DNA from: an uncultured Methanoregulaceae archaeon
GTDB taxonomy: Archaea > Halobacteriota > Methanomicrobia > Methanomicrobiales > Methanospirillaceae
NCBI GenBank assembly: GCA_963841015.1
Contig: CAWJAX010000005.1
Coordinates: forward strand, 96,001 to 160,000
Length of the DNA: 64,000 nt
Direction of reading: 5' to 3'
The notes below the pieces were generated by a model. The model was not told the origin of the DNA. It did no database searches and saw only the letters and a program-made list of their open reading frames with translations. Below, piece after piece: positions 1-64,000 of the stretch (positions are counted from its first letter, which is position 1; each line of letters begins with the position of its first letter). The translations under genes and the position numbers were made by a program.

Positions 1-1
1 G

Positions 2-1167
2 GTCTATGCGCACCATGATGCAGACGGCATAGCAGCCGGCTCGATCCTCTGCCATGCGATGGAGCGGGCAGGTATCCGGTTCCGCCTGAGGATCCGGCAT
101 GAAGTCAATCCTGCCGAGCTGAAGGGTGACGCTGGCCACCTTCTCTGCGATCTTGGGGCAGGAATATCTGATCTTCCCGCTGCAACAATGGTGGTCGATC
201 ACCATCTCCCGAAGTTTGAGGGAGCATTCCATGCCAACCCGAGGCTGGCCGGAATTGACGGGGACCGTGAACTGTCCGGAGCAGGTATGGCGTATCTCGT
301 TGCCCAGAAGATGGGAGACAACCGCGACCTGTCGGGGCTTGTAATACCCGGCATTATCGGGGACGGCCAGGAAATAACCGCCAAAAACCTCGAGATTTTC
401 AATGAAGGCATCACTGACGGCATCATCGTTCCTGACAGAGGACTCACCCTCCCGGGCAGGGACATGACCGAACGGTGGTATACAGCAACCAGCCCATACC
501 TAGATGGGATCAGCGGGGGGAACAGCTCATCGCCGATCTCATCGGTCAGGCACAAGGCCAGGCAAAAGGTGAGAATGCGAGCCGGCTCGACATCCTGCTA
601 TCACGGGTAGTACTGGAAGCAGCACCAAACGCGACACGGGCAAGTATCGATATGATCTATGGAGATACCTACCATCTCCAGCGTGAGGTAATTGAGGATG
701 CTCATGCACTCACTGCGGTGATTGATGCCTGTGGGAAAAGCGGTCGTGGCGATATCGGGGCGACTCTCTGCCTCCGATCTTCCTATTATCTCGACCAGGC
801 ATGGGAGATTGCCCGGCAGCATCGCATGAACGTAATCGATGCGATCAAACATTTAAGCCCCGCTGAAGGTCCGGTCGGTGTCTACGAAGTGCAGGACGTC
901 ACCCTGGCAAGCGATGTCGCAGATATCGTTGCCCGTGACCTTATCAACATGTGGCCGGTGCTCGTGTATGCGCATACCGGCGAGTCCTGCAAAATCTCAG
1001 CACGCTGTCCTGCAGGAATTGTTCGGGAACTCGGACCGCTGGTCAGTTCGCTCGCGGCTGCATGCGGGGGCACCGGCGGGGGGCATATCCGCAGGGCAGG
1101 GGCAACAATCCCCTGCGGGAAGATGGGTATGTTTACAAAAGGCTGGCAGGAGGAACTTGCCTCATGA
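2..1167 (+). CDS. DHH/DHHA1 phosphoesterase (RecJ-like), 5'-truncated by the window; one frameshift at G-run 515-520
   Basis: Motifs HHDADG, VVDHH, ELSGAG, GDGQ and C-terminal GGGH..AGA. ORFs 59..610 and 475..1167 join if one G is added. Sits in the usual DHH-pcc1-rps3ae context. Confidence 0.85.
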
Positions 1168-1409
1168 TGCAGATCAAAGGCGAGATCACGACAGTGCACA
1201 GGAATGCACGATGTGTTGCCTCATCATTAGCACCGGACAACCTCACCAGCATGACTACAATCGCTGAAGGTGATAAGGTGACAACAGTAATTACCGGCAC
1301 ACAGCTCAGGTCGGTCATCGCATCCGTAGATGACTATCTTATGAATCTGGCAATTGCGGAGGAGACCTGTTCGTCTTTTTCGCAACAATCCGCAGATACT
1401 CAAAGGTAA
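1164..1409 (+). CDS. pcc1: KEOPS complex subunit Pcc1
   Basis: ATGA overlap with the upstream gene; LAPDN...LRSVIASVDDYLMNL motif; immediately upstream of rps3ae. Confidence 0.85.
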   Translation: MMQIKGEITTVHRNARCVASSLAPDNLTSMTTIAEGDKVTTVITGTQLRSVIASVDDYLMNLAIAEETCSSFSQQSADTQR

Positions 1410-1497
1410 TAACGACCGTAAAACCCGGTCAGACACTCCGGGCAAGAATACGGTTGCAGGGAAAAAAGTACAGGGAGGAATTCCTCCAGGTGATACC

Positions 1498-2103
1498 ATG
1501 GCAAAGAAAAAACAGGTTGGAAGAAGAGTAGAAGGCTGGAAAGCCAAAAGCTGGTTCAAGGTGTACGTCCCCGACAACCTCGGTAAGGCGTACATCGGTG
1601 ACACCATTGCAAACGATGCTGAGAGCGTAGTTGGCAGGATCATGCAGGCAACGCTTGGTGAGATTACCAACGATTATGCAAAACAGCACATCAAGATGAG
1701 CTTTAAGATCGCAACCGTGACCGGTGATGCGGCATATACTGAATTTGTCGGCCACGAAGTTACCCGTGACTACCTCCGCTCGCTCGTCAAGCGCCGGAGC
1801 TCCCGTGTGGACTGCCAGGTTCCGCTCCTCACAAAAGACAGCAAGAAAGTGCGGCTGACCATCAGCTGCTACACGTTTGCCCGTGCAAACATTACGCAGG
1901 AGCATGCAATCAGAAAAGCCATCACCGACACGGTCGTTGCCCAGGCAGCAGCATGGGACCTGACCACACTCGTCAACGGGATTGCTTCTGGTGAGATTTC
2001 ACGGGATCTCTTCAAAGCGGTCAAGACCATTTACCCGACCCGCAGGGTTGAGATCATCAAATCCAAGGTCGAGCCGGTCGCAGCACGGGTCTCCACCGTA
2101 TAA
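1498..2103 (+). CDS. rps3ae: 30S ribosomal protein S3Ae
   Basis: WKAKSWFKV, DYLRSLVKRRSSRVD, IYPTRRVEIIKSKV; AGGTGA SD before ATG 1498; T-run after the stop. Confidence 0.97.
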   Translation: MAKKKQVGRRVEGWKAKSWFKVYVPDNLGKAYIGDTIANDAESVVGRIMQATLGEITNDYAKQHIKMSFKIATVTGDAAYTEFVGHEVTRDYLRSLVKRRSSRVDCQVPLLTKDSKKVRLTISCYTFARANITQEHAIRKAITDTVVAQAAAWDLTTLVNGIASGEISRDLFKAVKTIYPTRRVEIIKSKVEPVAARVSTV

Positions 2104-2219
2104 TACCAAAAGGATCCTTTTTTTTCATTGAGGTGACTTTCAATTACTGCTATCCCGCGATTCCCCTTGAAAGAGGAGACGGGCAATCCCATTACAGCGT
2201 GACGGATATAAAAACCGGG

Positions 2220-2292
2220 GGGATTAGCCGTGACTTTACGCTTCAGGCCCCGGATTCACCAGGGTTCTGCCGCGATACGCAGGAACACTCCC
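2220..2292 (-). ncRNA. Candidate 73-nt structured small RNA (three hairpins in a closing stem), family unknown
   Basis: Three hairpins plus a GGGA/UCCC closing stem; G-U pairs occur on the minus strand only; TTTAAG 25 nt upstream and T5 run downstream. Confidence 0.45.
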
Positions 2293-2403
2293 GTCGACAG
2301 GGTGTTTATACCTTAAAACAAGGGTATTTTCAGGATAATTCCCGGTTTTTATCACCCAACCAGAGAAACATAATTAGTCACTACATCCAACCATTCCATA
2401 CGA

Positions 2404-3639
2404 ATGACCGCCCAAAAGATCCTCTTTGTCGTTCTCGATGGCATCTCTGATCGCCCCTGCCCCGAGCTCGGAGGACTCACCCCCCTTACCGCAGCAAAAA
2501 CGCCGGTGCTTGACCGGCTCGCACGGGAAGGGATCTGCGGTATAATGGATACCATTGCAGCGGGAGTCCGCCCGGGTTCCGATACCGCCCATCTTGCTCT
2601 GCTGGGGTACGATCCGTACCACCATTATACGGGGAGAGGTCCCCTTGAATGTGAAGGAACCGGCATCCACATGGATCCCGGGATGATCGGGTTCCGCTGC
2701 AACTATGCTACCATTTCGCGGGACGGGATCATTACCGATCGCCGTGCAGGAAGGATCCATGACACCACTGATCTGAGCACCGCGATCCAGGAAGGGGTAG
2801 ACCTGTCAGCCTTTGGTGTCGAGGTCATTTTTCGTTCGGGAGCAGGACACCGGGCATCACTGGCGTTCAAAGGTGAGGGACTCGGGTACTGCGTTTCGTC
2901 CAATGACCCGAAAAAAGATGGTGTAACCCCGCTTAAGGTAACTCCACTCAGGCAGTCCGCAGGTGATGATAAAACGGCGGCTGCCTGTAACGAGTTTATC
3001 TGGCAGTCCACCAGGATCCTTTTTGACCATGCCATCAACAAAAAACGTGTAAAGAATGGATTAAACCCGGCCAACATCGTGTTGATGCGGGGTGCCGGGG
3101 AGATGGGGCATTTCGAACCATTCTCAAAGAGATATGGACTGTCCGGCAGTGTTATCTCGGCTGCAAGCCTTATCAATGGTATTGGAAGCTCTGTCGGGCT
3201 TTCCCGTGTCTCCGTGCAGGGAATCACCGGGTCACAGGACAGCAATATTCCCGGAAAGATTGCAGCAGCAATAGGGGAATTGAAAACAAAAGATTTTGTT
3301 CTGGTCAACATCAAGGGAGCTGACGAATCCGGGCATGACGGGCTTGCCGGGCAGAAACGCGATTTCATCACAAAAACCGATACAGCCCTTTCACCCCTGC
3401 TGGATCTTCCCCAATGTATCATTGTCATCTGTGCCGACCATTCAACACCCTGTACCATCAAGGATCATAGCGCTGATCCTGTTCCGGTACTCATTCACGG
3501 GGAGGGTGTCCGGGTTGATGATGTCATGCGGTTCGATGAATATTCCTGTGCACGCGGAGGACTATGCCGCATTACCGGCGCAGCACTCCTGCCAACAGCT
3601 CTCGACCTGATAAACAAGGCACATAAATTCGGGGCATGA
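2404..3639 (+). CDS. apgM: 2,3-bisphosphoglycerate-independent phosphoglycerate mutase
   Basis: LDGISDRP, PGSDTAHLALLGYDP, GRGPLE, DESGHDG, ADHSTP, HSADPVP. Confidence 0.95.
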   Translation: MTAQKILFVVLDGISDRPCPELGGLTPLTAAKTPVLDRLAREGICGIMDTIAAGVRPGSDTAHLALLGYDPYHHYTGRGPLECEGTGIHMDPGMIGFRCNYATISRDGIITDRRAGRIHDTTDLSTAIQEGVDLSAFGVEVIFRSGAGHRASLAFKGEGLGYCVSSNDPKKDGVTPLKVTPLRQSAGDDKTAAACNEFIWQSTRILFDHAINKKRVKNGLNPANIVLMRGAGEMGHFEPFSKRYGLSGSVISAASLINGIGSSVGLSRVSVQGITGSQDSNIPGKIAAAIGELKTKDFVLVNIKGADESGHDGLAGQKRDFITKTDTALSPLLDLPQCIIVICADHSTPCTIKDHSADPVPVLIHGEGVRVDDVMRFDEYSCARGGLCRITGAALLPTALDLINKAHKFGA

Positions 3640-3658
3640 TGAACATTTCGGGTGACAG

Positions 3659-4504
3659 ATGAAAGAGAGAACCGTAAAAAACTGGCACAAGCACTGCCTG
3701 CTCCCTGACGGGACAGAATTACAGGAGCACAGTATCAAGACCGACCGGAACATCGTTGTCGGGGAATTCTGCCAGATCGAATACGGGCTGAGGGGAGCCG
3801 ATGTCTACGTGGGCGAATCCTCTAAGATCCGCGAGTATGTCTGGGCAAACGGGGACGTGCGGATCGGGAACTGGTGCGATGTGGGCGGAGATGTGATCGC
3901 CAAACAGGACGCGTATATTGGGGAAGGAGTGCATATTGCCGGAAAACTGGTTGTTTCCGGGGCCCTGGACATCGGGGAAAAAGTCGAGATAAAAGAAGGG
4001 TTCGAGGCTCAAGGCGACGTGGAAATAAGAAACCCGATGCCGGTGTTCATGTTCATCATTATCTACTTAATGACCCTGTTGAGGATAGAGAATGAAAAGG
4101 AGCTGGACCGGATCATTGATGACCTGTTCTCTGAAGAGGAGGAAAAGCGTGAGATCCCGCTTATGATACCTGCCCGCTCGAAGCTGAACCTCAAGCTCTT
4201 TGCTGTCCCTTCGACCATGAAGATCGGGAAAGGCTGCAGGCTCCATGGCAACATCCGGGCAGGTTCTATTGATGTCCAGCAGAACTCGGTCATCTTCGGA
4301 AGCCTGCGGGCAAAAAACCGTATCACGGTCGTTGACGGTGTCACCGTTCACGGGAATGTGGAGAGCGGCAGTACAGTCTATGTGAGGAAAGGAGCTCATA
4401 TCCTCGGTGATGTGATTGCAAAATCCATTGTGCTCCATGAAGAGGCAACCGTTGACGGGACGATTGAAGCCCCGCATGGAATGCGTATCGAGCGGGGTCC
4501 ATGA
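3659..4504 (+). CDS. Polymer-forming cytoskeletal (bactofilin-like beta-helix) protein
   Basis: Repeated V/I-x-G-x-V/I units (IGEGVHIAGKL, VTVHGNV, VDGTIEA) in two blocks around a hydrophobic segment. Confidence 0.7.
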   Translation: MKERTVKNWHKHCLLPDGTELQEHSIKTDRNIVVGEFCQIEYGLRGADVYVGESSKIREYVWANGDVRIGNWCDVGGDVIAKQDAYIGEGVHIAGKLVVSGALDIGEKVEIKEGFEAQGDVEIRNPMPVFMFIIIYLMTLLRIENEKELDRIIDDLFSEEEEKREIPLMIPARSKLNLKLFAVPSTMKIGKGCRLHGNIRAGSIDVQQNSVIFGSLRAKNRITVVDGVTVHGNVESGSTVYVRKGAHILGDVIAKSIVLHEEATVDGTIEAPHGMRIERGP

Positions 4505-5337
4505 AAGCCGCTGAGATCCTCGGGGTCGACACAGTCAGGTTCATAGAACCCGGATTTGCCGCACTCACGGACAGAAGATTCAATGGGTTCCTTGCAGACA
4601 TTCAGGGAGATGAAGGACGTCTTCTTTTAGATGAGCGTGAAGACCCGATAGCGCTGGCACTCCATGGATCGGATGGATGGATCGCCGGTTCGTTCCTGTG
4701 CAGGAATCCATCGGTTGCACTGATCGAACTTTTCGAAAATGTAAACGGGGAGATATTCCAGGAAGACCGGGCTGTCTGGGCAGCGGCTGTACGTGAGCAC
4801 TTCAGCAATGCCCTGGTGGCCGAAATTCCCCCATCAATAGAAGATCTCAATCCCACACGGCATGGAATCTTAAAAAACCTCATAACCAGCATCTGGGGGA
4901 CAAGCCAGGGGGAGACCTGTATCGACTGCTGCTGCGGATCAGGTGTCGGATCAGCGGTCCTGCGTGATCTTGGGTTTTCTCCCCTTTCCTATGACAATGA
5001 TGAGTCCCTCCTTTCCCGGGGACTTACCGAAAAGCGACTGCTTCCCGAAGAAACGATGTGGATCGATGCGACCATCGCCTCGCGATATATCGAGCCGGTA
5101 CCGAAAGGAATCGGGATCATGATGGGGGAGATCAACACGTTTTCCCAGGATATGTGGGTTCGGATCATTGAGGAACTCTGTACGATAACCCGGGAAACCC
5201 TGATCACGGTAGGGACAGAGAAGGAAGCGCTTCTGATCCAGGAATGGGGAAAGGAGATAGAACGGGATATGGAAATAACCGAGAATCCTGCTGACCCTAT
5301 TTATGATCTCTGGGTCTGTCGTGTTCACCCGGCATAA
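4501..5337 (+). CDS. Conserved protein with class I SAM-methyltransferase-like motif
   Basis: IDCCCGSGVGS motif I followed by YDND; ATGA overlap with the upstream gene. Confidence 0.6.
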   Translation: MKAAEILGVDTVRFIEPGFAALTDRRFNGFLADIQGDEGRLLLDEREDPIALALHGSDGWIAGSFLCRNPSVALIELFENVNGEIFQEDRAVWAAAVREHFSNALVAEIPPSIEDLNPTRHGILKNLITSIWGTSQGETCIDCCCGSGVGSAVLRDLGFSPLSYDNDESLLSRGLTEKRLLPEETMWIDATIASRYIEPVPKGIGIMMGEINTFSQDMWVRIIEELCTITRETLITVGTEKEALLIQEWGKEIERDMEITENPADPIYDLWVCRVHPA

Positions 5338-5372
5338 GGGCCTGCACAAACGTTTTTTGCACTCCAAGGGGA

Positions 5373-6164
5373 TTATGCGCAAAATCCGCAACGGTAGTGA
5401 ATCAAAAAAATATTGCTTATGTACTGATTCTCCCGCTGACAAGTGATTCCCCCATGGGTTACCGCTATGGCGTTTGGTTCGCTTGGTTGCTGGTAACACA
5501 CATTAAATGTATACATCGGACCCGCCGATACATATGCCAGATCAGTAACTACATTTGAAGACCCTGCCGGCAGATTATACCCGGGTGCAGTAATTTCGAA
5601 ATTAAAAGTATAGAAGGTGATTCCGGATTTTTCCATGGAGGGTGGCACTAAAAATGAAAAATCTCCATTTTCCTGCGTTATGCAATCCGCAATGTGCGTT
5701 TTATTGGGAGTTCCGATAAGAGTCACGGTAACTTTTGTGCCACCAACAGGGCTGCAGGTTGCAGTTCCTGAAGGGGGTATGATAAATTCTCCCGCTGGAG
5801 CTTTTAAGGTAATGCCGTTTTCAATAACCTGAGGTGATGGGGCAGATTCAGGAGTTTTATCATCTGTATTAATCCCTGCAGGATCTGCCGTACTGGATTT
5901 CACGTGAAACGGAGAATTATCAGAAAGCGGGTTATCAAAAACTGTGTGCATTTTTCCATCGGTCAAAGACTGGTTAACAGGCAGTATTGCAGTATCCTGA
6001 CTAGTGATGACTGACAGGACACTGGAGAGGGGAAGGGGTATTGTTATGGCTGAACTGTCATGTATCTCAGCTTTCAGGTCTCCCATTAAAAGACCCGTAC
6101 ATCCACTTGTCATCACGAGTGCCAGAATAAGTATAACAGTTACAACAAAATGCCGGTATTGCAT
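5373..6164 (-). CDS. Hypothetical secreted lipoprotein (AT-rich, accessory)
   Basis: Hydrophobic N-terminus with lipobox-like MTSGC; T/P/S-rich; the true 3' end is uncertain. Confidence 0.6.
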   Translation of the reverse strand: MQYRHFVVTVILILALVMTSGCTGLLMGDLKAEIHDSSAITIPLPLSSVLSVITSQDTAILPVNQSLTDGKMHTVFDNPLSDNSPFHVKSSTADPAGINTDDKTPESAPSPQVIENGITLKAPAGEFIIPPSGTATCSPVGGTKVTVTLIGTPNKTHIADCITQENGDFSFLVPPSMEKSGITFYTFNFEITAPGYNLPAGSSNVVTDLAYVSAGPMYTFNVCYQQPSEPNAIAVTHGGITCQRENQYISNIFLIHYRCGFCA

Positions 6165-6534
6165 AATAACCCCAGGATAAATTTATTATTTAATTATTGT
6201 ATATAAAATTTGCTATTTTTATTTTTACGTTTATTAAATGAATTTTTTTAAATAAACCATAAAAAATGCGTTAAATGACAGATCAGGGCACAGTTCGATG
6301 CAACAACCTATGCAGAGTGCTTCAGAAATGACCCGATGGTGAAAAATCAAAGTCAAAGGTGGCGACAAACATGATTGAAACAATGACGCTTGACGATGAC
6401 CCGCTGCTGAAAGGAAACCCAGCTTTGGTTGCAAAGGCTAAAAAGTGAGTTGATTTTTCATTCCTTGCAGGGTACTTCAAACAGTAGTGCCTGTGACAAC
6501 CTTTCTTTTGGAGGTTTGTTGTGTCCAGGATATC

Positions 6535-8623
6535 TCATCGTCTTCTATGCCCTTTGTGAGGAGGTACCTTCGGTTTTCCGCCGACTTTTTTAGGATCTGC
6601 CTTCTTCTCCTTATGAACGTCCTCGCTCTCAAGCTCGGCGATTACATCTACCGGATCATCCATGAATTTTGTCAGGCGGAGGATCTCAAGGAGCCGCTCC
6701 ATACCGATAAAGTGTTCCGCCATCACCTTTGCAAGCGGTGACATGACAAGCCGGGTCCCCCGCTTCTCGACAAGCCGGTGCGCAATCAGATCGGGCAGCA
6801 CCGGTTCCACCGTGCCGACCATCATACCGTTAATCCGGTTGAGATCTGCTTCCTCACCGTTACAGGCAACGGCATTTGCCACGTATTCTTCCGAACTCTT
6901 TTCGAAATCATGCTCGGGAGCTGACCTCTTCCATCTCTCCTTTGAGAAGGCGGATTGCAACCTCCTCTTCAGTAAACGGGTTCTCCCGGGAATAGGTACC
7001 TCCCGGCTCTGCAAGGAGAACTACCCGCCCGAGATCGTGGAAATCCGGTCTTCCCGCCCGGCCCGCCATCTGGTTGAATTCCTGTACCGAGAGCCAGTCC
7101 CTGCCCATGGCAAGCGCATCGAAAATCACCTGCGATGCCGGGAAGTCTACACCCGCACCGAGCGCTGCGGTCGTGACCACGGCCATGAGTTTCCCGCCCA
7201 GGAACTTTGTCTCAACATCCCTCCGCTCCTGGGACGTGAGACCGGCATGGTATGCAGCAGCTCTTATCCCCAGTGCATCGGCAATCGTATGGCAGCGGGC
7301 CCGGGCATTGGTAAAGATGATGGTCTGTCCCCGGAATCCCTTTGACGAAGTCCGCTTGTACTCCTCGGTCGTCATCTGCTTGATAGTCGGGATTTTCTGT
7401 TTGCGCTCGAGGAATAGAAGATACCGCTCCAGCCCCACCGGACGTTCAGCGTACCTCACAAGACTGCAGTTTAATTTTTTTGCCAGCGTCTTTGGGGAGC
7501 CGATGGTAGCCGAGAGATACAGGAACTGTGCCTGCGGGGCGAGATACTTCAATCGTGCGATCATGCCATCGAGGCGGTGCCCGCGGTCAGCATCCTCGAG
7601 CATCTGTACCTCATCAATAACTACGGTCGCAATGTTGGCCATCTTCTGCCCACAGCGGATCATGTTGTCCACCCCTTCATACGTCCCAACAATGATCGGG
7701 GACTGGGGGTTCCGGTCACCAATTTTCCGGGTCTCGGGAAGGTTGAGCCGGCTTACACCGGTGAGGAGCCCGGTCTTTGCAAGTTTCCCGTACCGCTCTG
7801 TGAACCGTTCATATTTCTGGTTTGCAAGTGCCACCAGCGGTACGAGGAACAGCATTCTTCCCCTCCCTTCAAGATAGTTCTTAATCCCGGCCATCTCACC
7901 GATGAAGGTCTTGCCGCTTGCTGTCGCGGCAACCACCAGCAGGTCCTTACCGTGCAGCAGACCTGCTTCCACTGCAAGCTGCTGGGCCGGCATGAGCTGG
8001 GAAACACCGCTTGCTTCAACAAACTGCCGCGGGAGGGGCAGTTCCCCGATTGCTGCAGTTGTCATAACCGGGTGCGGTTCGAGCCGGTCATAGAGCGCCG
8101 CTTTCATGGTAAGCTTGTCGGGTTGCAGCGTCGCTAATACACGGTCAAGATTGCGGAACGTGAGGAGCAGGTTCTCAAGGTGAGCATACCCCTCCAGACC
8201 CAGCCTGCCCATGTGGGAAACTTCACGGCGCAGCTCACGCTTCCCGCACTCAAGACAGATCTTCTCACCTTTTCCAAACGTGACAGAATTTTCCTCATTT
8301 AACTGGGTGAAACGCTCGTCCAGCAGGCACATGCGGCAGGCGTCAACAAAACCAGCTTTGATCTGAAAATCTCCAAGAAATGTTTCAAATTGCGGATCGG
8401 GTTTGACCAGACGGACATCTGCCTCACGGAGCCGGGCAATCAGTTCCTTTGAAGGTGTATGCCGGTACTCTTTCTTGGTGCCCCACCTGAGCCGGTACTT
8501 TGTCGGGCGCGGTCCCCGGGGGGTCTCCGTCAGCTCAACAAACCCGGCACCCAGCACATGCCGCCCATCATACAGGAGAAGTTTGTAACTGCCACCTTTC
8601 TGAGGCTGAACAAGGATCTTCAT
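6535..8623 (-). CDS. Archaeal Ski2-like DEAD/DEAH helicase; one frameshift near 6923
   Basis: ATASGKT, DEVQ, LSAT, YHAGL, QMAGRAGR. ORFs 6908..8623 and 6535..7014 join as EEVAPEHD. Confidence 0.9.
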
Positions 8624-9429
8624 GGTGAGATCAGGTCATGGATCACGTACGAGAGTTCCACGCTCTCCAGTCTCTTTAAAAAGTCCGTGAACTCCTCGTC
8701 AACGATGACAATAACGCAATCAATTCCGTGGAATGCTGCCTCAATGACACCTTCCCGTGCACCAAAGAACATATCGGGTTTTTTCCCTGCTTTTATCAGC
8801 GCGATATATGCCTCAAGACCTACTGCTGCGACGATGCCGGCACTGCCAATGACGTCCAGCAGCTTGTCCCTTTTGATCTTTTTGGAACCCCCGTGCAGGA
8901 TCCGCGGTACTTTGCACACGTGAATCATCCCTTCCTTGTGATCGATGATCCCATTTAACCGTGCAACACCGACATCCTCATCTTTTTTTGCATCCGCAAT
9001 GACCGTCCCGGTTGCGGCAAGTGGCTTTTTTCCCGCAAAGAGGAATCCGGCATTCATATATACGCCGACCTGATCTTCTTTTTTTAAGTCCTCGGCAGCA
9101 ATGGCTGTCCAGACCGAGACCTGCTGGATGATATCACGCCTGATGTGTCGTGCATAGGATTCGAGCGACTCGGCATTTTCCAGTACCCATTCGATACCTG
9201 CCTTGGTTACCTCATAATTGCCCCTTCCGCTTGCAGAAACCTTCCCTTCATCCACGAGCTCGCGGATATACTCTGATATTGCCTGAGGGGTAACACCCAG
9301 TTTTTCTGCAATTTCCTGCTGCCGGACTGCCGGCTGGTGCTCGGCAATCTCTACAAGAATCTGGAGTCGCGACACCTCACGTTTACTGCGCAAAATAGAA
9401 TAAAGTGGATCCTTAGCGCCCAGTGTCAA
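8620..9429 (-). CDS. Winged-helix transcriptional regulator (archaeal conserved family)
   Basis: RQQEIAEKLGVTPQAISEYIRELV HTH; probable TTG start at 9429; ATGA overlap with the helicase. Confidence 0.8.
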   Translation of the reverse strand: MTLGAKDPLYSILRSKREVSRLQILVEIAEHQPAVRQQEIAEKLGVTPQAISEYIRELVDEGKVSASGRGNYEVTKAGIEWVLENAESLESYARHIRRDIIQQVSVWTAIAAEDLKKEDQVGVYMNAGFLFAGKKPLAATGTVIADAKKDEDVGVARLNGIIDHKEGMIHVCKVPRILHGGSKKIKRDKLLDVIGSAGIVAAVGLEAYIALIKAGKKPDMFFGAREGVIEAAFHGIDCVIVIVDEEFTDFLKRLESVELSYVIHDLISP

Positions 9430-9925
9430 GCAGCACCAGTCCCTGTCCCTTGACATCCATGTGCGTGATCCGTTTGGCAAGTCCTTTGATAAAAACGGGA
9501 CTGACACTGAATTTCCGGGAGAGGTCGTTGATAGAACTATTACCCTTACCGAGTTCTCCTTCAATCTTTTCAACGACTTCACGGAGGTTCTCATCATTGG
9601 AAAGCGAGATGTACAAAATATCGGAGAGGTCCGAAAGATTGCACTGGAAGTTCGCACGGAACTTGTTATAGGTTGAACGGAACTCTTTTTGCGGTTTTGC
9701 ACCGGGTTTTGGCATCCGCCACTGTTCCTCTACAAGGTTCCCCTTCTTCAAAATCTGGAGACAGAGGGGAATACTATCATTATTGACGTGTATACGGATC
9801 TCATCTTCAGTCATCCAGGATTTGTTCAATAGTTCATAGACCTTTTTAAAAGATGGGTCGTTGAATGTCATCAGGAGAGGAACAAGCTCAACGGGATCGT
9901 TTACAATTCGAATATGGCCCGGCAC
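9413..9925 (-). CDS. ArsR-like/double winged-helix regulator
   Basis: LKKGNLVEEQWRMP...P.KEF motif and C-terminal HTH SINDLSRKFSVSPVFIKGL. Confidence 0.7.
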   Translation of the reverse strand: MPGHIRIVNDPVELVPLLMTFNDPSFKKVYELLNKSWMTEDEIRIHVNNDSIPLCLQILKKGNLVEEQWRMPKPGAKPQKEFRSTYNKFRANFQCNLSDLSDILYISLSNDENLREVVEKIEGELGKGNSSINDLSRKFSVSPVFIKGLAKRITHMDVKGQGLVLLDTGR

Positions 9926-9981
9926 GATAAAACCCTATAATTATATGGTTCCCTGAATCAATAAATTTTTGCGGCACAACC

Positions 9982-12216
9982 ATGCAAAAAACGGGTAAAA
10001 TCACAGTTCGCGGAATTGTCCAGGGTGTCGGGTTTCGCCCGTTTGTCTATGCACAGGCATGTGCATGGGGAATTTCAGGGACGGTCAAAAATCTCGGGAG
10101 TGAGGTGGAGATTTTTGCACGGGGAGAGCAGTTTGAAATGTTTTTGGCTGCAGTCTCCCGCGGTCCCCCGCTCTCCCGGATCGATTCTGTTGAAGTCACC
10201 ACGAGCCTCCAGGAAATCCCTGAAGGATTTTTTATCCTGCCGAGCGGTAGTGGTTCAATGACCGGCATGATCCCCCCCGATGTGGCGATCTGTGGGGAGT
10301 GTATTACCGATATTTTCCATAAAAGCGGGAGATATAAAAATTACTGGGCAACCTCGTGTGTAAACTGCGGACCCCGGTATAGTATCATCCATGAAATCCC
10401 CTACGACCGTGAACGGACATCCATGGCAGAATTTCCTTCATGCCAAATCTGCGCACAGGAGTATAAAGATCCCGGTTGCCGGCGCCACCATGCACAGACA
10501 ATCGCCTGCAGCACCTGTGGCCCGGAAATCGAACTGTCCGATACCCTCGGAAACAAGGTAAAAGGCCTGGATCCAATAAAAGAGGCAGCGGAACTGCTCG
10601 ATGCAGGCCGGATCCTTGCAATGCGGGGTGTGGGGGGTTTCCACCTGGCGTGCATCGAAGAATCTGCCAATGAACTAAAACGCCGTCTGGGCAGAATCGA
10701 ACAGCCATTTGCCATCATGGTGCGTCCGGATTATATTGATCGGCTGGCGACAATTTCCCAGGAGGAAAAACAGAGCCTGGAAAGCCCGGTTCACCCTATC
10801 GTTGTCCTAAAAAAACGTGATCAGACTGCCCATGCAACAATCAGCAATCTCCATACGATCGGCTGCATGCTGCCGTATACTGGCCTTCACCACCTTCTCT
10901 TCTCGCACCTGAAACACCCGCTTCTTATTATGACCAGTGCCAATATGCCCGGCTACCCGATGATTACGGATAATGATCAGGCCATGGCAAAGCTGAACCG
11001 GGATGCAGATTTCTTCCTCACCCATAATCGGAAGATCGTGAACCGGTGTGACGATTCAGTAATCAGGGATGGCTACATCATCCGCCTCTCCCGCGGAATT
11101 GCCCCGAAGAGGACCGCGATAGATCTGGGGAAGCACTGCATTCTCGGGGTTGGCCCGGAGCTGAACGCAAATGCGACAATCTATAAAAACGGCTTTACGA
11201 TCACCTCACCCCATGTCGGAAATGTTCGCAATCCCCCAACGCTTGAATACCTGCAGGAAACCGTAAGGAACCTGCAGCGTTTTCTCGGGGCAAAGTTAGA
11301 TGTGATAGCTCATGACCTGCATCCCCGGTTTCTCTCCACCCGTTTCGCCCGCGAGATCGCTTCAGACCACGGCCTTGAACTCATCCCGGTTCAGCACCAC
11401 CGTGCGCACATAGCAGCGACAACCACCGAACCCTGCATCGGCATTGCGATTGATGGGGTCGGATACGGTGACGACGGGGCAGTCTGGGGATGCGAGATCT
11501 TCTCCGGGCAGGTGCCGGATCTCAGACGCGTTGCCCATCTGGAACCGGTTGCTATGCCGGGGGGAGATCTTGCAACCCGGTTTCCCGAACGGATGCTCTA
11601 CGGGATTCTGCCGGAGAAAACTATCCTGTCGCTTCTTGGTGAACGCGGCTGGTCTGATGTTGAGATGGGTGTGCTTGAAAAACAGGTCATGCGGAATTTC
11701 AATGTCATGAGCACCACCAGCACCGGGCGGGTGCTCGATGCAGCTGCAGCCCTGCTCGGGATCTGCCGGGAGCGTACCTATGACGGTGAGCCTGCCATGA
11801 AACTTGAATCCGCCGCACTTGGCGGACATGCCGAGCCTTGGGATCTCCTGTTTGCCATGCTGAACGGTTGTGAGGTAATTTCAGGCCGTTCCCTTATGCA
11901 GACAGCCCTTGCCCGCTTACGGGCAGAACCGGAACGGGATATGAGGGTAATCCGGGATATTGCCGCTTCCTTCCAGTACAACCTCGCCCGGGGAATCGCA
12001 CAGCTTGCCCTTCATGCGGCTGAACGGGAAGGGATGAAAAAGATAGCCCTGAGCGGGGGTGTTGCCTATAACCATGCAATCCGGGAGACTATCCGAAAGG
12101 AAATAATTTCACATTCCTGTGAATGTGTCATCAACGCGGACTACCCGCTCGGGGATGGTTGTGTCTCGTTCGGACAATGTGTGTATGCAGGAAAATTACA
12201 GGAACTAAGGGACTGA
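9982..12216 (+). CDS. hypF: [NiFe]-hydrogenase maturation carbamoyltransferase HypF
   Basis: GIVQGVGFRPF acylphosphatase domain, two Zn fingers (CVNCGPRY, ACSTCGP), HDLHP, QHHRAH, GDGCVSFGQ. Confidence 0.97.
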   Translation: MQKTGKITVRGIVQGVGFRPFVYAQACAWGISGTVKNLGSEVEIFARGEQFEMFLAAVSRGPPLSRIDSVEVTTSLQEIPEGFFILPSGSGSMTGMIPPDVAICGECITDIFHKSGRYKNYWATSCVNCGPRYSIIHEIPYDRERTSMAEFPSCQICAQEYKDPGCRRHHAQTIACSTCGPEIELSDTLGNKVKGLDPIKEAAELLDAGRILAMRGVGGFHLACIEESANELKRRLGRIEQPFAIMVRPDYIDRLATISQEEKQSLESPVHPIVVLKKRDQTAHATISNLHTIGCMLPYTGLHHLLFSHLKHPLLIMTSANMPGYPMITDNDQAMAKLNRDADFFLTHNRKIVNRCDDSVIRDGYIIRLSRGIAPKRTAIDLGKHCILGVGPELNANATIYKNGFTITSPHVGNVRNPPTLEYLQETVRNLQRFLGAKLDVIAHDLHPRFLSTRFAREIASDHGLELIPVQHHRAHIAATTTEPCIGIAIDGVGYGDDGAVWGCEIFSGQVPDLRRVAHLEPVAMPGGDLATRFPERMLYGILPEKTILSLLGERGWSDVEMGVLEKQVMRNFNVMSTTSTGRVLDAAAALLGICRERTYDGEPAMKLESAALGGHAEPWDLLFAMLNGCEVISGRSLMQTALARLRAEPERDMRVIRDIAASFQYNLARGIAQLALHAAEREGMKKIALSGGVAYNHAIRETIRKEIISHSCECVINADYPLGDGCVSFGQCVYAGKLQELRD

Positions 12217-12280
12217 TGTGTCCGTTGTTCGAGAGGCGACCAATTTATCAGGATGGGACATAAAAAGGAAACCACCAGCC

Positions 12281-12697
12281 ATGGAACTATCTGACCAGAT
12301 CATCAGCCAGGAAAGGAAGATCAAAAAACTTGAGATGGAGTTGAACGATCTCCGGCAGGGTCTTACAACCGTACGGGATTTTTATAACGATCTCCGCTGC
12401 ATTTCAGAAAAACGGGAGACCACAGAAAACATTGAACAGGAACGAGTAAAACCGCTGAATGACGAAGACAGGGAATTTGATCGTATCTGGCGTTTTCACC
12501 GGGAACGACTCATCGCGGATCCATTGGCTCGTGTCTCAAGGGCTGAAATGTATGATGCCTTTGTCCGGTATAACACAAAAACCTCACAATACGGCATGGA
12601 GCAGGATGCATTTGAATTTGTATTTGCCAGGATAAAAGATCCATCTCCACTGTTTACCAGAGGTGAATGGTGGGGCTACCGGCTCAAAAACGTATGA
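12281..12697 (+). CDS. Hypothetical protein, N-terminal coiled coil plus C-terminal winged-helix-like domain
   Basis: Heptad-rich N-terminus; C-terminal RVSRAEMYDAF...F...WWGYRLK pattern. Confidence 0.6.
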   Translation: MELSDQIISQERKIKKLEMELNDLRQGLTTVRDFYNDLRCISEKRETTENIEQERVKPLNDEDREFDRIWRFHRERLIADPLARVSRAEMYDAFVRYNTKTSQYGMEQDAFEFVFARIKDPSPLFTRGEWWGYRLKNV

Positions 12698-12733
12698 GAA
12701 AGAACTACAATTTCTAACTTATCCCGCTTTTTC

Positions 12734-13732
12734 ATGACCCACATCAGAATTACCCGAAAATCCGAAATCCCCCTTGTCGGTTCGCTCTACTTTGGCATAA
12801 TCGACCGCGGTACCAGTCTCCTGCAGGTACGCCCGAGTTGCGGCTGTAACCTGAACTGCCCTTTTTGTTCGGTGGATGCCGGGCCTGAATCAACAACTCG
12901 TGCCACCAGCTATGAAGTTGAGATGGCGTACCTGGCAGAAGCTGTTGAGGAAATTGCCGGGTTCAAGGGGCCGGGGGTTGAATGCCATATTGATTCACCG
13001 GGTGAACCGGTTATGTACCCGTATCTTCCCGAGCTCATTGGGAAGCTCAGGCAGATTGAGGAGGTAAGTGTCATTTCGCTCCAGACCAACGGCACCCTGC
13101 TCACCACGGCGAAGATTGCAGCACTTGAAGAGGCCGGACTTGACCGGATTAACCTTTCCCTTCACGCACTTGATCCGGCTATCGCGCAACTCCTTGCAGG
13201 CACTGACTCATATGATATTCAAAAGATTACCGATGCAGCAAGAGCGGTCGCCAGGAGCAGGATTGACCTGCTCATCGCACCCGTGTTCATACCTGGAATC
13301 AATAATGCAGAGATACCAAAACTGATCCGGTTTGCGCAGGAGATTGGTGCCGGCAAACGTTTCCCGCCGCTGGGTATCCAGAAGTTCGAGCACTACCGGT
13401 ACGGCAGATCCCCTAAAGGGGTGAAAGCCCAGAGCTGGTGGCAGTTCTACAACCAGAGCATCAAACCATGGGAGAAGGAGTGCGGAATAAAACTCAAGCT
13501 CGACTCTGTCAGGGACTTTGGCATGGTTAGGCGTCCCTTTATCCCTCTTGTCTTTTCCAAAGGGGAGAAAGTGACAGTCGAGATCCGGGCACCGGGATGG
13601 ATACACGGTGAGATGCTCGGTGTTGCACGTGACCGGGTGGTGTCGGTATATAACTGTCCAAAAGAGTCAGGACACGTCAGGGTGAAGATCGTGGCGACGA
13701 AGCATAACATTTACGTCGGGATACCAGTATAA
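12734..13732 (+). CDS. Radical SAM protein with C-terminal TRAM-like beta domain
   Basis: CNLNCPFC (CxxxCxxC), GEP, QTNG, RINLSL. Confidence 0.9.
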   Translation: MTHIRITRKSEIPLVGSLYFGIIDRGTSLLQVRPSCGCNLNCPFCSVDAGPESTTRATSYEVEMAYLAEAVEEIAGFKGPGVECHIDSPGEPVMYPYLPELIGKLRQIEEVSVISLQTNGTLLTTAKIAALEEAGLDRINLSLHALDPAIAQLLAGTDSYDIQKITDAARAVARSRIDLLIAPVFIPGINNAEIPKLIRFAQEIGAGKRFPPLGIQKFEHYRYGRSPKGVKAQSWWQFYNQSIKPWEKECGIKLKLDSVRDFGMVRRPFIPLVFSKGEKVTVEIRAPGWIHGEMLGVARDRVVSVYNCPKESGHVRVKIVATKHNIYVGIPV

Positions 13733-13899
13733 CAGCTGGTTTATGAGGTGAATAGGGAACTTTACACGATCAAAAATAATTACCGCTAAATTTTTTACGT
13801 CGTTGGGATACAGATACTGTTCATTTCCCTACCAGTACAGGGAAGAGTGCGACATATTTATTAGCCCTTCGAACACGAGTATAGTTTGGTGAAACGATA

Positions 13900-14211
13900 A
13901 TGGAATTACTTTCGGATGAAAAGATCATCATGCAGGATGATGCCAAGTCAGACTTCTTTGGCAAGGGAATACTCTATATGACCAATGTCAGGATCCTCCT
14001 TGATGTAAAAACCGGGGGATTCATGTCAAAAACCACAGAGGTTAAACTCGATAAAGCATTGGGATCTATCAAAACGGTTTCAGCTCCAGGAGGAAAACAG
14101 CTCCAGATCCAGTTTGAAGGGAGCGTCGAACCAACAACGTTCTTTGTTTCAAACGCCGAGAAATGGGAAGCGGCGATTAGAAGTGCATTGACCGTCAGCG
14201 GCAGAATGTAG
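13900..14211 (+). CDS. Small PH/GRAM-like domain protein
   Basis: GILYMTNVRILL strand pattern and C-terminal helix AEKWEAAIR; GGTGA SD. Confidence 0.55.
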   Translation: MELLSDEKIIMQDDAKSDFFGKGILYMTNVRILLDVKTGGFMSKTTEVKLDKALGSIKTVSAPGGKQLQIQFEGSVEPTTFFVSNAEKWEAAIRSALTVSGRM

Positions 14212-14297
14212 AAGCAACCGTCCCGGTTCTGCACACCTTTTTTTTATTGCTTCCTCATGTAGCCCTTCATCATAGCTTTTTTTTAAAAAGATTAAGA

Positions 14298-14462
14298 TTA
14301 ATACAGGGGTTTTCCTAGGATCAGGGAAATTATCGCGAGAATAATAAAGAGGATAATAATCCACTTTCCAATTGTCCATGCTACCCTGCCGATAAATCCA
14401 AGAATTACAAATATAACAGCAATTATGATGAACAGTATTCCAAGCGTTAAGAGCCAGTCCAT
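14298..14462 (-). CDS. 54-aa two-helix membrane protein (DUF1328/UPF0391-like), not in the ORF track
   Basis: Manual translation MDWLLTLGILFIIIAVIFVILGFIGRVAWTIGKWIIILFIILAIISLILGKPLY*; AAGGAAG SD-like sequence upstream. Confidence 0.7.
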   Translation of the reverse strand: MDWLLTLGILFIIIAVIFVILGFIGRVAWTIGKWIIILFIILAIISLILGKPLY

Positions 14463-14632
14463 AGTTTACTTCCTTCAAAGTGTCTGTTTACTACCATTTG
14501 TTTAATAAATTGCGCCGAATCGGGCTCTGAAAAGACATGCATGAACGAATCAGGTTTACCCCGGATCCATGAAAATCGATTAGGTCGAGAATCCACCGCC
14601 TCAAGGCCACTCCAAGGCACGGCGGGGCAAGA

Positions 14633-14779
14633 AGGGTTCAGCATTTTTTAGTTCCTTTAACCGCCGCGGGGGCGTCCCTTCGGGGGCGGTGGCATCCATC
14701 GCATTCGTAAGAGGACAATCTCCCTGAATAACCGAATATCCAGTGTTCATAGGAAAAGCTCAATAACAAGCTGAACCCT
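14633..14779. mobile_element. MITE-like element candidate with 10-bp terminal inverted repeats
   Basis: AGGGTTCAGC (14633-14642) and GCTGAACCCT (14770-14779) enclose a GC-rich hairpin with a C(TTCG)G loop; no clear target duplication. Confidence 0.45.
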
Positions 14780-15040
14780 CAACCGGGGTTTCCCCACACC
14801 ACTTAAAGCTCCCCAAAATGCTATAACAACTGACCAGGGAATACGTTATCATCGGACGGGTCAAGGGTCCTTTCACTATCTCCTCAATCATCTTACCTGT
14901 GCATTTAATTTCAAACCGTGATAAAAGGAATTCCCAAGAGCCCTGAATTGTTTTCTCGTGAAGTACACTAAAACAACGCTAGGTAAAAGGAAATAAAAAC
15001 AGGGCAACTGGTAATCTGGCAAAGATAGGAAAAAAGAGAA

Positions 15041-15352
15041 TTATCCGAACAGGGCACCGAGCCCTGCCATACCACTCTCTTCATCTTCCTTCTTGTGCTC
15101 TTCGGGTGCTTCTTCCTTTGCGGCGGGTGCTGCCTTGCCTGCTGCTGCGGGTGCTGCTGCGGCTGCAACCGGTGCAACGGCTGCCTTGCTGATTGCATCC
15201 TCGATGTTTACGCCATCGAGCGCTGCAATGAGTGCCTTTACGCGGGATTCGTCTGCTGTTACACCTGCGGCGGTAAGGACTGCCTTGACGCCATTCTCAT
15301 CAACCTTCTTACCTGCTTTGTGCAGGAGAAGTGCTGCATAGATATACTCCAT
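15041..15352 (-). CDS. rpl12: 50S ribosomal protein L12 (aP1)
   Basis: [11 protein letters not shown], Ala-rich hinge, C-terminal GLGALFG. Confidence 0.97.
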
Positions 15353-15376
15353 CTTGTTCACCTCAATATCTGATAC

Positions 15377-16225
15377 TTATTTTACCAGGCTTTTAACTGC
15401 CTGGCTTTCTCTGTACGCTTTACCAATAATCGCATCAACAACGTCTTTTTCATAGATCGCTGCTTCAACTGCAAGCCCTCGTGCATCCCTGACGGCCTTT
15501 GTCAGGATCGCACCCATAGTGTCTTTTGTCGGGATCGCTGCGTTAACCGACAGGTTGAATGCCTGCAGGCCTGCGAGCTGGATCTGTCCGAGGATAACGG
15601 TTTCGTCAACGGCAAGCACGGATGGCTCAAAGATATCACCATCATGGTAGGCAACCTGCAGTGCAAGTCCGACATCCATGGGCTTGATATCGAGCTTGGC
15701 AAGGATGGTCGCGAGCTTGGCCGAGATGACACCGCCTTTCTTGACGACGGTCTTGGTCTCGCGGATCTTGACTTTCCCGCCTTCTATCGCTGCGGGAATA
15801 CCAGCCTGCTGAAGCTCACCGACAATCGGACCCGGCTTGAAACTGGTCGGACCTTTCTCGATGATGATATCCTCCGGCGCTTTTTCGCCAGCCTTTGCCG
15901 CCATCTTTGTCTTGGTCTTTTCCAGCTGCTTGAAGAGTTTGAACGGGTTGTCGTTAGTGAAGATGAGTGCCGAGTGACCGGACACATATTTTGTGAGTCC
16001 TTTCACATCGCCGCCAATCTCTTCGAACGCGTGCTTGATGAGCGTGTTCCTGGTCACCTTGATAACAGCCTTGCCGCGGAGGTTCCTGCGGATCTGCTGC
16101 ACCTGCTGTGCCGGGATACCGTACATATCGACAAGCCCAATCAGCGTGAACTTTTTTACGTTCTCCTTGATATCAGCGACCTCATCCTTCTTCCAGGAGG
16201 GGAGGTGGTGTGTATACAACGCCAT
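15377..16225 (-). CDS. rpl10: 50S ribosomal protein L10 (P0)
   Basis: QQIRRNLRG, NTLIK, NPFKL, GPTSFKPGP. Confidence 0.97.
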   Translation of the reverse strand: MALYTHHLPSWKKDEVADIKENVKKFTLIGLVDMYGIPAQQVQQIRRNLRGKAVIKVTRNTLIKHAFEEIGGDVKGLTKYVSGHSALIFTNDNPFKLFKQLEKTKTKMAAKAGEKAPEDIIIEKGPTSFKPGPIVGELQQAGIPAAIEGGKVKIRETKTVVKKGGVISAKLATILAKLDIKPMDVGLALQVAYHDGDIFEPSVLAVDETVILGQIQLAGLQAFNLSVNAAIPTKDTMGAILTKAVRDARGLAVEAAIYEKDVVDAIIGKAYRESQAVKSLVK

Positions 16226-16869
16226 TATTCCAACCTCACTGCAGGACCCATGGTCGTCTTGACAAACACAGAACGGACATTCAGCGGACCCTGTTCGAGA
16301 ACAGATTCAATCCTCTTGACGATCGCTTCGATATTCTCTGCGACCTGTTCGGGCTTCATAGCTGTTGTTCCGACCTTAGTAGAAAAGACCGTCTTGTCCT
16401 TTGTCCTGATCTTCACCGAGTTGCGCAGACGTTCGACAATCGGGCGGATATCTGTGCTACCGGCAATCGGCATCGGCATCCTGCCCCGTGGACCAAGCCG
16501 CGGACCCAGATATCGTCCGACCTGTGGCATGACCGCCATCTCAGCAAGGAAATACCGGTAAGTACTGGCAACTTTCCGTGCTTCACGGGGTGCTCCGCCA
16601 AGCCGCTCAACTTCTTCAGGGCCGATAATCAGATCAACCTTGGCATCCTTTGCCTGGGTGACAATATCTCCCTTCCCGATCACACAGATACCGATCTTTT
16701 CGCCGATACCGTGGGGAAGCAGAATCGTCTCGTCAATACGATTTTTCGGCTGCGCCATATCGATATTCTTGAGATTGATGGTAATATCGATGCTCTCAGA
16801 GAATTTACGCTCTGGCGCTTTTTCAATCGCCGTTTTCACGGCTTGTAAAATTTTGGCTCTATCAACCAT
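16225..16869 (-). CDS. rpl1: 50S ribosomal protein L1
   Basis: RKFSESIDITINLK, LGPRGRMP, KTTMGP. Confidence 0.97.
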   Translation of the reverse strand: MVDRAKILQAVKTAIEKAPERKFSESIDITINLKNIDMAQPKNRIDETILLPHGIGEKIGICVIGKGDIVTQAKDAKVDLIIGPEEVERLGGAPREARKVASTYRYFLAEMAVMPQVGRYLGPRLGPRGRMPMPIAGSTDIRPIVERLRNSVKIRTKDKTVFSTKVGTTAMKPEQVAENIEAIVKRIESVLEQGPLNVRSVFVKTTMGPAVRLE

Positions 16870-16878
16870 CAGATTCCT

Positions 16879-16909
16879 CCATAGTTCACGACCTTTCGAT
16901 CTCCTATGG
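16879..16909 (-). promoter_or_regulatory. L1-binding autogenous operator in the rpl1 leader
   Basis: CCAUAG-GA-GAUC-GAAA-GGUC-GUGAA-CUAUGG: two helices around an asymmetric GA/GUGAA loop, overlapping the GGAGG SD. Confidence 0.75.
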
Positions 16910-16919
16910 TTTTCTCATG

Positions 16920-17396
16920 TTATTTCACGAGAACACTGTCATACTTGCCTTCAGCGATGGCAGCGAGCACTTCTTTTGGGCGCTTGCCGTCAACGTTCAC
17001 TCCCATGCTCACGCACGTTCCGATGACCTCTTTTACCGCGGTCTTCAGTTCGTAGGCAAGCATGCCTTCGAGTTTCATGTTGGCAATCCTGACAGCGGCC
17101 TCAAATGGTAGATTCCCTACCACTTTGACGTTGGGCTCTGCGGAACCTTTCTCGATATTAGCCTCTTTTTTAATGAGCGCCGTAGTGGGCGGTATACCCA
17201 CCGTGACGGTGAAGTTCTTCTTTGCGTCAACTTCGATCTTAACCGGGACCTGCATTCCGTTGAATGTGGCGGTCTTTTTGTTGATCTCATCGACAACAGC
17301 CTTCACGTTGATACCGAGTGGTCCGAGCGACGGTCCCAGGGGGGGACCAGCGGTAGCCTTTCCGCCGGGTACTAAAACCTCGACCACTTCTGCCAT
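16920..17396 (-). CDS. rpl11: 50S ribosomal protein L11
   Basis: [26 protein letters not shown]. Confidence 0.97.
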
Positions 17397-18061
17397 AGTC
17401 TTTGCACCATGCCGTCCCGTAAATGGGCACTAAGCTTGGGTCTGTAGATTTTGACGGGAAAGGAAATAAAGGTGATCTTGGAACTGAGGAGAATCTGATC
17501 CCTACCTCATCAAATCCAGCCTCATTTCAGCCCCCGTTTACCCCACCAGATCACTCAAAAAAGCACCAATTCGTCCAAAAACAGAACATGTATTTTTTGA
17601 TTTGCCCGATTCGGCCCCCGTTTGGCTATATATGACCATTCCGCGACTGAAAATGACCGCTAATAGCACCTATTGGAGGGAGGATAATCCAAAAAACGAT
17701 CTGCACTATATCACACAGCTTACTGCAGAAAATCACCCAGTGATAAAACGCACAATGCGGTGTTTGGGGAGCGGATCCAAAAGGCACGCGATAGGTTGGA
17801 CGGTCAGGCGGGAATAAAAGGGAATCCCTGATCCCTCATTTTACATCGGAGAATGCCACCCGATGCAGGATCAGACAGGTATCAGGGGAATATCTCCGTT
17901 GGAGAACCAGCTCAAAGGCGGACACCCGGATTACATGATCCCGTTAACACATCATTACCAGAAATGCTCATTTCCCCAATTCTTTTTTCTATTGAAACCG
18001 ACAGCTTGCGGGTAACCATACTGTAACCTTCAAGTATTCCGGGGCATCAATACGGGAATAT

Positions 18062-19732
18062 ATGCCCGCCAGATCTCCAGATACCTTACCTGATCCAGAA
18101 CCAAAGGATCGTTATGAAAACTTTTCCATTAAAGTACCTGAATTTTACAACTTCGGTTATGATGTTGTCGATGCGTGGGCAGTAAAAGAACCGGACAAGC
18201 CTGCGATGCTCTGGCTGAACCAGCAGGGTGAGGAGAAACGGTACAGTTTCAGCGATATGAAACATGGATCCGATCTGGCGGCACGTCTCCTGTATGACAG
18301 CGGGATCCTGAAAGGTGACCGGGTCTTCGTTATGCTCCCGAGGATCCCGGAATGGTGGATCCTTATTGTCGCCCTGATCAAATTCGGCGCGGTTTACACA
18401 CCTGCCCCAACACTCCTGACTCCCCATGACATCGCCTACCGGCTCAGTACCGGCAGGTTCGCGATGGTCATCACAGACCTTGAGAACGTACCTAATATAC
18501 AGGAGGCGATCCGGGAGGGGTCGATAAAACCCAAATGCATGGTTGTTGATGGGGAAATGCCGGGCTGGATCAGCTATCCTAAAAGAATTGTGGAACTTTC
18601 CTCAAAACCCCAGGCAGAATCGAATAGGTATGCCGTGAAGACAAAATCTTCCGACCCTCTCCTGATCTTTTTTACCTCAGGTACAACCGGAAATCCCAAG
18701 ATGGTACTCCATGACCACAGTTACCCTCTTGGCCATATCGTCACCGCACGGTTTTGGCAGGATCTGAAAGGGTCAGATCTCCATTTCACCCTCTCTGATA
18801 CAGGCTGGGCAAAGAGCGCCTGGGGGAGCCTGTTTGGCCAGTGGATCGAGGGAGCGACGGTCTTTGTCTACGATATCCGGGGAAAATTCGATCCTGCAGG
18901 GATCCCCCCACTCCTTGAAAAGTATGCCATCACGACGTTCTGCTGCCCGCCTACGATCTACCGGATGCTGATCCTCCTGGATCTTAAAAAGTATAACCTG
19001 TCCAGTCTCCGCCACTGCGTAAGCGCAGGCGAGCCCCTGAATCCCGAGGTTATCCGAGTCTGGAAAGAGAAGACCGGCCTGATAATCTACGATGGTTACG
19101 GCCAGACAGAAACCGTACTCTGCATCGGAGCATTCCCCGGGCGCGAATGCCCACCGGGTTCTATGGGAAAGCCTGCCCCCGGCTGGCGAATTGAGCTCCA
19201 TGACAAGCACGGCAGATCCGTAGGGATCGACCGTGAAGGAAGGATCGCGATATCAGTCGATCCAAAGCCGGTCGGGTTATTCTCCGGGTATATTGAAAAC
19301 GAGGCGGCAAACAGAAAGTCCTTTGTAAAAGGCTGGTACTACACCGATGACATGGCTGCCATGGACGAGCATGGCAATTTCTGGTTCATTGGCAGGGATG
19401 ACGATGTCATCAAGGCATCAGGGTACCGCATCGGGCCGTTCGAGGTCGAGAGCGCTCTGCTGGAACATCCGGCGGTTGCAGAGGCAGCAGTGGTAGGATC
19501 CCCCGATCCCATCAGGGGATTGATTGTCAAGGCATTCGTTGTCCTGAAGCCCGGTTTCCGGCCATCCGGCCAGCTTGTAGCCAGCCTGCAGGAGCATGTC
19601 AAAAAGGTGACCGCCCCTTACAAGTACCCCCGGGAGGTTGAATTTATCGACTCACTCCCTAAGACCCATTCGGGGAAGATACGGAGGAGTGAGCTCCGCG
19701 ATCTAGAGACAAAAAATAGAAAACCGGAATAA
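18062..19732 (+). CDS. AMP-forming acyl-CoA synthetase (short/medium chain)
   Basis: FTSGTTGNPK, SAGEPLN, YGQTE, GRDDDVIKASGYRIGPFEVE, LPKTHSGKI. Confidence 0.93.
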   Translation: MPARSPDTLPDPEPKDRYENFSIKVPEFYNFGYDVVDAWAVKEPDKPAMLWLNQQGEEKRYSFSDMKHGSDLAARLLYDSGILKGDRVFVMLPRIPEWWILIVALIKFGAVYTPAPTLLTPHDIAYRLSTGRFAMVITDLENVPNIQEAIREGSIKPKCMVVDGEMPGWISYPKRIVELSSKPQAESNRYAVKTKSSDPLLIFFTSGTTGNPKMVLHDHSYPLGHIVTARFWQDLKGSDLHFTLSDTGWAKSAWGSLFGQWIEGATVFVYDIRGKFDPAGIPPLLEKYAITTFCCPPTIYRMLILLDLKKYNLSSLRHCVSAGEPLNPEVIRVWKEKTGLIIYDGYGQTETVLCIGAFPGRECPPGSMGKPAPGWRIELHDKHGRSVGIDREGRIAISVDPKPVGLFSGYIENEAANRKSFVKGWYYTDDMAAMDEHGNFWFIGRDDDVIKASGYRIGPFEVESALLEHPAVAEAAVVGSPDPIRGLIVKAFVVLKPGFRPSGQLVASLQEHVKKVTAPYKYPREVEFIDSLPKTHSGKIRRSELRDLETKNRKPE

Positions 19733-19807
19733 TCCATCACCCAACCTCATTGTCAAAACCTCATCGATGAAAACTGACGAGAATTTTTTTAAAAAGGAAT
19801 CTGGTAA

Positions 19808-20332
19808 TTACCGGTCCTTGAATTTCTCGACCACACGGACATTGTCGCCCCTTACCGTGATCGGGATGGGGACGATACTTTCGTACAGCTCGACGGTGAT
19901 CTCTTCTTTTGCTGAGTCAACACGCTTGACGACGGCTTTCTCACCTTTGAATGGTCCGGCGATCAGCTCAACAATCGTGCCTTCATCAATACCGGCGACA
20001 ACCGGTTTTGGAATGAGAAAGTGCCCGACTTCAGCAAGGGTCGTTTCACCTTTGATCACTGTACGCGCATGTGCAACCTTTTCCACGAGCTGTTCAATCC
20101 TGTTCAGCTTTTCGGGAGTTTCAACGAGAACATAGCCCTGCAGCTCGTTGGGAACAATGATGGCGGTTACCTTGACATCGGTTGCTTTGGTGTCGATCGC
20201 TTTCAGGATGTTATCAGCTACGGTGCGCTCCTGTTTGGAGGTCGTTTTAATCGCAAAGATGCGGTTGATAAAGACCTCCGGCTCTGCGGGTAGCTGAGGC
20301 GCTCTGGGTGCTGGGGGTGTTGGTTGCGTCAT
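19808..20332 (-). CDS. spt5: Transcription elongation factor Spt5 (NusG)
   Basis: FAIKTTSKQE, GYVLVE, KOW motif VELIAGPFKGEKAVV; own ATG at 20332. Confidence 0.95.
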   Translation of the reverse strand: MTQPTPPAPRAPQLPAEPEVFINRIFAIKTTSKQERTVADNILKAIDTKATDVKVTAIIVPNELQGYVLVETPEKLNRIEQLVEKVAHARTVIKGETTLAEVGHFLIPKPVVAGIDEGTIVELIAGPFKGEKAVVKRVDSAKEEITVELYESIVPIPITVRGDNVRVVEKFKDR

Positions 20333-20337
20333 ACCAA

Positions 20338-20539
20338 TCAGTAGGGTAATAATACGAAGAGGCTCGTAGATGATGAATCCGATCAGTCCGACGAGTAAGA
20401 CACCCGCGGCAGCGACGGTCGCGATCTTGGTAAACTCTTCCCGGGTAGGGGTTCGTGCGAGTTTTAGCACCCGCCAGTATTTGCGGAATAACTCCTCGTG
20501 GAGTATATCGACTTTGAAGTCAGGTTTTGAAATTTCCAT
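20338..20539 (-). CDS. secE: Protein translocase SecE/Sec61-gamma; one extra base at ~20361 creates an apparent fusion to Spt5
   Basis: YWRVLKLARTPTREEF plus a TM helix. Removing one base gives YELFVLLPY* ending at 20338. Confidence 0.9.
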
Positions 20540-20545
20540 ATCTGC

Positions 20546-21637
20546 TCACTTGAGAAAATCGATCTCAAACTGTTTCTGTACTTTGGGGGTAAGCTTCTCA
20601 TTACGACCATATATTTGTGGCGACCGTACGCCCGTGACAACCAGGAGTGTCCGCATCTTACACTGCATTGCGGGGTCGATCTGTGCCCCCCAGATGATCC
20701 GCGCACCCGGGTCAACACGGTTATAGACTTCCTGCACAACCCCTTCTGCCTCTTCCATGGTCATATCCGGCCCGCCGACCACGTTAACAAGTGCAGCGGT
20801 TGCACCGCTGATATCCACATCAAGGAGCGGAGAGCGGATCGCCTTTTTCACCGAATCCGCAGCTTTGTCCTCGCTGTCACTCTCTCCCATGCCTATCATG
20901 GCAACGCCACCACGTTCCATGACGGTGCGCACATCCGCAAAATCAAGGTTGACTAATCCGGGCATGGTAATCAGTTCGGTAATCCCCTTGACTGCACGCA
21001 TGAGAACTTCATCGGCAACCTTGAAAGCGGCATAAAGAGGGAGCTTGGGTACGACTTCGAGCAGCCGGTCATTCGGCACAACAATAACCGTGTCTGCCAC
21101 ATCCCTGAGGCGCTCAAGCCCTGCCTCTGCATTCTCCATACGGATGGCACCTTCCGCAGAAAAAGGCAGGGTGACGATTGCAATGGTCAGTGCCCCTTCT
21201 TCCCGGGCAGCCTTTGCAACAACCGGGGCGACACCAGTCCCGGTGCCGCCGCCAAGACCAACGGTAATAAAGACCATATCGGAGCCGGAAACGACCGCAC
21301 GGATCTCCGCCTCGTTTTCCAGAGCCGCCTCTTCTCCTATCTGGGGGATGGACCCGGCACCGAGACCCCGGGTTCGCTGCCTGCCAACAAGGATGCGCTG
21401 ATTCGCCTGGGTGCGGATCAGGTGCTGGGCATCCGTATTTATAGCGATCAGTTTTGCCCCGTGAATACCTTCCTCCATCATGCGGGAGATCGTGTTCGAT
21501 CCCCCGCCACCACAACCAATCACCGTGATTTCAGTCTTGAGCTCGGCCAGGATCTGGTCAAGGTCTTCGTTATTCTGCGAGGTGGAAACGGGTTCGTCCC
21601 TCGCCTTAGTAAGTGCCTCTTCTACAATTGACCTCAT
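20546..21637 (-). CDS. ftsZ: Cell division protein FtsZ
   Basis: [31 protein letters not shown]. Confidence 0.98.
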
Positions 21638-22951
21638 GAAAACTTCTCCAACCCCGGGATGTGGAGTTTAATTTCACTGCAGGAAGACACCATGTCAGGA
21701 GTAATCATCCTGCCATCGATCTCGACTGCCTGACCCGCCACCAGGTGTTTATAGGAAGGTCCTGCGGGAACCCCCAGGTTGCGCGCTTTATGGGGATCGA
21801 ACCTTGCCTTATGTATGATCAGGGTATCTTTCTCCGTTGCAGTGATCTCTTTGTTACGTATGATTTTTACGCACAATGTATTTAAATCATTTATTATTTG
21901 TGAAGAATGGCCTTCATACGTGATAAATTCCGGAAGCAGGCGGTTCTCGTGCGTTGAAAGGTGAACGACCGGAAGTTTACCAAGCGATTGTATCAGGGCA
22001 GTCCCATCTGATTTCACGGTTTCTCCAATCAGATCAGGATTTAACCTGACCATACACAGCGTCCCCTCCCCCGTCAGATTATGGACATAGCACCGTGCGC
22101 CTGAACGGACCTGCTCTGCCATATCACGGACAGCCTGGTAGGTATTCCAGGACAGGTGCCCCATTGCCATGATCTCACTTTCCGAAAGCCGGAGAATCGA
22201 GAGCCGGTTGAGCATCCCGGTCAGATTGCGGAGTTCTTCGCGATCCAGCGCTTTCCGGTCAATATATGCAGCTGACAGCCCCGCTTTTTGCCATCATCGC
22301 CAGCACCAGCTCCTCATCAAGCATCGGGATTTCCCGGGTATGGGCGATATGCCCGAACGCCCCTCTGGAGGTAAGGGCAATCTCAGTCTCCCGTGTTGCA
22401 TAGTGGGTACCACCAAATCCAATCAGAGGCACTGAATTCACCGCAGATGCAGACAAAACGCTTTCCGCGACAGCTCTGCCAGCAACAGGATCTGTCCATT
22501 CCTTCTCTGTACTCCCGATTTCGACAAAGAATGAGGGGTGTGAAAGACCGGTCGGTCCGTGGTGGGTGACTTCATAGGAGACCCGGTATCCTTCAGGACA
22601 GTGTTTCCTGAGTGCACGGAGCGTTGCCTGCATCATCGCGGGGGCTGCAGGCGCAAGAGTGCGGGGACTTCCCCCGACTTCTGCAGCACCAAAATTTCCG
22701 GTCACATGCACGGTGAGGACCGGAACGGGATTGGCACTGTAATGCCGTGAGAGAAAGATCAGGAGATCTGCATCAATCTGTATATCGATATGTTCTGCAT
22801 GGATCAGACGCTCAGCCACATGATAGAAATCATAGGTACGATCCTGATACTGGTCCCCCCCAGGAGCAATCGTACCAAGAAGGTGTTCGATGTGGTGCCG
22901 GATATTCACTCCCGCCTTGTCCTGCCGGGAGTTGATAAGAGCGACCTTCAT
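21634..22951 (-). CDS. dtdA: D-aminoacyl-tRNA deacylase (DTD2) with long C-terminal extension; frameshift ~22274
   Basis: [34 protein letters not shown]. Frames join as GAVAAYIDRK. Confidence 0.9.
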
Positions 22952-23041
22952 GTACCCAGATATTGGCAGTTCATCACGATTAAGAGTCTCATGGTGAATG
23001 AAAGGTAAACCCTATGATGAAGTAAACAGCATAGTGTTACC

Positions 23042-23219
23042 ATGGACTCAGATAAGATTGAACAGGCATTCAAGAGTGCAGGAATCGAAAAGAGCATCAC
23101 CTGCCCGGAGGCATTTTCCATCGCTGCAAAGTTCCGCATCCCCAAAAAGGAGATCAGTGAGTACCTGTAATGCGCACGGGATCAAGATCCGCGGCTGTCA
23201 GCTGGGCTGCTTCAAATGA
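23042..23219 (+). CDS. Small Cys-rich protein (…CQLGCF) coupled to moeA; extra base ~23165
   Basis: Corrected translation MDSDKIEQAFKSAGIEKSITCPEAFSIAAKFRIPKKEISEYCNAHGIKIRGCQLGCFK; ATGA overlap with moeA. Confidence 0.75.
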
Positions 23220-24421
23220 GTCTTTTTTTACAGGTAGTTTCCGTTTCAAAGGCAATCGAAGAGATCAGGAATCTTGCTGTTCGCTGCGGTGATGAATCGG
23301 TCAGCCTCGTCGGGGCACTCCACCGTATTCTCGCAGAGGATATCCGAGCAGACGGGGACATTCCCGGCTTCACCAGATCTGTCGTAGACGGGTACGCAGT
23401 ACCAGCTGCCGATACAACGGGTTCAGGTGAGACCATCCCTTCAATCTTCCCCCTTCGTGGCAGGGTTGCTATGGGAGCGTCTGCAGGCACCCACATCCAA
23501 CCGGGGGAATGTATTTACGTTCCTACCGGAGGAATCCTTCCCGAAGGTGCTGATGCGGTGGTCATGATTGAACATGCTGAGCAGATCGGTAAGGAAATTC
23601 TCGTAAAAAAACCTGTTGCCCATGGGGAAAATGTTCTCTTTTTTAACGAGGATTTTTCCTCAGGAGACGTTGTTTGTACAAGAGGGAAAAGGCTTTCACC
23701 ACAGGACATTGGTGTACTTGCCGCTGCCGGATGCGTTGATGTGCCGGTTGTCAGAATGCCGAAAGTCGGGATACTCTCCACCGGGAACGAACTGGTACCA
23801 GTGAATGTCCGTCCACTGCCCGGACAGGTGAGAGATGTAAACTCGTTCGTTGTTGCCTCGTTCGTACGGGAACAGGGATGCGCACCAATCCTTTACGGGA
23901 TAGTGCGGGATGACCGGGAGGCACTTCGTTCTGCTATCTGTAAAGCAACATCAGAATGTGATGCTGTACTTATCTCCGGAGGCAGTTCCAAAGATGACCG
24001 CGATATAGTAGCAGCGATTATCAGGGAGGAAGGAGCGGTTCTGATCCATGGAATCGCAATTTCTCCCGGCAAACCCACCATTATCGGCAGATATGGGAAT
24101 ATTCCGGTCATCGGGCTGCCCGGCCATCCTGCATCTGCTTTCATCGTACTCGTTGCAATCATCCGTTACCTGTTTGCAGGAATGACCGGGGATACGGCTA
24201 GCGGGGTGCGATCAGTACAGGCTACACTTGGTCAGAATGTGTCATCGTCAAAAGGCAGGGAGGATTATGTGCGGGTCGCTGTACATGATGGGATTGCAAC
24301 ACCCCTGTTCGGAAAATCCGGGCTGCTCAATACCCTTGTAAAAAGCACCGGTGTCGTCCGGATTCCTGCTGAAAGTGAAGGGGTGGAAACCGGAACACTG
24401 GTTGAGGTGATTCTATGGTAA
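23216..24421 (+). CDS. moeA: Molybdopterin molybdenumtransferase MoeA
   Basis: RSVVDGYAV, TGGILPEGADAVVMIE, STGNEL, SGGSS, PGKP, GLPGHP. Confidence 0.95.
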   Translation: MSLFLQVVSVSKAIEEIRNLAVRCGDESVSLVGALHRILAEDIRADGDIPGFTRSVVDGYAVPAADTTGSGETIPSIFPLRGRVAMGASAGTHIQPGECIYVPTGGILPEGADAVVMIEHAEQIGKEILVKKPVAHGENVLFFNEDFSSGDVVCTRGKRLSPQDIGVLAAAGCVDVPVVRMPKVGILSTGNELVPVNVRPLPGQVRDVNSFVVASFVREQGCAPILYGIVRDDREALRSAICKATSECDAVLISGGSSKDDRDIVAAIIREEGAVLIHGIAISPGKPTIIGRYGNIPVIGLPGHPASAFIVLVAIIRYLFAGMTGDTASGVRSVQATLGQNVSSSKGREDYVRVAVHDGIATPLFGKSGLLNTLVKSTGVVRIPAESEGVETGTLVEVILW

Positions 24422-26271
24422 AACGCTATCTCACGGTGACTTCATTATCAGATACCCTCTCGCTCCTTCGCTCCGGATTCTCCTGCACACCGATACGAGA
24501 GATGGTCCCCTTACTTAAATCGGTCGGACGGGTCACTGCAGAACCCATCTTTGCCCGGTATTCAGTGCCTGAAGTGCACCTTGCCGCGATGGATGGTATC
24601 GCCGTTGAAAGCAAAGAGACCCGGGGAGCAAACGAACAACACCCGGTTACCCTGAAGCATGCGGTGAGAGTGAATACCGGTAATGTCGTGCCACCCCACT
24701 ATGATGCCGTGATCATGATCGAGGATGTACATATCGATCATGAGCGGTTTATCATCCGCAAGGCAGCCCCGCCATGGCAGCATGTCCGCCCTGCAGGTGA
24801 AGACATAGGAGAATCCGAAATGGCGCTGCCGTCACGCCACCAGATTCGCCCGGCAGATCTCGGTGCTCTCGCTGCATATGGCATTACCGAATTGCCTGTA
24901 ATTACCGTACGGATCGGGTTGATCCCTACAGGAAGCGAGCTTGTTTCCCACGGTAATCTCCCTGCACCCGGACAGGTAGTTGAGAGTAACACCGTGATGG
25001 CAGAAGCGATGCTGGCAGCGCTTGGTGCACGGTGCACACGCTATCCCATGGTGAAAGATGACCCGGTGCAGATCAGGAAAGTGCTGCAACAAGCGGTTGA
25101 TGAGAATGATCTCGTAATCATCTCTGCAGGATCATCAGCCGGTACAAAAGACTTCACTGCCGATGTGATTGCAGACCTCGGCGAGGTGCTGGTCCACGGG
25201 ATTGCCATAAAACCCGGTAAGCCGGCTATAATCGGGCGGATCAATAAAAAACCGGTCATAGGTATGCCGGGATATCCCCTGTCAGCATTGACGGTACTCC
25301 GCGAGATCGTGACACCACTTGTTCACCAGTTCGGCCTTCCTGTGACCTCGTTTGGCAGTATGGAAGCCTGTTTTACCGTTTCAGTTTCCAAGGATATAGG
25401 GAGTGACGAGTTCGTCTTGTGCTCGCTGGGACATGTGGGTGACCGCTGGGTACTATCTCCCTTATCACGGGGTGCAGGGGTCCAGATGAGTGCGGTCCGG
25501 TCCAACGCGTACCTGAAAATGCCGTCCGGGGTTGAGGGCTACGAAGCAGGGGCCCGGGTAACCGCAAACCTGACCGTTTCACAAACTGAAGCCGAAAAGG
25601 CACTCCTGTTAACCGGGAGCCACGATCCCCTGGTTGACTATCTTGCCGATCTCCTCTCGCAAAAGGACGTTGAACTTCATTCCACGCACGTGGGAAGCAT
25701 GGGAGGGATCCTCGCCCTCAAAAAGAACGAGTGCCATGCTGCCCCGATGCACCTGCTCGCCGAAGATGGGGACTACAACATCCCCTCTCTGCAAAAATAC
25801 CTGCCGGGGGAGGATATTGTCCTGATTTGTGTCACGGAGCGACAACAGGGGATAGTCTCAAAAAAGGGAATCGATTTCAAAGAACTGCAGCGCCACACTT
25901 TTGTAAACAGGCAGCGGGGATCCGGTACACGGATGTTGCTTGATCACCTGCTGGGGAAGAATCGTATCGACCCATCCCAGATCCAGGGGTATGAGCGGGA
26001 GGTGACTACCCATCTTGCCGTGGCTCTTGCAGTGAAATCCGGAGAAGCCGATGCCGGGATGTGCGTTTATAGTGCAGCAAAGGCACTCGGACTCCGGTTC
26101 ATTCCGGTAGCATCGGAACGCTACGAGATCGCGATACGTCGCGAGCATCTTGAGGATCCCCGGGTTTCGGAACTCTGTAAAACCCTGGTCTCACCTGCAT
26201 TTAAGGAGATCCTTGACCGCCTCGGGGGGTACGGTACAAGGGAGACAGGCGTGCGGCGTGAACTGCCATAG
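24415..26271 (+). CDS. moeA: MoeA paralog fused to a C-terminal PBP (molybdate/tungstate-binding) domain
   Basis: AAMDGIAV, SAGSSAG, KPGKP; C-terminal GSHD, GSMGG, NRQRGSGTR. Confidence 0.93.
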   Translation: MVKRYLTVTSLSDTLSLLRSGFSCTPIREMVPLLKSVGRVTAEPIFARYSVPEVHLAAMDGIAVESKETRGANEQHPVTLKHAVRVNTGNVVPPHYDAVIMIEDVHIDHERFIIRKAAPPWQHVRPAGEDIGESEMALPSRHQIRPADLGALAAYGITELPVITVRIGLIPTGSELVSHGNLPAPGQVVESNTVMAEAMLAALGARCTRYPMVKDDPVQIRKVLQQAVDENDLVIISAGSSAGTKDFTADVIADLGEVLVHGIAIKPGKPAIIGRINKKPVIGMPGYPLSALTVLREIVTPLVHQFGLPVTSFGSMEACFTVSVSKDIGSDEFVLCSLGHVGDRWVLSPLSRGAGVQMSAVRSNAYLKMPSGVEGYEAGARVTANLTVSQTEAEKALLLTGSHDPLVDYLADLLSQKDVELHSTHVGSMGGILALKKNECHAAPMHLLAEDGDYNIPSLQKYLPGEDIVLICVTERQQGIVSKKGIDFKELQRHTFVNRQRGSGTRMLLDHLLGKNRIDPSQIQGYEREVTTHLAVALAVKSGEADAGMCVYSAAKALGLRFIPVASERYEIAIRREHLEDPRVSELCKTLVSPAFKEILDRLGGYGTRETGVRRELP

Positions 26272-26288
26272 TACCAAGACTCAGCCAG

Positions 26289-27722
26289 CTACTCCATCCC
26301 GCCATTCCGGTTGATCACCATCAGCCGAAGCTCGGTCATCTCCTCAATCGCATAGCGAGGACCTTCACGCCCGATCCCTGACCCCTTCATACCACCGTAT
26401 GGCATCTGATCGACCCGGAAGGTGGGAATGTCGTTCACGATAACTCCCCCCACTTCCATCTCTCCAAATGCCCGCATAACCCGGTTGAGGTTCTGGGTGA
26501 ATATTCCGATCTGGAGACCGAACTCACCCGCGTTGGCCATCCGGAGTGCTTCAGAAAAATCATCATAGGGGATTACAGAGATAACCGGAGCAAATACTTC
26601 CTCACGAACTACTCTCATGTCCGGTTTCGTATCGACAATAACGGTGGGTTCAAACAATGACTCTTCCAGTTCACCGCCGATCAGAACGCGTGCACCCTGC
26701 TGTTCAGCTTCCTGGACTTTCCTGTATGCCTCCTCTGCCTTCTCCTTATCGATCATAGGACCAATATCAGTCGCAGATTCGCGGGGGTCGCCAACCTTCA
26801 GCGCCTTCATCGCTGAGAGAATTTTTTCAAGGGTGCGATCGTAGACAGGGCGGTGCACCAGCACCCGCTGGACAGATATGCAGACCTGACCGGCGTTAAT
26901 AAAACCCCCGGTAGCGATCCGGTCTGCAGCAAAATCGAGGTTTGCATCCTCGTGAACGATAACTGCTGCGTTCCCTCCCAGTTCCAGTCCTACCTTTTTT
27001 CGTCCTGCAATAGTACGAAGGTGCCAGCCAACCGAACAACTGCCGGTGAACGAGAGATATGCAATACGGGGATCCCGTACGAGATTTTCCGCACGTGCTT
27101 TTACGCAGGGTATTACGCTAATCGCTTCCGGGGGGAGACCGGCTTCGAGCGTCATCGCACCAAGAAGTAAGCTACAAACGGGTGTAACGGTTGCGGGTTT
27201 GAGAATGATGGAGTTCCCTGCAGCGATAGCCGGTGCGAGCTTGTGGCAGGCGAGATTCAGCGGGAAATTAAATGGGACAATCCCAAGAACAGGTCCAAGA
27301 GGGAACCGCTGGAGAAAACCAACTTTCCCTTCAGTTTCATCTGTCCAGTCGAGCGGGATTATCTCCCCGTAGATTCGTTTTGCTTCCTCCGCAGAAGTCC
27401 GGACAGTTACCTCTGCACGGGATATCTCATTGACCGCAAACTTTTTTGTTTTGCCACCTTCCATCACCATCACATCGACCAGTTCGTCTGACCGCTTATG
27501 GATCTCATCGGCAAGACGGGAAAGGATTCGTGACCGTGTTCCTGAAGAAAGCCTGCGGGTTTTTTCATATCCCCGCACTGCTGCCGCAACTGCTTCCTTC
27601 AAATCGCTCTCGCTCGCCAGGCAGACCTTTGCGTATAGTTCACCAGTGTAGGGAAAATACACATTCACGGTTTTTGCGGTCTTCTTCTTAACACCGCCAA
27701 GAATAATGGGATATGTCTCCAT
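26289..27722 (-). CDS. NAD(P)-dependent aldehyde dehydrogenase (lactaldehyde dehydrogenase-like)
   Basis: PFNFP, FTGS, LELGGN, GQVCISVQR, EEVFAP, GIGREG. Confidence 0.93.
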   Translation of the reverse strand: METYPIILGGVKKKTAKTVNVYFPYTGELYAKVCLASESDLKEAVAAAVRGYEKTRRLSSGTRSRILSRLADEIHKRSDELVDVMVMEGGKTKKFAVNEISRAEVTVRTSAEEAKRIYGEIIPLDWTDETEGKVGFLQRFPLGPVLGIVPFNFPLNLACHKLAPAIAAGNSIILKPATVTPVCSLLLGAMTLEAGLPPEAISVIPCVKARAENLVRDPRIAYLSFTGSCSVGWHLRTIAGRKKVGLELGGNAAVIVHEDANLDFAADRIATGGFINAGQVCISVQRVLVHRPVYDRTLEKILSAMKALKVGDPRESATDIGPMIDKEKAEEAYRKVQEAEQQGARVLIGGELEESLFEPTVIVDTKPDMRVVREEVFAPVISVIPYDDFSEALRMANAGEFGLQIGIFTQNLNRVMRAFGEMEVGGVIVNDIPTFRVDQMPYGGMKGSGIGREGPRYAIEEMTELRLMVINRNGGME

Positions 27723-27914
27723 CAATGATCATTCCGGTCAGTTCTGAGGGTCTGTTTTATTCCGTTGTGTTCTCCAGAATTTCCGTTGTGGCATGCATAT
27801 CGTTACAGCATCTGAAGTCATCCATAAGACTATTCCAACTCTGAAGGTAGGTCTGTCCAAATAAAAGGATTCGGTTCGGTCTTAAAAAAAGTGGCGTTTC
27901 TCCTTGCACGAGCA

Positions 27915-28487
27915 TCAGAGCCGTGTAATTTTTACCGGTACCCGGAAGATGGCATCATTGATACCGGATTCCTTCCGGTCATCAGCGCACAGGAAATACT
28001 TACCCTGGTTCTTTATCGTGAGGGTCTTTTCCTGGGGAACGGAGATATCATTGAGCTGGATGAGGGGTGAAATCCCGTCATACACCCAGGTCTTCTTTAC
28101 GGTATCCCAGGTTGGTCTGACAGTCTCGATCTTTTCATAATCATCTACCTTAAGAAACAGAATATTCACATTGATCGTCCCCCCAGCAGGGGATGTTGCC
28201 CATATCGTATACTTCTGATCAGGGTAAAGATAGTCAACCCCGAGAGCCTTCTGGAGGTCAAGGCATTTATAGTCATTAAAATGGGTGTCAATAGTGGTCT
28301 CCAGACCACTGTTTTTTGCCGCCTGATAGGCAGAAGTTACCTGAGTATACGAGGGAGCCGGGGGAACGCCCGGAACTGGTGTTGTCACAGCCACGGTGGT
28401 CGTATTCGGTGTCGTAGTACAACCGCAAACACATGCAAGCAGGATCACCATTACCCCGATAATGAGAGAGTATCGTTCGAATCTCAT
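27915..28487 (-). CDS. Hypothetical lipoprotein
   Basis: Signal peptide with CVCGC lipobox-like motif and T/P-rich linker. Confidence 0.7.
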   Translation of the reverse strand: MRFERYSLIIGVMVILLACVCGCTTTPNTTTVAVTTPVPGVPPAPSYTQVTSAYQAAKNSGLETTIDTHFNDYKCLDLQKALGVDYLYPDQKYTIWATSPAGGTINVNILFLKVDDYEKIETVRPTWDTVKKTWVYDGISPLIQLNDISVPQEKTLTIKNQGKYFLCADDRKESGINDAIFRVPVKITRL

Positions 28488-28665
28488 GATGTTCAATTCA
28501 AAAGTTACGCATATAATTGTTACGATTCCGATCCACCGGGTACTTCGTTTTTTGGTACTGCCGGAAACCCGGTAACCTGTGATGGGAGAAAAACTACTTT
28601 GTCCACCAGCACCAACATTGCCCTACGCACATTTCTGCGTCATAAACATATTTAAGAGGGGTTTT

Positions 28666-31600
28666 GTGAGAGAAGTCATCGCTAACTTCAATGCACAGTC
28701 GATAGAGTGTGCGGTGCAGGAACACTGGCGCACCAATGATACTTACGCAACCGTAAAACAGCACCGCGGTGGAGGGAAACCGTTCTTTTTTGTTGACGGT
28801 CCTCCCTATACCACAGGGACCATTCACCTGGGAACTGCGTGGAACAAGATACTAAAAGACTCTGTCCTGCGCTATCACCGCATGAATGACCGGCATGTAA
28901 TTGACCGGGCTGGCTACGATATGCACGGTCTTCCGATCGAAGTAAAAGTTGAGCAGGCACTCGGTTTTGAGTCAAAAAAGGATATCGAGAAGTATGGTAT
29001 CCGGAAATTCATCGATCAATGCCGGGAGTTTGCTACCAGGAACAAGCTCCTGATGGATGACCAGTTCGCCAGTCTTGGCGTCTGGCTGGACTTCCCGGGC
29101 GCTTACCAGACGGTTATGCCTGAATATATCGAGGCTGCATGGTGGACACTCGCACGGGCTGAGCAAAAGGGCATGCTCGAACGCGGGCACCGTGTTGTCA
29201 ACTGGTGTCCCCGGTGCGAGACAGCGATTGCAGATGCTGAAGTGGAATACAGGGACGTGAACGACCCCTCGGTTTTCGTCAAGTTCCCCCTCAAAGGTAA
29301 GAAAAACGAATACCTTGTTATCTGGACGACAACACCGTGGACGCTACCTGCCAACGTTGCCGTGGCCGTAGCTGGGGATTTCGAGTATGCAAAAGTGCTC
29401 GCCAAAAAAGACGACAGGGAAACACTCCTCTGGATCGCCGAACCATTGGTAAAAGCGGTTCTGAAGAAGGGACGCTGTAAAGACTTTTCCATTCTCGAGA
29501 CAAAGAAGGGTGCCGATCTCGCAGGATGGGAATATGAATCACCGCTCTGTTCCTGCGTGCCACTCCAGCGCGAGATCGATCACAAGGTTCTCACCGCAGA
29601 TTTCGTTGCGCTCGAGAATACCGGCATGGTTCATATCGCACCCGGCCATGGCTGGGACGACTTCGTGCTGGGGACAAAGGAGGGACTTGCCATTGTCTGC
29701 CCGGTGGATGGTGCCGGGAAATTCAAAGAAGAGGCCGGGATCTTTGCGGGTCAGTTCGTGCGGGATTCCAATGAGAATGTTCTGGTAGCGCTTGGCGATC
29801 ACCTGTTTGCACAAGAGACCGTCACCCACCGCTATGGTCACTGCTGGCGCTGCAAGACACCGATCATCTTCCGGGCGACATCACAATGGTTCTTGAAAAT
29901 CTCAGAGATGCGGGATCTGATGCTCAAAGAAGTGGCGAAAGTCACCTGGTACCGGATTGGGCGGGAAGCGCACGGTTCTACGACTGGATCAAGGAAGCCC
30001 GCGACTGGTGTATCTCGCGCCAGCGCTACTGGGGCATACCGATCCCCGTCTGGGTCTGCCCGAAATGCGATGCTTATCGGGTGATAGGTACTATCAGCGA
30101 ACTCGAAGAGCGCAGCGGCAGGCCACTCGCGGATCCACACCGCCCCTACGTTGATGATGTTACAATCCCCTGCAACTGCGGCGGTACGATGAAACGGGTC
30201 GAGGATATCTTCGATGTCTGGTTCGACTCGGCCGTTGCATCGTGGGCTACACTCGGATTCCCGGGTAAAACCACAGAGTTTGATATCCTCTGGCCGGCAG
30301 ATTTTATCACGGAAGGACAGGACCAGACCCGTGGATGGTTTTACTCCCAGCTCGGAGCGAGCATCATCGCATTCGGCAAAGCACCCTACCGGAGTGTCTG
30401 CATGCACGGCTTTGCTCTCGATGCCGAGGGGAAGAAGATGTCAAAAAGCCTTGGCAATGTCGTAACACCCGAAGAGGTCATCGCAAAAGTCGGTGTCGAT
30501 GTGCTCCGGCTGTACGTGCTTTCCTCATCAGCTCCCTGGGACGATCTCAAGTTTAACTGGGAGGGTGTTGGCACCACCAACCGTGCTATGAACATTCTCT
30601 GGAACGTGTACCGTTTCCCGCTCCCCTATATGATCCTGGATAAATTCGAACCTTCAAACAGGAATGGTGTCTGGGATGGGGCGTACATCCGGGCACACCT
30701 CAGTCATATGCCAGACGAGGACCGTTTCATCATATCCCGTATTAACTCTGTCGCTGCCACCGTTGATACAGCGTTGAAGGAATGCCAGCTCCACCGGGCA
30801 ACCCGGGAACTGGTGAACTTTATCCTGGAAGATCTCTCCCGCTGGTATGTTCAGCTTGTCCGCCCCCGCATGTGGTCTGAGGGGGAGTCGGTTGACAAAC
30901 TCCATGCCTATGAGACGATCTACTATGTTATGCGCCGGCTCACCGGGCTCCTTGCGCCGTTCTGCCCCCATATCACTGAGGAGATCTACCAGAACCTCAG
31001 GTGCGGGAATGATCCCGCAAGCATTCATCTGCAGGACTGGAATGCCGGGGATCCCGCACTTGTTGATGCATCTCTCGAACATGCGGTTTATATCGTCCGA
31101 TCCTTTGATGACGCATGTGCAAATGCACGTCAGGCAGGCAGGCGGAAACTCCGCTGGCCGGTATCTGAAGTAGTCGTGGTTACGGGTTCAGAAACGGTAA
31201 AAAACGCTATTGAACGGTTGAATGCAGTCTGTATGGACCGGGCTAATGCCCGTAAGGTGTCCGTTATCATGGAACGATGGGACCGGATCGGCTGGCAGGC
31301 AGAACCGGTCATGAAGGCGCTCGGAAAAGCATTTGGCAAGAACTCCTTCAAAGTGAAAGGACTAATCGAAAGTGCCGATGGCAACCATCTCAAAGCAGAG
31401 ATCGGGGTCGGGCGGACCGTAAAACTCAGTGCCAATGGCGAGGTCTTCGAAATCGGTGCGGAACACATGACCTTCACCGAAAAACTCCCATCGGAAGTGT
31501 TTTCCGCTCCCATGCAGGACGCAACGGTGTATGTGGATGTCAGGCTCGATGATGATCTCGAGAGGGAAGGGTATGAGCGTGAGGTTATCCGCCGGATACA

Positions 31601-31874
31601 GGAAATGCGCAAACAACTCGATCTTGTTGTCAGCGAGTTCATCTCAGTGGAAGTGCTGGTAGATAATGCCAGGATCTTCGACCTTCTTAGTAAAAACAGC
31701 CAAAACAATATTGCAGGAGAGGTTTTAGCGGTAGTACCGGATAAAGGAGTCCTGTTTTCCTTCCTTAAACCGGGAGACAGACTAAGGCCTCATGCATCAA
31801 TAAAGGAATGGGAAATTGAAGGAGCAACAGAGACTGTCAGCATGACTATAGGGATCTCACGGGCAGGCAACTAA
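28666..31874 (+). CDS. ileS: Isoleucyl-tRNA synthetase; one base missing at ~29953
   Basis: DGPPY..G.IHLGT, WTTTPWTLP, GTG-like NTGMVHIAPGHG, DWCISRQRYWG, KMSKSLGN. Frames join as VTWYPDWAG. Confidence 0.96.
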
Positions 31875-32588
31875 TTTTCCCAGAAATTCCCTGCCTTCCG
31901 GGCTGGTAAACAGCGGAAGATCACGATCAACCGTAACAGCACTGCGTTCGGCTATTACCGTCTGTCGGGTAATCGGATTGAACCCTTCCTTTTCCGTGAT
32001 CCTCTTATAGACCAGCACGCCCCTCCGCTGCCATGCCGGAGTAGTGGCAAGGTTGAACCCCCGTTTATGCATCATATCATGGAGATCTTTTGCCGGCAGG
32101 CCTTTTAACCGGGCTGCAGCCTTTTTTGCACTCATCCCTTCTTTAATCAACGCCTGCTGGCAGTAACCGTTTATATGATTACGCCATGCCTCGTTCTGCC
32201 GGTTTGTCAGGTATTCGAGAGCAAATTCCCGTGTTGCCGGAATGACCCGTGCATCGAATGACAGGGCAGTTGTCGTTCCGAGGATAAGGGTGAGGGAACT
32301 TGCCGCAAAGGAAGCGGATACCGAGTCGATCTTTTCCACCCGGCCATTAAACGGGAGTTGGGTGAAATAGAGGCTGATCTCATCCGAGAAAGTAAACGCA
32401 AAATCAGGACAGAGCCCGCTGTCAGCCACAAGCAATTGGCATACCTGAACCATTGCATCGCCGAACCGGTCATCAAATGGTTTTTTCAGGGCAAGGTTCT
32501 CTGCAAGCCGGTGAAATGCACGCCCGTCAAGCCTGACAAAAACAGGGGGAATCGTAGTGATTGCTGAAAATATTTCCCGGTTTTCCAT
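31857..32588 (-). CDS. thg1: tRNA-His guanylyltransferase Thg1
   Basis: VRLDGRAFH, KPFD, FSDEIS, FNGRVEKI, FDAR, RQNEAWRN. Confidence 0.95.
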   Translation of the reverse strand: MENREIFSAITTIPPVFVRLDGRAFHRLAENLALKKPFDDRFGDAMVQVCQLLVADSGLCPDFAFTFSDEISLYFTQLPFNGRVEKIDSVSASFAASSLTLILGTTTALSFDARVIPATREFALEYLTNRQNEAWRNHINGYCQQALIKEGMSAKKAAARLKGLPAKDLHDMMHKRGFNLATTPAWQRRGVLVYKRITEKEGFNPITRQTVIAERSAVTVDRDLPLFTSPEGREFLGKLVACP

Positions 32589-32650
32589 ACAACAACCATG
32601 CAGGAGAAAAAAAATACGAATGATTCTCCCGCAGCAACCCGATTCCTTTT

Positions 32651-32914
32651 TTACTCTTCCACACTGCCGCCCGTGAAGGCTCCCGGCAGGTGGCGGATCA
32701 GGACTATATCGTCTATCGCGCTGATGATTCGGTAGGGGATCTTGAGGCCTTTGAAATTTTTCAGCTCAAAGAGCTGGTCATTGACCTTGCTGACTACAAT
32801 TGAATCTATCTTCTTCTGATCCACATCAATGAGAACATCTTCGACTTCGCCGACAAACATGCCCTTGTCCGTATAGATCTGAAGCCCGAACAACTCTGTA
32901 ATCTGGGTTTCCAT
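32651..32914 (-). CDS. PRC-barrel domain protein
   Basis: IYTDKGMFVGEVEDV...IPYRIISAIDDIVLI. Confidence 0.88.
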   Translation of the reverse strand: METQITELFGLQIYTDKGMFVGEVEDVLIDVDQKKIDSIVVSKVNDQLFELKNFKGLKIPYRIISAIDDIVLIRHLPGAFTGGSVEE

Positions 32915-32965
32915 CGTTATCAGATGAAAGTATATACTTAAGAGTTAAAAAGATAATCCTTTGTT

Positions 32966-34099
32966 ATGGAAGGATCGTTTCGGATCGGACGCATCTTTGG
33001 GATTCCGATCCTGATCCATTATTCCTTTATCCTGGTCATTCCACTGTTCGCCTGGATCATCGGGAGCCAGATTACGCTCACCGCAGATATGCTCCAGGGT
33101 GTCTTTTCCGTCCCGATCGATACCTCGCTTATTACCGAGGGTATTATGCCCTGGGTTCTGGGTACCGTTATTGCTCTCGGTCTTTTTGGAGGTGTCCTCG
33201 TTCACGAACTTGCTCATTCGCTGGTCGCCCGCCGCAAAGGGATCAAGATTAACAGCATCACACTCATGATCTTCGGCGGCATTGCGGCTATGGAAGAAGG
33301 GATTCCGGACCCGAAAGCCGAACTGCCCATGGCGCTGGTAGGACCGATCGCCAGTCTCGTTGTCGGTCTGATGTGCGTTGCGATTGCGTATGCAGTTCCT
33401 GCTGTCATAAAGAACCCTCCTGTCGCCGGTGTAGTGGTCTTTGTGTTTGGATATCTCGGGTTACTCAATATTATCCTCTTTGCATTCAATCTCTTACCTG
33501 CATTCCCGATGGACGGGGGCAGGGTGCTGCGTGCATGGCTGGCTGAAAGGATGCCACTCCATCGTGCGACAAAGATTGCTGCAGACATAGGGAAAGGCTT
33601 TGCAATTGTCTTTGGGCTTATCGGACTCTTTTTCTTCTCCCCCTTCCTGATCCTCATCGCGCTCTTTATCTATATCGGTGCGAGCATGGAGTCGGCGGCG
33701 GTGAAGTACAGTTTCCTGCTCCAGGATGTAACGGTTGGCGACATGATGAGCAGCCCGGTAACGACCGTTCCCCCCACTCTTCCCGTCAGCCAGGTGATCA
33801 CCATGATGTACTCAAGCAAGCATCTCGGGTTTCCTGTAGTCGAGCGGGATACGTTGATCGGCATGGTGACGCTTGCTGATATTAACCATATGACTTCGAT
33901 AGATCGTGAGGCGATGCAGGTCCGGGATGTCATGACCCGTGACCCGGTTACACTCCCTCCTACAGCGCCAGTGATTGATGCACTGAAGATCATGTCAGCA
34001 CGCAACTTCGGCAGGATCCCTGTCGTGCAGGACGGCAAAATTCTCGGGATCGTAACCCGGACAGATATCATCAAAGTGACGGAACTGAAACAGATTTAG
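32966..34099 (+). CDS. Site-2 (M50) zinc metalloprotease with a CBS pair
   Basis: HELAH, NLLPAFPMDGGR, two C-terminal CBS repeats. Confidence 0.95.
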   Translation: MEGSFRIGRIFGIPILIHYSFILVIPLFAWIIGSQITLTADMLQGVFSVPIDTSLITEGIMPWVLGTVIALGLFGGVLVHELAHSLVARRKGIKINSITLMIFGGIAAMEEGIPDPKAELPMALVGPIASLVVGLMCVAIAYAVPAVIKNPPVAGVVVFVFGYLGLLNIILFAFNLLPAFPMDGGRVLRAWLAERMPLHRATKIAADIGKGFAIVFGLIGLFFFSPFLILIALFIYIGASMESAAVKYSFLLQDVTVGDMMSSPVTTVPPTLPVSQVITMMYSSKHLGFPVVERDTLIGMVTLADINHMTSIDREAMQVRDVMTRDPVTLPPTAPVIDALKIMSARNFGRIPVVQDGKILGIVTRTDIIKVTELKQI

Positions 34100-35739
34100 A
34101 ATGTAAGGAGCAGATCAATGGGTGAACTCCCGGCAACTTTCCGGTAAGCATCAAGATTTTTGAAAGGCCGTTTCACCAGCACCGAAGCCACTTTTTTCTT
34201 CCCTATACCCGGCAGCCATTTTAATGCGGTTGCCGGGAGCATGTTGATCTCGATGGGAACGGGTAAGGCTGTCACAGAACGCATACCCCAGTCAACCACC
34301 ACTGCATCAATAATACTCCGTTCGGAAAGACGGACCGGAATTCCGACCAGGAGGGGGTACGAGCCCATCTGCCGCCCGAAGGAGAGATCCCCGCAGACTT
34401 CAATGCGAACATCGCGAAGTACCGTACCAATGGGAAAGACCCGCTGGAGCATCGGGAGATCAATTTTATGCCTCACAAATTCCTTGAAACGCCTGAACCG
34501 GTGATCAAATTTCCCCAGAGTATTGTGTGTGTACGCAGGTGTGCCTTCAAACGGCATTACCTGCCGGATGTTTACGCGCCTGACGGAAAGCCCGGCATCA
34601 CGTACTTGAACGAGGAACTGTTCGTTCATGTCGTAGGTCTCCTCGGTCTCTCCCGCGAGACCGCAGACGAAGTTGAGCCCCGGGAGCAGTTCAGGTACAT
34701 TGTCCCTTCGCATGCCACCCTCTTCATTTACGATCCGGATCGCCCGGAAAACTTCATCTGATTTTGCCTTGAGGTTGTTAGCCGCTATCACTGCCGGGTC
34801 AGCAGTCTCCATACCAAACGCAGCGACATCCCCGGGCGTATGATGCCGTATGATTGCCCGTATTGCCTCACGGCTCTCCTCTTCGTGCTTTGCGATTGTC
34901 GCAGGGTTCGTATTATCGATATGAAGGGTTTTTAATGCAGGTGCTGCAGTGCGAATTGAGGCAAAGAGGGTTTCCAGGAGATCTGGGCGCGGTGCGGGAT
35001 ACTCTCCGGCACCCGCACCATAGGCAAGAATGTCAGGCTGCCGTCCCACCCTGAAATGCCTCGCCCCGTGAAAATGGAGTGAAGTGACTTCTTCAACTAT
35101 ACTTTCGATGGGACGGTACTTCGGTGTCCCATAAAAAGGTTCGGTGCAGAATGAACACCCACCCGATGCACCGTGAGAGCAGCCCCGTGCGGTCTCGAGC
35201 TCACACATGACCTGAGGGTAATCCGGATGCTGCTCAATAATCCCGCTGCCGGCAACACTCCACGGGTCGGTTCGAGAGTAATCGAGTGCTCCTGCTGGTT
35301 TATTCCCCCCAAGATAATTGTCCAGTGCAATGGCCGGTTCTCCCTTAAGCAGGGCTTCAAAACCACTGATGACCTGTTTGATCGCCCGCTGACCACCCTC
35401 TTGAGCATAACCGAACCCAATTGGCCCCCCTATCAGTTTTTTTGGTCCCCTGATCATTTGTCCGATCTGCTGGATCTCAGTAAGGGTTGCGGGAGTACCC
35501 CCAAGATATTTTCCCGGTACAGTTACTCCGGCAATCATTACCAGAAGGTTCGCACGGTCCAGCTTATTGATAAAATCCGGGTCATTCCGGAGCTGGTCAA
35601 TAGTCAGATACCGAACCGTGTACCTGTGTCCGATCAAAACACCAGCAACGGTGCGAATATAGGGGGATACGTACGGCGGCACGCCAAGGCATGCAGGTTC
35701 GTCGACGTACCCGTCAAGGATATAGGCTTCAGCAGGCAT
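34096..35739 (-). CDS. Radical SAM protein with C-terminal TRAM-like/HhH domain
   Basis: ETARGC......GCSFC, N-terminal DGYVDEPACLGVPPY, LPGIGKK HhH. Confidence 0.88.
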   Translation of the reverse strand: MPAEAYILDGYVDEPACLGVPPYVSPYIRTVAGVLIGHRYTVRYLTIDQLRNDPDFINKLDRANLLVMIAGVTVPGKYLGGTPATLTEIQQIGQMIRGPKKLIGGPIGFGYAQEGGQRAIKQVISGFEALLKGEPAIALDNYLGGNKPAGALDYSRTDPWSVAGSGIIEQHPDYPQVMCELETARGCSHGASGGCSFCTEPFYGTPKYRPIESIVEEVTSLHFHGARHFRVGRQPDILAYGAGAGEYPAPRPDLLETLFASIRTAAPALKTLHIDNTNPATIAKHEEESREAIRAIIRHHTPGDVAAFGMETADPAVIAANNLKAKSDEVFRAIRIVNEEGGMRRDNVPELLPGLNFVCGLAGETEETYDMNEQFLVQVRDAGLSVRRVNIRQVMPFEGTPAYTHNTLGKFDHRFRRFKEFVRHKIDLPMLQRVFPIGTVLRDVRIEVCGDLSFGRQMGSYPLLVGIPVRLSERSIIDAVVVDWGMRSVTALPVPIEINMLPATALKWLPGIGKKKVASVLVKRPFKNLDAYRKVAGSSPIDLLLTF

Positions 35740-36349
35740 GGCCGATCAGGGCAAGCAGTTTTCGCGCCCAGAAAAGTTTGCCCCGCTTCATCGGGTCTAC
35801 ATTGTTATCATCAAGGTCAAACCCGATAAGAGTGATATGTTCTGCACCGAGTTCGTCAGCTGCAAAAACAGCACGGTCACCGTCAGAAAATCCACCAAAA
35901 TTGTGGACATGCGGGAGCGGGATGCTCTGCGTGGTCGCGACGACCGGGCCCTTGAATCGCGGTACCCAGTGTCGGAGCAGCGGTATGTTATCACCATGCG
36001 CATGAATTACTACAATGGTACCCGATTCATTCAACGAAAGGAGGCGGTCTGTCGCACCATCAAGATCGGTGAAAACCGCATCCGGGCGGATATCGTGTGC
36101 ATCAAGCACTTCAGCTGCTGCATCCGCGGCGAATACGACACCCTGAATTTTGCCAAGCTCATCTTTCAGGCAGGGTGCGTTTCCACAGACAGTGACGTAA
36201 TTGTCGCAGGTTAGTGCAGCAAGGGAGAGAAGATTGTCCCGGGTCATGAGCGCGGCCAGCACCCGTGCCGCTTCCTCATCCTGTGCTCGATCGAACCCGA
36301 AATATTCCAGAATTTCGCAGTAATAAGGCTCCCACACGTCAAAATTCAT
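35729..36349 (-). CDS. mptE: 6-hydroxymethyl-7,8-dihydropterin pyrophosphokinase MptE
   Basis: AADAA, TDLDG, HAHGDN, NFGGFSDGDRA. Confidence 0.9.
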   Translation of the reverse strand: MNFDVWEPYYCEILEYFGFDRAQDEEAARVLAALMTRDNLLSLAALTCDNYVTVCGNAPCLKDELGKIQGVVFAADAAAEVLDAHDIRPDAVFTDLDGATDRLLSLNESGTIVVIHAHGDNIPLLRHWVPRFKGPVVATTQSIPLPHVHNFGGFSDGDRAVFAADELGAEHITLIGFDLDDNNVDPMKRGKLFWARKLLALIGHAC

Positions 36350-36527
36350 AGCTAATCCCAAACCCTTTGATAAACTTTTTTTTCTGATACCGGCTTTTTA
36401 CTTGTCCATCACTTTACCAGAAATGCCCGGCAGGGCTGATGAAAGCACCAGTCCCCCTTCCCATTGTTCAACACATTTCTCAAAAATTTTCCTGTTCCGA
36501 ATTGATTTTTCCCGTATTTTCGGAAGA

Positions 36528-37997
36528 TTATACTCCATTCTTCCTTCCCTCGTTTTCCAGTCCGACGAGGTTCTTGAACTTCTGCAGGATGGGTTCGATG
36601 ACAAACTCAAGCAGCTGGTCTTTTTTCTCGACCTTGCCAAAGTAATGGAGGGGGAGGGTGGCTGCAGCCATATTCGGGTGACCGCCTGCATCGCCCATTT
36701 CCCCGAACGCTTCTGAAAGTGCATTGCCGATATGCAACCTGATATCGCGGTTGCGTGCAGAGATCACGATCGCGTTATCCGTGATACCATACACGAGTGC
36801 TGTATTCACCCCTTCGAGGGTGATAAGGATGTCGGCTGCCTGGGGGAGTGCATCACGGTTCATAACATAGCCAACATTGGCAAAGAGATACCCGCTCTGC
36901 ACCTTGCGCCGGGTAATAGCTGAACCAATTACGTCAAGGGTTTCCTGCGACATGGAAGGTGACATGATCTTATCGAGCAGGTCAGCATCCGTAAGAGGAA
37001 GGAGGAACCCTGCGTAGTTGAGATCCTGGGGCGTTACATTGCGCTTGAACTCCTTGGTATCCGTACGGATACCATACAGCAGTGCAGTCGCGACCCGTTT
37101 GTCAACCGGGACATCGAGCTCCTGCAGGTACTGGGTAAGGATGCTTGCGGTTGCACCCACACCAGGGCGGATATCTACAAATGTAGTCTGCGTTGCCATG
37201 TGCCTGCCCTCCTTGTGATGGTCGATGATAATATTAATCCTGGTCTGGGGGGGTATGTCATTGTTAGCACCAGGTCCCGAACTGTCGACAAGAGCAAGAT
37301 AGGTGCATTTCTGGAGAGCATCTGCTGTCATGTGTTCCATCTTGATGTCGAGCAGGTTGACAAACGTCCGGTTTTCCTGGTGGCCAATACTGCCTTCGTA
37401 AAAGATCCGTGTTGAGAGTGATTTCGGGTTGGCATGCTTTGCAATCTCAGCAAGGGCCATGGCAGAAGAGATTGCATCCGGGTCCGGATTCTTGTGGGTG
37501 ATGATTCCCAGTGTCCCCTCCCAACCGGCAAGCAGAGTAAACAGCCGCTGGGAAATCCTGCTCGAGTGCTGCTTTTTTATCTGAAGGATAGCCGACCTTG
37601 CAACCACTTCCTGGGGGTAAAGCACAAATTCCGCCCCGGCAGCAGTGAGCATCTGCCCGTTCACCGGATCGATCGAGCGCACGACTACCAGAACAGCCGG
37701 GTATCGTTTCTTGATGGAGAGTACTGCTGCGAGGTTGGCATCACCATCACCGGTCATCACAAACGCGATCTCGAAAATCGGGAGACCACTCAGCATGTCC
37801 GGTGAAGTGATATCCCGCAGGTACGCGTCATACTTCTGGTCACGGAGGTTACGGACACGTGTATCGTCCTTGTCAACCACGATCACGCGCTCATTCTCTT
37901 TTGCGAGTTCCAGAATGATGTTGTAACCGTTGGTCCCGCACCCGAAAATGCAGTATTTTGTCGTTCCCGGCTGCTCAAACGGGGCTTCTTGCGGCAT
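36528..37997 (-). CDS. TrkA-N (RCK) domain fused to DHH/DHHA1 phosphoesterase
   Basis: GCGTNG Rossmann motif; HKNPDPDA, IDHH, GIRTDT, GGH. Confidence 0.9.
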   Translation of the reverse strand: MPQEAPFEQPGTTKYCIFGCGTNGYNIILELAKENERVIVVDKDDTRVRNLRDQKYDAYLRDITSPDMLSGLPIFEIAFVMTGDGDANLAAVLSIKKRYPAVLVVVRSIDPVNGQMLTAAGAEFVLYPQEVVARSAILQIKKQHSSRISQRLFTLLAGWEGTLGIITHKNPDPDAISSAMALAEIAKHANPKSLSTRIFYEGSIGHQENRTFVNLLDIKMEHMTADALQKCTYLALVDSSGPGANNDIPPQTRINIIIDHHKEGRHMATQTTFVDIRPGVGATASILTQYLQELDVPVDKRVATALLYGIRTDTKEFKRNVTPQDLNYAGFLLPLTDADLLDKIMSPSMSQETLDVIGSAITRRKVQSGYLFANVGYVMNRDALPQAADILITLEGVNTALVYGITDNAIVISARNRDIRLHIGNALSEAFGEMGDAGGHPNMAAATLPLHYFGKVEKKDQLLEFVIEPILQKFKNLVGLENEGRKNGV

Positions 37998-38102
37998 GTT
38001 ACACAAAGATGTATCATTCCAGCGTATTAAGGGATTCCAATGCACCCATCTCCAAAACATTTATTCGGCATTATCAACTACATTACTAGGTCTAACGAGC
38101 GT

Positions 38103-38176
38103 GGGTCTGTCACTTAGTTCGGCATAGCGGCGGACTCTTAATCCGCAGGTCAAGGGTTCAAATCCCTTCAGGCCCG
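38103..38176 (+). tRNA. tRNA-Lys(CTT)
   Basis: GGGTCTG acceptor stem, GCGGA-CT-CTT-AA-TCCGC anticodon arm, GGTTCAAATCC T-arm. Positions 8-11 read TCAC instead of the expected TAGC. Confidence 0.92.
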
Positions 38177-38347
38177 TTTTTCACCCCATTTGTTTTTATT
38201 TTTACCTTCTTCTGCCGAGTGATAATTGCATATCCTGAGTGCCTGTACCAATTTCATTTCTACAAAAAAAGTCTATCTGCTCATTTTTCCCATGGAAGCA
38301 TGGGAAAAAAGGTGGCACATGAACGCAAAGCAAACCCGGATAAGGGA

Positions 38348-38629
38348 TTACTTTTTCAGAGCACCTTCGAGCCAGTCCCCGATTAAGGCACCCATGATAA
38401 ACATGATAACGAATAATATTATGACGATAAAAACCCGATACACTCCCAGGAAATCGACATCAATGCTTATGCCTTCGGGAACAAGGAACAGAGAGGCGAT
38501 CACAAAAATACTACCCAAAACGAAACCGATAATCGCGCTGTTTTTGAGAATGCCTACGAAGTCTTCTTTCCCACGGTGAAAAAAGCCAAATGCAATACCG
38601 ATAGCGAAATTCAGCAGTTCAAGCCACAC
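38348..38629 (-). CDS. Small membrane protein (three predicted helices)
   Basis: Hydrophobic 93-aa ORF with GGAG SD-like sequence. Confidence 0.7.
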   Translation of the reverse strand: MWLELLNFAIGIAFGFFHRGKEDFVGILKNSAIIGFVLGSIFVIASLFLVPEGISIDVDFLGVYRVFIVIILFVIMFIMGALIGDWLEGALKK

Positions 38630-38773
38630 CTGGATACTCCTGTTTTAAAGCATCATATCGTACTCCAATCCCTAAATAGGTTCCGTGAAGTGATGGGACA
38701 TCTGCCTGGCACAACCTGTTTTTTTAATGTTGTCAGGAATTGTGTGCCGGATGCCTGATAAGGAACACCGTCA

Positions 38774-39124
38774 TTATTCAAGGGTAATGAATGCCTGCCG
38801 CCATGGTTTTTTACCAATAACCCGGGTTTTATGGCCATGTCCGGAAACATCCTCGGCAAGCAGGACATCCCCCTTGCCAAACAGCCTTTTATCACCGCTG
38901 GTTACTTCTATTTCGGCCCTTCCTTCAAGGGTGACAACATACTCCCTGCAGACAACGTTGTGCCAGGTGTATTGATAATCAGCAGGTACTTCTCTGAAAA
39001 AAAAAGCCTTTACACCAGTCGGATGGGTAAAAAAGCCCAGAGGACCGCGGGATTCCAGATGAATCTCAATTTCATCAAAATGGGACTCATTATCCTTCCC
39101 GGTATAAAGTCGCGTGATTCGCAT
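38774..39124 (-). CDS. Cupin-domain protein
   Basis: WHN...YVVTLEG..E...GDVLLAEDVSGHGH. Confidence 0.85.
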   Translation of the reverse strand: MRITRLYTGKDNESHFDEIEIHLESRGPLGFFTHPTGVKAFFFREVPADYQYTWHNVVCREYVVTLEGRAEIEVTSGDKRLFGKGDVLLAEDVSGHGHKTRVIGKKPWRQAFITLE

Positions 39125-39379
39125 GTTCTGTCCTCAGTTAAAATTGTTTGATGATAAAAATTCCGAAACCTGGAAACACCAAATACTAACAATCGGAGCA
39201 AGAGATTAATTTTTTTGTTTTATCTTCCTGAACACACGCAAACTTCCTGTTATGATGAGATCCTTATCAGAAATGAGGGTCCTTTCACATCCGGATTTTT
39301 TTAGAATCAGGGAATGGCAGTGATCTTCAATTCACGGAAAATTTTTCCCGACAATTCTGGCAGGAGGGGGAAAGCGGAT

Positions 39380-39571
39380 TTATTTCTTTTTTGAGGATTT
39401 CTCATCATGATGGATCAATTTGCACCTGTTTACGCACTCCCAGTTCTCCGGAAGGTATTTCCCGTCAGGGCCGGGTTTCATGACAGCGTTATGCTTTGCG
39501 CCGCACACAAGGCATTCCATGAGTCCCGTTGATTCGTCAACCAGTTTCATAACGTTTTCTTTCTTTGTCAT
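39380..39571 (-). CDS. Small putative zinc-ribbon protein
   Basis: ECLVCG...WECVNRC. Confidence 0.55.
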   Translation of the reverse strand: MTKKENVMKLVDESTGLMECLVCGAKHNAVMKPGPDGKYLPENWECVNRCKLIHHDEKSSKKK

Positions 39572-39786
39572 CTTACCAATGTCGATCTTTAAGGGTGATA
39601 AAATCATGGAATGGGGAGTCTGGTCGGATCACTCCAATGTTATGCCCGTGCCTGAAAAGGTATACGCTTCAGGTAAAAGAGCGATATGAATCAGGGCCGG
39701 ATAGAACGCAGGTGTCTTCAAACATAGCACATAAATCCTTGCAGGAGAACAAAAGGAATGCCTCATATCAGACAGGTGTGAAAAAG

Positions 39787-40360
39787 ATGGAATTCAAAGG
39801 AAGCAGAACAGAAAAAAACGTCCTTGCCGCATTTGCCGGTGAGTCCCAGGCACGTACACGCTACAGTTTCTTTGCAAGCGCAGCACGTAAGGAGGGATTT
39901 GAGCAGGTTGGAGCAGTCTTCCAGCAGACATCAGAAGAGGAGAAAGAACATGCAAAGCTCGTTTTTTAAACAGCTCAAAGGAGGCGACGCAGAGATTACT
40001 GCATCATATCCCGCCGGGGTAATCGGCACTACCAGAGATAACCTCATGGCGGCAGCAAAGGGCGAGAAGATGGAATGGGGTACTCTCTATCCTGCATTTG
40101 CCAAGACGGCAGAGGATGAAGGGTTCAAAGATATTGCCAATCTCTTCAGACAGGTTGCCAGGGTGGAGGTATACCATGAACGACGGTATACTAAACTGCT
40201 TACAAATCTTGAAAAAGACGCGGTTTTCAAAAAAGATGCTCCTGCTCAATGGTACTGCCGGAACTGCGGTTATGTCCATGACGGCAAGGCAGCTCCAGTG
40301 AAATGCCCGGTCTGTGATCACCCGCAGAGTTATTTCGAGCTGTGGGTAGAAAATTACTAA
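39787..40360 (+). CDS. rbr: Rubrerythrin; extra base at ~39960
   Basis: [20 protein letters not shown]-terminal rubredoxin CRNCGY...CPVC. Confidence 0.95.
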
Positions 40361-40474
40361 CCCTGATCATTCTTTTTTTAACCCAATTCAACTTCAGGAG
40401 CTGCAAAAAATTTTCCTGGCTTCATAAAATACTTCACCGCAACTCTTTTTTCCGAACACTGCAATCAACCCTTT

Positions 40475-40900
40475 ATGGAGAAGCCCGGACTTAAACACTT
40501 CCTGATTATTGTACTCCTTCTCGTTATTGCCGTTGCAGTGGCGATAGTCCTGAGCCCAAAGATATTCGGACCTGATGTGGCTGGCGGAACGGGAACCCTT
40601 ACCGGTAATGTCTCCATCGGACCCTTGTGTCCGGTCGAACCATGCATGGTGCCTCCGGACAGGCTTACTGCTGCCTATGCTGCACGAACAATTGTTGTTT
40701 CAAACGCAGGAGGATCGGTGATTGCGACAACAGCGCCGGATCCGTATGACGGTTATTCCTTCAGACTCAAGCCAGGAATATATATTGTTGATATCCGCCA
40801 CGCGGGAATTGACCGGAGTCCGGACCTGCCGGAAACCGTCACAATCCGCGCAGGGGAAACAGTCACCCTCGATATCTCGATAGACACGGGTATACGATAA
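40475..40900 (+). CDS. Membrane-anchored/exported protein with a carboxypeptidase-regulatory-like beta-sandwich
   Basis: N-terminal TM, GPLCPVE motif, GYSFRLKPGIY, DTGIR end. Confidence 0.7.
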   Translation: MEKPGLKHFLIIVLLLVIAVAVAIVLSPKIFGPDVAGGTGTLTGNVSIGPLCPVEPCMVPPDRLTAAYAARTIVVSNAGGSVIATTAPDPYDGYSFRLKPGIYIVDIRHAGIDRSPDLPETVTIRAGETVTLDISIDTGIR

Positions 40901-40995
40901 AGATCAGATCCCACACTATTGCCATGTTCCTAAAAATTGATGACAGGTTGTGGAGGAAACGCCTTATGCCCGATCAGTGCCGGAATACTTAGGAT

Positions 40996-41379
40996 ATGGG
41001 GCATTATATCAGGGGCGATGTAGTGATCGTCCCGGTTACTTTTAACGAGCGGAGCGGGGCAAAGACCCGCCCTGCCGTGGTTATTGCATCGGGAAGGACC
41101 CCGGAGGTCTGCCTCTGCCCGGTCAGCAGTAAGCCCCCATCAGATGCACCCTGTGTTTCGATTTCATTGGACGATTTTTCAGAGGGTGGGCTCGACCTTT
41201 TTGGTGAAAGCTATGTGTTGACTTCGCGGGTACTGGTGATCCGGAGTGGTGAAGTCATAGGAAAACGGGGACGTCTTACCGAGGAATCTATCACATCTGT
41301 CATGCTTAAGGTGCCACCATCGCTGATACCCGATGATTACCGGGCAAAAGCAACGAAAGGATCAGGATTTCTGCGATAA
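40996..41379 (+). CDS. PemK/MazF-family endoribonuclease-like protein
   Basis: RGDVVIVP.....GAKTRPAVVI...LCPVSS...KRGRL. Confidence 0.8.
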   Translation: MGHYIRGDVVIVPVTFNERSGAKTRPAVVIASGRTPEVCLCPVSSKPPSDAPCVSISLDDFSEGGLDLFGESYVLTSRVLVIRSGEVIGKRGRLTEESITSVMLKVPPSLIPDDYRAKATKGSGFLR

Positions 41380-41434
41380 CCGTATCAACTTATATTCGCA
41401 TTCTTCTTTATCCGGAATTAGTGAGGTTGCAAGG

Positions 41435-42968
41435 ATGGACATTGCGTATAGCATAAACGAGATCGAAACACAGGTTGGAAAACTGTCCCCCATGCAGAAA
41501 TTCCTTCTTGGCACCGATGGCTCGGTCACGCAGATTCTGGAAGCGATTACCGGGAAACCGGTTGTAATCGAAACCCGGGTACAAAAAATCGTAAAAGCCG
41601 ATCCTGCAACGGCAGAATTTCTCGGGATCGGGCAGGGAGAACCTGTTAATTATCGTGTAGTTGAGATCAAGACTCCTGCAAGCGGTGAAGTGTTGATCTA
41701 TGCAATATCTCATACACCTCTTGCCCGCCTCTCTCCGGAATTCAAAGATGACCTGATGAAAGCAGATGTTCCTATCGGGAGGATCATTCAGAATCACCGG
41801 ATTGAGGCTCGACGCGAGATCCTCAATACCCGGGTTTCTCCGGCATCAGAAGAAACGGGCAGGATATTTTCCCTCTGCAGCAAAGAACCGCTGCTCAGCC
41901 GGGCAGTACCGTATTATTCACGAGGGTAAACCGCTCATCTTTATTGAAGAGCAGTTTCCGTACAACAAGTTCCTCGATGAACGGAGGGTAATTGTTCAGA
42001 CACCGTCACGCCTGCATCTTACGCTCATCGATATGCATGGGGGTTCCGGGCGGGTGGACGGGGGTGTAGGAATCACTCTCGATGAACCAGGAATCCTTAT
42101 CGAAGTGCACCAAAGCGCTGTACTTGAAGTAAAGGGTTGTGACAGCATGACGCGGGAGCGTATTATGGATACCGCCCGTCAGGTCCTGAAAGGTTTACAT
42201 GCCGGGAGTAACGTATCCATAATGGTTCGGAATTACTACCCGTCACATGTCGGTCTTGGCAGTGGATCACAGCTCATGCTAGCAATTGCCCGGGGAATCG
42301 CTGAGATTTATGGCAGGGTGATTCCAGTAAAAGAACTTGCCCTTCTGGTCGGCCGCGGGGGCACATCCGGGATTGGAACTGCCGCGTTTGAACTCGGGGG
42401 TTTTATTGTTGATGGAGGGCACGCATTCGGACAATACCGCGAAAAATCAGAATTCCGGCCGTCCCGAGCGTCAAGGGGTGTGAGGGCCCCCCCCATTGTT
42501 GCACGCCACGATTTTCCTTCAGACTGGCGAATTTTGCTTGCAATACCCGATCTCCCTGCTGGTGCGAGTGGCACAGGAGAAACAGATATCTTCAGGAACC
42601 ACTGCCCGGTTCCTGTTGAGGAGGTGCGGGAACTCTGCCATGAGATTCTGATGCGGATGCTTCCCGGTATTGTACAAAAAGATCTCGACCTGTTTGGTTC
42701 ATCGGTCAATGCCATCCAGGAACTTGGATTCAAAAAGGTCGAACTCAGCCTGCAGCCACCAGAAATCCCCCGACTAATTGAAGGGCTGCGTTCAGCGGGC
42801 GCAGCATGTGCCGGAATGAGCTCATTTGGCCCTGCTGTCTATGCTATCGGTGATACAGATATGAGGGGAATTGAGCAGGCAGCCAGAACTTTCATGAGCG
42901 AACACCGCGGTGGATCAACCTTGATCACTTCTGGCCGGAACAAAGGGGCACAGGTCAGGATTGCGTAA
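41435..42968 (+). CDS. DUF98 (chorismate lyase-like) domain fused to beta-RFAP synthase (GHMP fold); extra G at 41901-41903
   Basis: LLGTDGSVTQILE, PIGRI; second half TPSRLH, GRVDGGVG, HVGLGSG, RGGTSGIG, SSFGP. Frames join as LLSRQYRII. Confidence 0.88.
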
Positions 42969-43019
42969 ATATCCGAAGAGGAAGGATGAAAAAATCCACC
43001 CGAAATGTCAGGAAAAAAA

Positions 43020-43529
43020 TTACAGCATCTTCTGCATCCAGACCATATCGAACGGCTCGCCGAATTTACTGCCTGCATTTTTCAACCTGCCCGCTTCGGT
43101 AAAACCGCACCGGGAATGAAATTGGATACTCGATCTGTTTTTTGAGGCCATATTTGCCACAAGTGAGGTCATGCCCATATTTTTCGCATCGTCAGTGAGC
43201 CTGTCGAGAAGTTTTTTCCCGAGATGTATGTGGGTATACTCCGGCTGGATAAAATAGGTCAGCATACCTGTTGTCATAAAAGCAGGAAACGGCATGAGCG
43301 GCTTCATTAATCCAAAACCCACAACCTGTGCTTCATGCTCAAGAACATAAAATCCAAGTGCCCCTTCATGTAAGAACGCAAAGAACCGGTCGTTGACGGG
43401 TATTTCAGGATATACAGCGTAACTGGTTGCAGCATAATAATTAAAAATCGCGAGGATAGCTTCGCGATCACTTTCACGGACTTCGCGGATGACCACTTCG
43501 TTGTGCCTGTGATGCTTCTCGTTTTTCAT
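43020..43529 (-). CDS. GNAT N-acetyltransferase (YncA/Pat-like)
   Basis: AILAIFNYY, LGKKLL, NRSSIQFHSRCGF...G.KFG. Confidence 0.88.
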   Translation of the reverse strand: MKNEKHHRHNEVVIREVRESDREAILAIFNYYAATSYAVYPEIPVNDRFFAFLHEGALGFYVLEHEAQVVGFGLMKPLMPFPAFMTTGMLTYFIQPEYTHIHLGKKLLDRLTDDAKNMGMTSLVANMASKNRSSIQFHSRCGFTEAGRLKNAGSKFGEPFDMVWMQKML

Positions 43530-43584
43530 AAAAAAACCCGGATTGACCTATAGTGATTGTTTTTTGTGTATTTTTTATTTATTC

Positions 43585-43793
43585 GGCTCTGTAGAATTCC
43601 TTTTCCATTGATATGAAATTCAAGATGCTGGTACGAATGAAGGAGGGGACAGTGCCTGTCCCCCCATGCCGCCCCTGCGCTGAGCGATGATGACGTTGCA
43701 CCTGTTCGGGAGTTATCGCATCGGGGGAGCCACAGCGGCGGGGGTGAAACCCCCTTGAGCGTTTAGCTTGTAATTGAGCATTTCTACAGAGCA
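43585..43793. mobile_element. 209-bp MITE with terminal inverted repeats and 8-bp target-site duplication
   Basis: GCTCTGTAGAA (43586-43596) and TTCTACAGAGC (43782-43792); ATTTATTC at 43577-43584 and 43794-43801; internal GC hairpins; no transposase. Confidence 0.8.
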
Positions 43794-43845
43794 ATTTATT
43801 CAGGATTTTGTTCTTTCAACCAGGGAGAGGAAAAACATGAGGTTA

Positions 43846-44359
43846 TTAGAAATAGACCCGCTTAAAGATTAGGCCGTTGTTGCCGGTCTCATCGGATAGT
43901 ATCATATCTTCACCTTTCACCCCGTAGAAGCTGAGAGTTTTTCAGGAGGGCGAAGTATTCCGATTCCTGTTCCATTACTCCCGGGGGTTCAGTGCAGTAG
44001 GTCATCGGGCTTCGTATATGGCTTATCGAAATATTTTTTTTACCGGCCTGCCACAATCCTGTGTAAGGGTTACAGCTGTCGAATCCACTGAAACTCCCGT
44101 TATTATGGAACGTCAGCTGGATACCTGTTAACCGGACCGGGACTTTGGGAGCTCCATTGATAATCAATGCTTTTGCATACCATGGCCCAATCAGGTCTGA
44201 AGGGTCATTCCCTGCCGGGGAAATTACATCCAGACCTGTTTGCAGAGTTTCTGTTGAATCGGATGTCTTTCCTGGTCCGTAATCTGTACAACCGGCCGCA
44301 AAGATGAATCCCGCCATCACCAGGGTGATTACCATGCCTGAACATCTCATACCATTCAT
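43846..44359 (-). CDS. META (HslJ-like) domain lipoprotein; extra base ~43933
   Basis: AAGC lipobox, FSGFDSCNPY, MTYC...MEQE..YF. Corrected end NSSFYGVKGEDMILSDETGNNGLIFKRVYF*. Confidence 0.85.
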
Positions 44360-44410
44360 CCAGTGTTTTTACTTCATTGATACTATGATTTCCACCATTG
44401 TTAAAAATGC

Positions 44411-45301
44411 TTATTTCCCGATTTTCACGAGCATCTCTTCTAAGGAGGGGTAGCGTGACTCGATCTTTTCCACTTTTCCTCCGGCTTCCACAACAAGCCC
44501 GGTATATTCGTTGAGCTCGCTTATGTTCTCTGCATCGCAGATGTAGAATCCTTCTTCCTTCCGGTAGGTTTTTGAATGCCCGATCAGTTTACCCGGGTCA
44601 TCTATCGAAAAGAAGATCGTATACGTCAATGAACCAAACTGGTCGCGAAGCTGATTCATGTTCCCAAAAGCAACCATTTTGCCACGTTTCAGGATCATCA
44701 CCTTATCACAGACTGCCTCCACCTGGTAGAGGTTATGTGCCGAGAGAACGATCGTTTTGCCATCCTTTTTAAGCGTACGGAGGTAATCGGCAATGAACCG
44801 TGATGTCATTGGATCAAGTCCGCTCGTCGCTTCATCATACACAAGAAATTTCGGATCATGGATAAGCGAGCGGGCGATTGCAACTTTCCGCTTCATACCC
44901 TTGCTGAATTCGCCGATTTTCTTCCCGTTGGGCTCAAGCGAAAGCGCGGCGAAAAGCTGGGTTGACCGGACCCGGATCTCCTGCGCAGACAACCCGTAAA
45001 TTTCACCGAAAAACGCGAGATAGTTCTCAGCAGTCATTGTTTCATACAGCCGTGACTCTTCGGGCAGGTAACCCAGAGTTTCCTTGAGGGTCATCGGGTT
45101 TTTCACCACATCCACATCGTTGATATACAGTTCGCCGGATGTTGGTGCGATCAGGCCGGAAATAATTTTGAGGAGCGTTGTCTTACCTGCGCCGTTATGC
45201 CCGATTATCCCGAAGATCTCGCCATCTTCAAAGGCAAAGCTCACATCGTCCAGTGCAGAAAAGGTGTCGAATTTTTTCGTCAGGTTACGGGCAGTAATCA
45301 T
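44411..45301 (-). CDS. ABC-2 exporter ATP-binding subunit
   Basis: GHNGAGKT, FSKGM, YDEATSGLD, SAH. Confidence 0.95.
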   Translation of the reverse strand: MITARNLTKKFDTFSALDDVSFAFEDGEIFGIIGHNGAGKTTLLKIISGLIAPTSGELYINDVDVVKNPMTLKETLGYLPEESRLYETMTAENYLAFFGEIYGLSAQEIRVRSTQLFAALSLEPNGKKIGEFSKGMKRKVAIARSLIHDPKFLVYDEATSGLDPMTSRFIADYLRTLKKDGKTIVLSAHNLYQVEAVCDKVMILKRGKMVAFGNMNQLRDQFGSLTYTIFFSIDDPGKLIGHSKTYRKEEGFYICDAENISELNEYTGLVVEAGGKVEKIESRYPSLEEMLVKIGK

Positions 45302-45636
45302 GAACAGTATCCTTGTCGATCAGACTTGCCCGGGGTGAAACATATACCTTGGGATTCGGGCAGTCCTTTCATGGTGATCCTGGTTGAAAAAGCAGGTTTC
45401 AATTCTGCAGGTACGTAAATTGCGAAGCGGAAATGACCATACTGGTAGGCGCTGGAAAAGGAAAGGTGCATGAAACCCAGTACTGGCAATACCGTGAAAG
45501 AAGGGAGACCTGCTATGTCAACACCGATGATTATTTGACCAATACCCTATAGAACTCTGTACTCACCCTTTACCCGCAGTGGTTCATACAATACCGTAAT
45601 GGCAGTAGTTACCGTCAACCAGAGAAAGGATTGATC

Positions 45637-47445
45637 ATGAGCACACTTACTGACATAGCCACCATCGCACGATGGGAAGTGAAAAAATCCTTCTCCATGA
45701 TGAGCCGGGACGTCCTGCCGGTATCTATTATCCTTTTTGTCCTGCTCATGCTGGTGACGGGTTTTTCCGCCCAGACCGGATTGCACCTGCAGGACGGAAT
45801 GTACGAAGTGGGCGTGGATGACCCCCAGATTGCCCAGCTTCTTGCCAGCGATGCACGGTTCTCTGTTTACCTGCTTGATACACCCCTCCTGAACGCAAAC
45901 AGGGACGCCTTTGATCTCATTATTGTGCAGGGTACCGTGTATAGCAGTGAGACTGACAAGGCTGATTCAGCACAAAAAACCCTCGAACGTGATTATGCGA
46001 AATATATCAATAGCATCTACAATACAGAAGATGATCTCTTTGCTGCATACCCGCTCTGGATCGACACCCAGAGTGTAAAAAGCGAACTCACCTTTTTAGC
46101 AACCCAGAGCGGACAGTATGTCAGTGCTGCCCCTCGCCGGATTGCTCCTGTCCCTGAAGGCGAAGTAAAAAATGTTCCCACTCCGTCACCGACACTCGCG
46201 ATCTCACAGGAAGAGCTGCGCCAGAAACTGGTCCAGTCGAATGCAAAGAATTCCCAGATCTCACGCTACACTGAGGTGCTGTCAACAACTGACAGCTCGA
46301 TGGGGGACTTCAAGACACCATCCCAGCTCTCCCCTCCTCTCCCTTTTGATTCCATCATCTTAGTCTTCATTTTTATCTTCCCGCTCTACTTTACCTCCCA
46401 GTTCTTCATGATGAGCATCATGAACGAGAGAATCGAGCGCAAGGGCGAGATCCTCCTCTCCACACCTCTCAGGTCATCGTCAATTATCATCGGTAAGGCA
46501 CTCCCGTATTTTATCGGTATGGTTGTCATATGCGCCGGACTTACCGTTTACATCAGGGCGTCAACGGTGATCATTCTTCCCCTCATCCCGGTCATTTTCT
46601 TCTTCCTGGCAAATGCTCTGCTTATCGGGATGCTCGCACGCAGTTTCAAAGAACTCTCGTTTCTATCGATCTTCTTCTCAACTGTTGCAACTTCCTACCT
46701 TTTCTTCCCGAGTATTTTTGCCAATGTCCACGTTATCAGCCTCATCTCCCCTCTCACTCTTATTGTCCTCACCATTCAGGGTTCTTCCTGGACGATCACC
46801 GACTATCTTTACTCTACTTCGCTTTTCTGGCTTACGGGTGCTGTAATCTTCTACATCACCGCAAGTAATTTTAAGGATGAACGACTCTTTTCCGAAAAGA
46901 GGCTTGTAACACGTCTGCGGGAATTCCTGTCAGAGATCCTGTCGCGGAATTATCCCTTCATTTCGCTCTTTTTACTCAGCGGCTTCTCTATCCCATTCGT
47001 CTTCATGGCTCAGATGATGTGCCTGGTACTCTTTTTTAACCTCCCCATGCCCTACTCGCTGGTGTTCCTGCTTTTGTTGTCGGCATTGATCGAGGAGCTT
47101 GCAAAGAGTGTGGGGATTTACACTATATTTGCCCGTGATCCTGAATTCCTTACGTGGAAAAACCTGTTCCTTGCCTGCGCAGCAACCGCAATCGGATTTC
47201 TGGTCGGGGAAAAACTGCTCCTCTTTGCCACAATCGCACAAATTTCAGACTCGGTCTTTGGCAGCATCCTCTTTTTATCACTGGGCTCTCTCTGGCTGCC
47301 ACTGCTCCTTCACTTTGTCTGTGTGCTTATTGTTGCCTGCTGCCTGAAAATCTGGGGGAAAAAAGGATATATTCCCGGCCTTGCCATCGCTGTGGTTGTG
47401 CACTGCCTGTATAATCTCTATTTCATTCTGGGGTGGATTGGATGA
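45637..47445 (+). CDS. ABC-2 permease with C-terminal PrsW-type intramembrane protease domain
   Basis: IARWE, ERIERKGEILLSTP; C-terminal EELAK, FLVGE, LLH, HCLYN. Confidence 0.82.
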   Translation: MSTLTDIATIARWEVKKSFSMMSRDVLPVSIILFVLLMLVTGFSAQTGLHLQDGMYEVGVDDPQIAQLLASDARFSVYLLDTPLLNANRDAFDLIIVQGTVYSSETDKADSAQKTLERDYAKYINSIYNTEDDLFAAYPLWIDTQSVKSELTFLATQSGQYVSAAPRRIAPVPEGEVKNVPTPSPTLAISQEELRQKLVQSNAKNSQISRYTEVLSTTDSSMGDFKTPSQLSPPLPFDSIILVFIFIFPLYFTSQFFMMSIMNERIERKGEILLSTPLRSSSIIIGKALPYFIGMVVICAGLTVYIRASTVIILPLIPVIFFFLANALLIGMLARSFKELSFLSIFFSTVATSYLFFPSIFANVHVISLISPLTLIVLTIQGSSWTITDYLYSTSLFWLTGAVIFYITASNFKDERLFSEKRLVTRLREFLSEILSRNYPFISLFLLSGFSIPFVFMAQMMCLVLFFNLPMPYSLVFLLLLSALIEELAKSVGIYTIFARDPEFLTWKNLFLACAATAIGFLVGEKLLLFATIAQISDSVFGSILFLSLGSLWLPLLLHFVCVLIVACCLKIWGKKGYIPGLAIAVVVHCLYNLYFILGWIG

Positions 47446-48521
47446 AACAAAAACATCTGACTATTATTGCAAAAAAGGAGTTCCGGGGGCTTTTAAACGA
47501 GAGGACGATCCTCCTTGCAGTCCTGCTCCAGCTCTTCATCGCCATGTTCTCATCATTCCTGATGGTAGGGCTTACGTCTATGTACGACCCGTCTTCGCTC
47601 TCGAAATATTCCAGTTCCCGGTACAGTATTGCCTATGCCGGGAATGAATCGCAATTACTCTCCAATCTCCAGGCAAGCAAGGATTTCCGTGTCTACCAGA
47701 TGGATCTTTCCACGGCTGTAGCAGCTCTCAAAGAACGCAAACTGGCCGCTGTTATCTATATGCCCGATACGCAGCCAGAGGCACAGGAGCCGGTCAAGAT
47801 AACACTCTATACCCTCCAAAATGATCTCCAGACTGCTATCGTCGAAGTAAAGCTCAGGGATATTTTCCTGAAATATGAACAGGAACTCCGGGAGATCCGT
47901 GCAGACCGGTTAAAGCAGGAAGTTGTCCAGGTTCAAATCCCAAAAACGAGCGGCAGCGGGGACTTCTACGAATTTGTGTATGGCCTGCTGATCCCTCTTC
48001 TTGTCTTCATGCCAGCGATCATCGCATCGGCACTTGTCATCGACCTGATCACAGAAGAATACCAGCACGAAACGCTGGAAACCCTTATCTCAACGCCGGT
48101 CACCTTTGTGGAGATTGTCTGGGGGAAAGTGATTGCCTGCGAGGTGCTCGTACCCATCCAGGCAGGTGCATGGCTGGTTCTCCTGATGATCAACGGTATC
48201 GTAATCCTGAATTCAGGACTGATCCTGCTCCAGGTTACCGTAACTTCGCTTATCCTGATCCTGCTTGGAGCTCTCACTGCACTGCACTACCGCGAACGTA
48301 CTGCTGCACAGTTCATCTTTTCCACGGCGCTGGTAGTTGTTATCCTGTTTGCCCTTGCTTTGCCATCAAATCCCCTTAACCTGCTGACACGACTCGCTAT
48401 AGGAACAGCTGGTGGGGAACAGTGGCTTGTGCTCGGTATTACAATGGCAATAGTTATTGTTCTCAGTTTTATAACGCAATGGTATGCAGATAAAATCGGG
48501 AAAACTCACCAGACAGGTTAA
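47442..48521 (+). CDS. ABC-2 permease
   Basis: IAKKEF, EEYQHETLETLISTP...IVWGK; ATGA overlap. Confidence 0.88.
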   Translation: MKQKHLTIIAKKEFRGLLNERTILLAVLLQLFIAMFSSFLMVGLTSMYDPSSLSKYSSSRYSIAYAGNESQLLSNLQASKDFRVYQMDLSTAVAALKERKLAAVIYMPDTQPEAQEPVKITLYTLQNDLQTAIVEVKLRDIFLKYEQELREIRADRLKQEVVQVQIPKTSGSGDFYEFVYGLLIPLLVFMPAIIASALVIDLITEEYQHETLETLISTPVTFVEIVWGKVIACEVLVPIQAGAWLVLLMINGIVILNSGLILLQVTVTSLILILLGALTALHYRERTAAQFIFSTALVVVILFALALPSNPLNLLTRLAIGTAGGEQWLVLGITMAIVIVLSFITQWYADKIGKTHQTG

Positions 48522-48546
48522 GATTGGAAAAAAATGAATGGATCTT

Positions 48547-49032
48547 TTAATAATAAGGCAACATAAGGGGTTTATCAAAAATCCTGTATGTTTTTCCTGA
48601 GCTCGTGAGGAAAACCACAACCTGGTCAGTGCCCCTGGTACCGGCAATAACCATCTCGTCGCCACGACGTGGTTTTCTTGTTTTGTCGTTTAAGTACTGC
48701 TCTTCAACCTGTCCATCAGAACGGGTAACCCGCATCATGATATTCTGGACGAACATCTCTCCTTCGCCGCCATTATAGAGCAGGTGGATAGTAGCGTCTG
48801 GACGCTGTTTTTCGACGTGGATATTAACATTTTGTCCTGCTGGCAGGGTTTCGACCGCAACCGGTGTTGATACCACGGTGGAAATAGAGGATGACGTGGG
48901 TGTGACCGTGGGGAGTGTGGGAACGGTCGTTTCCGGAGGTTTTATCTCTGCCTGCATCGGGCTGGTACAACCGGCAGAGAGCGCACAGAGCACAAGCCCG
49001 AGTGCGGCTACCAGAGTGAAGGTGTATTTCAT
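48547..49032 (-). CDS. Hypothetical lipoprotein
   Basis: LSAGC lipobox, T/P linker, YNGGEG domain. Confidence 0.75.
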   Translation of the reverse strand: MKYTFTLVAALGLVLCALSAGCTSPMQAEIKPPETTVPTLPTVTPTSSSISTVVSTPVAVETLPAGQNVNIHVEKQRPDATIHLLYNGGEGEMFVQNIMMRVTRSDGQVEEQYLNDKTRKPRRGDEMVIAGTRGTDQVVVFLTSSGKTYRIFDKPLMLPYY

Positions 49033-49224
49033 AAAGAAAGCTTAATTTTTTTTATATTTCTGATTTGCGCTCTTCAATCGTGCTGAATGGTGTTTACCCG
49101 AAAAAAAAGGATTTTTCTGGCAGTGCGCAGGTTTCGGGCAGGAAAAATGCATGAAATGACAGAAAAGAACAGTTAAATTAAAAAGGACACCCGGATTAAC
49201 TTTACATATCAGGAGTAAAAGGGA

Positions 49225-49833
49225 ATGTTCTGTCCGAAATGTGGAAAAGAGACTGATGCTTTAGGAAAATTCTGTCAATGGTGCGGGTCGGATATTGTGG
49301 CGAACCCGGTAACACCCATCGCCACTCCTGAAGAGGTGGAGGGGCCCGAAGTCGGGATATATGCCGGCCTTGGCAGGAGATTTATTGCCTGGATTGTTGA
49401 TACAATCCTCATTCTCCTTATCGGGATAATTGTAATTACATTTTTTTCCCTGACAAACGGGTTAAGATATGCATACTACCTCCTGGTTCAGCGGGCACCG
49501 ATCGATGCTCTTACAGAAGCAGGAACTGTCGATGCGGCTGTTTTTCCGATTATAACAGCGCTGGGTGTGCTCATCATTATCATTCCGTGGCTCTATTATG
49601 CCGGCTTTGAGTCTTCTCGCAGCCAGGCAACGCCAGGTAAACTGCTGATGCGTATCATGGTGACCGATCTCGAGGGGAACAAACCAACATTTGCACGGGC
49701 TACACTTCGTCAATTTGCAAAAATCATCTCCGTGCTGATCTTCTTTATTGGATTCCTTATGATCGGGCTTACCGAGAAACGACAGGGACTCCACGACAAA
49801 ATTGCAGGTTGTCTCGTGCTCCTGCAGGAATAA
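49225..49833 (+). CDS. Zinc-ribbon plus RDD-family membrane protein
   Basis: MFCPKCG...FCQWCG; YAGLGRRFIAWIVD, QATPGK, RQGLHDKIAG. Confidence 0.9.
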   Translation: MFCPKCGKETDALGKFCQWCGSDIVANPVTPIATPEEVEGPEVGIYAGLGRRFIAWIVDTILILLIGIIVITFFSLTNGLRYAYYLLVQRAPIDALTEAGTVDAAVFPIITALGVLIIIIPWLYYAGFESSRSQATPGKLLMRIMVTDLEGNKPTFARATLRQFAKIISVLIFFIGFLMIGLTEKRQGLHDKIAGCLVLLQE

Positions 49834-49901
49834 TAATCTCTTTTTTTTATGAATTTTTCTGATGCACCTGATTACAACCAGAGTGCAGAAAGAGAGAGAT
49901 A

Positions 49902-50156
49902 TTAACGGAATTTTATTTTCATCCAGAGTAAGAACAAGACGAGAAATAAGGTAATGATATTTGCCGCAATGATAGGAAAGGAGTTGATCCAGATCCCATA
50001 TGCTGTCCACAAAAGCATCCCTGCTGCAAAGAGGAGGAGCATAGCAAGCGAGAAATCCTTGGTCTCTTTGAGTTTCCAGGTACGGATCACCTGCGGGACA
50101 AATGAGATAGTAGTGAGGGTTCCGGCAAGGTAGCCGACAAGAACAACGATATCCAT
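49902..50156 (-). CDS. SemiSWEET / PQ-loop transporter
   Basis: TTISFVPQV, TKDFS, LWTAYG, PIIAAN. Confidence 0.9.
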   Translation of the reverse strand: MDIVVLVGYLAGTLTTISFVPQVIRTWKLKETKDFSLAMLLLFAAGMLLWTAYGIWINSFPIIAANIITLFLVLFLLWMKIKFR

Positions 50157-50371
50157 AGAATTTCTCCACTATATTTATTTCTGTAATAATTTAAAACGGC
50201 GGGAGAATCGTTCGGACAGGAACCGGTTCATAGTCTGGATATTTTTTTTTACTTCGGGCCTGCGTATAGTATTTTGCATTGTAGTTCTCCAACTCAAACA
50301 AGGGGATATGAAGGGAAAAACTGAGCATGTGAGCAGGGTGAAAGTGAAAGAAAGACATAGAGAAAAGAAAA

Positions 50372-50444
50372 GGCCAGGGCCGAGATTCGAACCCGGGTCG
50401 GAGGATCCACAGTCCTCTAGGATAACCAACTACCCCACCCTGGC
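50372..50444 (-). tRNA. tRNA-His(GTG), no encoded G-1
   Basis: GCCAGGG acceptor stem, GAGGA-CT-GTG-GA-TCCTC anticodon arm, GGTTCGAATC, discriminator C; base -1 is T. Confidence 0.95.
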
Positions 50445-50704
50445 AAATGTCCCTTTTACATTTGCACCGGACTCTGATTAATGTATCCTTGCAGATCCAT
50501 CGCCGGAAGGGGATACCAGGGTTCATTTGTGAAGGAACAGCAACCAAGGATGATAAGTGATTATTAATAGGGTCAGGTGTCCATTACATATCAGGTGGCT
50601 CTGAACACAATTCCTGGAAATTGAGGCGCGGCACATCAGGTGATTGTGCACCGGGAATTGGGTATTTTTCTTCTGAATCAGAGCGGGAACGAGGGTCTTG
50701 GAAT

Positions 50705-52481
50705 ATGGCGGAGAATCCGAAGATCAGAACGCCTATTGTCTGCGTCATGGGGCATGTTGATCACGGGAAGACCTCTCTTTTGGACCGTATACGCGGATCC
50801 TCTGTTGTCAGTTCCGAAGTAGGTGCGATTACCCAGCACATCGGAGCGACCATCGTCCCGATAGAAGCGATCCGATCTATGAGTGGGACCATGGGGAAAT
50901 CCATCAATATTCCTGGATTGTTATTCATCGACACTCCGGGGCATCACGCATTCACCACCCTGCGGGCACGTGGCGGGGCATTCAGCTGACATGGCAATCC
51001 TTGTGGTCGATATCAACCAGGGGTTCCAGCCCCAGACAATAGAAGCACTTCAGATCCTGCGGAACTGCCGGACACCCTTTGTCGTTGCAGCCACCAAGAT
51101 TGACCGGATTCATGGCTGGCGGGTATTCGAGAATGAGTCGTTCCTTACATCATTTTCCAAGCAAAACGACCGGGTGAAGGGGGATGTGGAGAACAAGACC
51201 TACGAAATCGTTGGCAAGCTTGCTGAGCTTGAATTTTCTTCAGACCGGTTCGACAGGGTATCTGATTTCAAACGCAACCTGGCAATTGTGCCGGTCAGTG
51301 CACATACCGGAGAAGGCATTTCAGATCTCCTGCTGGTAATGATCGGGCTTGCCCAGCGGTATATGGGAGAGGAACTTGCACTTCTGGTCGAAGGTCCGGG
51401 CGCTGGTACCGTACTTGAAGTCAAGGAAGAAAGAGGACTTGGGACGACGCTTGACGTGATCCTGTATGACGGGACACTTGCGATTGGTGATGAAATTGCA
51501 GTTGCCACACAGGAGGCTGTTGTGGTGACGAAAGTGCGGTCGCTCTTAAAACCCCGCCCCATGAAAGAGATCCTCATTGAAGACAGGTTCGATCGGGTGA
51601 AGTCAGTAGCTGCAGCGGCCGGGATCAAGGTCACCGCTCCGAACCTCGAGAGCGTGATTGCAGGATCGCCGTTTTTTGTAATCCGTGGCAACAGGGAAGA
51701 AGTCGAAGCAAAGATAAAAAAAGAGATGACTGAGATTCACGTCAAACTCGCTGAAGAAGGAATCGTAATTAAGGCAGATACAATCGGGGCTCTGGAAGCA
51801 CTCTGTAAGGAACTTGAGGGAAAAGAAATCGGAGTAATGCGGGCAGAAGTCGGACCGGTAAGCCGGCACGACCTGATTGATACGGAAACCATCAAAAACC
51901 CGGTATTTCGCGTACTTCTCTCGTTTAATACCCAGATCCTTCCTGACGCTTCTGATATGATCAAAAACCCCCTGTATACGCAGGTAAAAGTGTTTGAGGG
52001 AAGAGTAATCTACCAGCTGATCGACCAGTATCTTGCGTGGCGGGACGAGCAGAAACGGCTCCTGGAAAAGCAGCGTTTTGAGCACATTGTGATGCCGGCA
52101 AAAATCCGGCTCCTTCCTGATTGTGTATTCCGTCAAAGCAACCCTGCGGTTGTCGGAGTGCGGGTGCTTGGCGGGAAGCTGCGCAACGATGTTAACCTTA
52201 TAAAAACTGACGGGAAGAAAGTAGGGCATCTCAAATCCATGCAGCTCCGCCAGGAATCCATTCGCGAAGCAGATGCCGGACTTGAAGTTGCGATCTCGAT
52301 TGAGGGTGTTACCGTAGGGCGGCAGCTGAACGTGGGGGATGACCTGTTTGTGGATATTCCGGAGCGTCACGTGAAAGTTCTCGAGCGCGAGATGCTCAAA
52401 ACCCTGAACGTGAGCACACAGGAAATTCTTGGTGAGTTCACGACGATGAAGCGGAAAAGTGAGCCCTTCTGGGGGAAATAG
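50705..52481 (+). CDS. infB: Translation initiation factor aIF5B (IF-2); extra C at 50983
   Basis: [24 protein letters not shown]. Frames join as RGGALAD. Confidence 0.96.
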
Positions 52482-52637
52482 CCATAGAGGTACTTACCAT
52501 TGACGCGAGGATTTAATAGCGTATCAGTATAATAAAATGGGTACTTCTCATGTGTAGGCATAATTGCCGGCAGCCCAGAGACGTGAAAAAATCCAATACC
52601 TGGGTTTTTTGATGAAAATCAATACGGAGCAAAAAAG

Positions 52638-53063
52638 ATGGTTGAGTTAAAAATCGTCGTATCAGACCCAAAAACCGGTCGCGCTTATAATGTGGACGCA
52701 AGTGGCGGCGCCGCGGGTGCAATCGTGGGCAAACGTATCGGAGAGGAAATCGATGCAGGTGCAATGGGACTTGCAGGCTATAAAATCCTGATCACCGGTG
52801 CATCCGATCGGACCGGAATACCCGCAAAAAAGAGCCTGCCGGGCGCAGGGAGAAAAAAGCTGCTCATGACAGCCGGTGTCGGGTTCCATCCGACTATGGA
52901 GGGAGAGCGACGGAGAAAGACTATCAGGTCAAACGAGATCACCGCTGACTTCGTACAGATTAATGCCCGCGTAACTACCTATGGAGACAAAACCCTGGAA
53001 GAACTCTTTCCTAAAGTCGAGGGAGAGAAAGCAGAGAAAAAGGTAAAAGCCGGCAGAAGATAA
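52638..53063 (+). CDS. rps6e: 30S ribosomal protein S6e
   Basis: VVSDPKTG, ITGASDRTG, GERRRKTIR, QIN. Confidence 0.96.
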   Translation: MVELKIVVSDPKTGRAYNVDASGGAAGAIVGKRIGEEIDAGAMGLAGYKILITGASDRTGIPAKKSLPGAGRKKLLMTAGVGFHPTMEGERRRKTIRSNEITADFVQINARVTTYGDKTLEELFPKVEGEKAEKKVKAGRR

Positions 53064-53134
53064 TATATCTTTTTTTTGATTTTTTGTTTTATTTTGCCGT
53101 TTTGAGCAAATAAAAAAAAGAGAGGAACAGATCC

Positions 53135-53587
53135 TTAGATCTTATAGTTAATACTGGCAATGCCATACGGTGTTGAATTCTTCGCTGATACTAACGATTT
53201 CCCGTTTTTAAAGAGCTCTACGGTGATTTCGTGCTTTGTTGATCCATCATCTTTTTTGAAGGTCGCCGAAACGTTTCCCGTTGCATTGGCGATTTCATAG
53301 AGTTTGACACCGGAATTTGGAACGGGTTTTATCATCACGTTGTTGACGCCATAGGTGCCAGAAAATCCACCAAGATAACTGACTTTGACATACACTCCGG
53401 TAACAGGGATAGTAACCTGTGTTGTTGGCTTAACGGTCAGAGTACCTGATACCTGCGTCGGTTGGGTACTGGTTCCTGTGGGCTTCGTGGTAACCTGTGG
53501 TGTAGATTGCTGACTTGTACAACCAGTTATTAGTACAATTCCTACAAGGGACAGAATAACTAAGACCACTACCCATTTTCTAATCAT
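53135..53587 (-). CDS. Hypothetical lipoprotein
   Basis: ITGC lipobox, T/P/Q linker, beta-rich C-terminal domain. Confidence 0.75.
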   Translation of the reverse strand: MIRKWVVVLVILSLVGIVLITGCTSQQSTPQVTTKPTGTSTQPTQVSGTLTVKPTTQVTIPVTGVYVKVSYLGGFSGTYGVNNVMIKPVPNSGVKLYEIANATGNVSATFKKDDGSTKHEITVELFKNGKSLVSAKNSTPYGIASINYKI

Positions 53588-53781
53588 AAAGATCCCTCTT
53601 TGAAAATAGGTTCAGCAATATGCAAGAGTTGTCCCACAAATCCCTTCTGTTTCTCGTCATAAATATACCTCTTCATACTTGTCTGTTGATATATAAGGAA
53701 TAAATGGGCGAAATACTTTGTTGTTACAAGAGCGGTTTTTTGCATCCTGTTATAAGTAAAAAAAACAGACCCCGTAAAAAA

Positions 53782-54243
53782 TTACACTTTTTTCATGCTC
53801 GCTATGAGCGCTTCTCTTAAATCCTTGAAAGGGACATTGTATTTTTTTGCGAGCAGAACGAGTGCTGCCGCCGGGAGAAGATTGCCATCAAACCGCTCTT
53901 TGATGATCTGGTTCATTTCGGAAACTACTTCGGTTTCCTTCATCCCCTGTGCATTTGCAATCCTTCCAATCAGTTCCTGCGATGGGTCATTACGTTCAAA
54001 AATTGAAGAAGTGGGTTTGAATCCAACGGGAATGATAATATCCCTGATATCGAAACGGGGAGAGAAAACGCCATTCGCCTGACCGATAAGTCCGTCTTCC
54101 TCGGCCCGCTGCAATAGCTGATTCGCCTGCTCAGTGCTCATCCACTTACGATCAAGCGCGTAATAATATACCAGCTCGTTCTTTCTCATCCCGGTTTTCC
54201 GGGTATGTTTGAAAGGTGCTGCAACGGTGATCCGAATCGTCAA
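53782..54243 (-). CDS. DUF2240-family archaeal protein
   Basis: VAAPF, LDRKWMS.EQA, IPVGFKP, AALVLLA. Confidence 0.8.
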   Translation of the reverse strand: MTIRITVAAPFKHTRKTGMRKNELVYYYALDRKWMSTEQANQLLQRAEEDGLIGQANGVFSPRFDIRDIIIPVGFKPTSSIFERNDPSQELIGRIANAQGMKETEVVSEMNQIIKERFDGNLLPAAALVLLAKKYNVPFKDLREALIASMKKV

Positions 54244-54662
54244 TTTGAGGCACCCAGAAGGATATTTTTCAGGTCCAGCGCGTCCAGTCCCTCGCCACGC
54301 CCTTCCTTTGCAATATCAATGTCGGTCCTTGATACCTGGTCGGTCAGTCTGATATAGAAGACGTCATTTGCAATCGGAACCTTTCCACCACCGCGAAGTG
54401 CAAGCGCGAGCAGTGATACCTGCATATCAACAGCTTCGGTGATCACTCCCGGGCGCAAGACATCCGGTGTAATGTCCCCAAATGTTGCCCGGTCGACTGC
54501 AATCTTCACCTTTGTCTTTACCTTCACCAGTTCCTTTCCAGTCGTCTTGGTGGACTCTGCATTATCAAGACCTGCAATATGTTTCAGCGTATCGTTAAAC
54601 GGCATTCCCATTGCAAATGAGAGGTCCACCCGCTGAGGAAATCGATAATAGATCCTTCGCAT
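54240..54662 (-). CDS. Hypothetical protein
   Basis: 140-aa ORF overlapping the DUF2240 start by 4 nt. Confidence 0.6.
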   Translation of the reverse strand: MRRIYYRFPQRVDLSFAMGMPFNDTLKHIAGLDNAESTKTTGKELVKVKTKVKIAVDRATFGDITPDVLRPGVITEAVDMQVSLLALALRGGGKVPIANDVFYIRLTDQVSRTDIDIAKEGRGEGLDALDLKNILLGASN

Positions 54663-54833
54663 GATTAGACTATGTGGAGGTCTTAGAGAAAAAAGATTGC
54701 TGAATACCAGTTTTAATCGTTCTTCAAATGACCGTGAAATGCTTTTTTTAATACTGGTGCATTCTCAAACGGGAAAATGCAGATAAAACCTAAAAAATGA
54801 TTAAAAAAAGTCTGTTCCTTGAGGTTTTTTTGA

Positions 54834-55211
54834 TTATTCGAGTAACACCGCATTGATCACGCCGTCCTGACCCGGACGGCTCATGATACGGGCATTTCCG
54901 ATCTCTGTCTTGATGATGGCACCTTTCGTCAGAAGATTTCGCCGTACATAGTTCGGGTTCGCTCCATTCTCAACGACACTCGCGATCGCAACTTTTTTGC
55001 ACTCACCGTTTTTGAGATTGGTCACGTTTGCAAAGCTTGCACGAAGCGCACGGACTTTCTGGTTTGCGCCGGTAGTACGGATATTCTTTCTCCGGTCTTC
55101 ACCGATATGGGTATCTGCGGGTGCGAGCCCGATCTCCGTTCTCCGCTTCATCTGTGCCGGGCGGCGTCTGCCCCCAGTCACTTTTCGTACTGATTCTCCT
55201 TGCCACTGCAT
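54834..55211 (-). CDS. rps8e: 30S ribosomal protein S8e
   Basis: MQWQG.S.RK.TGGR, RRNLLTKGAII, SRPGQDGVINAVL. Confidence 0.97.
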   Translation of the reverse strand: MQWQGESVRKVTGGRRRPAQMKRRTEIGLAPADTHIGEDRRKNIRTTGANQKVRALRASFANVTNLKNGECKKVAIASVVENGANPNYVRRNLLTKGAIIKTEIGNARIMSRPGQDGVINAVLLE

Positions 55212-55425
55212 GGTATCACTCTCAATAATATTTCTGCGGAAACCTGTCCCGAAGATGGTGCTCTATATATTCCCTTCAGAATTATTTATAGTATTTCCCG
55301 ATTGATTCGTGTTCCCTTCCATACCCATACGGATGAGCGAGAGGGATTTGTTTAAACCTCCTGTAATCCTTGGCAAAAAACAAGGGATCTTTTCTCTGTA
55401 CTTGCATCCGGTTTTTTTGTTTTTT

Positions 55426-56073
55426 TTACGAGAGAATTGAATCAAGAAGTGCCATAATACCATCACCGGTCTTCAGGTTGGTGAAAAAGACGGGCATCCG
55501 TGGATTGTACCGATGGATGTCTGATTCCATCCGGTCGAGATTTGCTCCAACAAGGGGAGCGAGATCAACCTTGTTGATCACTCCAATCGTGCAGTCACGG
55601 AACATCATCGGATGCTTGTTTACCACGTCATCACCTTCTGTTGTGCTCACAATTACAATTCTCTTTTCTGCCCCAAGACGGAAATCTGTTGGGCAGACCA
55701 TATTGCCCACGTTCTCAATAAAAAGAATATCAATAGCATTGAGTGGCAGGTGTTCGATTGCGTGTTCTACAAGATGGGCATCAAGATGACATTCCTTACC
55801 GGTATTTGCATTGAATGCAGGGATACCCAATGCCACGATCCGTTTGAAATCATCGTCCCCAAACACATCTCCCGCAATCGCGCCCGCACGCAATCCCTTT
55901 TTTTTAAGCAGGGGAACAAGACGCTCAATGAGTGCAGTTTTTCCCGAACCGATGGCTCCAAGCAGGTCAAATGCCCGGACACCATGGTCTTTCAGGAATT
56001 TTGCATTATTGTCTGCAAGGGTGTTGTTGACGTCGTAAATATCTTTCTCAATCCTGACGTCGATGTGATGCAT
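55426..56073 (-). CDS. hypB: Hydrogenase nickel incorporation GTPase HypB
   Basis: GAIGSGKT, TGKECHLDAH, ENVGNMVCP, NKVD. Confidence 0.96.
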   Translation of the reverse strand: MHHIDVRIEKDIYDVNNTLADNNAKFLKDHGVRAFDLLGAIGSGKTALIERLVPLLKKKGLRAGAIAGDVFGDDDFKRIVALGIPAFNANTGKECHLDAHLVEHAIEHLPLNAIDILFIENVGNMVCPTDFRLGAEKRIVIVSTTEGDDVVNKHPMMFRDCTIGVINKVDLAPLVGANLDRMESDIHRYNPRMPVFFTNLKTGDGIMALLDSILS

Positions 56074-56127
56074 AGTACAAGGTACGAGCGTACACTGTTT
56101 ATACCTTGACCCACAAATTCTCCTGTA

Positions 56128-56403
56128 ATGGCGCAAGGCGAGTGCATATTATATCCCTGCTACTTCAACGCGGCTTATTCACGTCGTCAGGGGCGAAGGG
56201 TGGCACGGAGTCGCGGAGCGAAGGCACCGGTAATCAGTGATCTCGAACGCGCATTGAAACACGCCAATGTTACGTTCAGGATTGAGGAACACCACCACCC
56301 TGCTCACTGGATGCGGCGGGAGGGTCGTATTGTTGCAGAATGGCACGAAGGCAAAGAGGCGCTCATCAAAAAAGTTGCCCAGAAACTCGAGGTGAAACGG
56401 TGA
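56128..56403 (+). CDS. srp19: Signal recognition particle protein SRP19
   Basis: ILYPCYFN...SRRQGRRV, HPAHW...GRI. Confidence 0.93.
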   Translation: MAQGECILYPCYFNAAYSRRQGRRVARSRGAKAPVISDLERALKHANVTFRIEEHHHPAHWMRREGRIVAEWHEGKEALIKKVAQKLEVKR

Positions 56404-57053
56404 GCGGTTCATATGACCTGCATACCCATTCTATCCTTTCTGATGGCGAGATGCTCCCCATCGAATTAATCCGACGGATGGCAGTGCTTGGGTATACGAC
56501 GGTTGCTATCACTGATCATGTTGACGCATCCAATACCACCTCTGTCATTGAATCTCTCGTTCAGATACGGGATTCTGCAAATATTTATGGAGTAAGATTG
56601 CTCTGTGGTGTTGAGATTACTCATGTTCCCCCATCGCAGATAGCAGATCTGGCAAAAACAGCAAAAACTGCCGGGGCAGATATCGTTATCGTTCATGGAG
56701 AGACACCGGTTGAGCCGGTGGCTGGCGGGACAAATCATGCAGCGTGCGGGTGCAAATACGTGAATGTGCTTGCGCACCCGGGACTCATCACTCTTGAAGA
56801 TGCACTTCATGCCGCAAAGAACGGCATTGCACTTGAGATTACGTCGCGTGGCGGGCATAACCGGACAAATGGTCATGTTGCTCAGGTCGCACGTGAAGCA
56901 GCATGTCAGCTTGTTGTAGACTCTGATGCGCATGCGCCCCATGACCTGCTGGATGAGCGCGCGAAATTTGTGGTCGCAAAAGGAGCCGGACTTACTGATG
57001 CTGAGTGCAGACAGGTTATATCTTTAAATATCGACCAGTTTCTGGGTTCCTGA
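56400..57053 (+). CDS. PHP-domain protein (histidinol-phosphatase-like)
   Basis: DLHTHS..SDG, ITDH, GVEITH, VHGET, LAHPG, DSDAH. Confidence 0.9.
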   Translation: MSGSYDLHTHSILSDGEMLPIELIRRMAVLGYTTVAITDHVDASNTTSVIESLVQIRDSANIYGVRLLCGVEITHVPPSQIADLAKTAKTAGADIVIVHGETPVEPVAGGTNHAACGCKYVNVLAHPGLITLEDALHAAKNGIALEITSRGGHNRTNGHVAQVAREAACQLVVDSDAHAPHDLLDERAKFVVAKGAGLTDAECRQVISLNIDQFLGS

Positions 57054-57154
57054 AATTTCTATTTATACCTTTTCTCAATATTTAAATACTAGTGCGTCTT
57101 TCATATATAGATTACTAAATTATTTCATTACCATCGTATCCTGGTGGGTGTTGT

Positions 57155-57378
57155 GTGAAAGTTGTTGGTCGAGCGATGAGCACCATTGGCAATCGGATGC
57201 TCATTATTCAGTGCGATGCCGCACAGCTTCCCCATTGTACAGCGAAGTAACTGATCGTCGGATGAAACCTGTGGGAAAGATACTGGACCTCTTTGGTAAT
57301 ATCAAAAACCCCTATGCAGCTGTACTCTGCCGGGAAAAATGCACTGTCCAGCCGAATGAAAAGCTCTTCGCAAAATGA
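57155..57378 (+). CDS. gar1: H/ACA RNP protein Gar1; one C missing at 57230-57233
   Basis: Corrected MKVVGRAM...LPPLYSEVTD...VGKILDLFGNIKNPY; upstream of tfb. Confidence 0.85.
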
Positions 57379-57449
57379 TGACACCCCTTGGAGTACCAGG
57401 GTCCTCATGCAGAGAAAAATTAAAAAAATGGAAAAATTGGTGATTATTG

Positions 57450-58454
57450 ATGCAGGAAGTTGAAAAATTAAAAGTCCTTCAGAGTGAACGGGAAGCTCTC
57501 AAATTACGCACGAAAGGAAAAGAGACCGAGAAGAAGGCTGAAAACCATACTGAAACCGTCTGCCCGGAGTGCGGGGGCAGACAGACTTGTCCATGACTAT
57601 GAACGGGCAGAACTGGTCTGCCAGGGTTGCGGTCTCGTCATTGATGGCGATTTCATTGACCGGGGTCCTGAGTGGCGTGCATTTGACCACGACCAGCGTA
57701 TGAAGCGCTCACGTGTCGGAGCTCCCATGACATTTACGATTCATGACAAGGGTCTTTCAACGATGATTGACTGGCGCAACCGTGATTCGTATGGCAGGGC
57801 AATCTCATCGAAAAACCGTGCACAGCTCTACCGGCTTCGCAAATGGCAGCGCCGTATTCGTGTCAGTAATGCAACCGAACGCAATCTTGCATTCGCCCTT
57901 TCAGAACTTGATCGTATGGCCTCTGCACTCGGTCTTCCGAGAAACGTCCGGGAGACTGCAGCAGTTGTTTACCGGGATGCGGTGGACAAGAACCTGATCC
58001 GGGGGCGGAGCATTGAAGGTGTTGCCGCAGCAGCACTCTATGCAGCCTGCCGCCAGTGCAATGTACCCGTACCCTTGATGAGATTGCAGAAGTATCCCGT
58101 GTATCCAGAAAAGAGATCGGCAGGACTTACCGGTTCATCTCCAGGGAACTCGGGCTCAAACTTCTCCCGACATCCCCCATTGATTATGTACCACGCTTCT
58201 GCTCCGGGCTTTCACTCAAGGGTGAAGTGCAAAGCCGGGCTGTTGAAATCCTGCGTCAGGCAGGAGAACGTGAATTAACAAGTGGCAGGGGTCCGACCGG
58301 TGTAGCCGCAGCCGCAATTTACATATCCTCTATCCTGGGCGGTGAACGACGCACCCAGCGCGAAGTGGCAGAAGTGGCTGGTGTAACAGAAGTCACTATC
58401 AGGAACAGATATAAGGAACTGGCAGAAAAGTTAGATATCGAGATTATTCTCTGA
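57450..58454 (+). CDS. tfb: Transcription initiation factor B; frameshifts at ~57585 and ~58067
   Basis: CPECGG...ELVCQGCG zinc ribbon, [35 protein letters not shown]. Confidence 0.96.
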
Positions 58455-58469
58455 TATCATTTCATTTTT

Positions 58470-58541
58470 GGGCTCGTAGATCAGGGGTAGATCGTTACGT
58501 TCGCAACGTAAAGGCCGCGGGTTCAATTCCCGCCGGGTCCA
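58470..58541 (+). tRNA. tRNA-Ala(CGC)
   Basis: Cloverleaf with G3:U70 and TTACG-TT-CGC-AA-CGTAA anticodon arm. Confidence 0.96.
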
Positions 58542-58974
58542 TGTTCTAATTTTTTTTAATATTTACATTATAAAAAAAGTTACTTTTTTATTTGTCTCCT
58601 CAACTTCACCTTACGGCATGGCTTAAGGTTTTGCCACCAGCTCCCTGAGGTCGTTTATTGTTGTCAGAATAATCTGGTTACCGGTTTCGGGTTATGGGGG
58701 ATTACAATGTATTCGATAAGTCCGTTTTCCTCCTTTTTTAATTCAATGATGAGTTTGGCCATTTCTATACACTCCGATTCAATATCGCAAAGAAATTATT
58801 AATTTCCTTTGAGTATTTTTTGTGTCCGCTGCTGAATTTTCCTGTTTCCTGCCATTTTTCCATTTCCTGCTGTCTTTTTCAAAACGACCGTGACCAAAAC
58901 GGATATAAGTGACAACTGAACAATAATGATGATATTAATTTATTATCACCCGGTTAAACAATTGAAGGGAAACT

Positions 58975-60105
58975 ATGGTCGGCGTAAATAATACCCATAA
59001 ATCATTCATTCTTATACTGTTTGCTGTAATGCTGTTCGTAATGCCTTCAGCTGCAATCAACACTGCCATTTATGGTGACACCGCAGGTTTCAATCCTGAT
59101 CTCCATAAGGATACTTTCACTATTGTATATTCCCTCCCGGGTTCTTTGGGATCAGATCTCGATACCAACATCACGAAATATACCGACCCCACCGTTGACG
59201 TTATCTTTATGGGGGGCAAGGATACCTTTAGTCCTGCAACTGCATCACTGCTCGAAAAAGCAGTTGCGTCCGGGAAGATCTTCGTGGTGAGCAATAATAA
59301 TTACCAGAAGTTTGATTCCAGTCTGCCAGCTGCAAGTAAAGGTTCCGTAGCGGATGGACAGTATCTTCTCGTGACTGATCCAAATACAACGCTCTCGAAA
59401 ACAATTTTTAGTGGAATACGTACGAACTTCACAAACAATGACCCTGTTTCCAAGCGTTCACCTGCCGAAGCCAAAGCGGGTTCAGTTACACTCCTGAATT
59501 ATGATAATGGCGATCCTGCCCTCCTCTACTGGCAGTATGGGAACGGGTATGTTATTGAATGGACTCCTGTATCGAATAGCAGATATCTGAGCACCACGGA
59601 AGCTGATCTCATCAATCAACGTTTAATCACTTTTCTTGCAAACGAGATGTTACCCAAAACAACGGTCACAACACCCGCTGGAACACCATCGAATGCAGGA
59701 AGTGTCTCAGTTTATTCGTCTCCCCTTGGGGCCAGTGTCCTGATTGATGGAAGGTACTATGGAACTACACCGGCAAACCTGACCGACATTCAGCCGGGAA
59801 ATCATATCATCAGATTGTCGTTGAGTGGCTATTACGATTACGAAGGTACGATCTATGTACTTGCAGGTCAGACAACTCATGCATACGGGACGCTTCCACC
59901 ATTAAACCAGGTCATTTCATCAAATACAGTTACTCCTGTAGCAACACCGATTATTGTTGCAGTACCGGTGACCGCAGAACCCACACCAAAACAGGGAGCT
60001 TTTGAAAATCCTGGTGTGATTGCGGCCATAATAGGGGTTATTACTGCATCTATTGGAGCAATCGCCACGATTTTTTCCCATATATCAAAGGCTAAAAAAG
60101 AGTAA
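58975..60105 (+). CDS. PEGA-domain cell-surface protein with C-terminal TM anchor
   Basis: Signal peptide; VYSSPLGASVLIDGRYYGTTP...PGNHIIRLSLSGY PEGA motif; TM helix plus basic tail. Confidence 0.88.
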   Translation: MVGVNNTHKSFILILFAVMLFVMPSAAINTAIYGDTAGFNPDLHKDTFTIVYSLPGSLGSDLDTNITKYTDPTVDVIFMGGKDTFSPATASLLEKAVASGKIFVVSNNNYQKFDSSLPAASKGSVADGQYLLVTDPNTTLSKTIFSGIRTNFTNNDPVSKRSPAEAKAGSVTLLNYDNGDPALLYWQYGNGYVIEWTPVSNSRYLSTTEADLINQRLITFLANEMLPKTTVTTPAGTPSNAGSVSVYSSPLGASVLIDGRYYGTTPANLTDIQPGNHIIRLSLSGYYDYEGTIYVLAGQTTHAYGTLPPLNQVISSNTVTPVATPIIVAVPVTAEPTPKQGAFENPGVIAAIIGVITASIGAIATIFSHISKAKKE

Positions 60106-60248
60106 GGGGACTTCGGCAGGGATAAATTCCCTTTTTTGCAACTTTGATAATTGACATATTGTATTCTGACTTCACAATTTCAAGAATGATCAGTAACAAC
60201 TATATGGAATCCGCAGAAAAATAGTATACCGCAACCTTTTATTCAAAA

Positions 60249-60320
60249 GGGCTCGTAGATCAGGGGTAGATCGTCACGTTTGCAACGTGAAGGCCACGGG
60301 TTCAAATCCCGTCGAGTCCA
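60249..60320 (+). tRNA. tRNA-Ala(TGC)
   Basis: Cloverleaf with G3:U70 and TCACG-TT-TGC-AA-CGTGA anticodon arm. Confidence 0.96.
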
Positions 60321-60341
60321 CTCGTTTTTCCAGGTAAAAAA

Positions 60342-60788
60342 TCAATCTATCCAGTCAAGTGATACCCGTGGTTTTTCCTGTTCCCCCTGTTTTTCCAGTT
60401 TTTCTTTCACTTTTTTTACCGCAATAATTGCAGGTGACGATTGGTGTTCGTACTGCCCGTAGTCCATATAATCACGAGTTATCCTGTCATCACCACCAAC
60501 AGTAATCTCCTGCATGAGAGATACCTGCTCTTCATTCCCCGGGGATATTGAAGTGTTTTCAATACGGGGTAAATCATAGATCTTCTGCGGTGGATTTTCG
60601 GAGACATGAACTGGTTCCGGCAGGGTAAGCGGGGGAGGAGCTGCTTTCTTGAGCTCCGTGGAAACCGGGGCGGTGGCAGGAGAACCCGGTGAATTACCTG
60701 ACCGGTACATAAGAAACTCCACAAACTCTTCAACTTCTTTTCGCTGTTCAGGAGACAGTCTGTCCAGTTTACTCTCCAAAGATTCCAT
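60342..60788 (-). CDS. Protein with N-terminal DUF2281-like helical domain and disordered tail
   Basis: LDRLSPEQRKEVEEFVEFL followed by a P/S/E-rich region. Confidence 0.65.
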   Translation of the reverse strand: MESLESKLDRLSPEQRKEVEEFVEFLMYRSGNSPGSPATAPVSTELKKAAPPPLTLPEPVHVSENPPQKIYDLPRIENTSISPGNEEQVSLMQEITVGGDDRITRDYMDYGQYEHQSSPAIIAVKKVKEKLEKQGEQEKPRVSLDWID

Positions 60789-61050
60789 GTGATGCGCCAA
60801 AGGATTATCTGATAAATGAAATATCTTTCATTCATCATATTTATAGTCTGTAACCTGGATTACCGCTACTTTTCTGTTCTCTTCACTGTCGTTTACCGCT
60901 TCTTGCCAGGCCAGACCGAAAAAGTGGTACTACTATCGACAGTTAAAAATGTGCAATAAAACGTAAGCACCAGCAGCCAGATGAAAAACATTCCGGCGGT
61001 CGGATGAGGTGGCTCAACAGTTCTTGGATAAAAAAGAGTGGCAAACCGTG

Positions 61051-61275
61051 TCAGATTATTTCATATTTACGAAGTAAAAACCCGCATCCTGCATACAGGG
61101 ATACCAATACGAGAATGATCGCAGACCATAAGAGGATAAACCCGGTATCTCCTGAAACCAGCGCATCCCAGAATTTCTTGATAAAGAACACTATCCCGAG
61201 TGTTATGATGATCAATCCGCCATAAATAATGACGATCGCACCGAAGCCCTGAACGACCATATCGTCCATATTCAC
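61051..61275 (-). CDS. Small two-helix membrane protein
   Basis: Two hydrophobic segments in 74 aa. Confidence 0.65.
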   Translation of the reverse strand: MNMDDMVVQGFGAIVIIYGGLIIITLGIVFFIKKFWDALVSGDTGFILLWSAIILVLVSLYAGCGFLLRKYEII

Positions 61276-61331
61276 TAGTGGGTAATCCGCCTATATGAAC
61301 TCCGCCGTTTCACATCCGCATTCAATTTCGT

Positions 61332-62420
61332 TCAATCGAGATACTCTGCCAGCAGCTCGTCATAAAGGCGAACGGCATTATCCTTTGTTGGGGGAACTGA
61401 CGGAAATCCCTTATACTTCATTGCAAGAGGGATATCCTGCTTCAGGTTGAGCTGGTACTGACTTTTCGAATAAAACCAGCCCATCTTTTCGTAATAATAG
61501 GAAAGATATTCCTGTTCAGGTTGTCCCGGGGTTGGAATAAAGAGCCCATGGTGCTTATTGAGTTCAGCAAGTTCCATCATTGAAGTATACCCCGAGCGGC
61601 AGATTACAAACTTCGCCCGGTTCATGAGGCGTATTTTTTCCTGCGTGGTTGCATAAGAAATAAGCGTACACCTGTCAGAAAGTGATCGTGTCGTTGTTTT
61701 TTGCGGACTGCCCAGCAAGGCTATCGTGGACCCTTCAAGATCGGCCAGCAGGGGTATCAGGATCTCCTCAAGACGTGATCTCTGAGGCTCGGGTCCGGAT
61801 ATCAGGACGAGGTAGTCAAGATCCTGCTCAACATCCATTTTTGGGGTGCTTGAGAGAATTCCTGAAAAAAATACCTTTGAATCGGTCACCCCGCGAACCG
61901 GACGGGATAGTTTTCCCGCAATGGATGTCGCCCCAGGAGGATTATCGGGAACAATGACCCGGGAAAAATTTTCAAACAGGAAGTGATTTGCAACGATTGC
62001 TGAAAGTTCTATGGGCCAGAACGGGAGAGGGAAGTGATAGTGGAGCTGGTGAGTGATAAAGATCGTGGGAATTTTTAACGAATACACCCCGACCCGGTTG
62101 TCACTGATGATAAGATCATAATGGTCTCTTTCAAGAATGTGTTGCAGGTTATGGCGTTCTTCTGCCAGGGCTTTTGACATATTTGGCAGGGATGCAATAA
62201 ACTTCGGGATAAAGAAACGACTGGTGCTGTAAGGCGAAGGGTAATCGTTAAACTCAATGAAGCTGCATTCAGGGAATTCGTGCTGGAGAACGGTGAGTGC
62301 GTTACCGCACGCAGCGATAGTAACCTCGTGGTGATGGTCCAGCAGGCTCCTGATTATAGGAATATCTCTCGTTGCATGACCAAGACCCCAGCTGAGCGGA
62401 GAGAGCAGTACGTGAGCCAT
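61332..62420 (-). CDS. Glycosyltransferase (GT-B, GT28/MurG-like)
   Basis: WGLGHATR, LIISD, ICRSGYTS..E, IPTPGQPEQ. Confidence 0.9.
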   Translation of the reverse strand: MAHVLLSPLSWGLGHATRDIPIIRSLLDHHHEVTIAACGNALTVLQHEFPECSFIEFNDYPSPYSTSRFFIPKFIASLPNMSKALAEERHNLQHILERDHYDLIISDNRVGVYSLKIPTIFITHQLHYHFPLPFWPIELSAIVANHFLFENFSRVIVPDNPPGATSIAGKLSRPVRGVTDSKVFFSGILSSTPKMDVEQDLDYLVLISGPEPQRSRLEEILIPLLADLEGSTIALLGSPQKTTTRSLSDRCTLISYATTQEKIRLMNRAKFVICRSGYTSMMELAELNKHHGLFIPTPGQPEQEYLSYYYEKMGWFYSKSQYQLNLKQDIPLAMKYKGFPSVPPTKDNAVRLYDELLAEYLD

Positions 62421-62546
62421 CCATCATCCCATTAATTCTGCATAGCTGTTTTCCTGCTTGAGTATTGAATGATTCGGATTTGAAATAACCGGAAGTGACA
62501 GCAAACACCCGATGTGTCACCATTATTTTATGAGGTATTTAATCAA

Positions 62547-63427
62547 ATGATTGTTAATATTCATTCAGGAGAGTTCGTATCAATCCGCTGGTCAGACTTC
62601 TACGGTTCGGGGAATATGGGTTATTGTCCATCATTGTCGGATTGTTCGGGGCTTTCCTCGGATCCTCCACAGTAGATATCTCTCTTGTCTACCTGGTGAT
62701 TTTTATCATCGCTTCCTCCGCGTTCGGATTTGTGGTAAATGATATTTCAGATCGTGAGCTGGACGCACAAACACCGTTTCCCAGAAATCCACTGGCAGAT
62801 GGTTCTATGTCCTTGAGGTTTGCTGTTTTCGTGAGCGCTGTCCTTTTCCTTATTACCCTGGGAAGTATGGTGCTCCTTCCGGCAAAGCTGCTCTGGATAG
62901 AAGTGCTGATCCTTTTTATGTTTGTTACGTACTCATTCCTCATTGAGACGAAAAACATTGCCGGACTTGACCTTGTTTATCATGCAGTCCTGCCGATGCT
63001 CTGCGGAATGCTCGGATACCTCCTGTATCACCCGTTCGATCGAATGGGCATCATCTTTTTTTCTCTCCTGGCAATATTTGGCATTATCAGTGAACTCCTC
63101 AATGAAATCCGGGATATTGAAAAGGATCGGAATAAACGGAGAAATTCCGTCATGATCATAGGAGAGCAGGCAGCATTCAAGTGGACCATTGCACTCATGG
63201 TTCTTGCGTTGATACTCTGCGCCTTCCTCGTCTCAGTAGAAATGGGTTATTACTGGCTGCTCCCGTTATTCCCCCTCGGGCTGATTCTTATTAAACCGGT
63301 GTTCAGGGCGATGAATGATGAGAGCTACAAGAAAAAATTTGTTAACGATATGAATACCCAGACAATCAAAGTCGCTGGCATCTCACTTCTTGTTTATTGC
63401 GTACTCCGGTTTTTTGGCTTCATGTGA
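62547..63427 (+). CDS. UbiA-family prenyltransferase; start region probably frameshifted
   Basis: NDISDRELD, RNPLADG, NEIRDIEKD, multiple TM helices. The frame is open upstream (LVRLLRF) to near ATG 62547, which is out of frame. Confidence 0.85.
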
Positions 63428-63463
63428 TAAAATTTCAAAGAGACCTCCCCTGAGCACCAAATA

Positions 63464-64000
63464 TTATTCCCACCGGTGCTGGTAGCCGCGTTTTTGGACA
63501 GGCTGATTATCAATCAGGACAATTTTTTCTTTAATTGTTGTGCCGATAACCGTATAAGAAACGCCATGAACCGGATGCCAGTGCGGGGGAAGGGTAAAGA
63601 TTAGTTCGTAGTCCCCACCCCCATAAAGAGCAAGTTCACGGGCTTGATTTGCAGGAATCCCGGCAGGAACTGGTAGTTTTGCAGAATCAAGGGAAAATCC
63701 ACATTCATTGACACTGAGCAGGTCCCAAAGTGAAAGGGCAATGCCGTCACTGTCGTCCATCATCGCGCTGACACCTGCTCTGGCAAGACGCTGACCTTCC
63801 TCCACCCGGGGTTGTGGTTCAAAGAGTGCCGTTTTAAACTGGATGTACCCGTCAAGGTATGCCTGTGCCTGGCCGGGTGTACCGGTAATACAGACAAGAT
63901 CCCCGGTTTGTGCACCGGTCCGACGCACAATATGGTCTTTTTCTACAAGTCCGAGTCCGGTAGTTACGACAGTCAGCTCTCCATGACGGTCAATATCCCC
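63464..64000 (-). CDS. thiL: Thiamine-monophosphate kinase, 5'-truncated by the window
   Basis: RRTGA..GDLVCITG, PQPRV, AMMDDSDG, YGGGDYELIFT, GYQH. Confidence 0.93.
   Translation of the reverse strand, partial: GDIDRHGELTVVTTGLGLVEKDHIVRRTGAQTGDLVCITGTPGQAQAYLDGYIQFKTALFEPQPRVEEGQRLARAGVSAMMDDSDGIALSLWDLLSVNECGFSLDSAKLPVPAGIPANQARELALYGGGDYELIFTLPPHWHPVHGVSYTVIGTTIKEKIVLIDNQPVQKRGYQHRWE

Follow-up and report, generated by a model that had tools for sequence, protein, structure and literature searches.

Frameshifts in the genome assembly of an uncultured Methanoregulaceae archaeon cluster at AGCT and GTAC, probably as consensus errors at methylated sites

Introduction

Can broken genes in a finished assembly be read as the imprint of DNA methylation? 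The question is raised by a 64-kb stretch from an uncultured Methanoregulaceae archaeon (the window, meaning the whole stretch of DNA analysed), for which the original prediction listed 14 lesions, placed all of them at or near AGCT or GTAC, and attributed them to nanopore miscalls at methylated sites. The assembly has 5 contigs for 2.28 Mb, which suggests long reads. That methylation gives rise to systematic nanopore errors, and that errors lead back to motifs, is a principle already known: Dcm motifs hold ~70% of nanopore consensus errors according to Wick et al. 2019 (PMC6591954), and modifications produce assembly errors (PMC11610603). The prediction had also named m4C at AGCT and GTAC as a feature of the Methanomicrobia; this matches the part of a REBASE-based survey that describes persistent m4C methylation of both words in Methanoregulaceae/Methanospirillaceae and orphan m4C methyltransferases HG16 (AGCT), HG18 (GTAC) and HG20 (CTNAG) in 6/6 genomes of these families, with GATC listed as m6A in the order (PMC10609329). 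A literature search turned up the general phenomenon, but no report of m4C-linked indels at either word in assemblies of archaea.

Results

Frameshift events were mapped genome-wide as protein-level changes of frame relative to the proteins of G008, a genome of the same genus. DNA-level parsing of gaps against G008 was abandoned in favor of this approach because the identity was too low (median 78%) for gaps to be placed reliably. The limit on overlap between adjoining protein pieces was kept unchanged at 25 residues. We mapped 103 events, a density of about one per 7.5 kb of covered coding sequence, removed 3 with an interval >7 nt, and retained 100 usable events in 777,341 covered bases. The window was also compared with contigs from 4 public metagenome runs, which belong to 4 studies, derive from samples other than the source sample and contain ~99% identical strains. 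The lesions of the window, with the evidence for each, are as follows.

515..527, no strand assigned: DHH, one base lost at or close to the G run 515-520, which precedes AGCT 524-527 by 4 nt; relative to a G008 protein the frame changes at 517-521 (d=-1)
6919..6924, - strand: helicase, one base added, giving AGCTGA on the + strand and TCAGCT on the gene strand; d=+1 at 6923-6924 against G008
20359..20364, - strand: secE, one base added, AGGCT presumably being AGCT plus an inserted base; d=+1 at 20359-20360 against G008
22270..22274, - strand: dtdA, one base added, TCAGCT on the gene strand; d=+1 at 22272-22273 against G008
23161..23170, + strand: Cys-rich protein, frame change at GTACC, the exact site being approximate; tblastn places one G008 ORF in frame 3 (22962-23249) and frame 1 (23167-23289)
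29949..29953, + strand: ileS, one base lost after GGTAC; one-base gap against 3 relatives, event d=-1 at 29952-29953
38110..38114, + strand: tRNA-Lys(CTT), TCACT where G008 reads TAGCT; ARAGORN, 86/90 identity to G008
38272, no strand assigned: unlisted error, T added inside AGCT (AGTCT); left out in the contigs of 3/4 runs, which read AGCT
39956..39960, + strand: rubrerythrin, C added directly behind AGCT (AGCTCG for AGCTG); 39960 left out in 4/4 runs
41901..41910, + strand: DUF98-RFAP synthase, G added in the run 41901-41903, within TCAGCCGGG, 4 nt ahead of GTAC 41907-41910; 41901 left out in 4/4 runs, event d=+1 against G008
43929..43933, - strand: META-domain gene, probable frameshift near the 3' end at AGCTGA; partial Pfam META match
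50983..50987, + strand: infB, C added, TCAGCT for TAGCT; 50983 left out in 3/3 runs covering infB
54742, no strand assigned: unlisted error, C added before a T7 run, with no AGCT or GTAC nearby; left out in 4/4 runs
57225..57233, + strand: gar1, C run two bases past AGCT short by one C; C restored behind 57229 in 4/4 runs
57583..57587, + strand: tfb, A added inside AGCT (AGACT); 57585 left out in 4/4 runs
58063..58072, + strand: tfb, C run beginning with the C of GTAC short by one C; C restored behind 58065 in 4/4 runs, in 3 of them in only part of the depth

The AGCT and GTAC words that the original prediction had located are indeed in the sequence where it put them. An intact AGCT or GTAC lies ≤4 nt from 11 of the 14 listed lesions, and the remaining three are destroyed motifs, two of which are verified by outside sequence: AGACT in tfb is AGCT in the contigs, and the tRNA-Lys word is TAGCT in G008. 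In the tRNA, these two bases are the sole differences from G008; they fall within tRNA positions 8-12, and G10 is replaced. The true sequence of secE is deduced, because G008 is without AGCT at the corresponding site. In dtdA, GTA GCT would encode the same Val-Ala as GTG GCT of G008. The Cys-rich lesion is absent from the pipeline events because its two pieces share 27 residues, more than the 25 allowed. The list itself was incomplete in that at least two further errors in the window, 38272 and 54742, had been missed.

We then considered whether the indels are errors or mutations. Among the matches listed, contigs of near-identical strains carry the unbroken form at 6/6 listed lesions (39960, 41901, 50983, 57229, 57585 and 58065); including the two unlisted errors, 8 sites differ by one base in the contigs of 3-4 of the 4 runs. 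Changes of frame against G008 proteins were found in DHH, helicase, secE, dtdA, ileS and DUF98-RFAP. Judged against this outside sequence, 13 of the 14 lesions, all of which had been put forward as well supported, are confirmed as assembly errors; META is only partly checked, its incomplete Pfam match ending at profile position 86/109 and residue 143/149 while another frame runs on for 31 residues. The comparison likewise supports the view that the broken genes are intact in the organism, as predicted. That the frameshifts are instead genuine, whether as pseudogenes or as mutations specific to a strain of this lineage, is extremely improbable. Nothing apart from the assembled sequence itself speaks for it, whereas the contigs that are unbroken at all six sites come from four separate studies, the affected loci include essential genes and the stem of a tRNA, and the density of events together with their motif specificity is unlike gene decay. 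For a real pseudogene or a programmed frameshift, the organism's DNA would itself have to contain the shifted sequence; near-identical strains carry the unshifted form.

The association with the two words extends to the whole genome. AGCT was found at 26/100 events versus 3.23 expected (p = 1.2e-16) and GTAC at 20/100 versus 4.14 expected (p = 4.7e-9), ranking 1 and 3 of 136 four-mers; TCAG holds rank 2, largely because the error product TCAGCT contains it. Either word lies ≤4 nt from 44/100 events, versus 7.28% of control coding positions (p = 6.8e-24), so that the original estimate of roughly 10% for random positions was conservative. The clustering persists among events outside the window (39/94 near AGCT or GTAC, p = 3e-20), and distances from event to motif peak at 0-2 nt. 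Counting AGNCT, that is AGCT destroyed by an insertion (13 events versus 2.9 expected), raises the explained share from 44% in the strict sense to 56%. Thus, the clustering at AGCT and GTAC is real but accounts for about half of the frameshifts, and the prediction that all lesions lie at these words holds for the listed lesions of the window but not genome-wide. No tested feature was present at 24/100 events, and a further 8 had only a homopolymer ≥5.

Other words gave little. The other 13 four-base palindromes showed no enrichment at events save CCGG (1.8-fold), and GATC was found at 9 events versus 9.4 expected. CTNAG was considered as a third motif (13 versus 2.3 overall) and rejected: its excess falls to 4/56 versus 1.2 once AGCT and GTAC events are set aside, and was discounted because it mostly reflects overlap with TCAGCT. 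Avoidance of the motifs, as a sign of restriction, was unremarkable for both AGCT (O/E 0.84) and GTAC (0.92). CTAG has an O/E of 0.35.

Could the sequence of these words provoke basecaller or polisher errors regardless of methylation? Only 26-38 of 1,898 AGCT sites (roughly 1-2%) and 20 of 2,399 GTAC sites (<1%) in the covered sequence are struck, so that the choice of failing sites does not depend on methylation alone. Particular contexts also recur, TCAGCT at 13 events versus 0.74 expected and AGTACC at 11 versus 0.79, and taken with the small number of sites struck this indicates that local sequence clearly matters. However, of 136 four-mers, the two top motifs coincide exactly with the pair of 4-bp m4C motifs that the survey text gives for this clade (PMC10609329). 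Moreover, G005, a genome of the same genus and similar composition, put through the same pipeline with the same reference, shows no such enrichment (9/62 events near AGCT or GTAC versus 7.3%). Unmodified AGCT and GTAC should be present in every basecaller training genome, which also counts against a purely sequence-driven error, and we regard that explanation as unlikely. Both G005 and a further genome, G007, have orthologues of the same methyltransferases and many frameshifts, mostly diffuse and insertion-rich, with a weak motif signal only; because their platforms are not on record, they serve as a pipeline control and not as a test of methylation versus sequence.

Insertions make up 70/100 events, detection being restricted to indels. 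Their predominance, the resemblance of GTAC[C] to a duplication of the modified base, and the diffuse, insertion-rich errors of G005 and G007 would suit a different route from methylation to error, through another platform or step, such as a polymerase that pauses at m4C during single-molecule real-time sequencing and so produces extra pulses. Against this, AG[A/T]CT and T[C]AGCT do not duplicate the modified base, and the consensus of single-molecule real-time reads would be expected to remove minority insertions. We hold this route to be quite improbable.

The genome encodes candidate enzymes, as expected all of them outside the window: 4 intact PF01555 (N6_N4-type) genes and 1 Dam-family gene. 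SPPY, a presumed mark of N4-cytosine enzymes, is present in MT1 and MT2, in both of which PF01555 is matched over the full profile, and SPPF in MT5. Neither PF00145 (C5 methylase) nor PF02384 (N6_Mtase) gave a match in the genome. Of the 12 genus genomes, 10-11 contain an orthologue of each of MT1, MT2 and MT5 (69-81% identity), and 6 a close orthologue of the fourth PF01555 gene; beyond its own family, MT5 recurs at 60-63% identity in two further families of this order. Searches of PDB, NCBIfam and a protein atlas for recognition specificity gave matches that reach family level only. Between MT1 and a methyltransferase remnant lies a 186-aa ORF with a match to RE_BsaWI (E = 1.4e-8), so that, with an endonuclease-like neighbor of this family, MT1 may not be an orphan; no nuclease family was found among the neighbors of MT2 and MT5.

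A possible third hotspot emerged at (TC)AGCCGG, with 11 events versus 1.35 expected; the covered sequence contains 61 TCAGCCGG words, and frameshifts fall on 6 of them. This signal is new. It may be linked to the endonuclease-like ORF beside MT1, whose family, BsaWI, has a CCGG core.

Discussion

We think it likely that the frameshifts are long-read consensus errors, most probably from native-DNA nanopore sequencing, caused by m4C at AGCT and GTAC. N4-methylcytosine in both words would be the work of conserved beta-class methyltransferases whose genes lie elsewhere in the genome; the modified C would alter the signal, and the basecaller would add or lose a base at or beside it. The products that recur are T[C]AGCT, AG[A/T/G]CT and AGCT[C]G in the case of AGCT; at GTAC they are GTAC[C] or a C run cut short. 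The consensus would retain the miscall at roughly 1-2% of AGCT and <1% of GTAC sites because it is systematic, and miscalls retained in coding sequence would split genes. Several observations weigh against this proposal, among them the small fraction of motif sites struck, the events that lack every tested feature, and the weak motif signal of G005 and G007 despite their orthologues of the same enzymes. In addition, CTNAG, which the survey gives as a third m4C motif of the clade, shows little independent signal; and the published account of R10.4.1 describes methylation errors as mostly C-to-T and G-to-A substitutions (PMC11610603), whereas insertions dominate here, among indels as the only detectable class. 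The original interpretation is nevertheless supported, each testable part having withstood examination; that methylation is the cause, which base is modified, the nanopore platform and the pairing of enzymes with motifs are what we infer.

If the measured rate holds (103 events per 777 kb, extrapolated to 2.28 Mb), about 300 genes of this assembly are falsely split. They include ileS, infB, secE, tfb and a tRNA, which should not be taken for pseudogenes. Motif and context allow the errors to be predicted, so that motif-aware or short-read polishing would mend most of them. The clustering also speaks indirectly for the presence, in an uncultured freshwater relative, of the m4C marks at AGCT and GTAC that are reported for cultured Methanoregulaceae/Methanospirillaceae. 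It is conceivable, though we advance it as a tentative and somewhat doubtful suggestion, that the frameshift positions of a finished public assembly alone recover the methylome of an uncultured archaeon together with a third modified site outside the published set of its clade. If true, methylation motifs could be extracted from the error maps of the many long-read genomes in public databases, even for organisms beyond the reach of cultivation.

A close precedent is that of Dcm (CCWGG), in which consensus errors of native-DNA long reads likewise gather in a methylation motif and form a large share of the total; they were ascribed to a basecaller model untrained on that modification, a parallel that we propose here (PMC6591954). 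The Dcm case concerned m5C in a 5-bp motif of Enterobacteriaceae, for which raw data and a reference were available, whereas the present one involves presumed m4C in two 4-bp palindromes of an uncultured archaeon, is seen as indels, and has a cause deduced from their positions. Hammerhead, which detects DNA modification in bacteria, similarly reads the methylome from errors, the idea at the core of the original prediction, but works from strand-specific mismatches in raw R10.4.1 reads as its description states (PMC11610603), in contrast to the frameshift positions of a finished assembly used here. A further match is with the HG16/HG18/HG20 set in the survey's account (PMC10609329): the same two 4-bp motifs, with N6_N4-family SPPY/SPPF enzymes and a Dam-family enzyme, as the survey's set together with GATC m6A would predict. 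HG16, HG18 and HG20 are orphans, whereas MT1 lies beside a BsaWI-family endonuclease-like ORF, and the likeness is one of family and motif.

Most window lesions are errors of the assembly

The genome under study comprises 2.28 Mb in five contigs with a G+C content of 0.47-0.50, and the window (C5:96001-160000) encodes archaeal proteins and four tRNAs. CTAG is scarce across the genome (424 sites, observed/expected 0.35; 11 within the window), GGCC has a genome-wide ratio of 0.67, and AGCT (0.84) and GTAC (0.92) are not under-represented. The original prediction, made from the sequence alone, had placed 13 well-supported single-base indels of the window and one change in tRNA-Lys in or within about 4 nt of AGCT or GTAC and had taken them for miscalls at methylated sites in intact genes. 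Inspection of the window sequence confirmed its placement of the motifs.

Frameshifts were sought at the protein level using about 1.41 Mb of G008, the closest relative used (a member of the same genus whose ileS is 84% identical at the nucleotide level). ORFs of at least 100 aa from G008 were compared with the genome by tblastn; adjacent same-strand pieces in different frames were taken as an event, positioned at the frame-switch point with the top BLOSUM62 score. Inside the window, where 43,288 bases were covered, the following lesions were detected.

Lesions detected against G008 (window coordinates; d, size of the frame change)
517-521: DHH, d = -1
6923: helicase, d = +1
20359: secE, d = +1
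22272: dtdA, d = +1
29952: ileS, d = -1; also a DNA-level gap against three relatives
41903: DUF98-RFAP, d = +1

At the Cys-rich lesion, which the detector's overlap limit skipped, one G008 ORF matches as two pieces in frames 3 and 1. The body of tRNA-Lys differs from that of G008 solely in reading TCACT where G008 has TAGCT. META (43929) has a probable frameshift: its Pfam match covers the profile no further than position 86 of 109 and breaks off six residues ahead of the stop, and an alternative frame stays open for 31 residues.

Public metagenome runs containing near-identical strains provided a second line of evidence. Window positions 38085-48084 are at least partly present in 18 runs from 11 studies, and half or more of their 31-mers occur in 15. 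Contigs from four runs of four studies were aligned to 38085-58084; the sites given here are among the 12 listed of 52 indel rows. Bases 39960, 41901 and 57585 are each missing from the run contigs in all four runs, as is base 50983 in all three runs covering it, and an additional C stands behind 57229 and behind 58065 in four of four. Relative to the run contigs, the assembly reads AGCTCG for AGCTG, AGACT for AGCT and TCAGCT for TAGCT; it carries one surplus G inside TCAGCCGGG and has one C too few in C runs following AGCTT and following GTA. Two further errors are absent from the original list. At 38272, just downstream of tRNA-Lys, the assembly has AGTCT and the contigs AGCT in three of four runs; at 54742, a surplus base lies beside a T7 run in four of four. 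The latter has no AGCT or GTAC nearby, and some errors are therefore not motif-linked. Two independent lines, the comparison with G008 and the run contigs, bear out that the lesions other than META are assembly errors.

In the same alignments, the bin 43421-44087 shows a 20- to 30-fold jump in run-contig depth. Within 43535-43807, contigs from two runs skip 222-258 bases, and many loose contig ends begin at 43585-43794. Together, the depth rise, the skipped bases and the loose ends suggest that 43535-43807 harbours a short element that is repeated or mobile.

Frameshifts cluster at AGCT and GTAC throughout the genome

Genome-wide, the detector yielded 103 events in 777,341 covered bases (70 of +1, 21 of -1, 6 of +2 and 6 of -2). 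Three with intervals exceeding 7 nt were excluded, leaving 100. A motif was counted when it overlapped the event interval ±4 nt, the criterion of the original prediction, and 20,000 control positions were drawn from the same covered sequence. AGCT ranked first of 136 four-mers (26/100 observed, 3.23 expected, p = 1.2e-16) and GTAC third (20/100, 4.14 expected, p = 4.7e-9), as would be anticipated from the original prediction; either motif was found at 44 events (7.28 expected, p = 6.8e-24). TCAG/CTGA ranked second (36/100, 13.0 expected, p = 4.5e-9); it is largely the product TCAGCT. The clustering held when six window events were removed (39/94, p = 3e-20), and in events whose protein identity was 80% or higher the AGCT/GTAC share was 18/33. 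The nearest motif was most often 0-2 nt away (40 of the 100 events), whereas controls gave a flat distribution of distances. Among all 16 four-base palindromes, only AGCT, GTAC and, weakly, CCGG (23 versus 12.5 expected) were enriched; GATC showed no enrichment in this test (9 versus 9.4). CTNAG carried little independent signal at the events of this genome.

Particular changes recur. TCAGCT accounts for 13 events (0.74 expected), and the run contigs resolve the infB case as T[C]AGCT. AGNCT is also enriched (13 versus 2.9), mostly as AGACT/AGTCT (11 versus 1.45), which are AGCT in the run contigs, the assembly having a base inserted between G and C. GTACC makes up 19 of the 20 GTAC events; alignments with G008 suggest that insertions at GTAC may be a surplus base at or after the C, and deletions a shortened C run. 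When each class was allowed only events not taken by earlier ones, AGCT took 26 of the 100, GTAC 18 more, AGNCT 12, TCAGC 5, AGCCGG 3, GTNAC 4 (background level) and homopolymers of at least 5 alone 8, with 24 events having no tested feature. On this count, the link to AGCT or GTAC holds for about 56% of the events: the clustering is real genome-wide, but it does not extend to all of them. In covered sequence, 26-38 of 1,898 AGCT sites and 20 of 2,399 GTAC sites carry an event.

The same pipeline was applied to two genomes of the genus, G005 (C2:1-400000) and G007 (C5:1-240000 and C1), both in few contigs and 60-63% complete, where frameshifts occurred about once every 2 kb of the coding sequence covered. 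Their events were mainly single-base insertions off homopolymers and mostly off motifs. AGCT/GTAC enrichment was weak in G005 (9/62 versus 7.3%, p = 0.034); the 41 events of G007 included three at AGCT, three at GTAC and five at AGACT/AGTCT (0.40 expected). These results show that the AGCT/GTAC enrichment is not made by the pipeline; they leave methylation and sequence-only error unseparated.

Candidate methyltransferases and a possible third hotspot

Profile searches of the genome matched four intact PF01555 (N6_N4_Mtase) genes and the remnant of a fifth, together with a single Dam-family gene, and found no match to PF00145 or PF02384. None of the PF01555 or Dam-family genes lies inside the window, in keeping with the proposal that the enzymes are encoded elsewhere.

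Intact PF01555 genes
C5:461386-462438, - strand: MT1, SPPY, 351 aa
C5:436479-437387, + strand: MT2, SPPY
C5:56875-58302, - strand: MT5, SPPF
C5:494700-495431, + strand: MT3, DPPF

SPPY is a mark of N4-cytosine enzymes. Orthologues of MT1, MT2 and MT5 (69-81% identity) occur in 10-11 of 12 genus genomes searched, those of MT5 also in two further families of the order (60-63%), and those of MT3 in six genus genomes (78-89%). MT1 has a C-terminal extension (residues 265-351) absent from its orthologues of about 260 aa.

AGCCGG, which is not among the clade's published motifs, is a third hotspot, with 11 events (1.35 expected) and, after removal of AGCT/GTAC events, 8 of 56 (0.8 expected, p = 9.5e-7). 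Six of the 11 read TCAGCCGG, an 8-mer with 61 occurrences in covered sequence.

Example sites of the AGCCGG hotspot
window 41894-41903
C5:330963
C5:351929
C5:361733
C3:94269
C3:784325

At C5:460480-462438, MT1 and what is left of a second methyltransferase (75 residues) flank an ORF of 186 aa that matches RE_BsaWI (E = 1.4e-8). BsaWI recognizes a CCGG-core site. We regard the hotspot and this ORF beside MT1 as a lead only.

Relation to known methylation-linked errors

The REBASE archaeal survey (PMC10609329) reports orphan m4C methyltransferases for AGCT (HG16), GTAC (HG18) and CTNAG (HG20) in six of six Methanoregulaceae/Methanospirillaceae genomes, which agrees with the m4C at AGCT and GTAC that the original prediction had named for Methanomicrobia, and GATC m6A in 15 of 19 Methanomicrobiales. 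On its enzyme set and the original assignment, our genome would belong to the surveyed clade. Sequence context alone would hardly explain why the motifs at ranks 1 and 3 of 136 are the very two four-base motifs reported with m4C in the clade. Methylation-linked miscalls would account for the motif-linked frameshifts, a cause supported as far as sequence goes. It is established that nanopore consensus sequences carry systematic errors at methylation motifs, and in one report about 70% of all consensus errors lay within Dcm motifs (PMC6591954); with R10.4.1, methylation errors are described as mostly substitutions (PMC11610603), and the detector used here sees indels only. The finding serves the curation of this genome, and its error map may be read as an indirect methylome. 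The principle is not new, the reading of modifications from read errors having been published (PMC11610603): the frameshifts are artefacts of the assembly, of a type already described, and apparently reflect a methylation pattern that is known for the clade.
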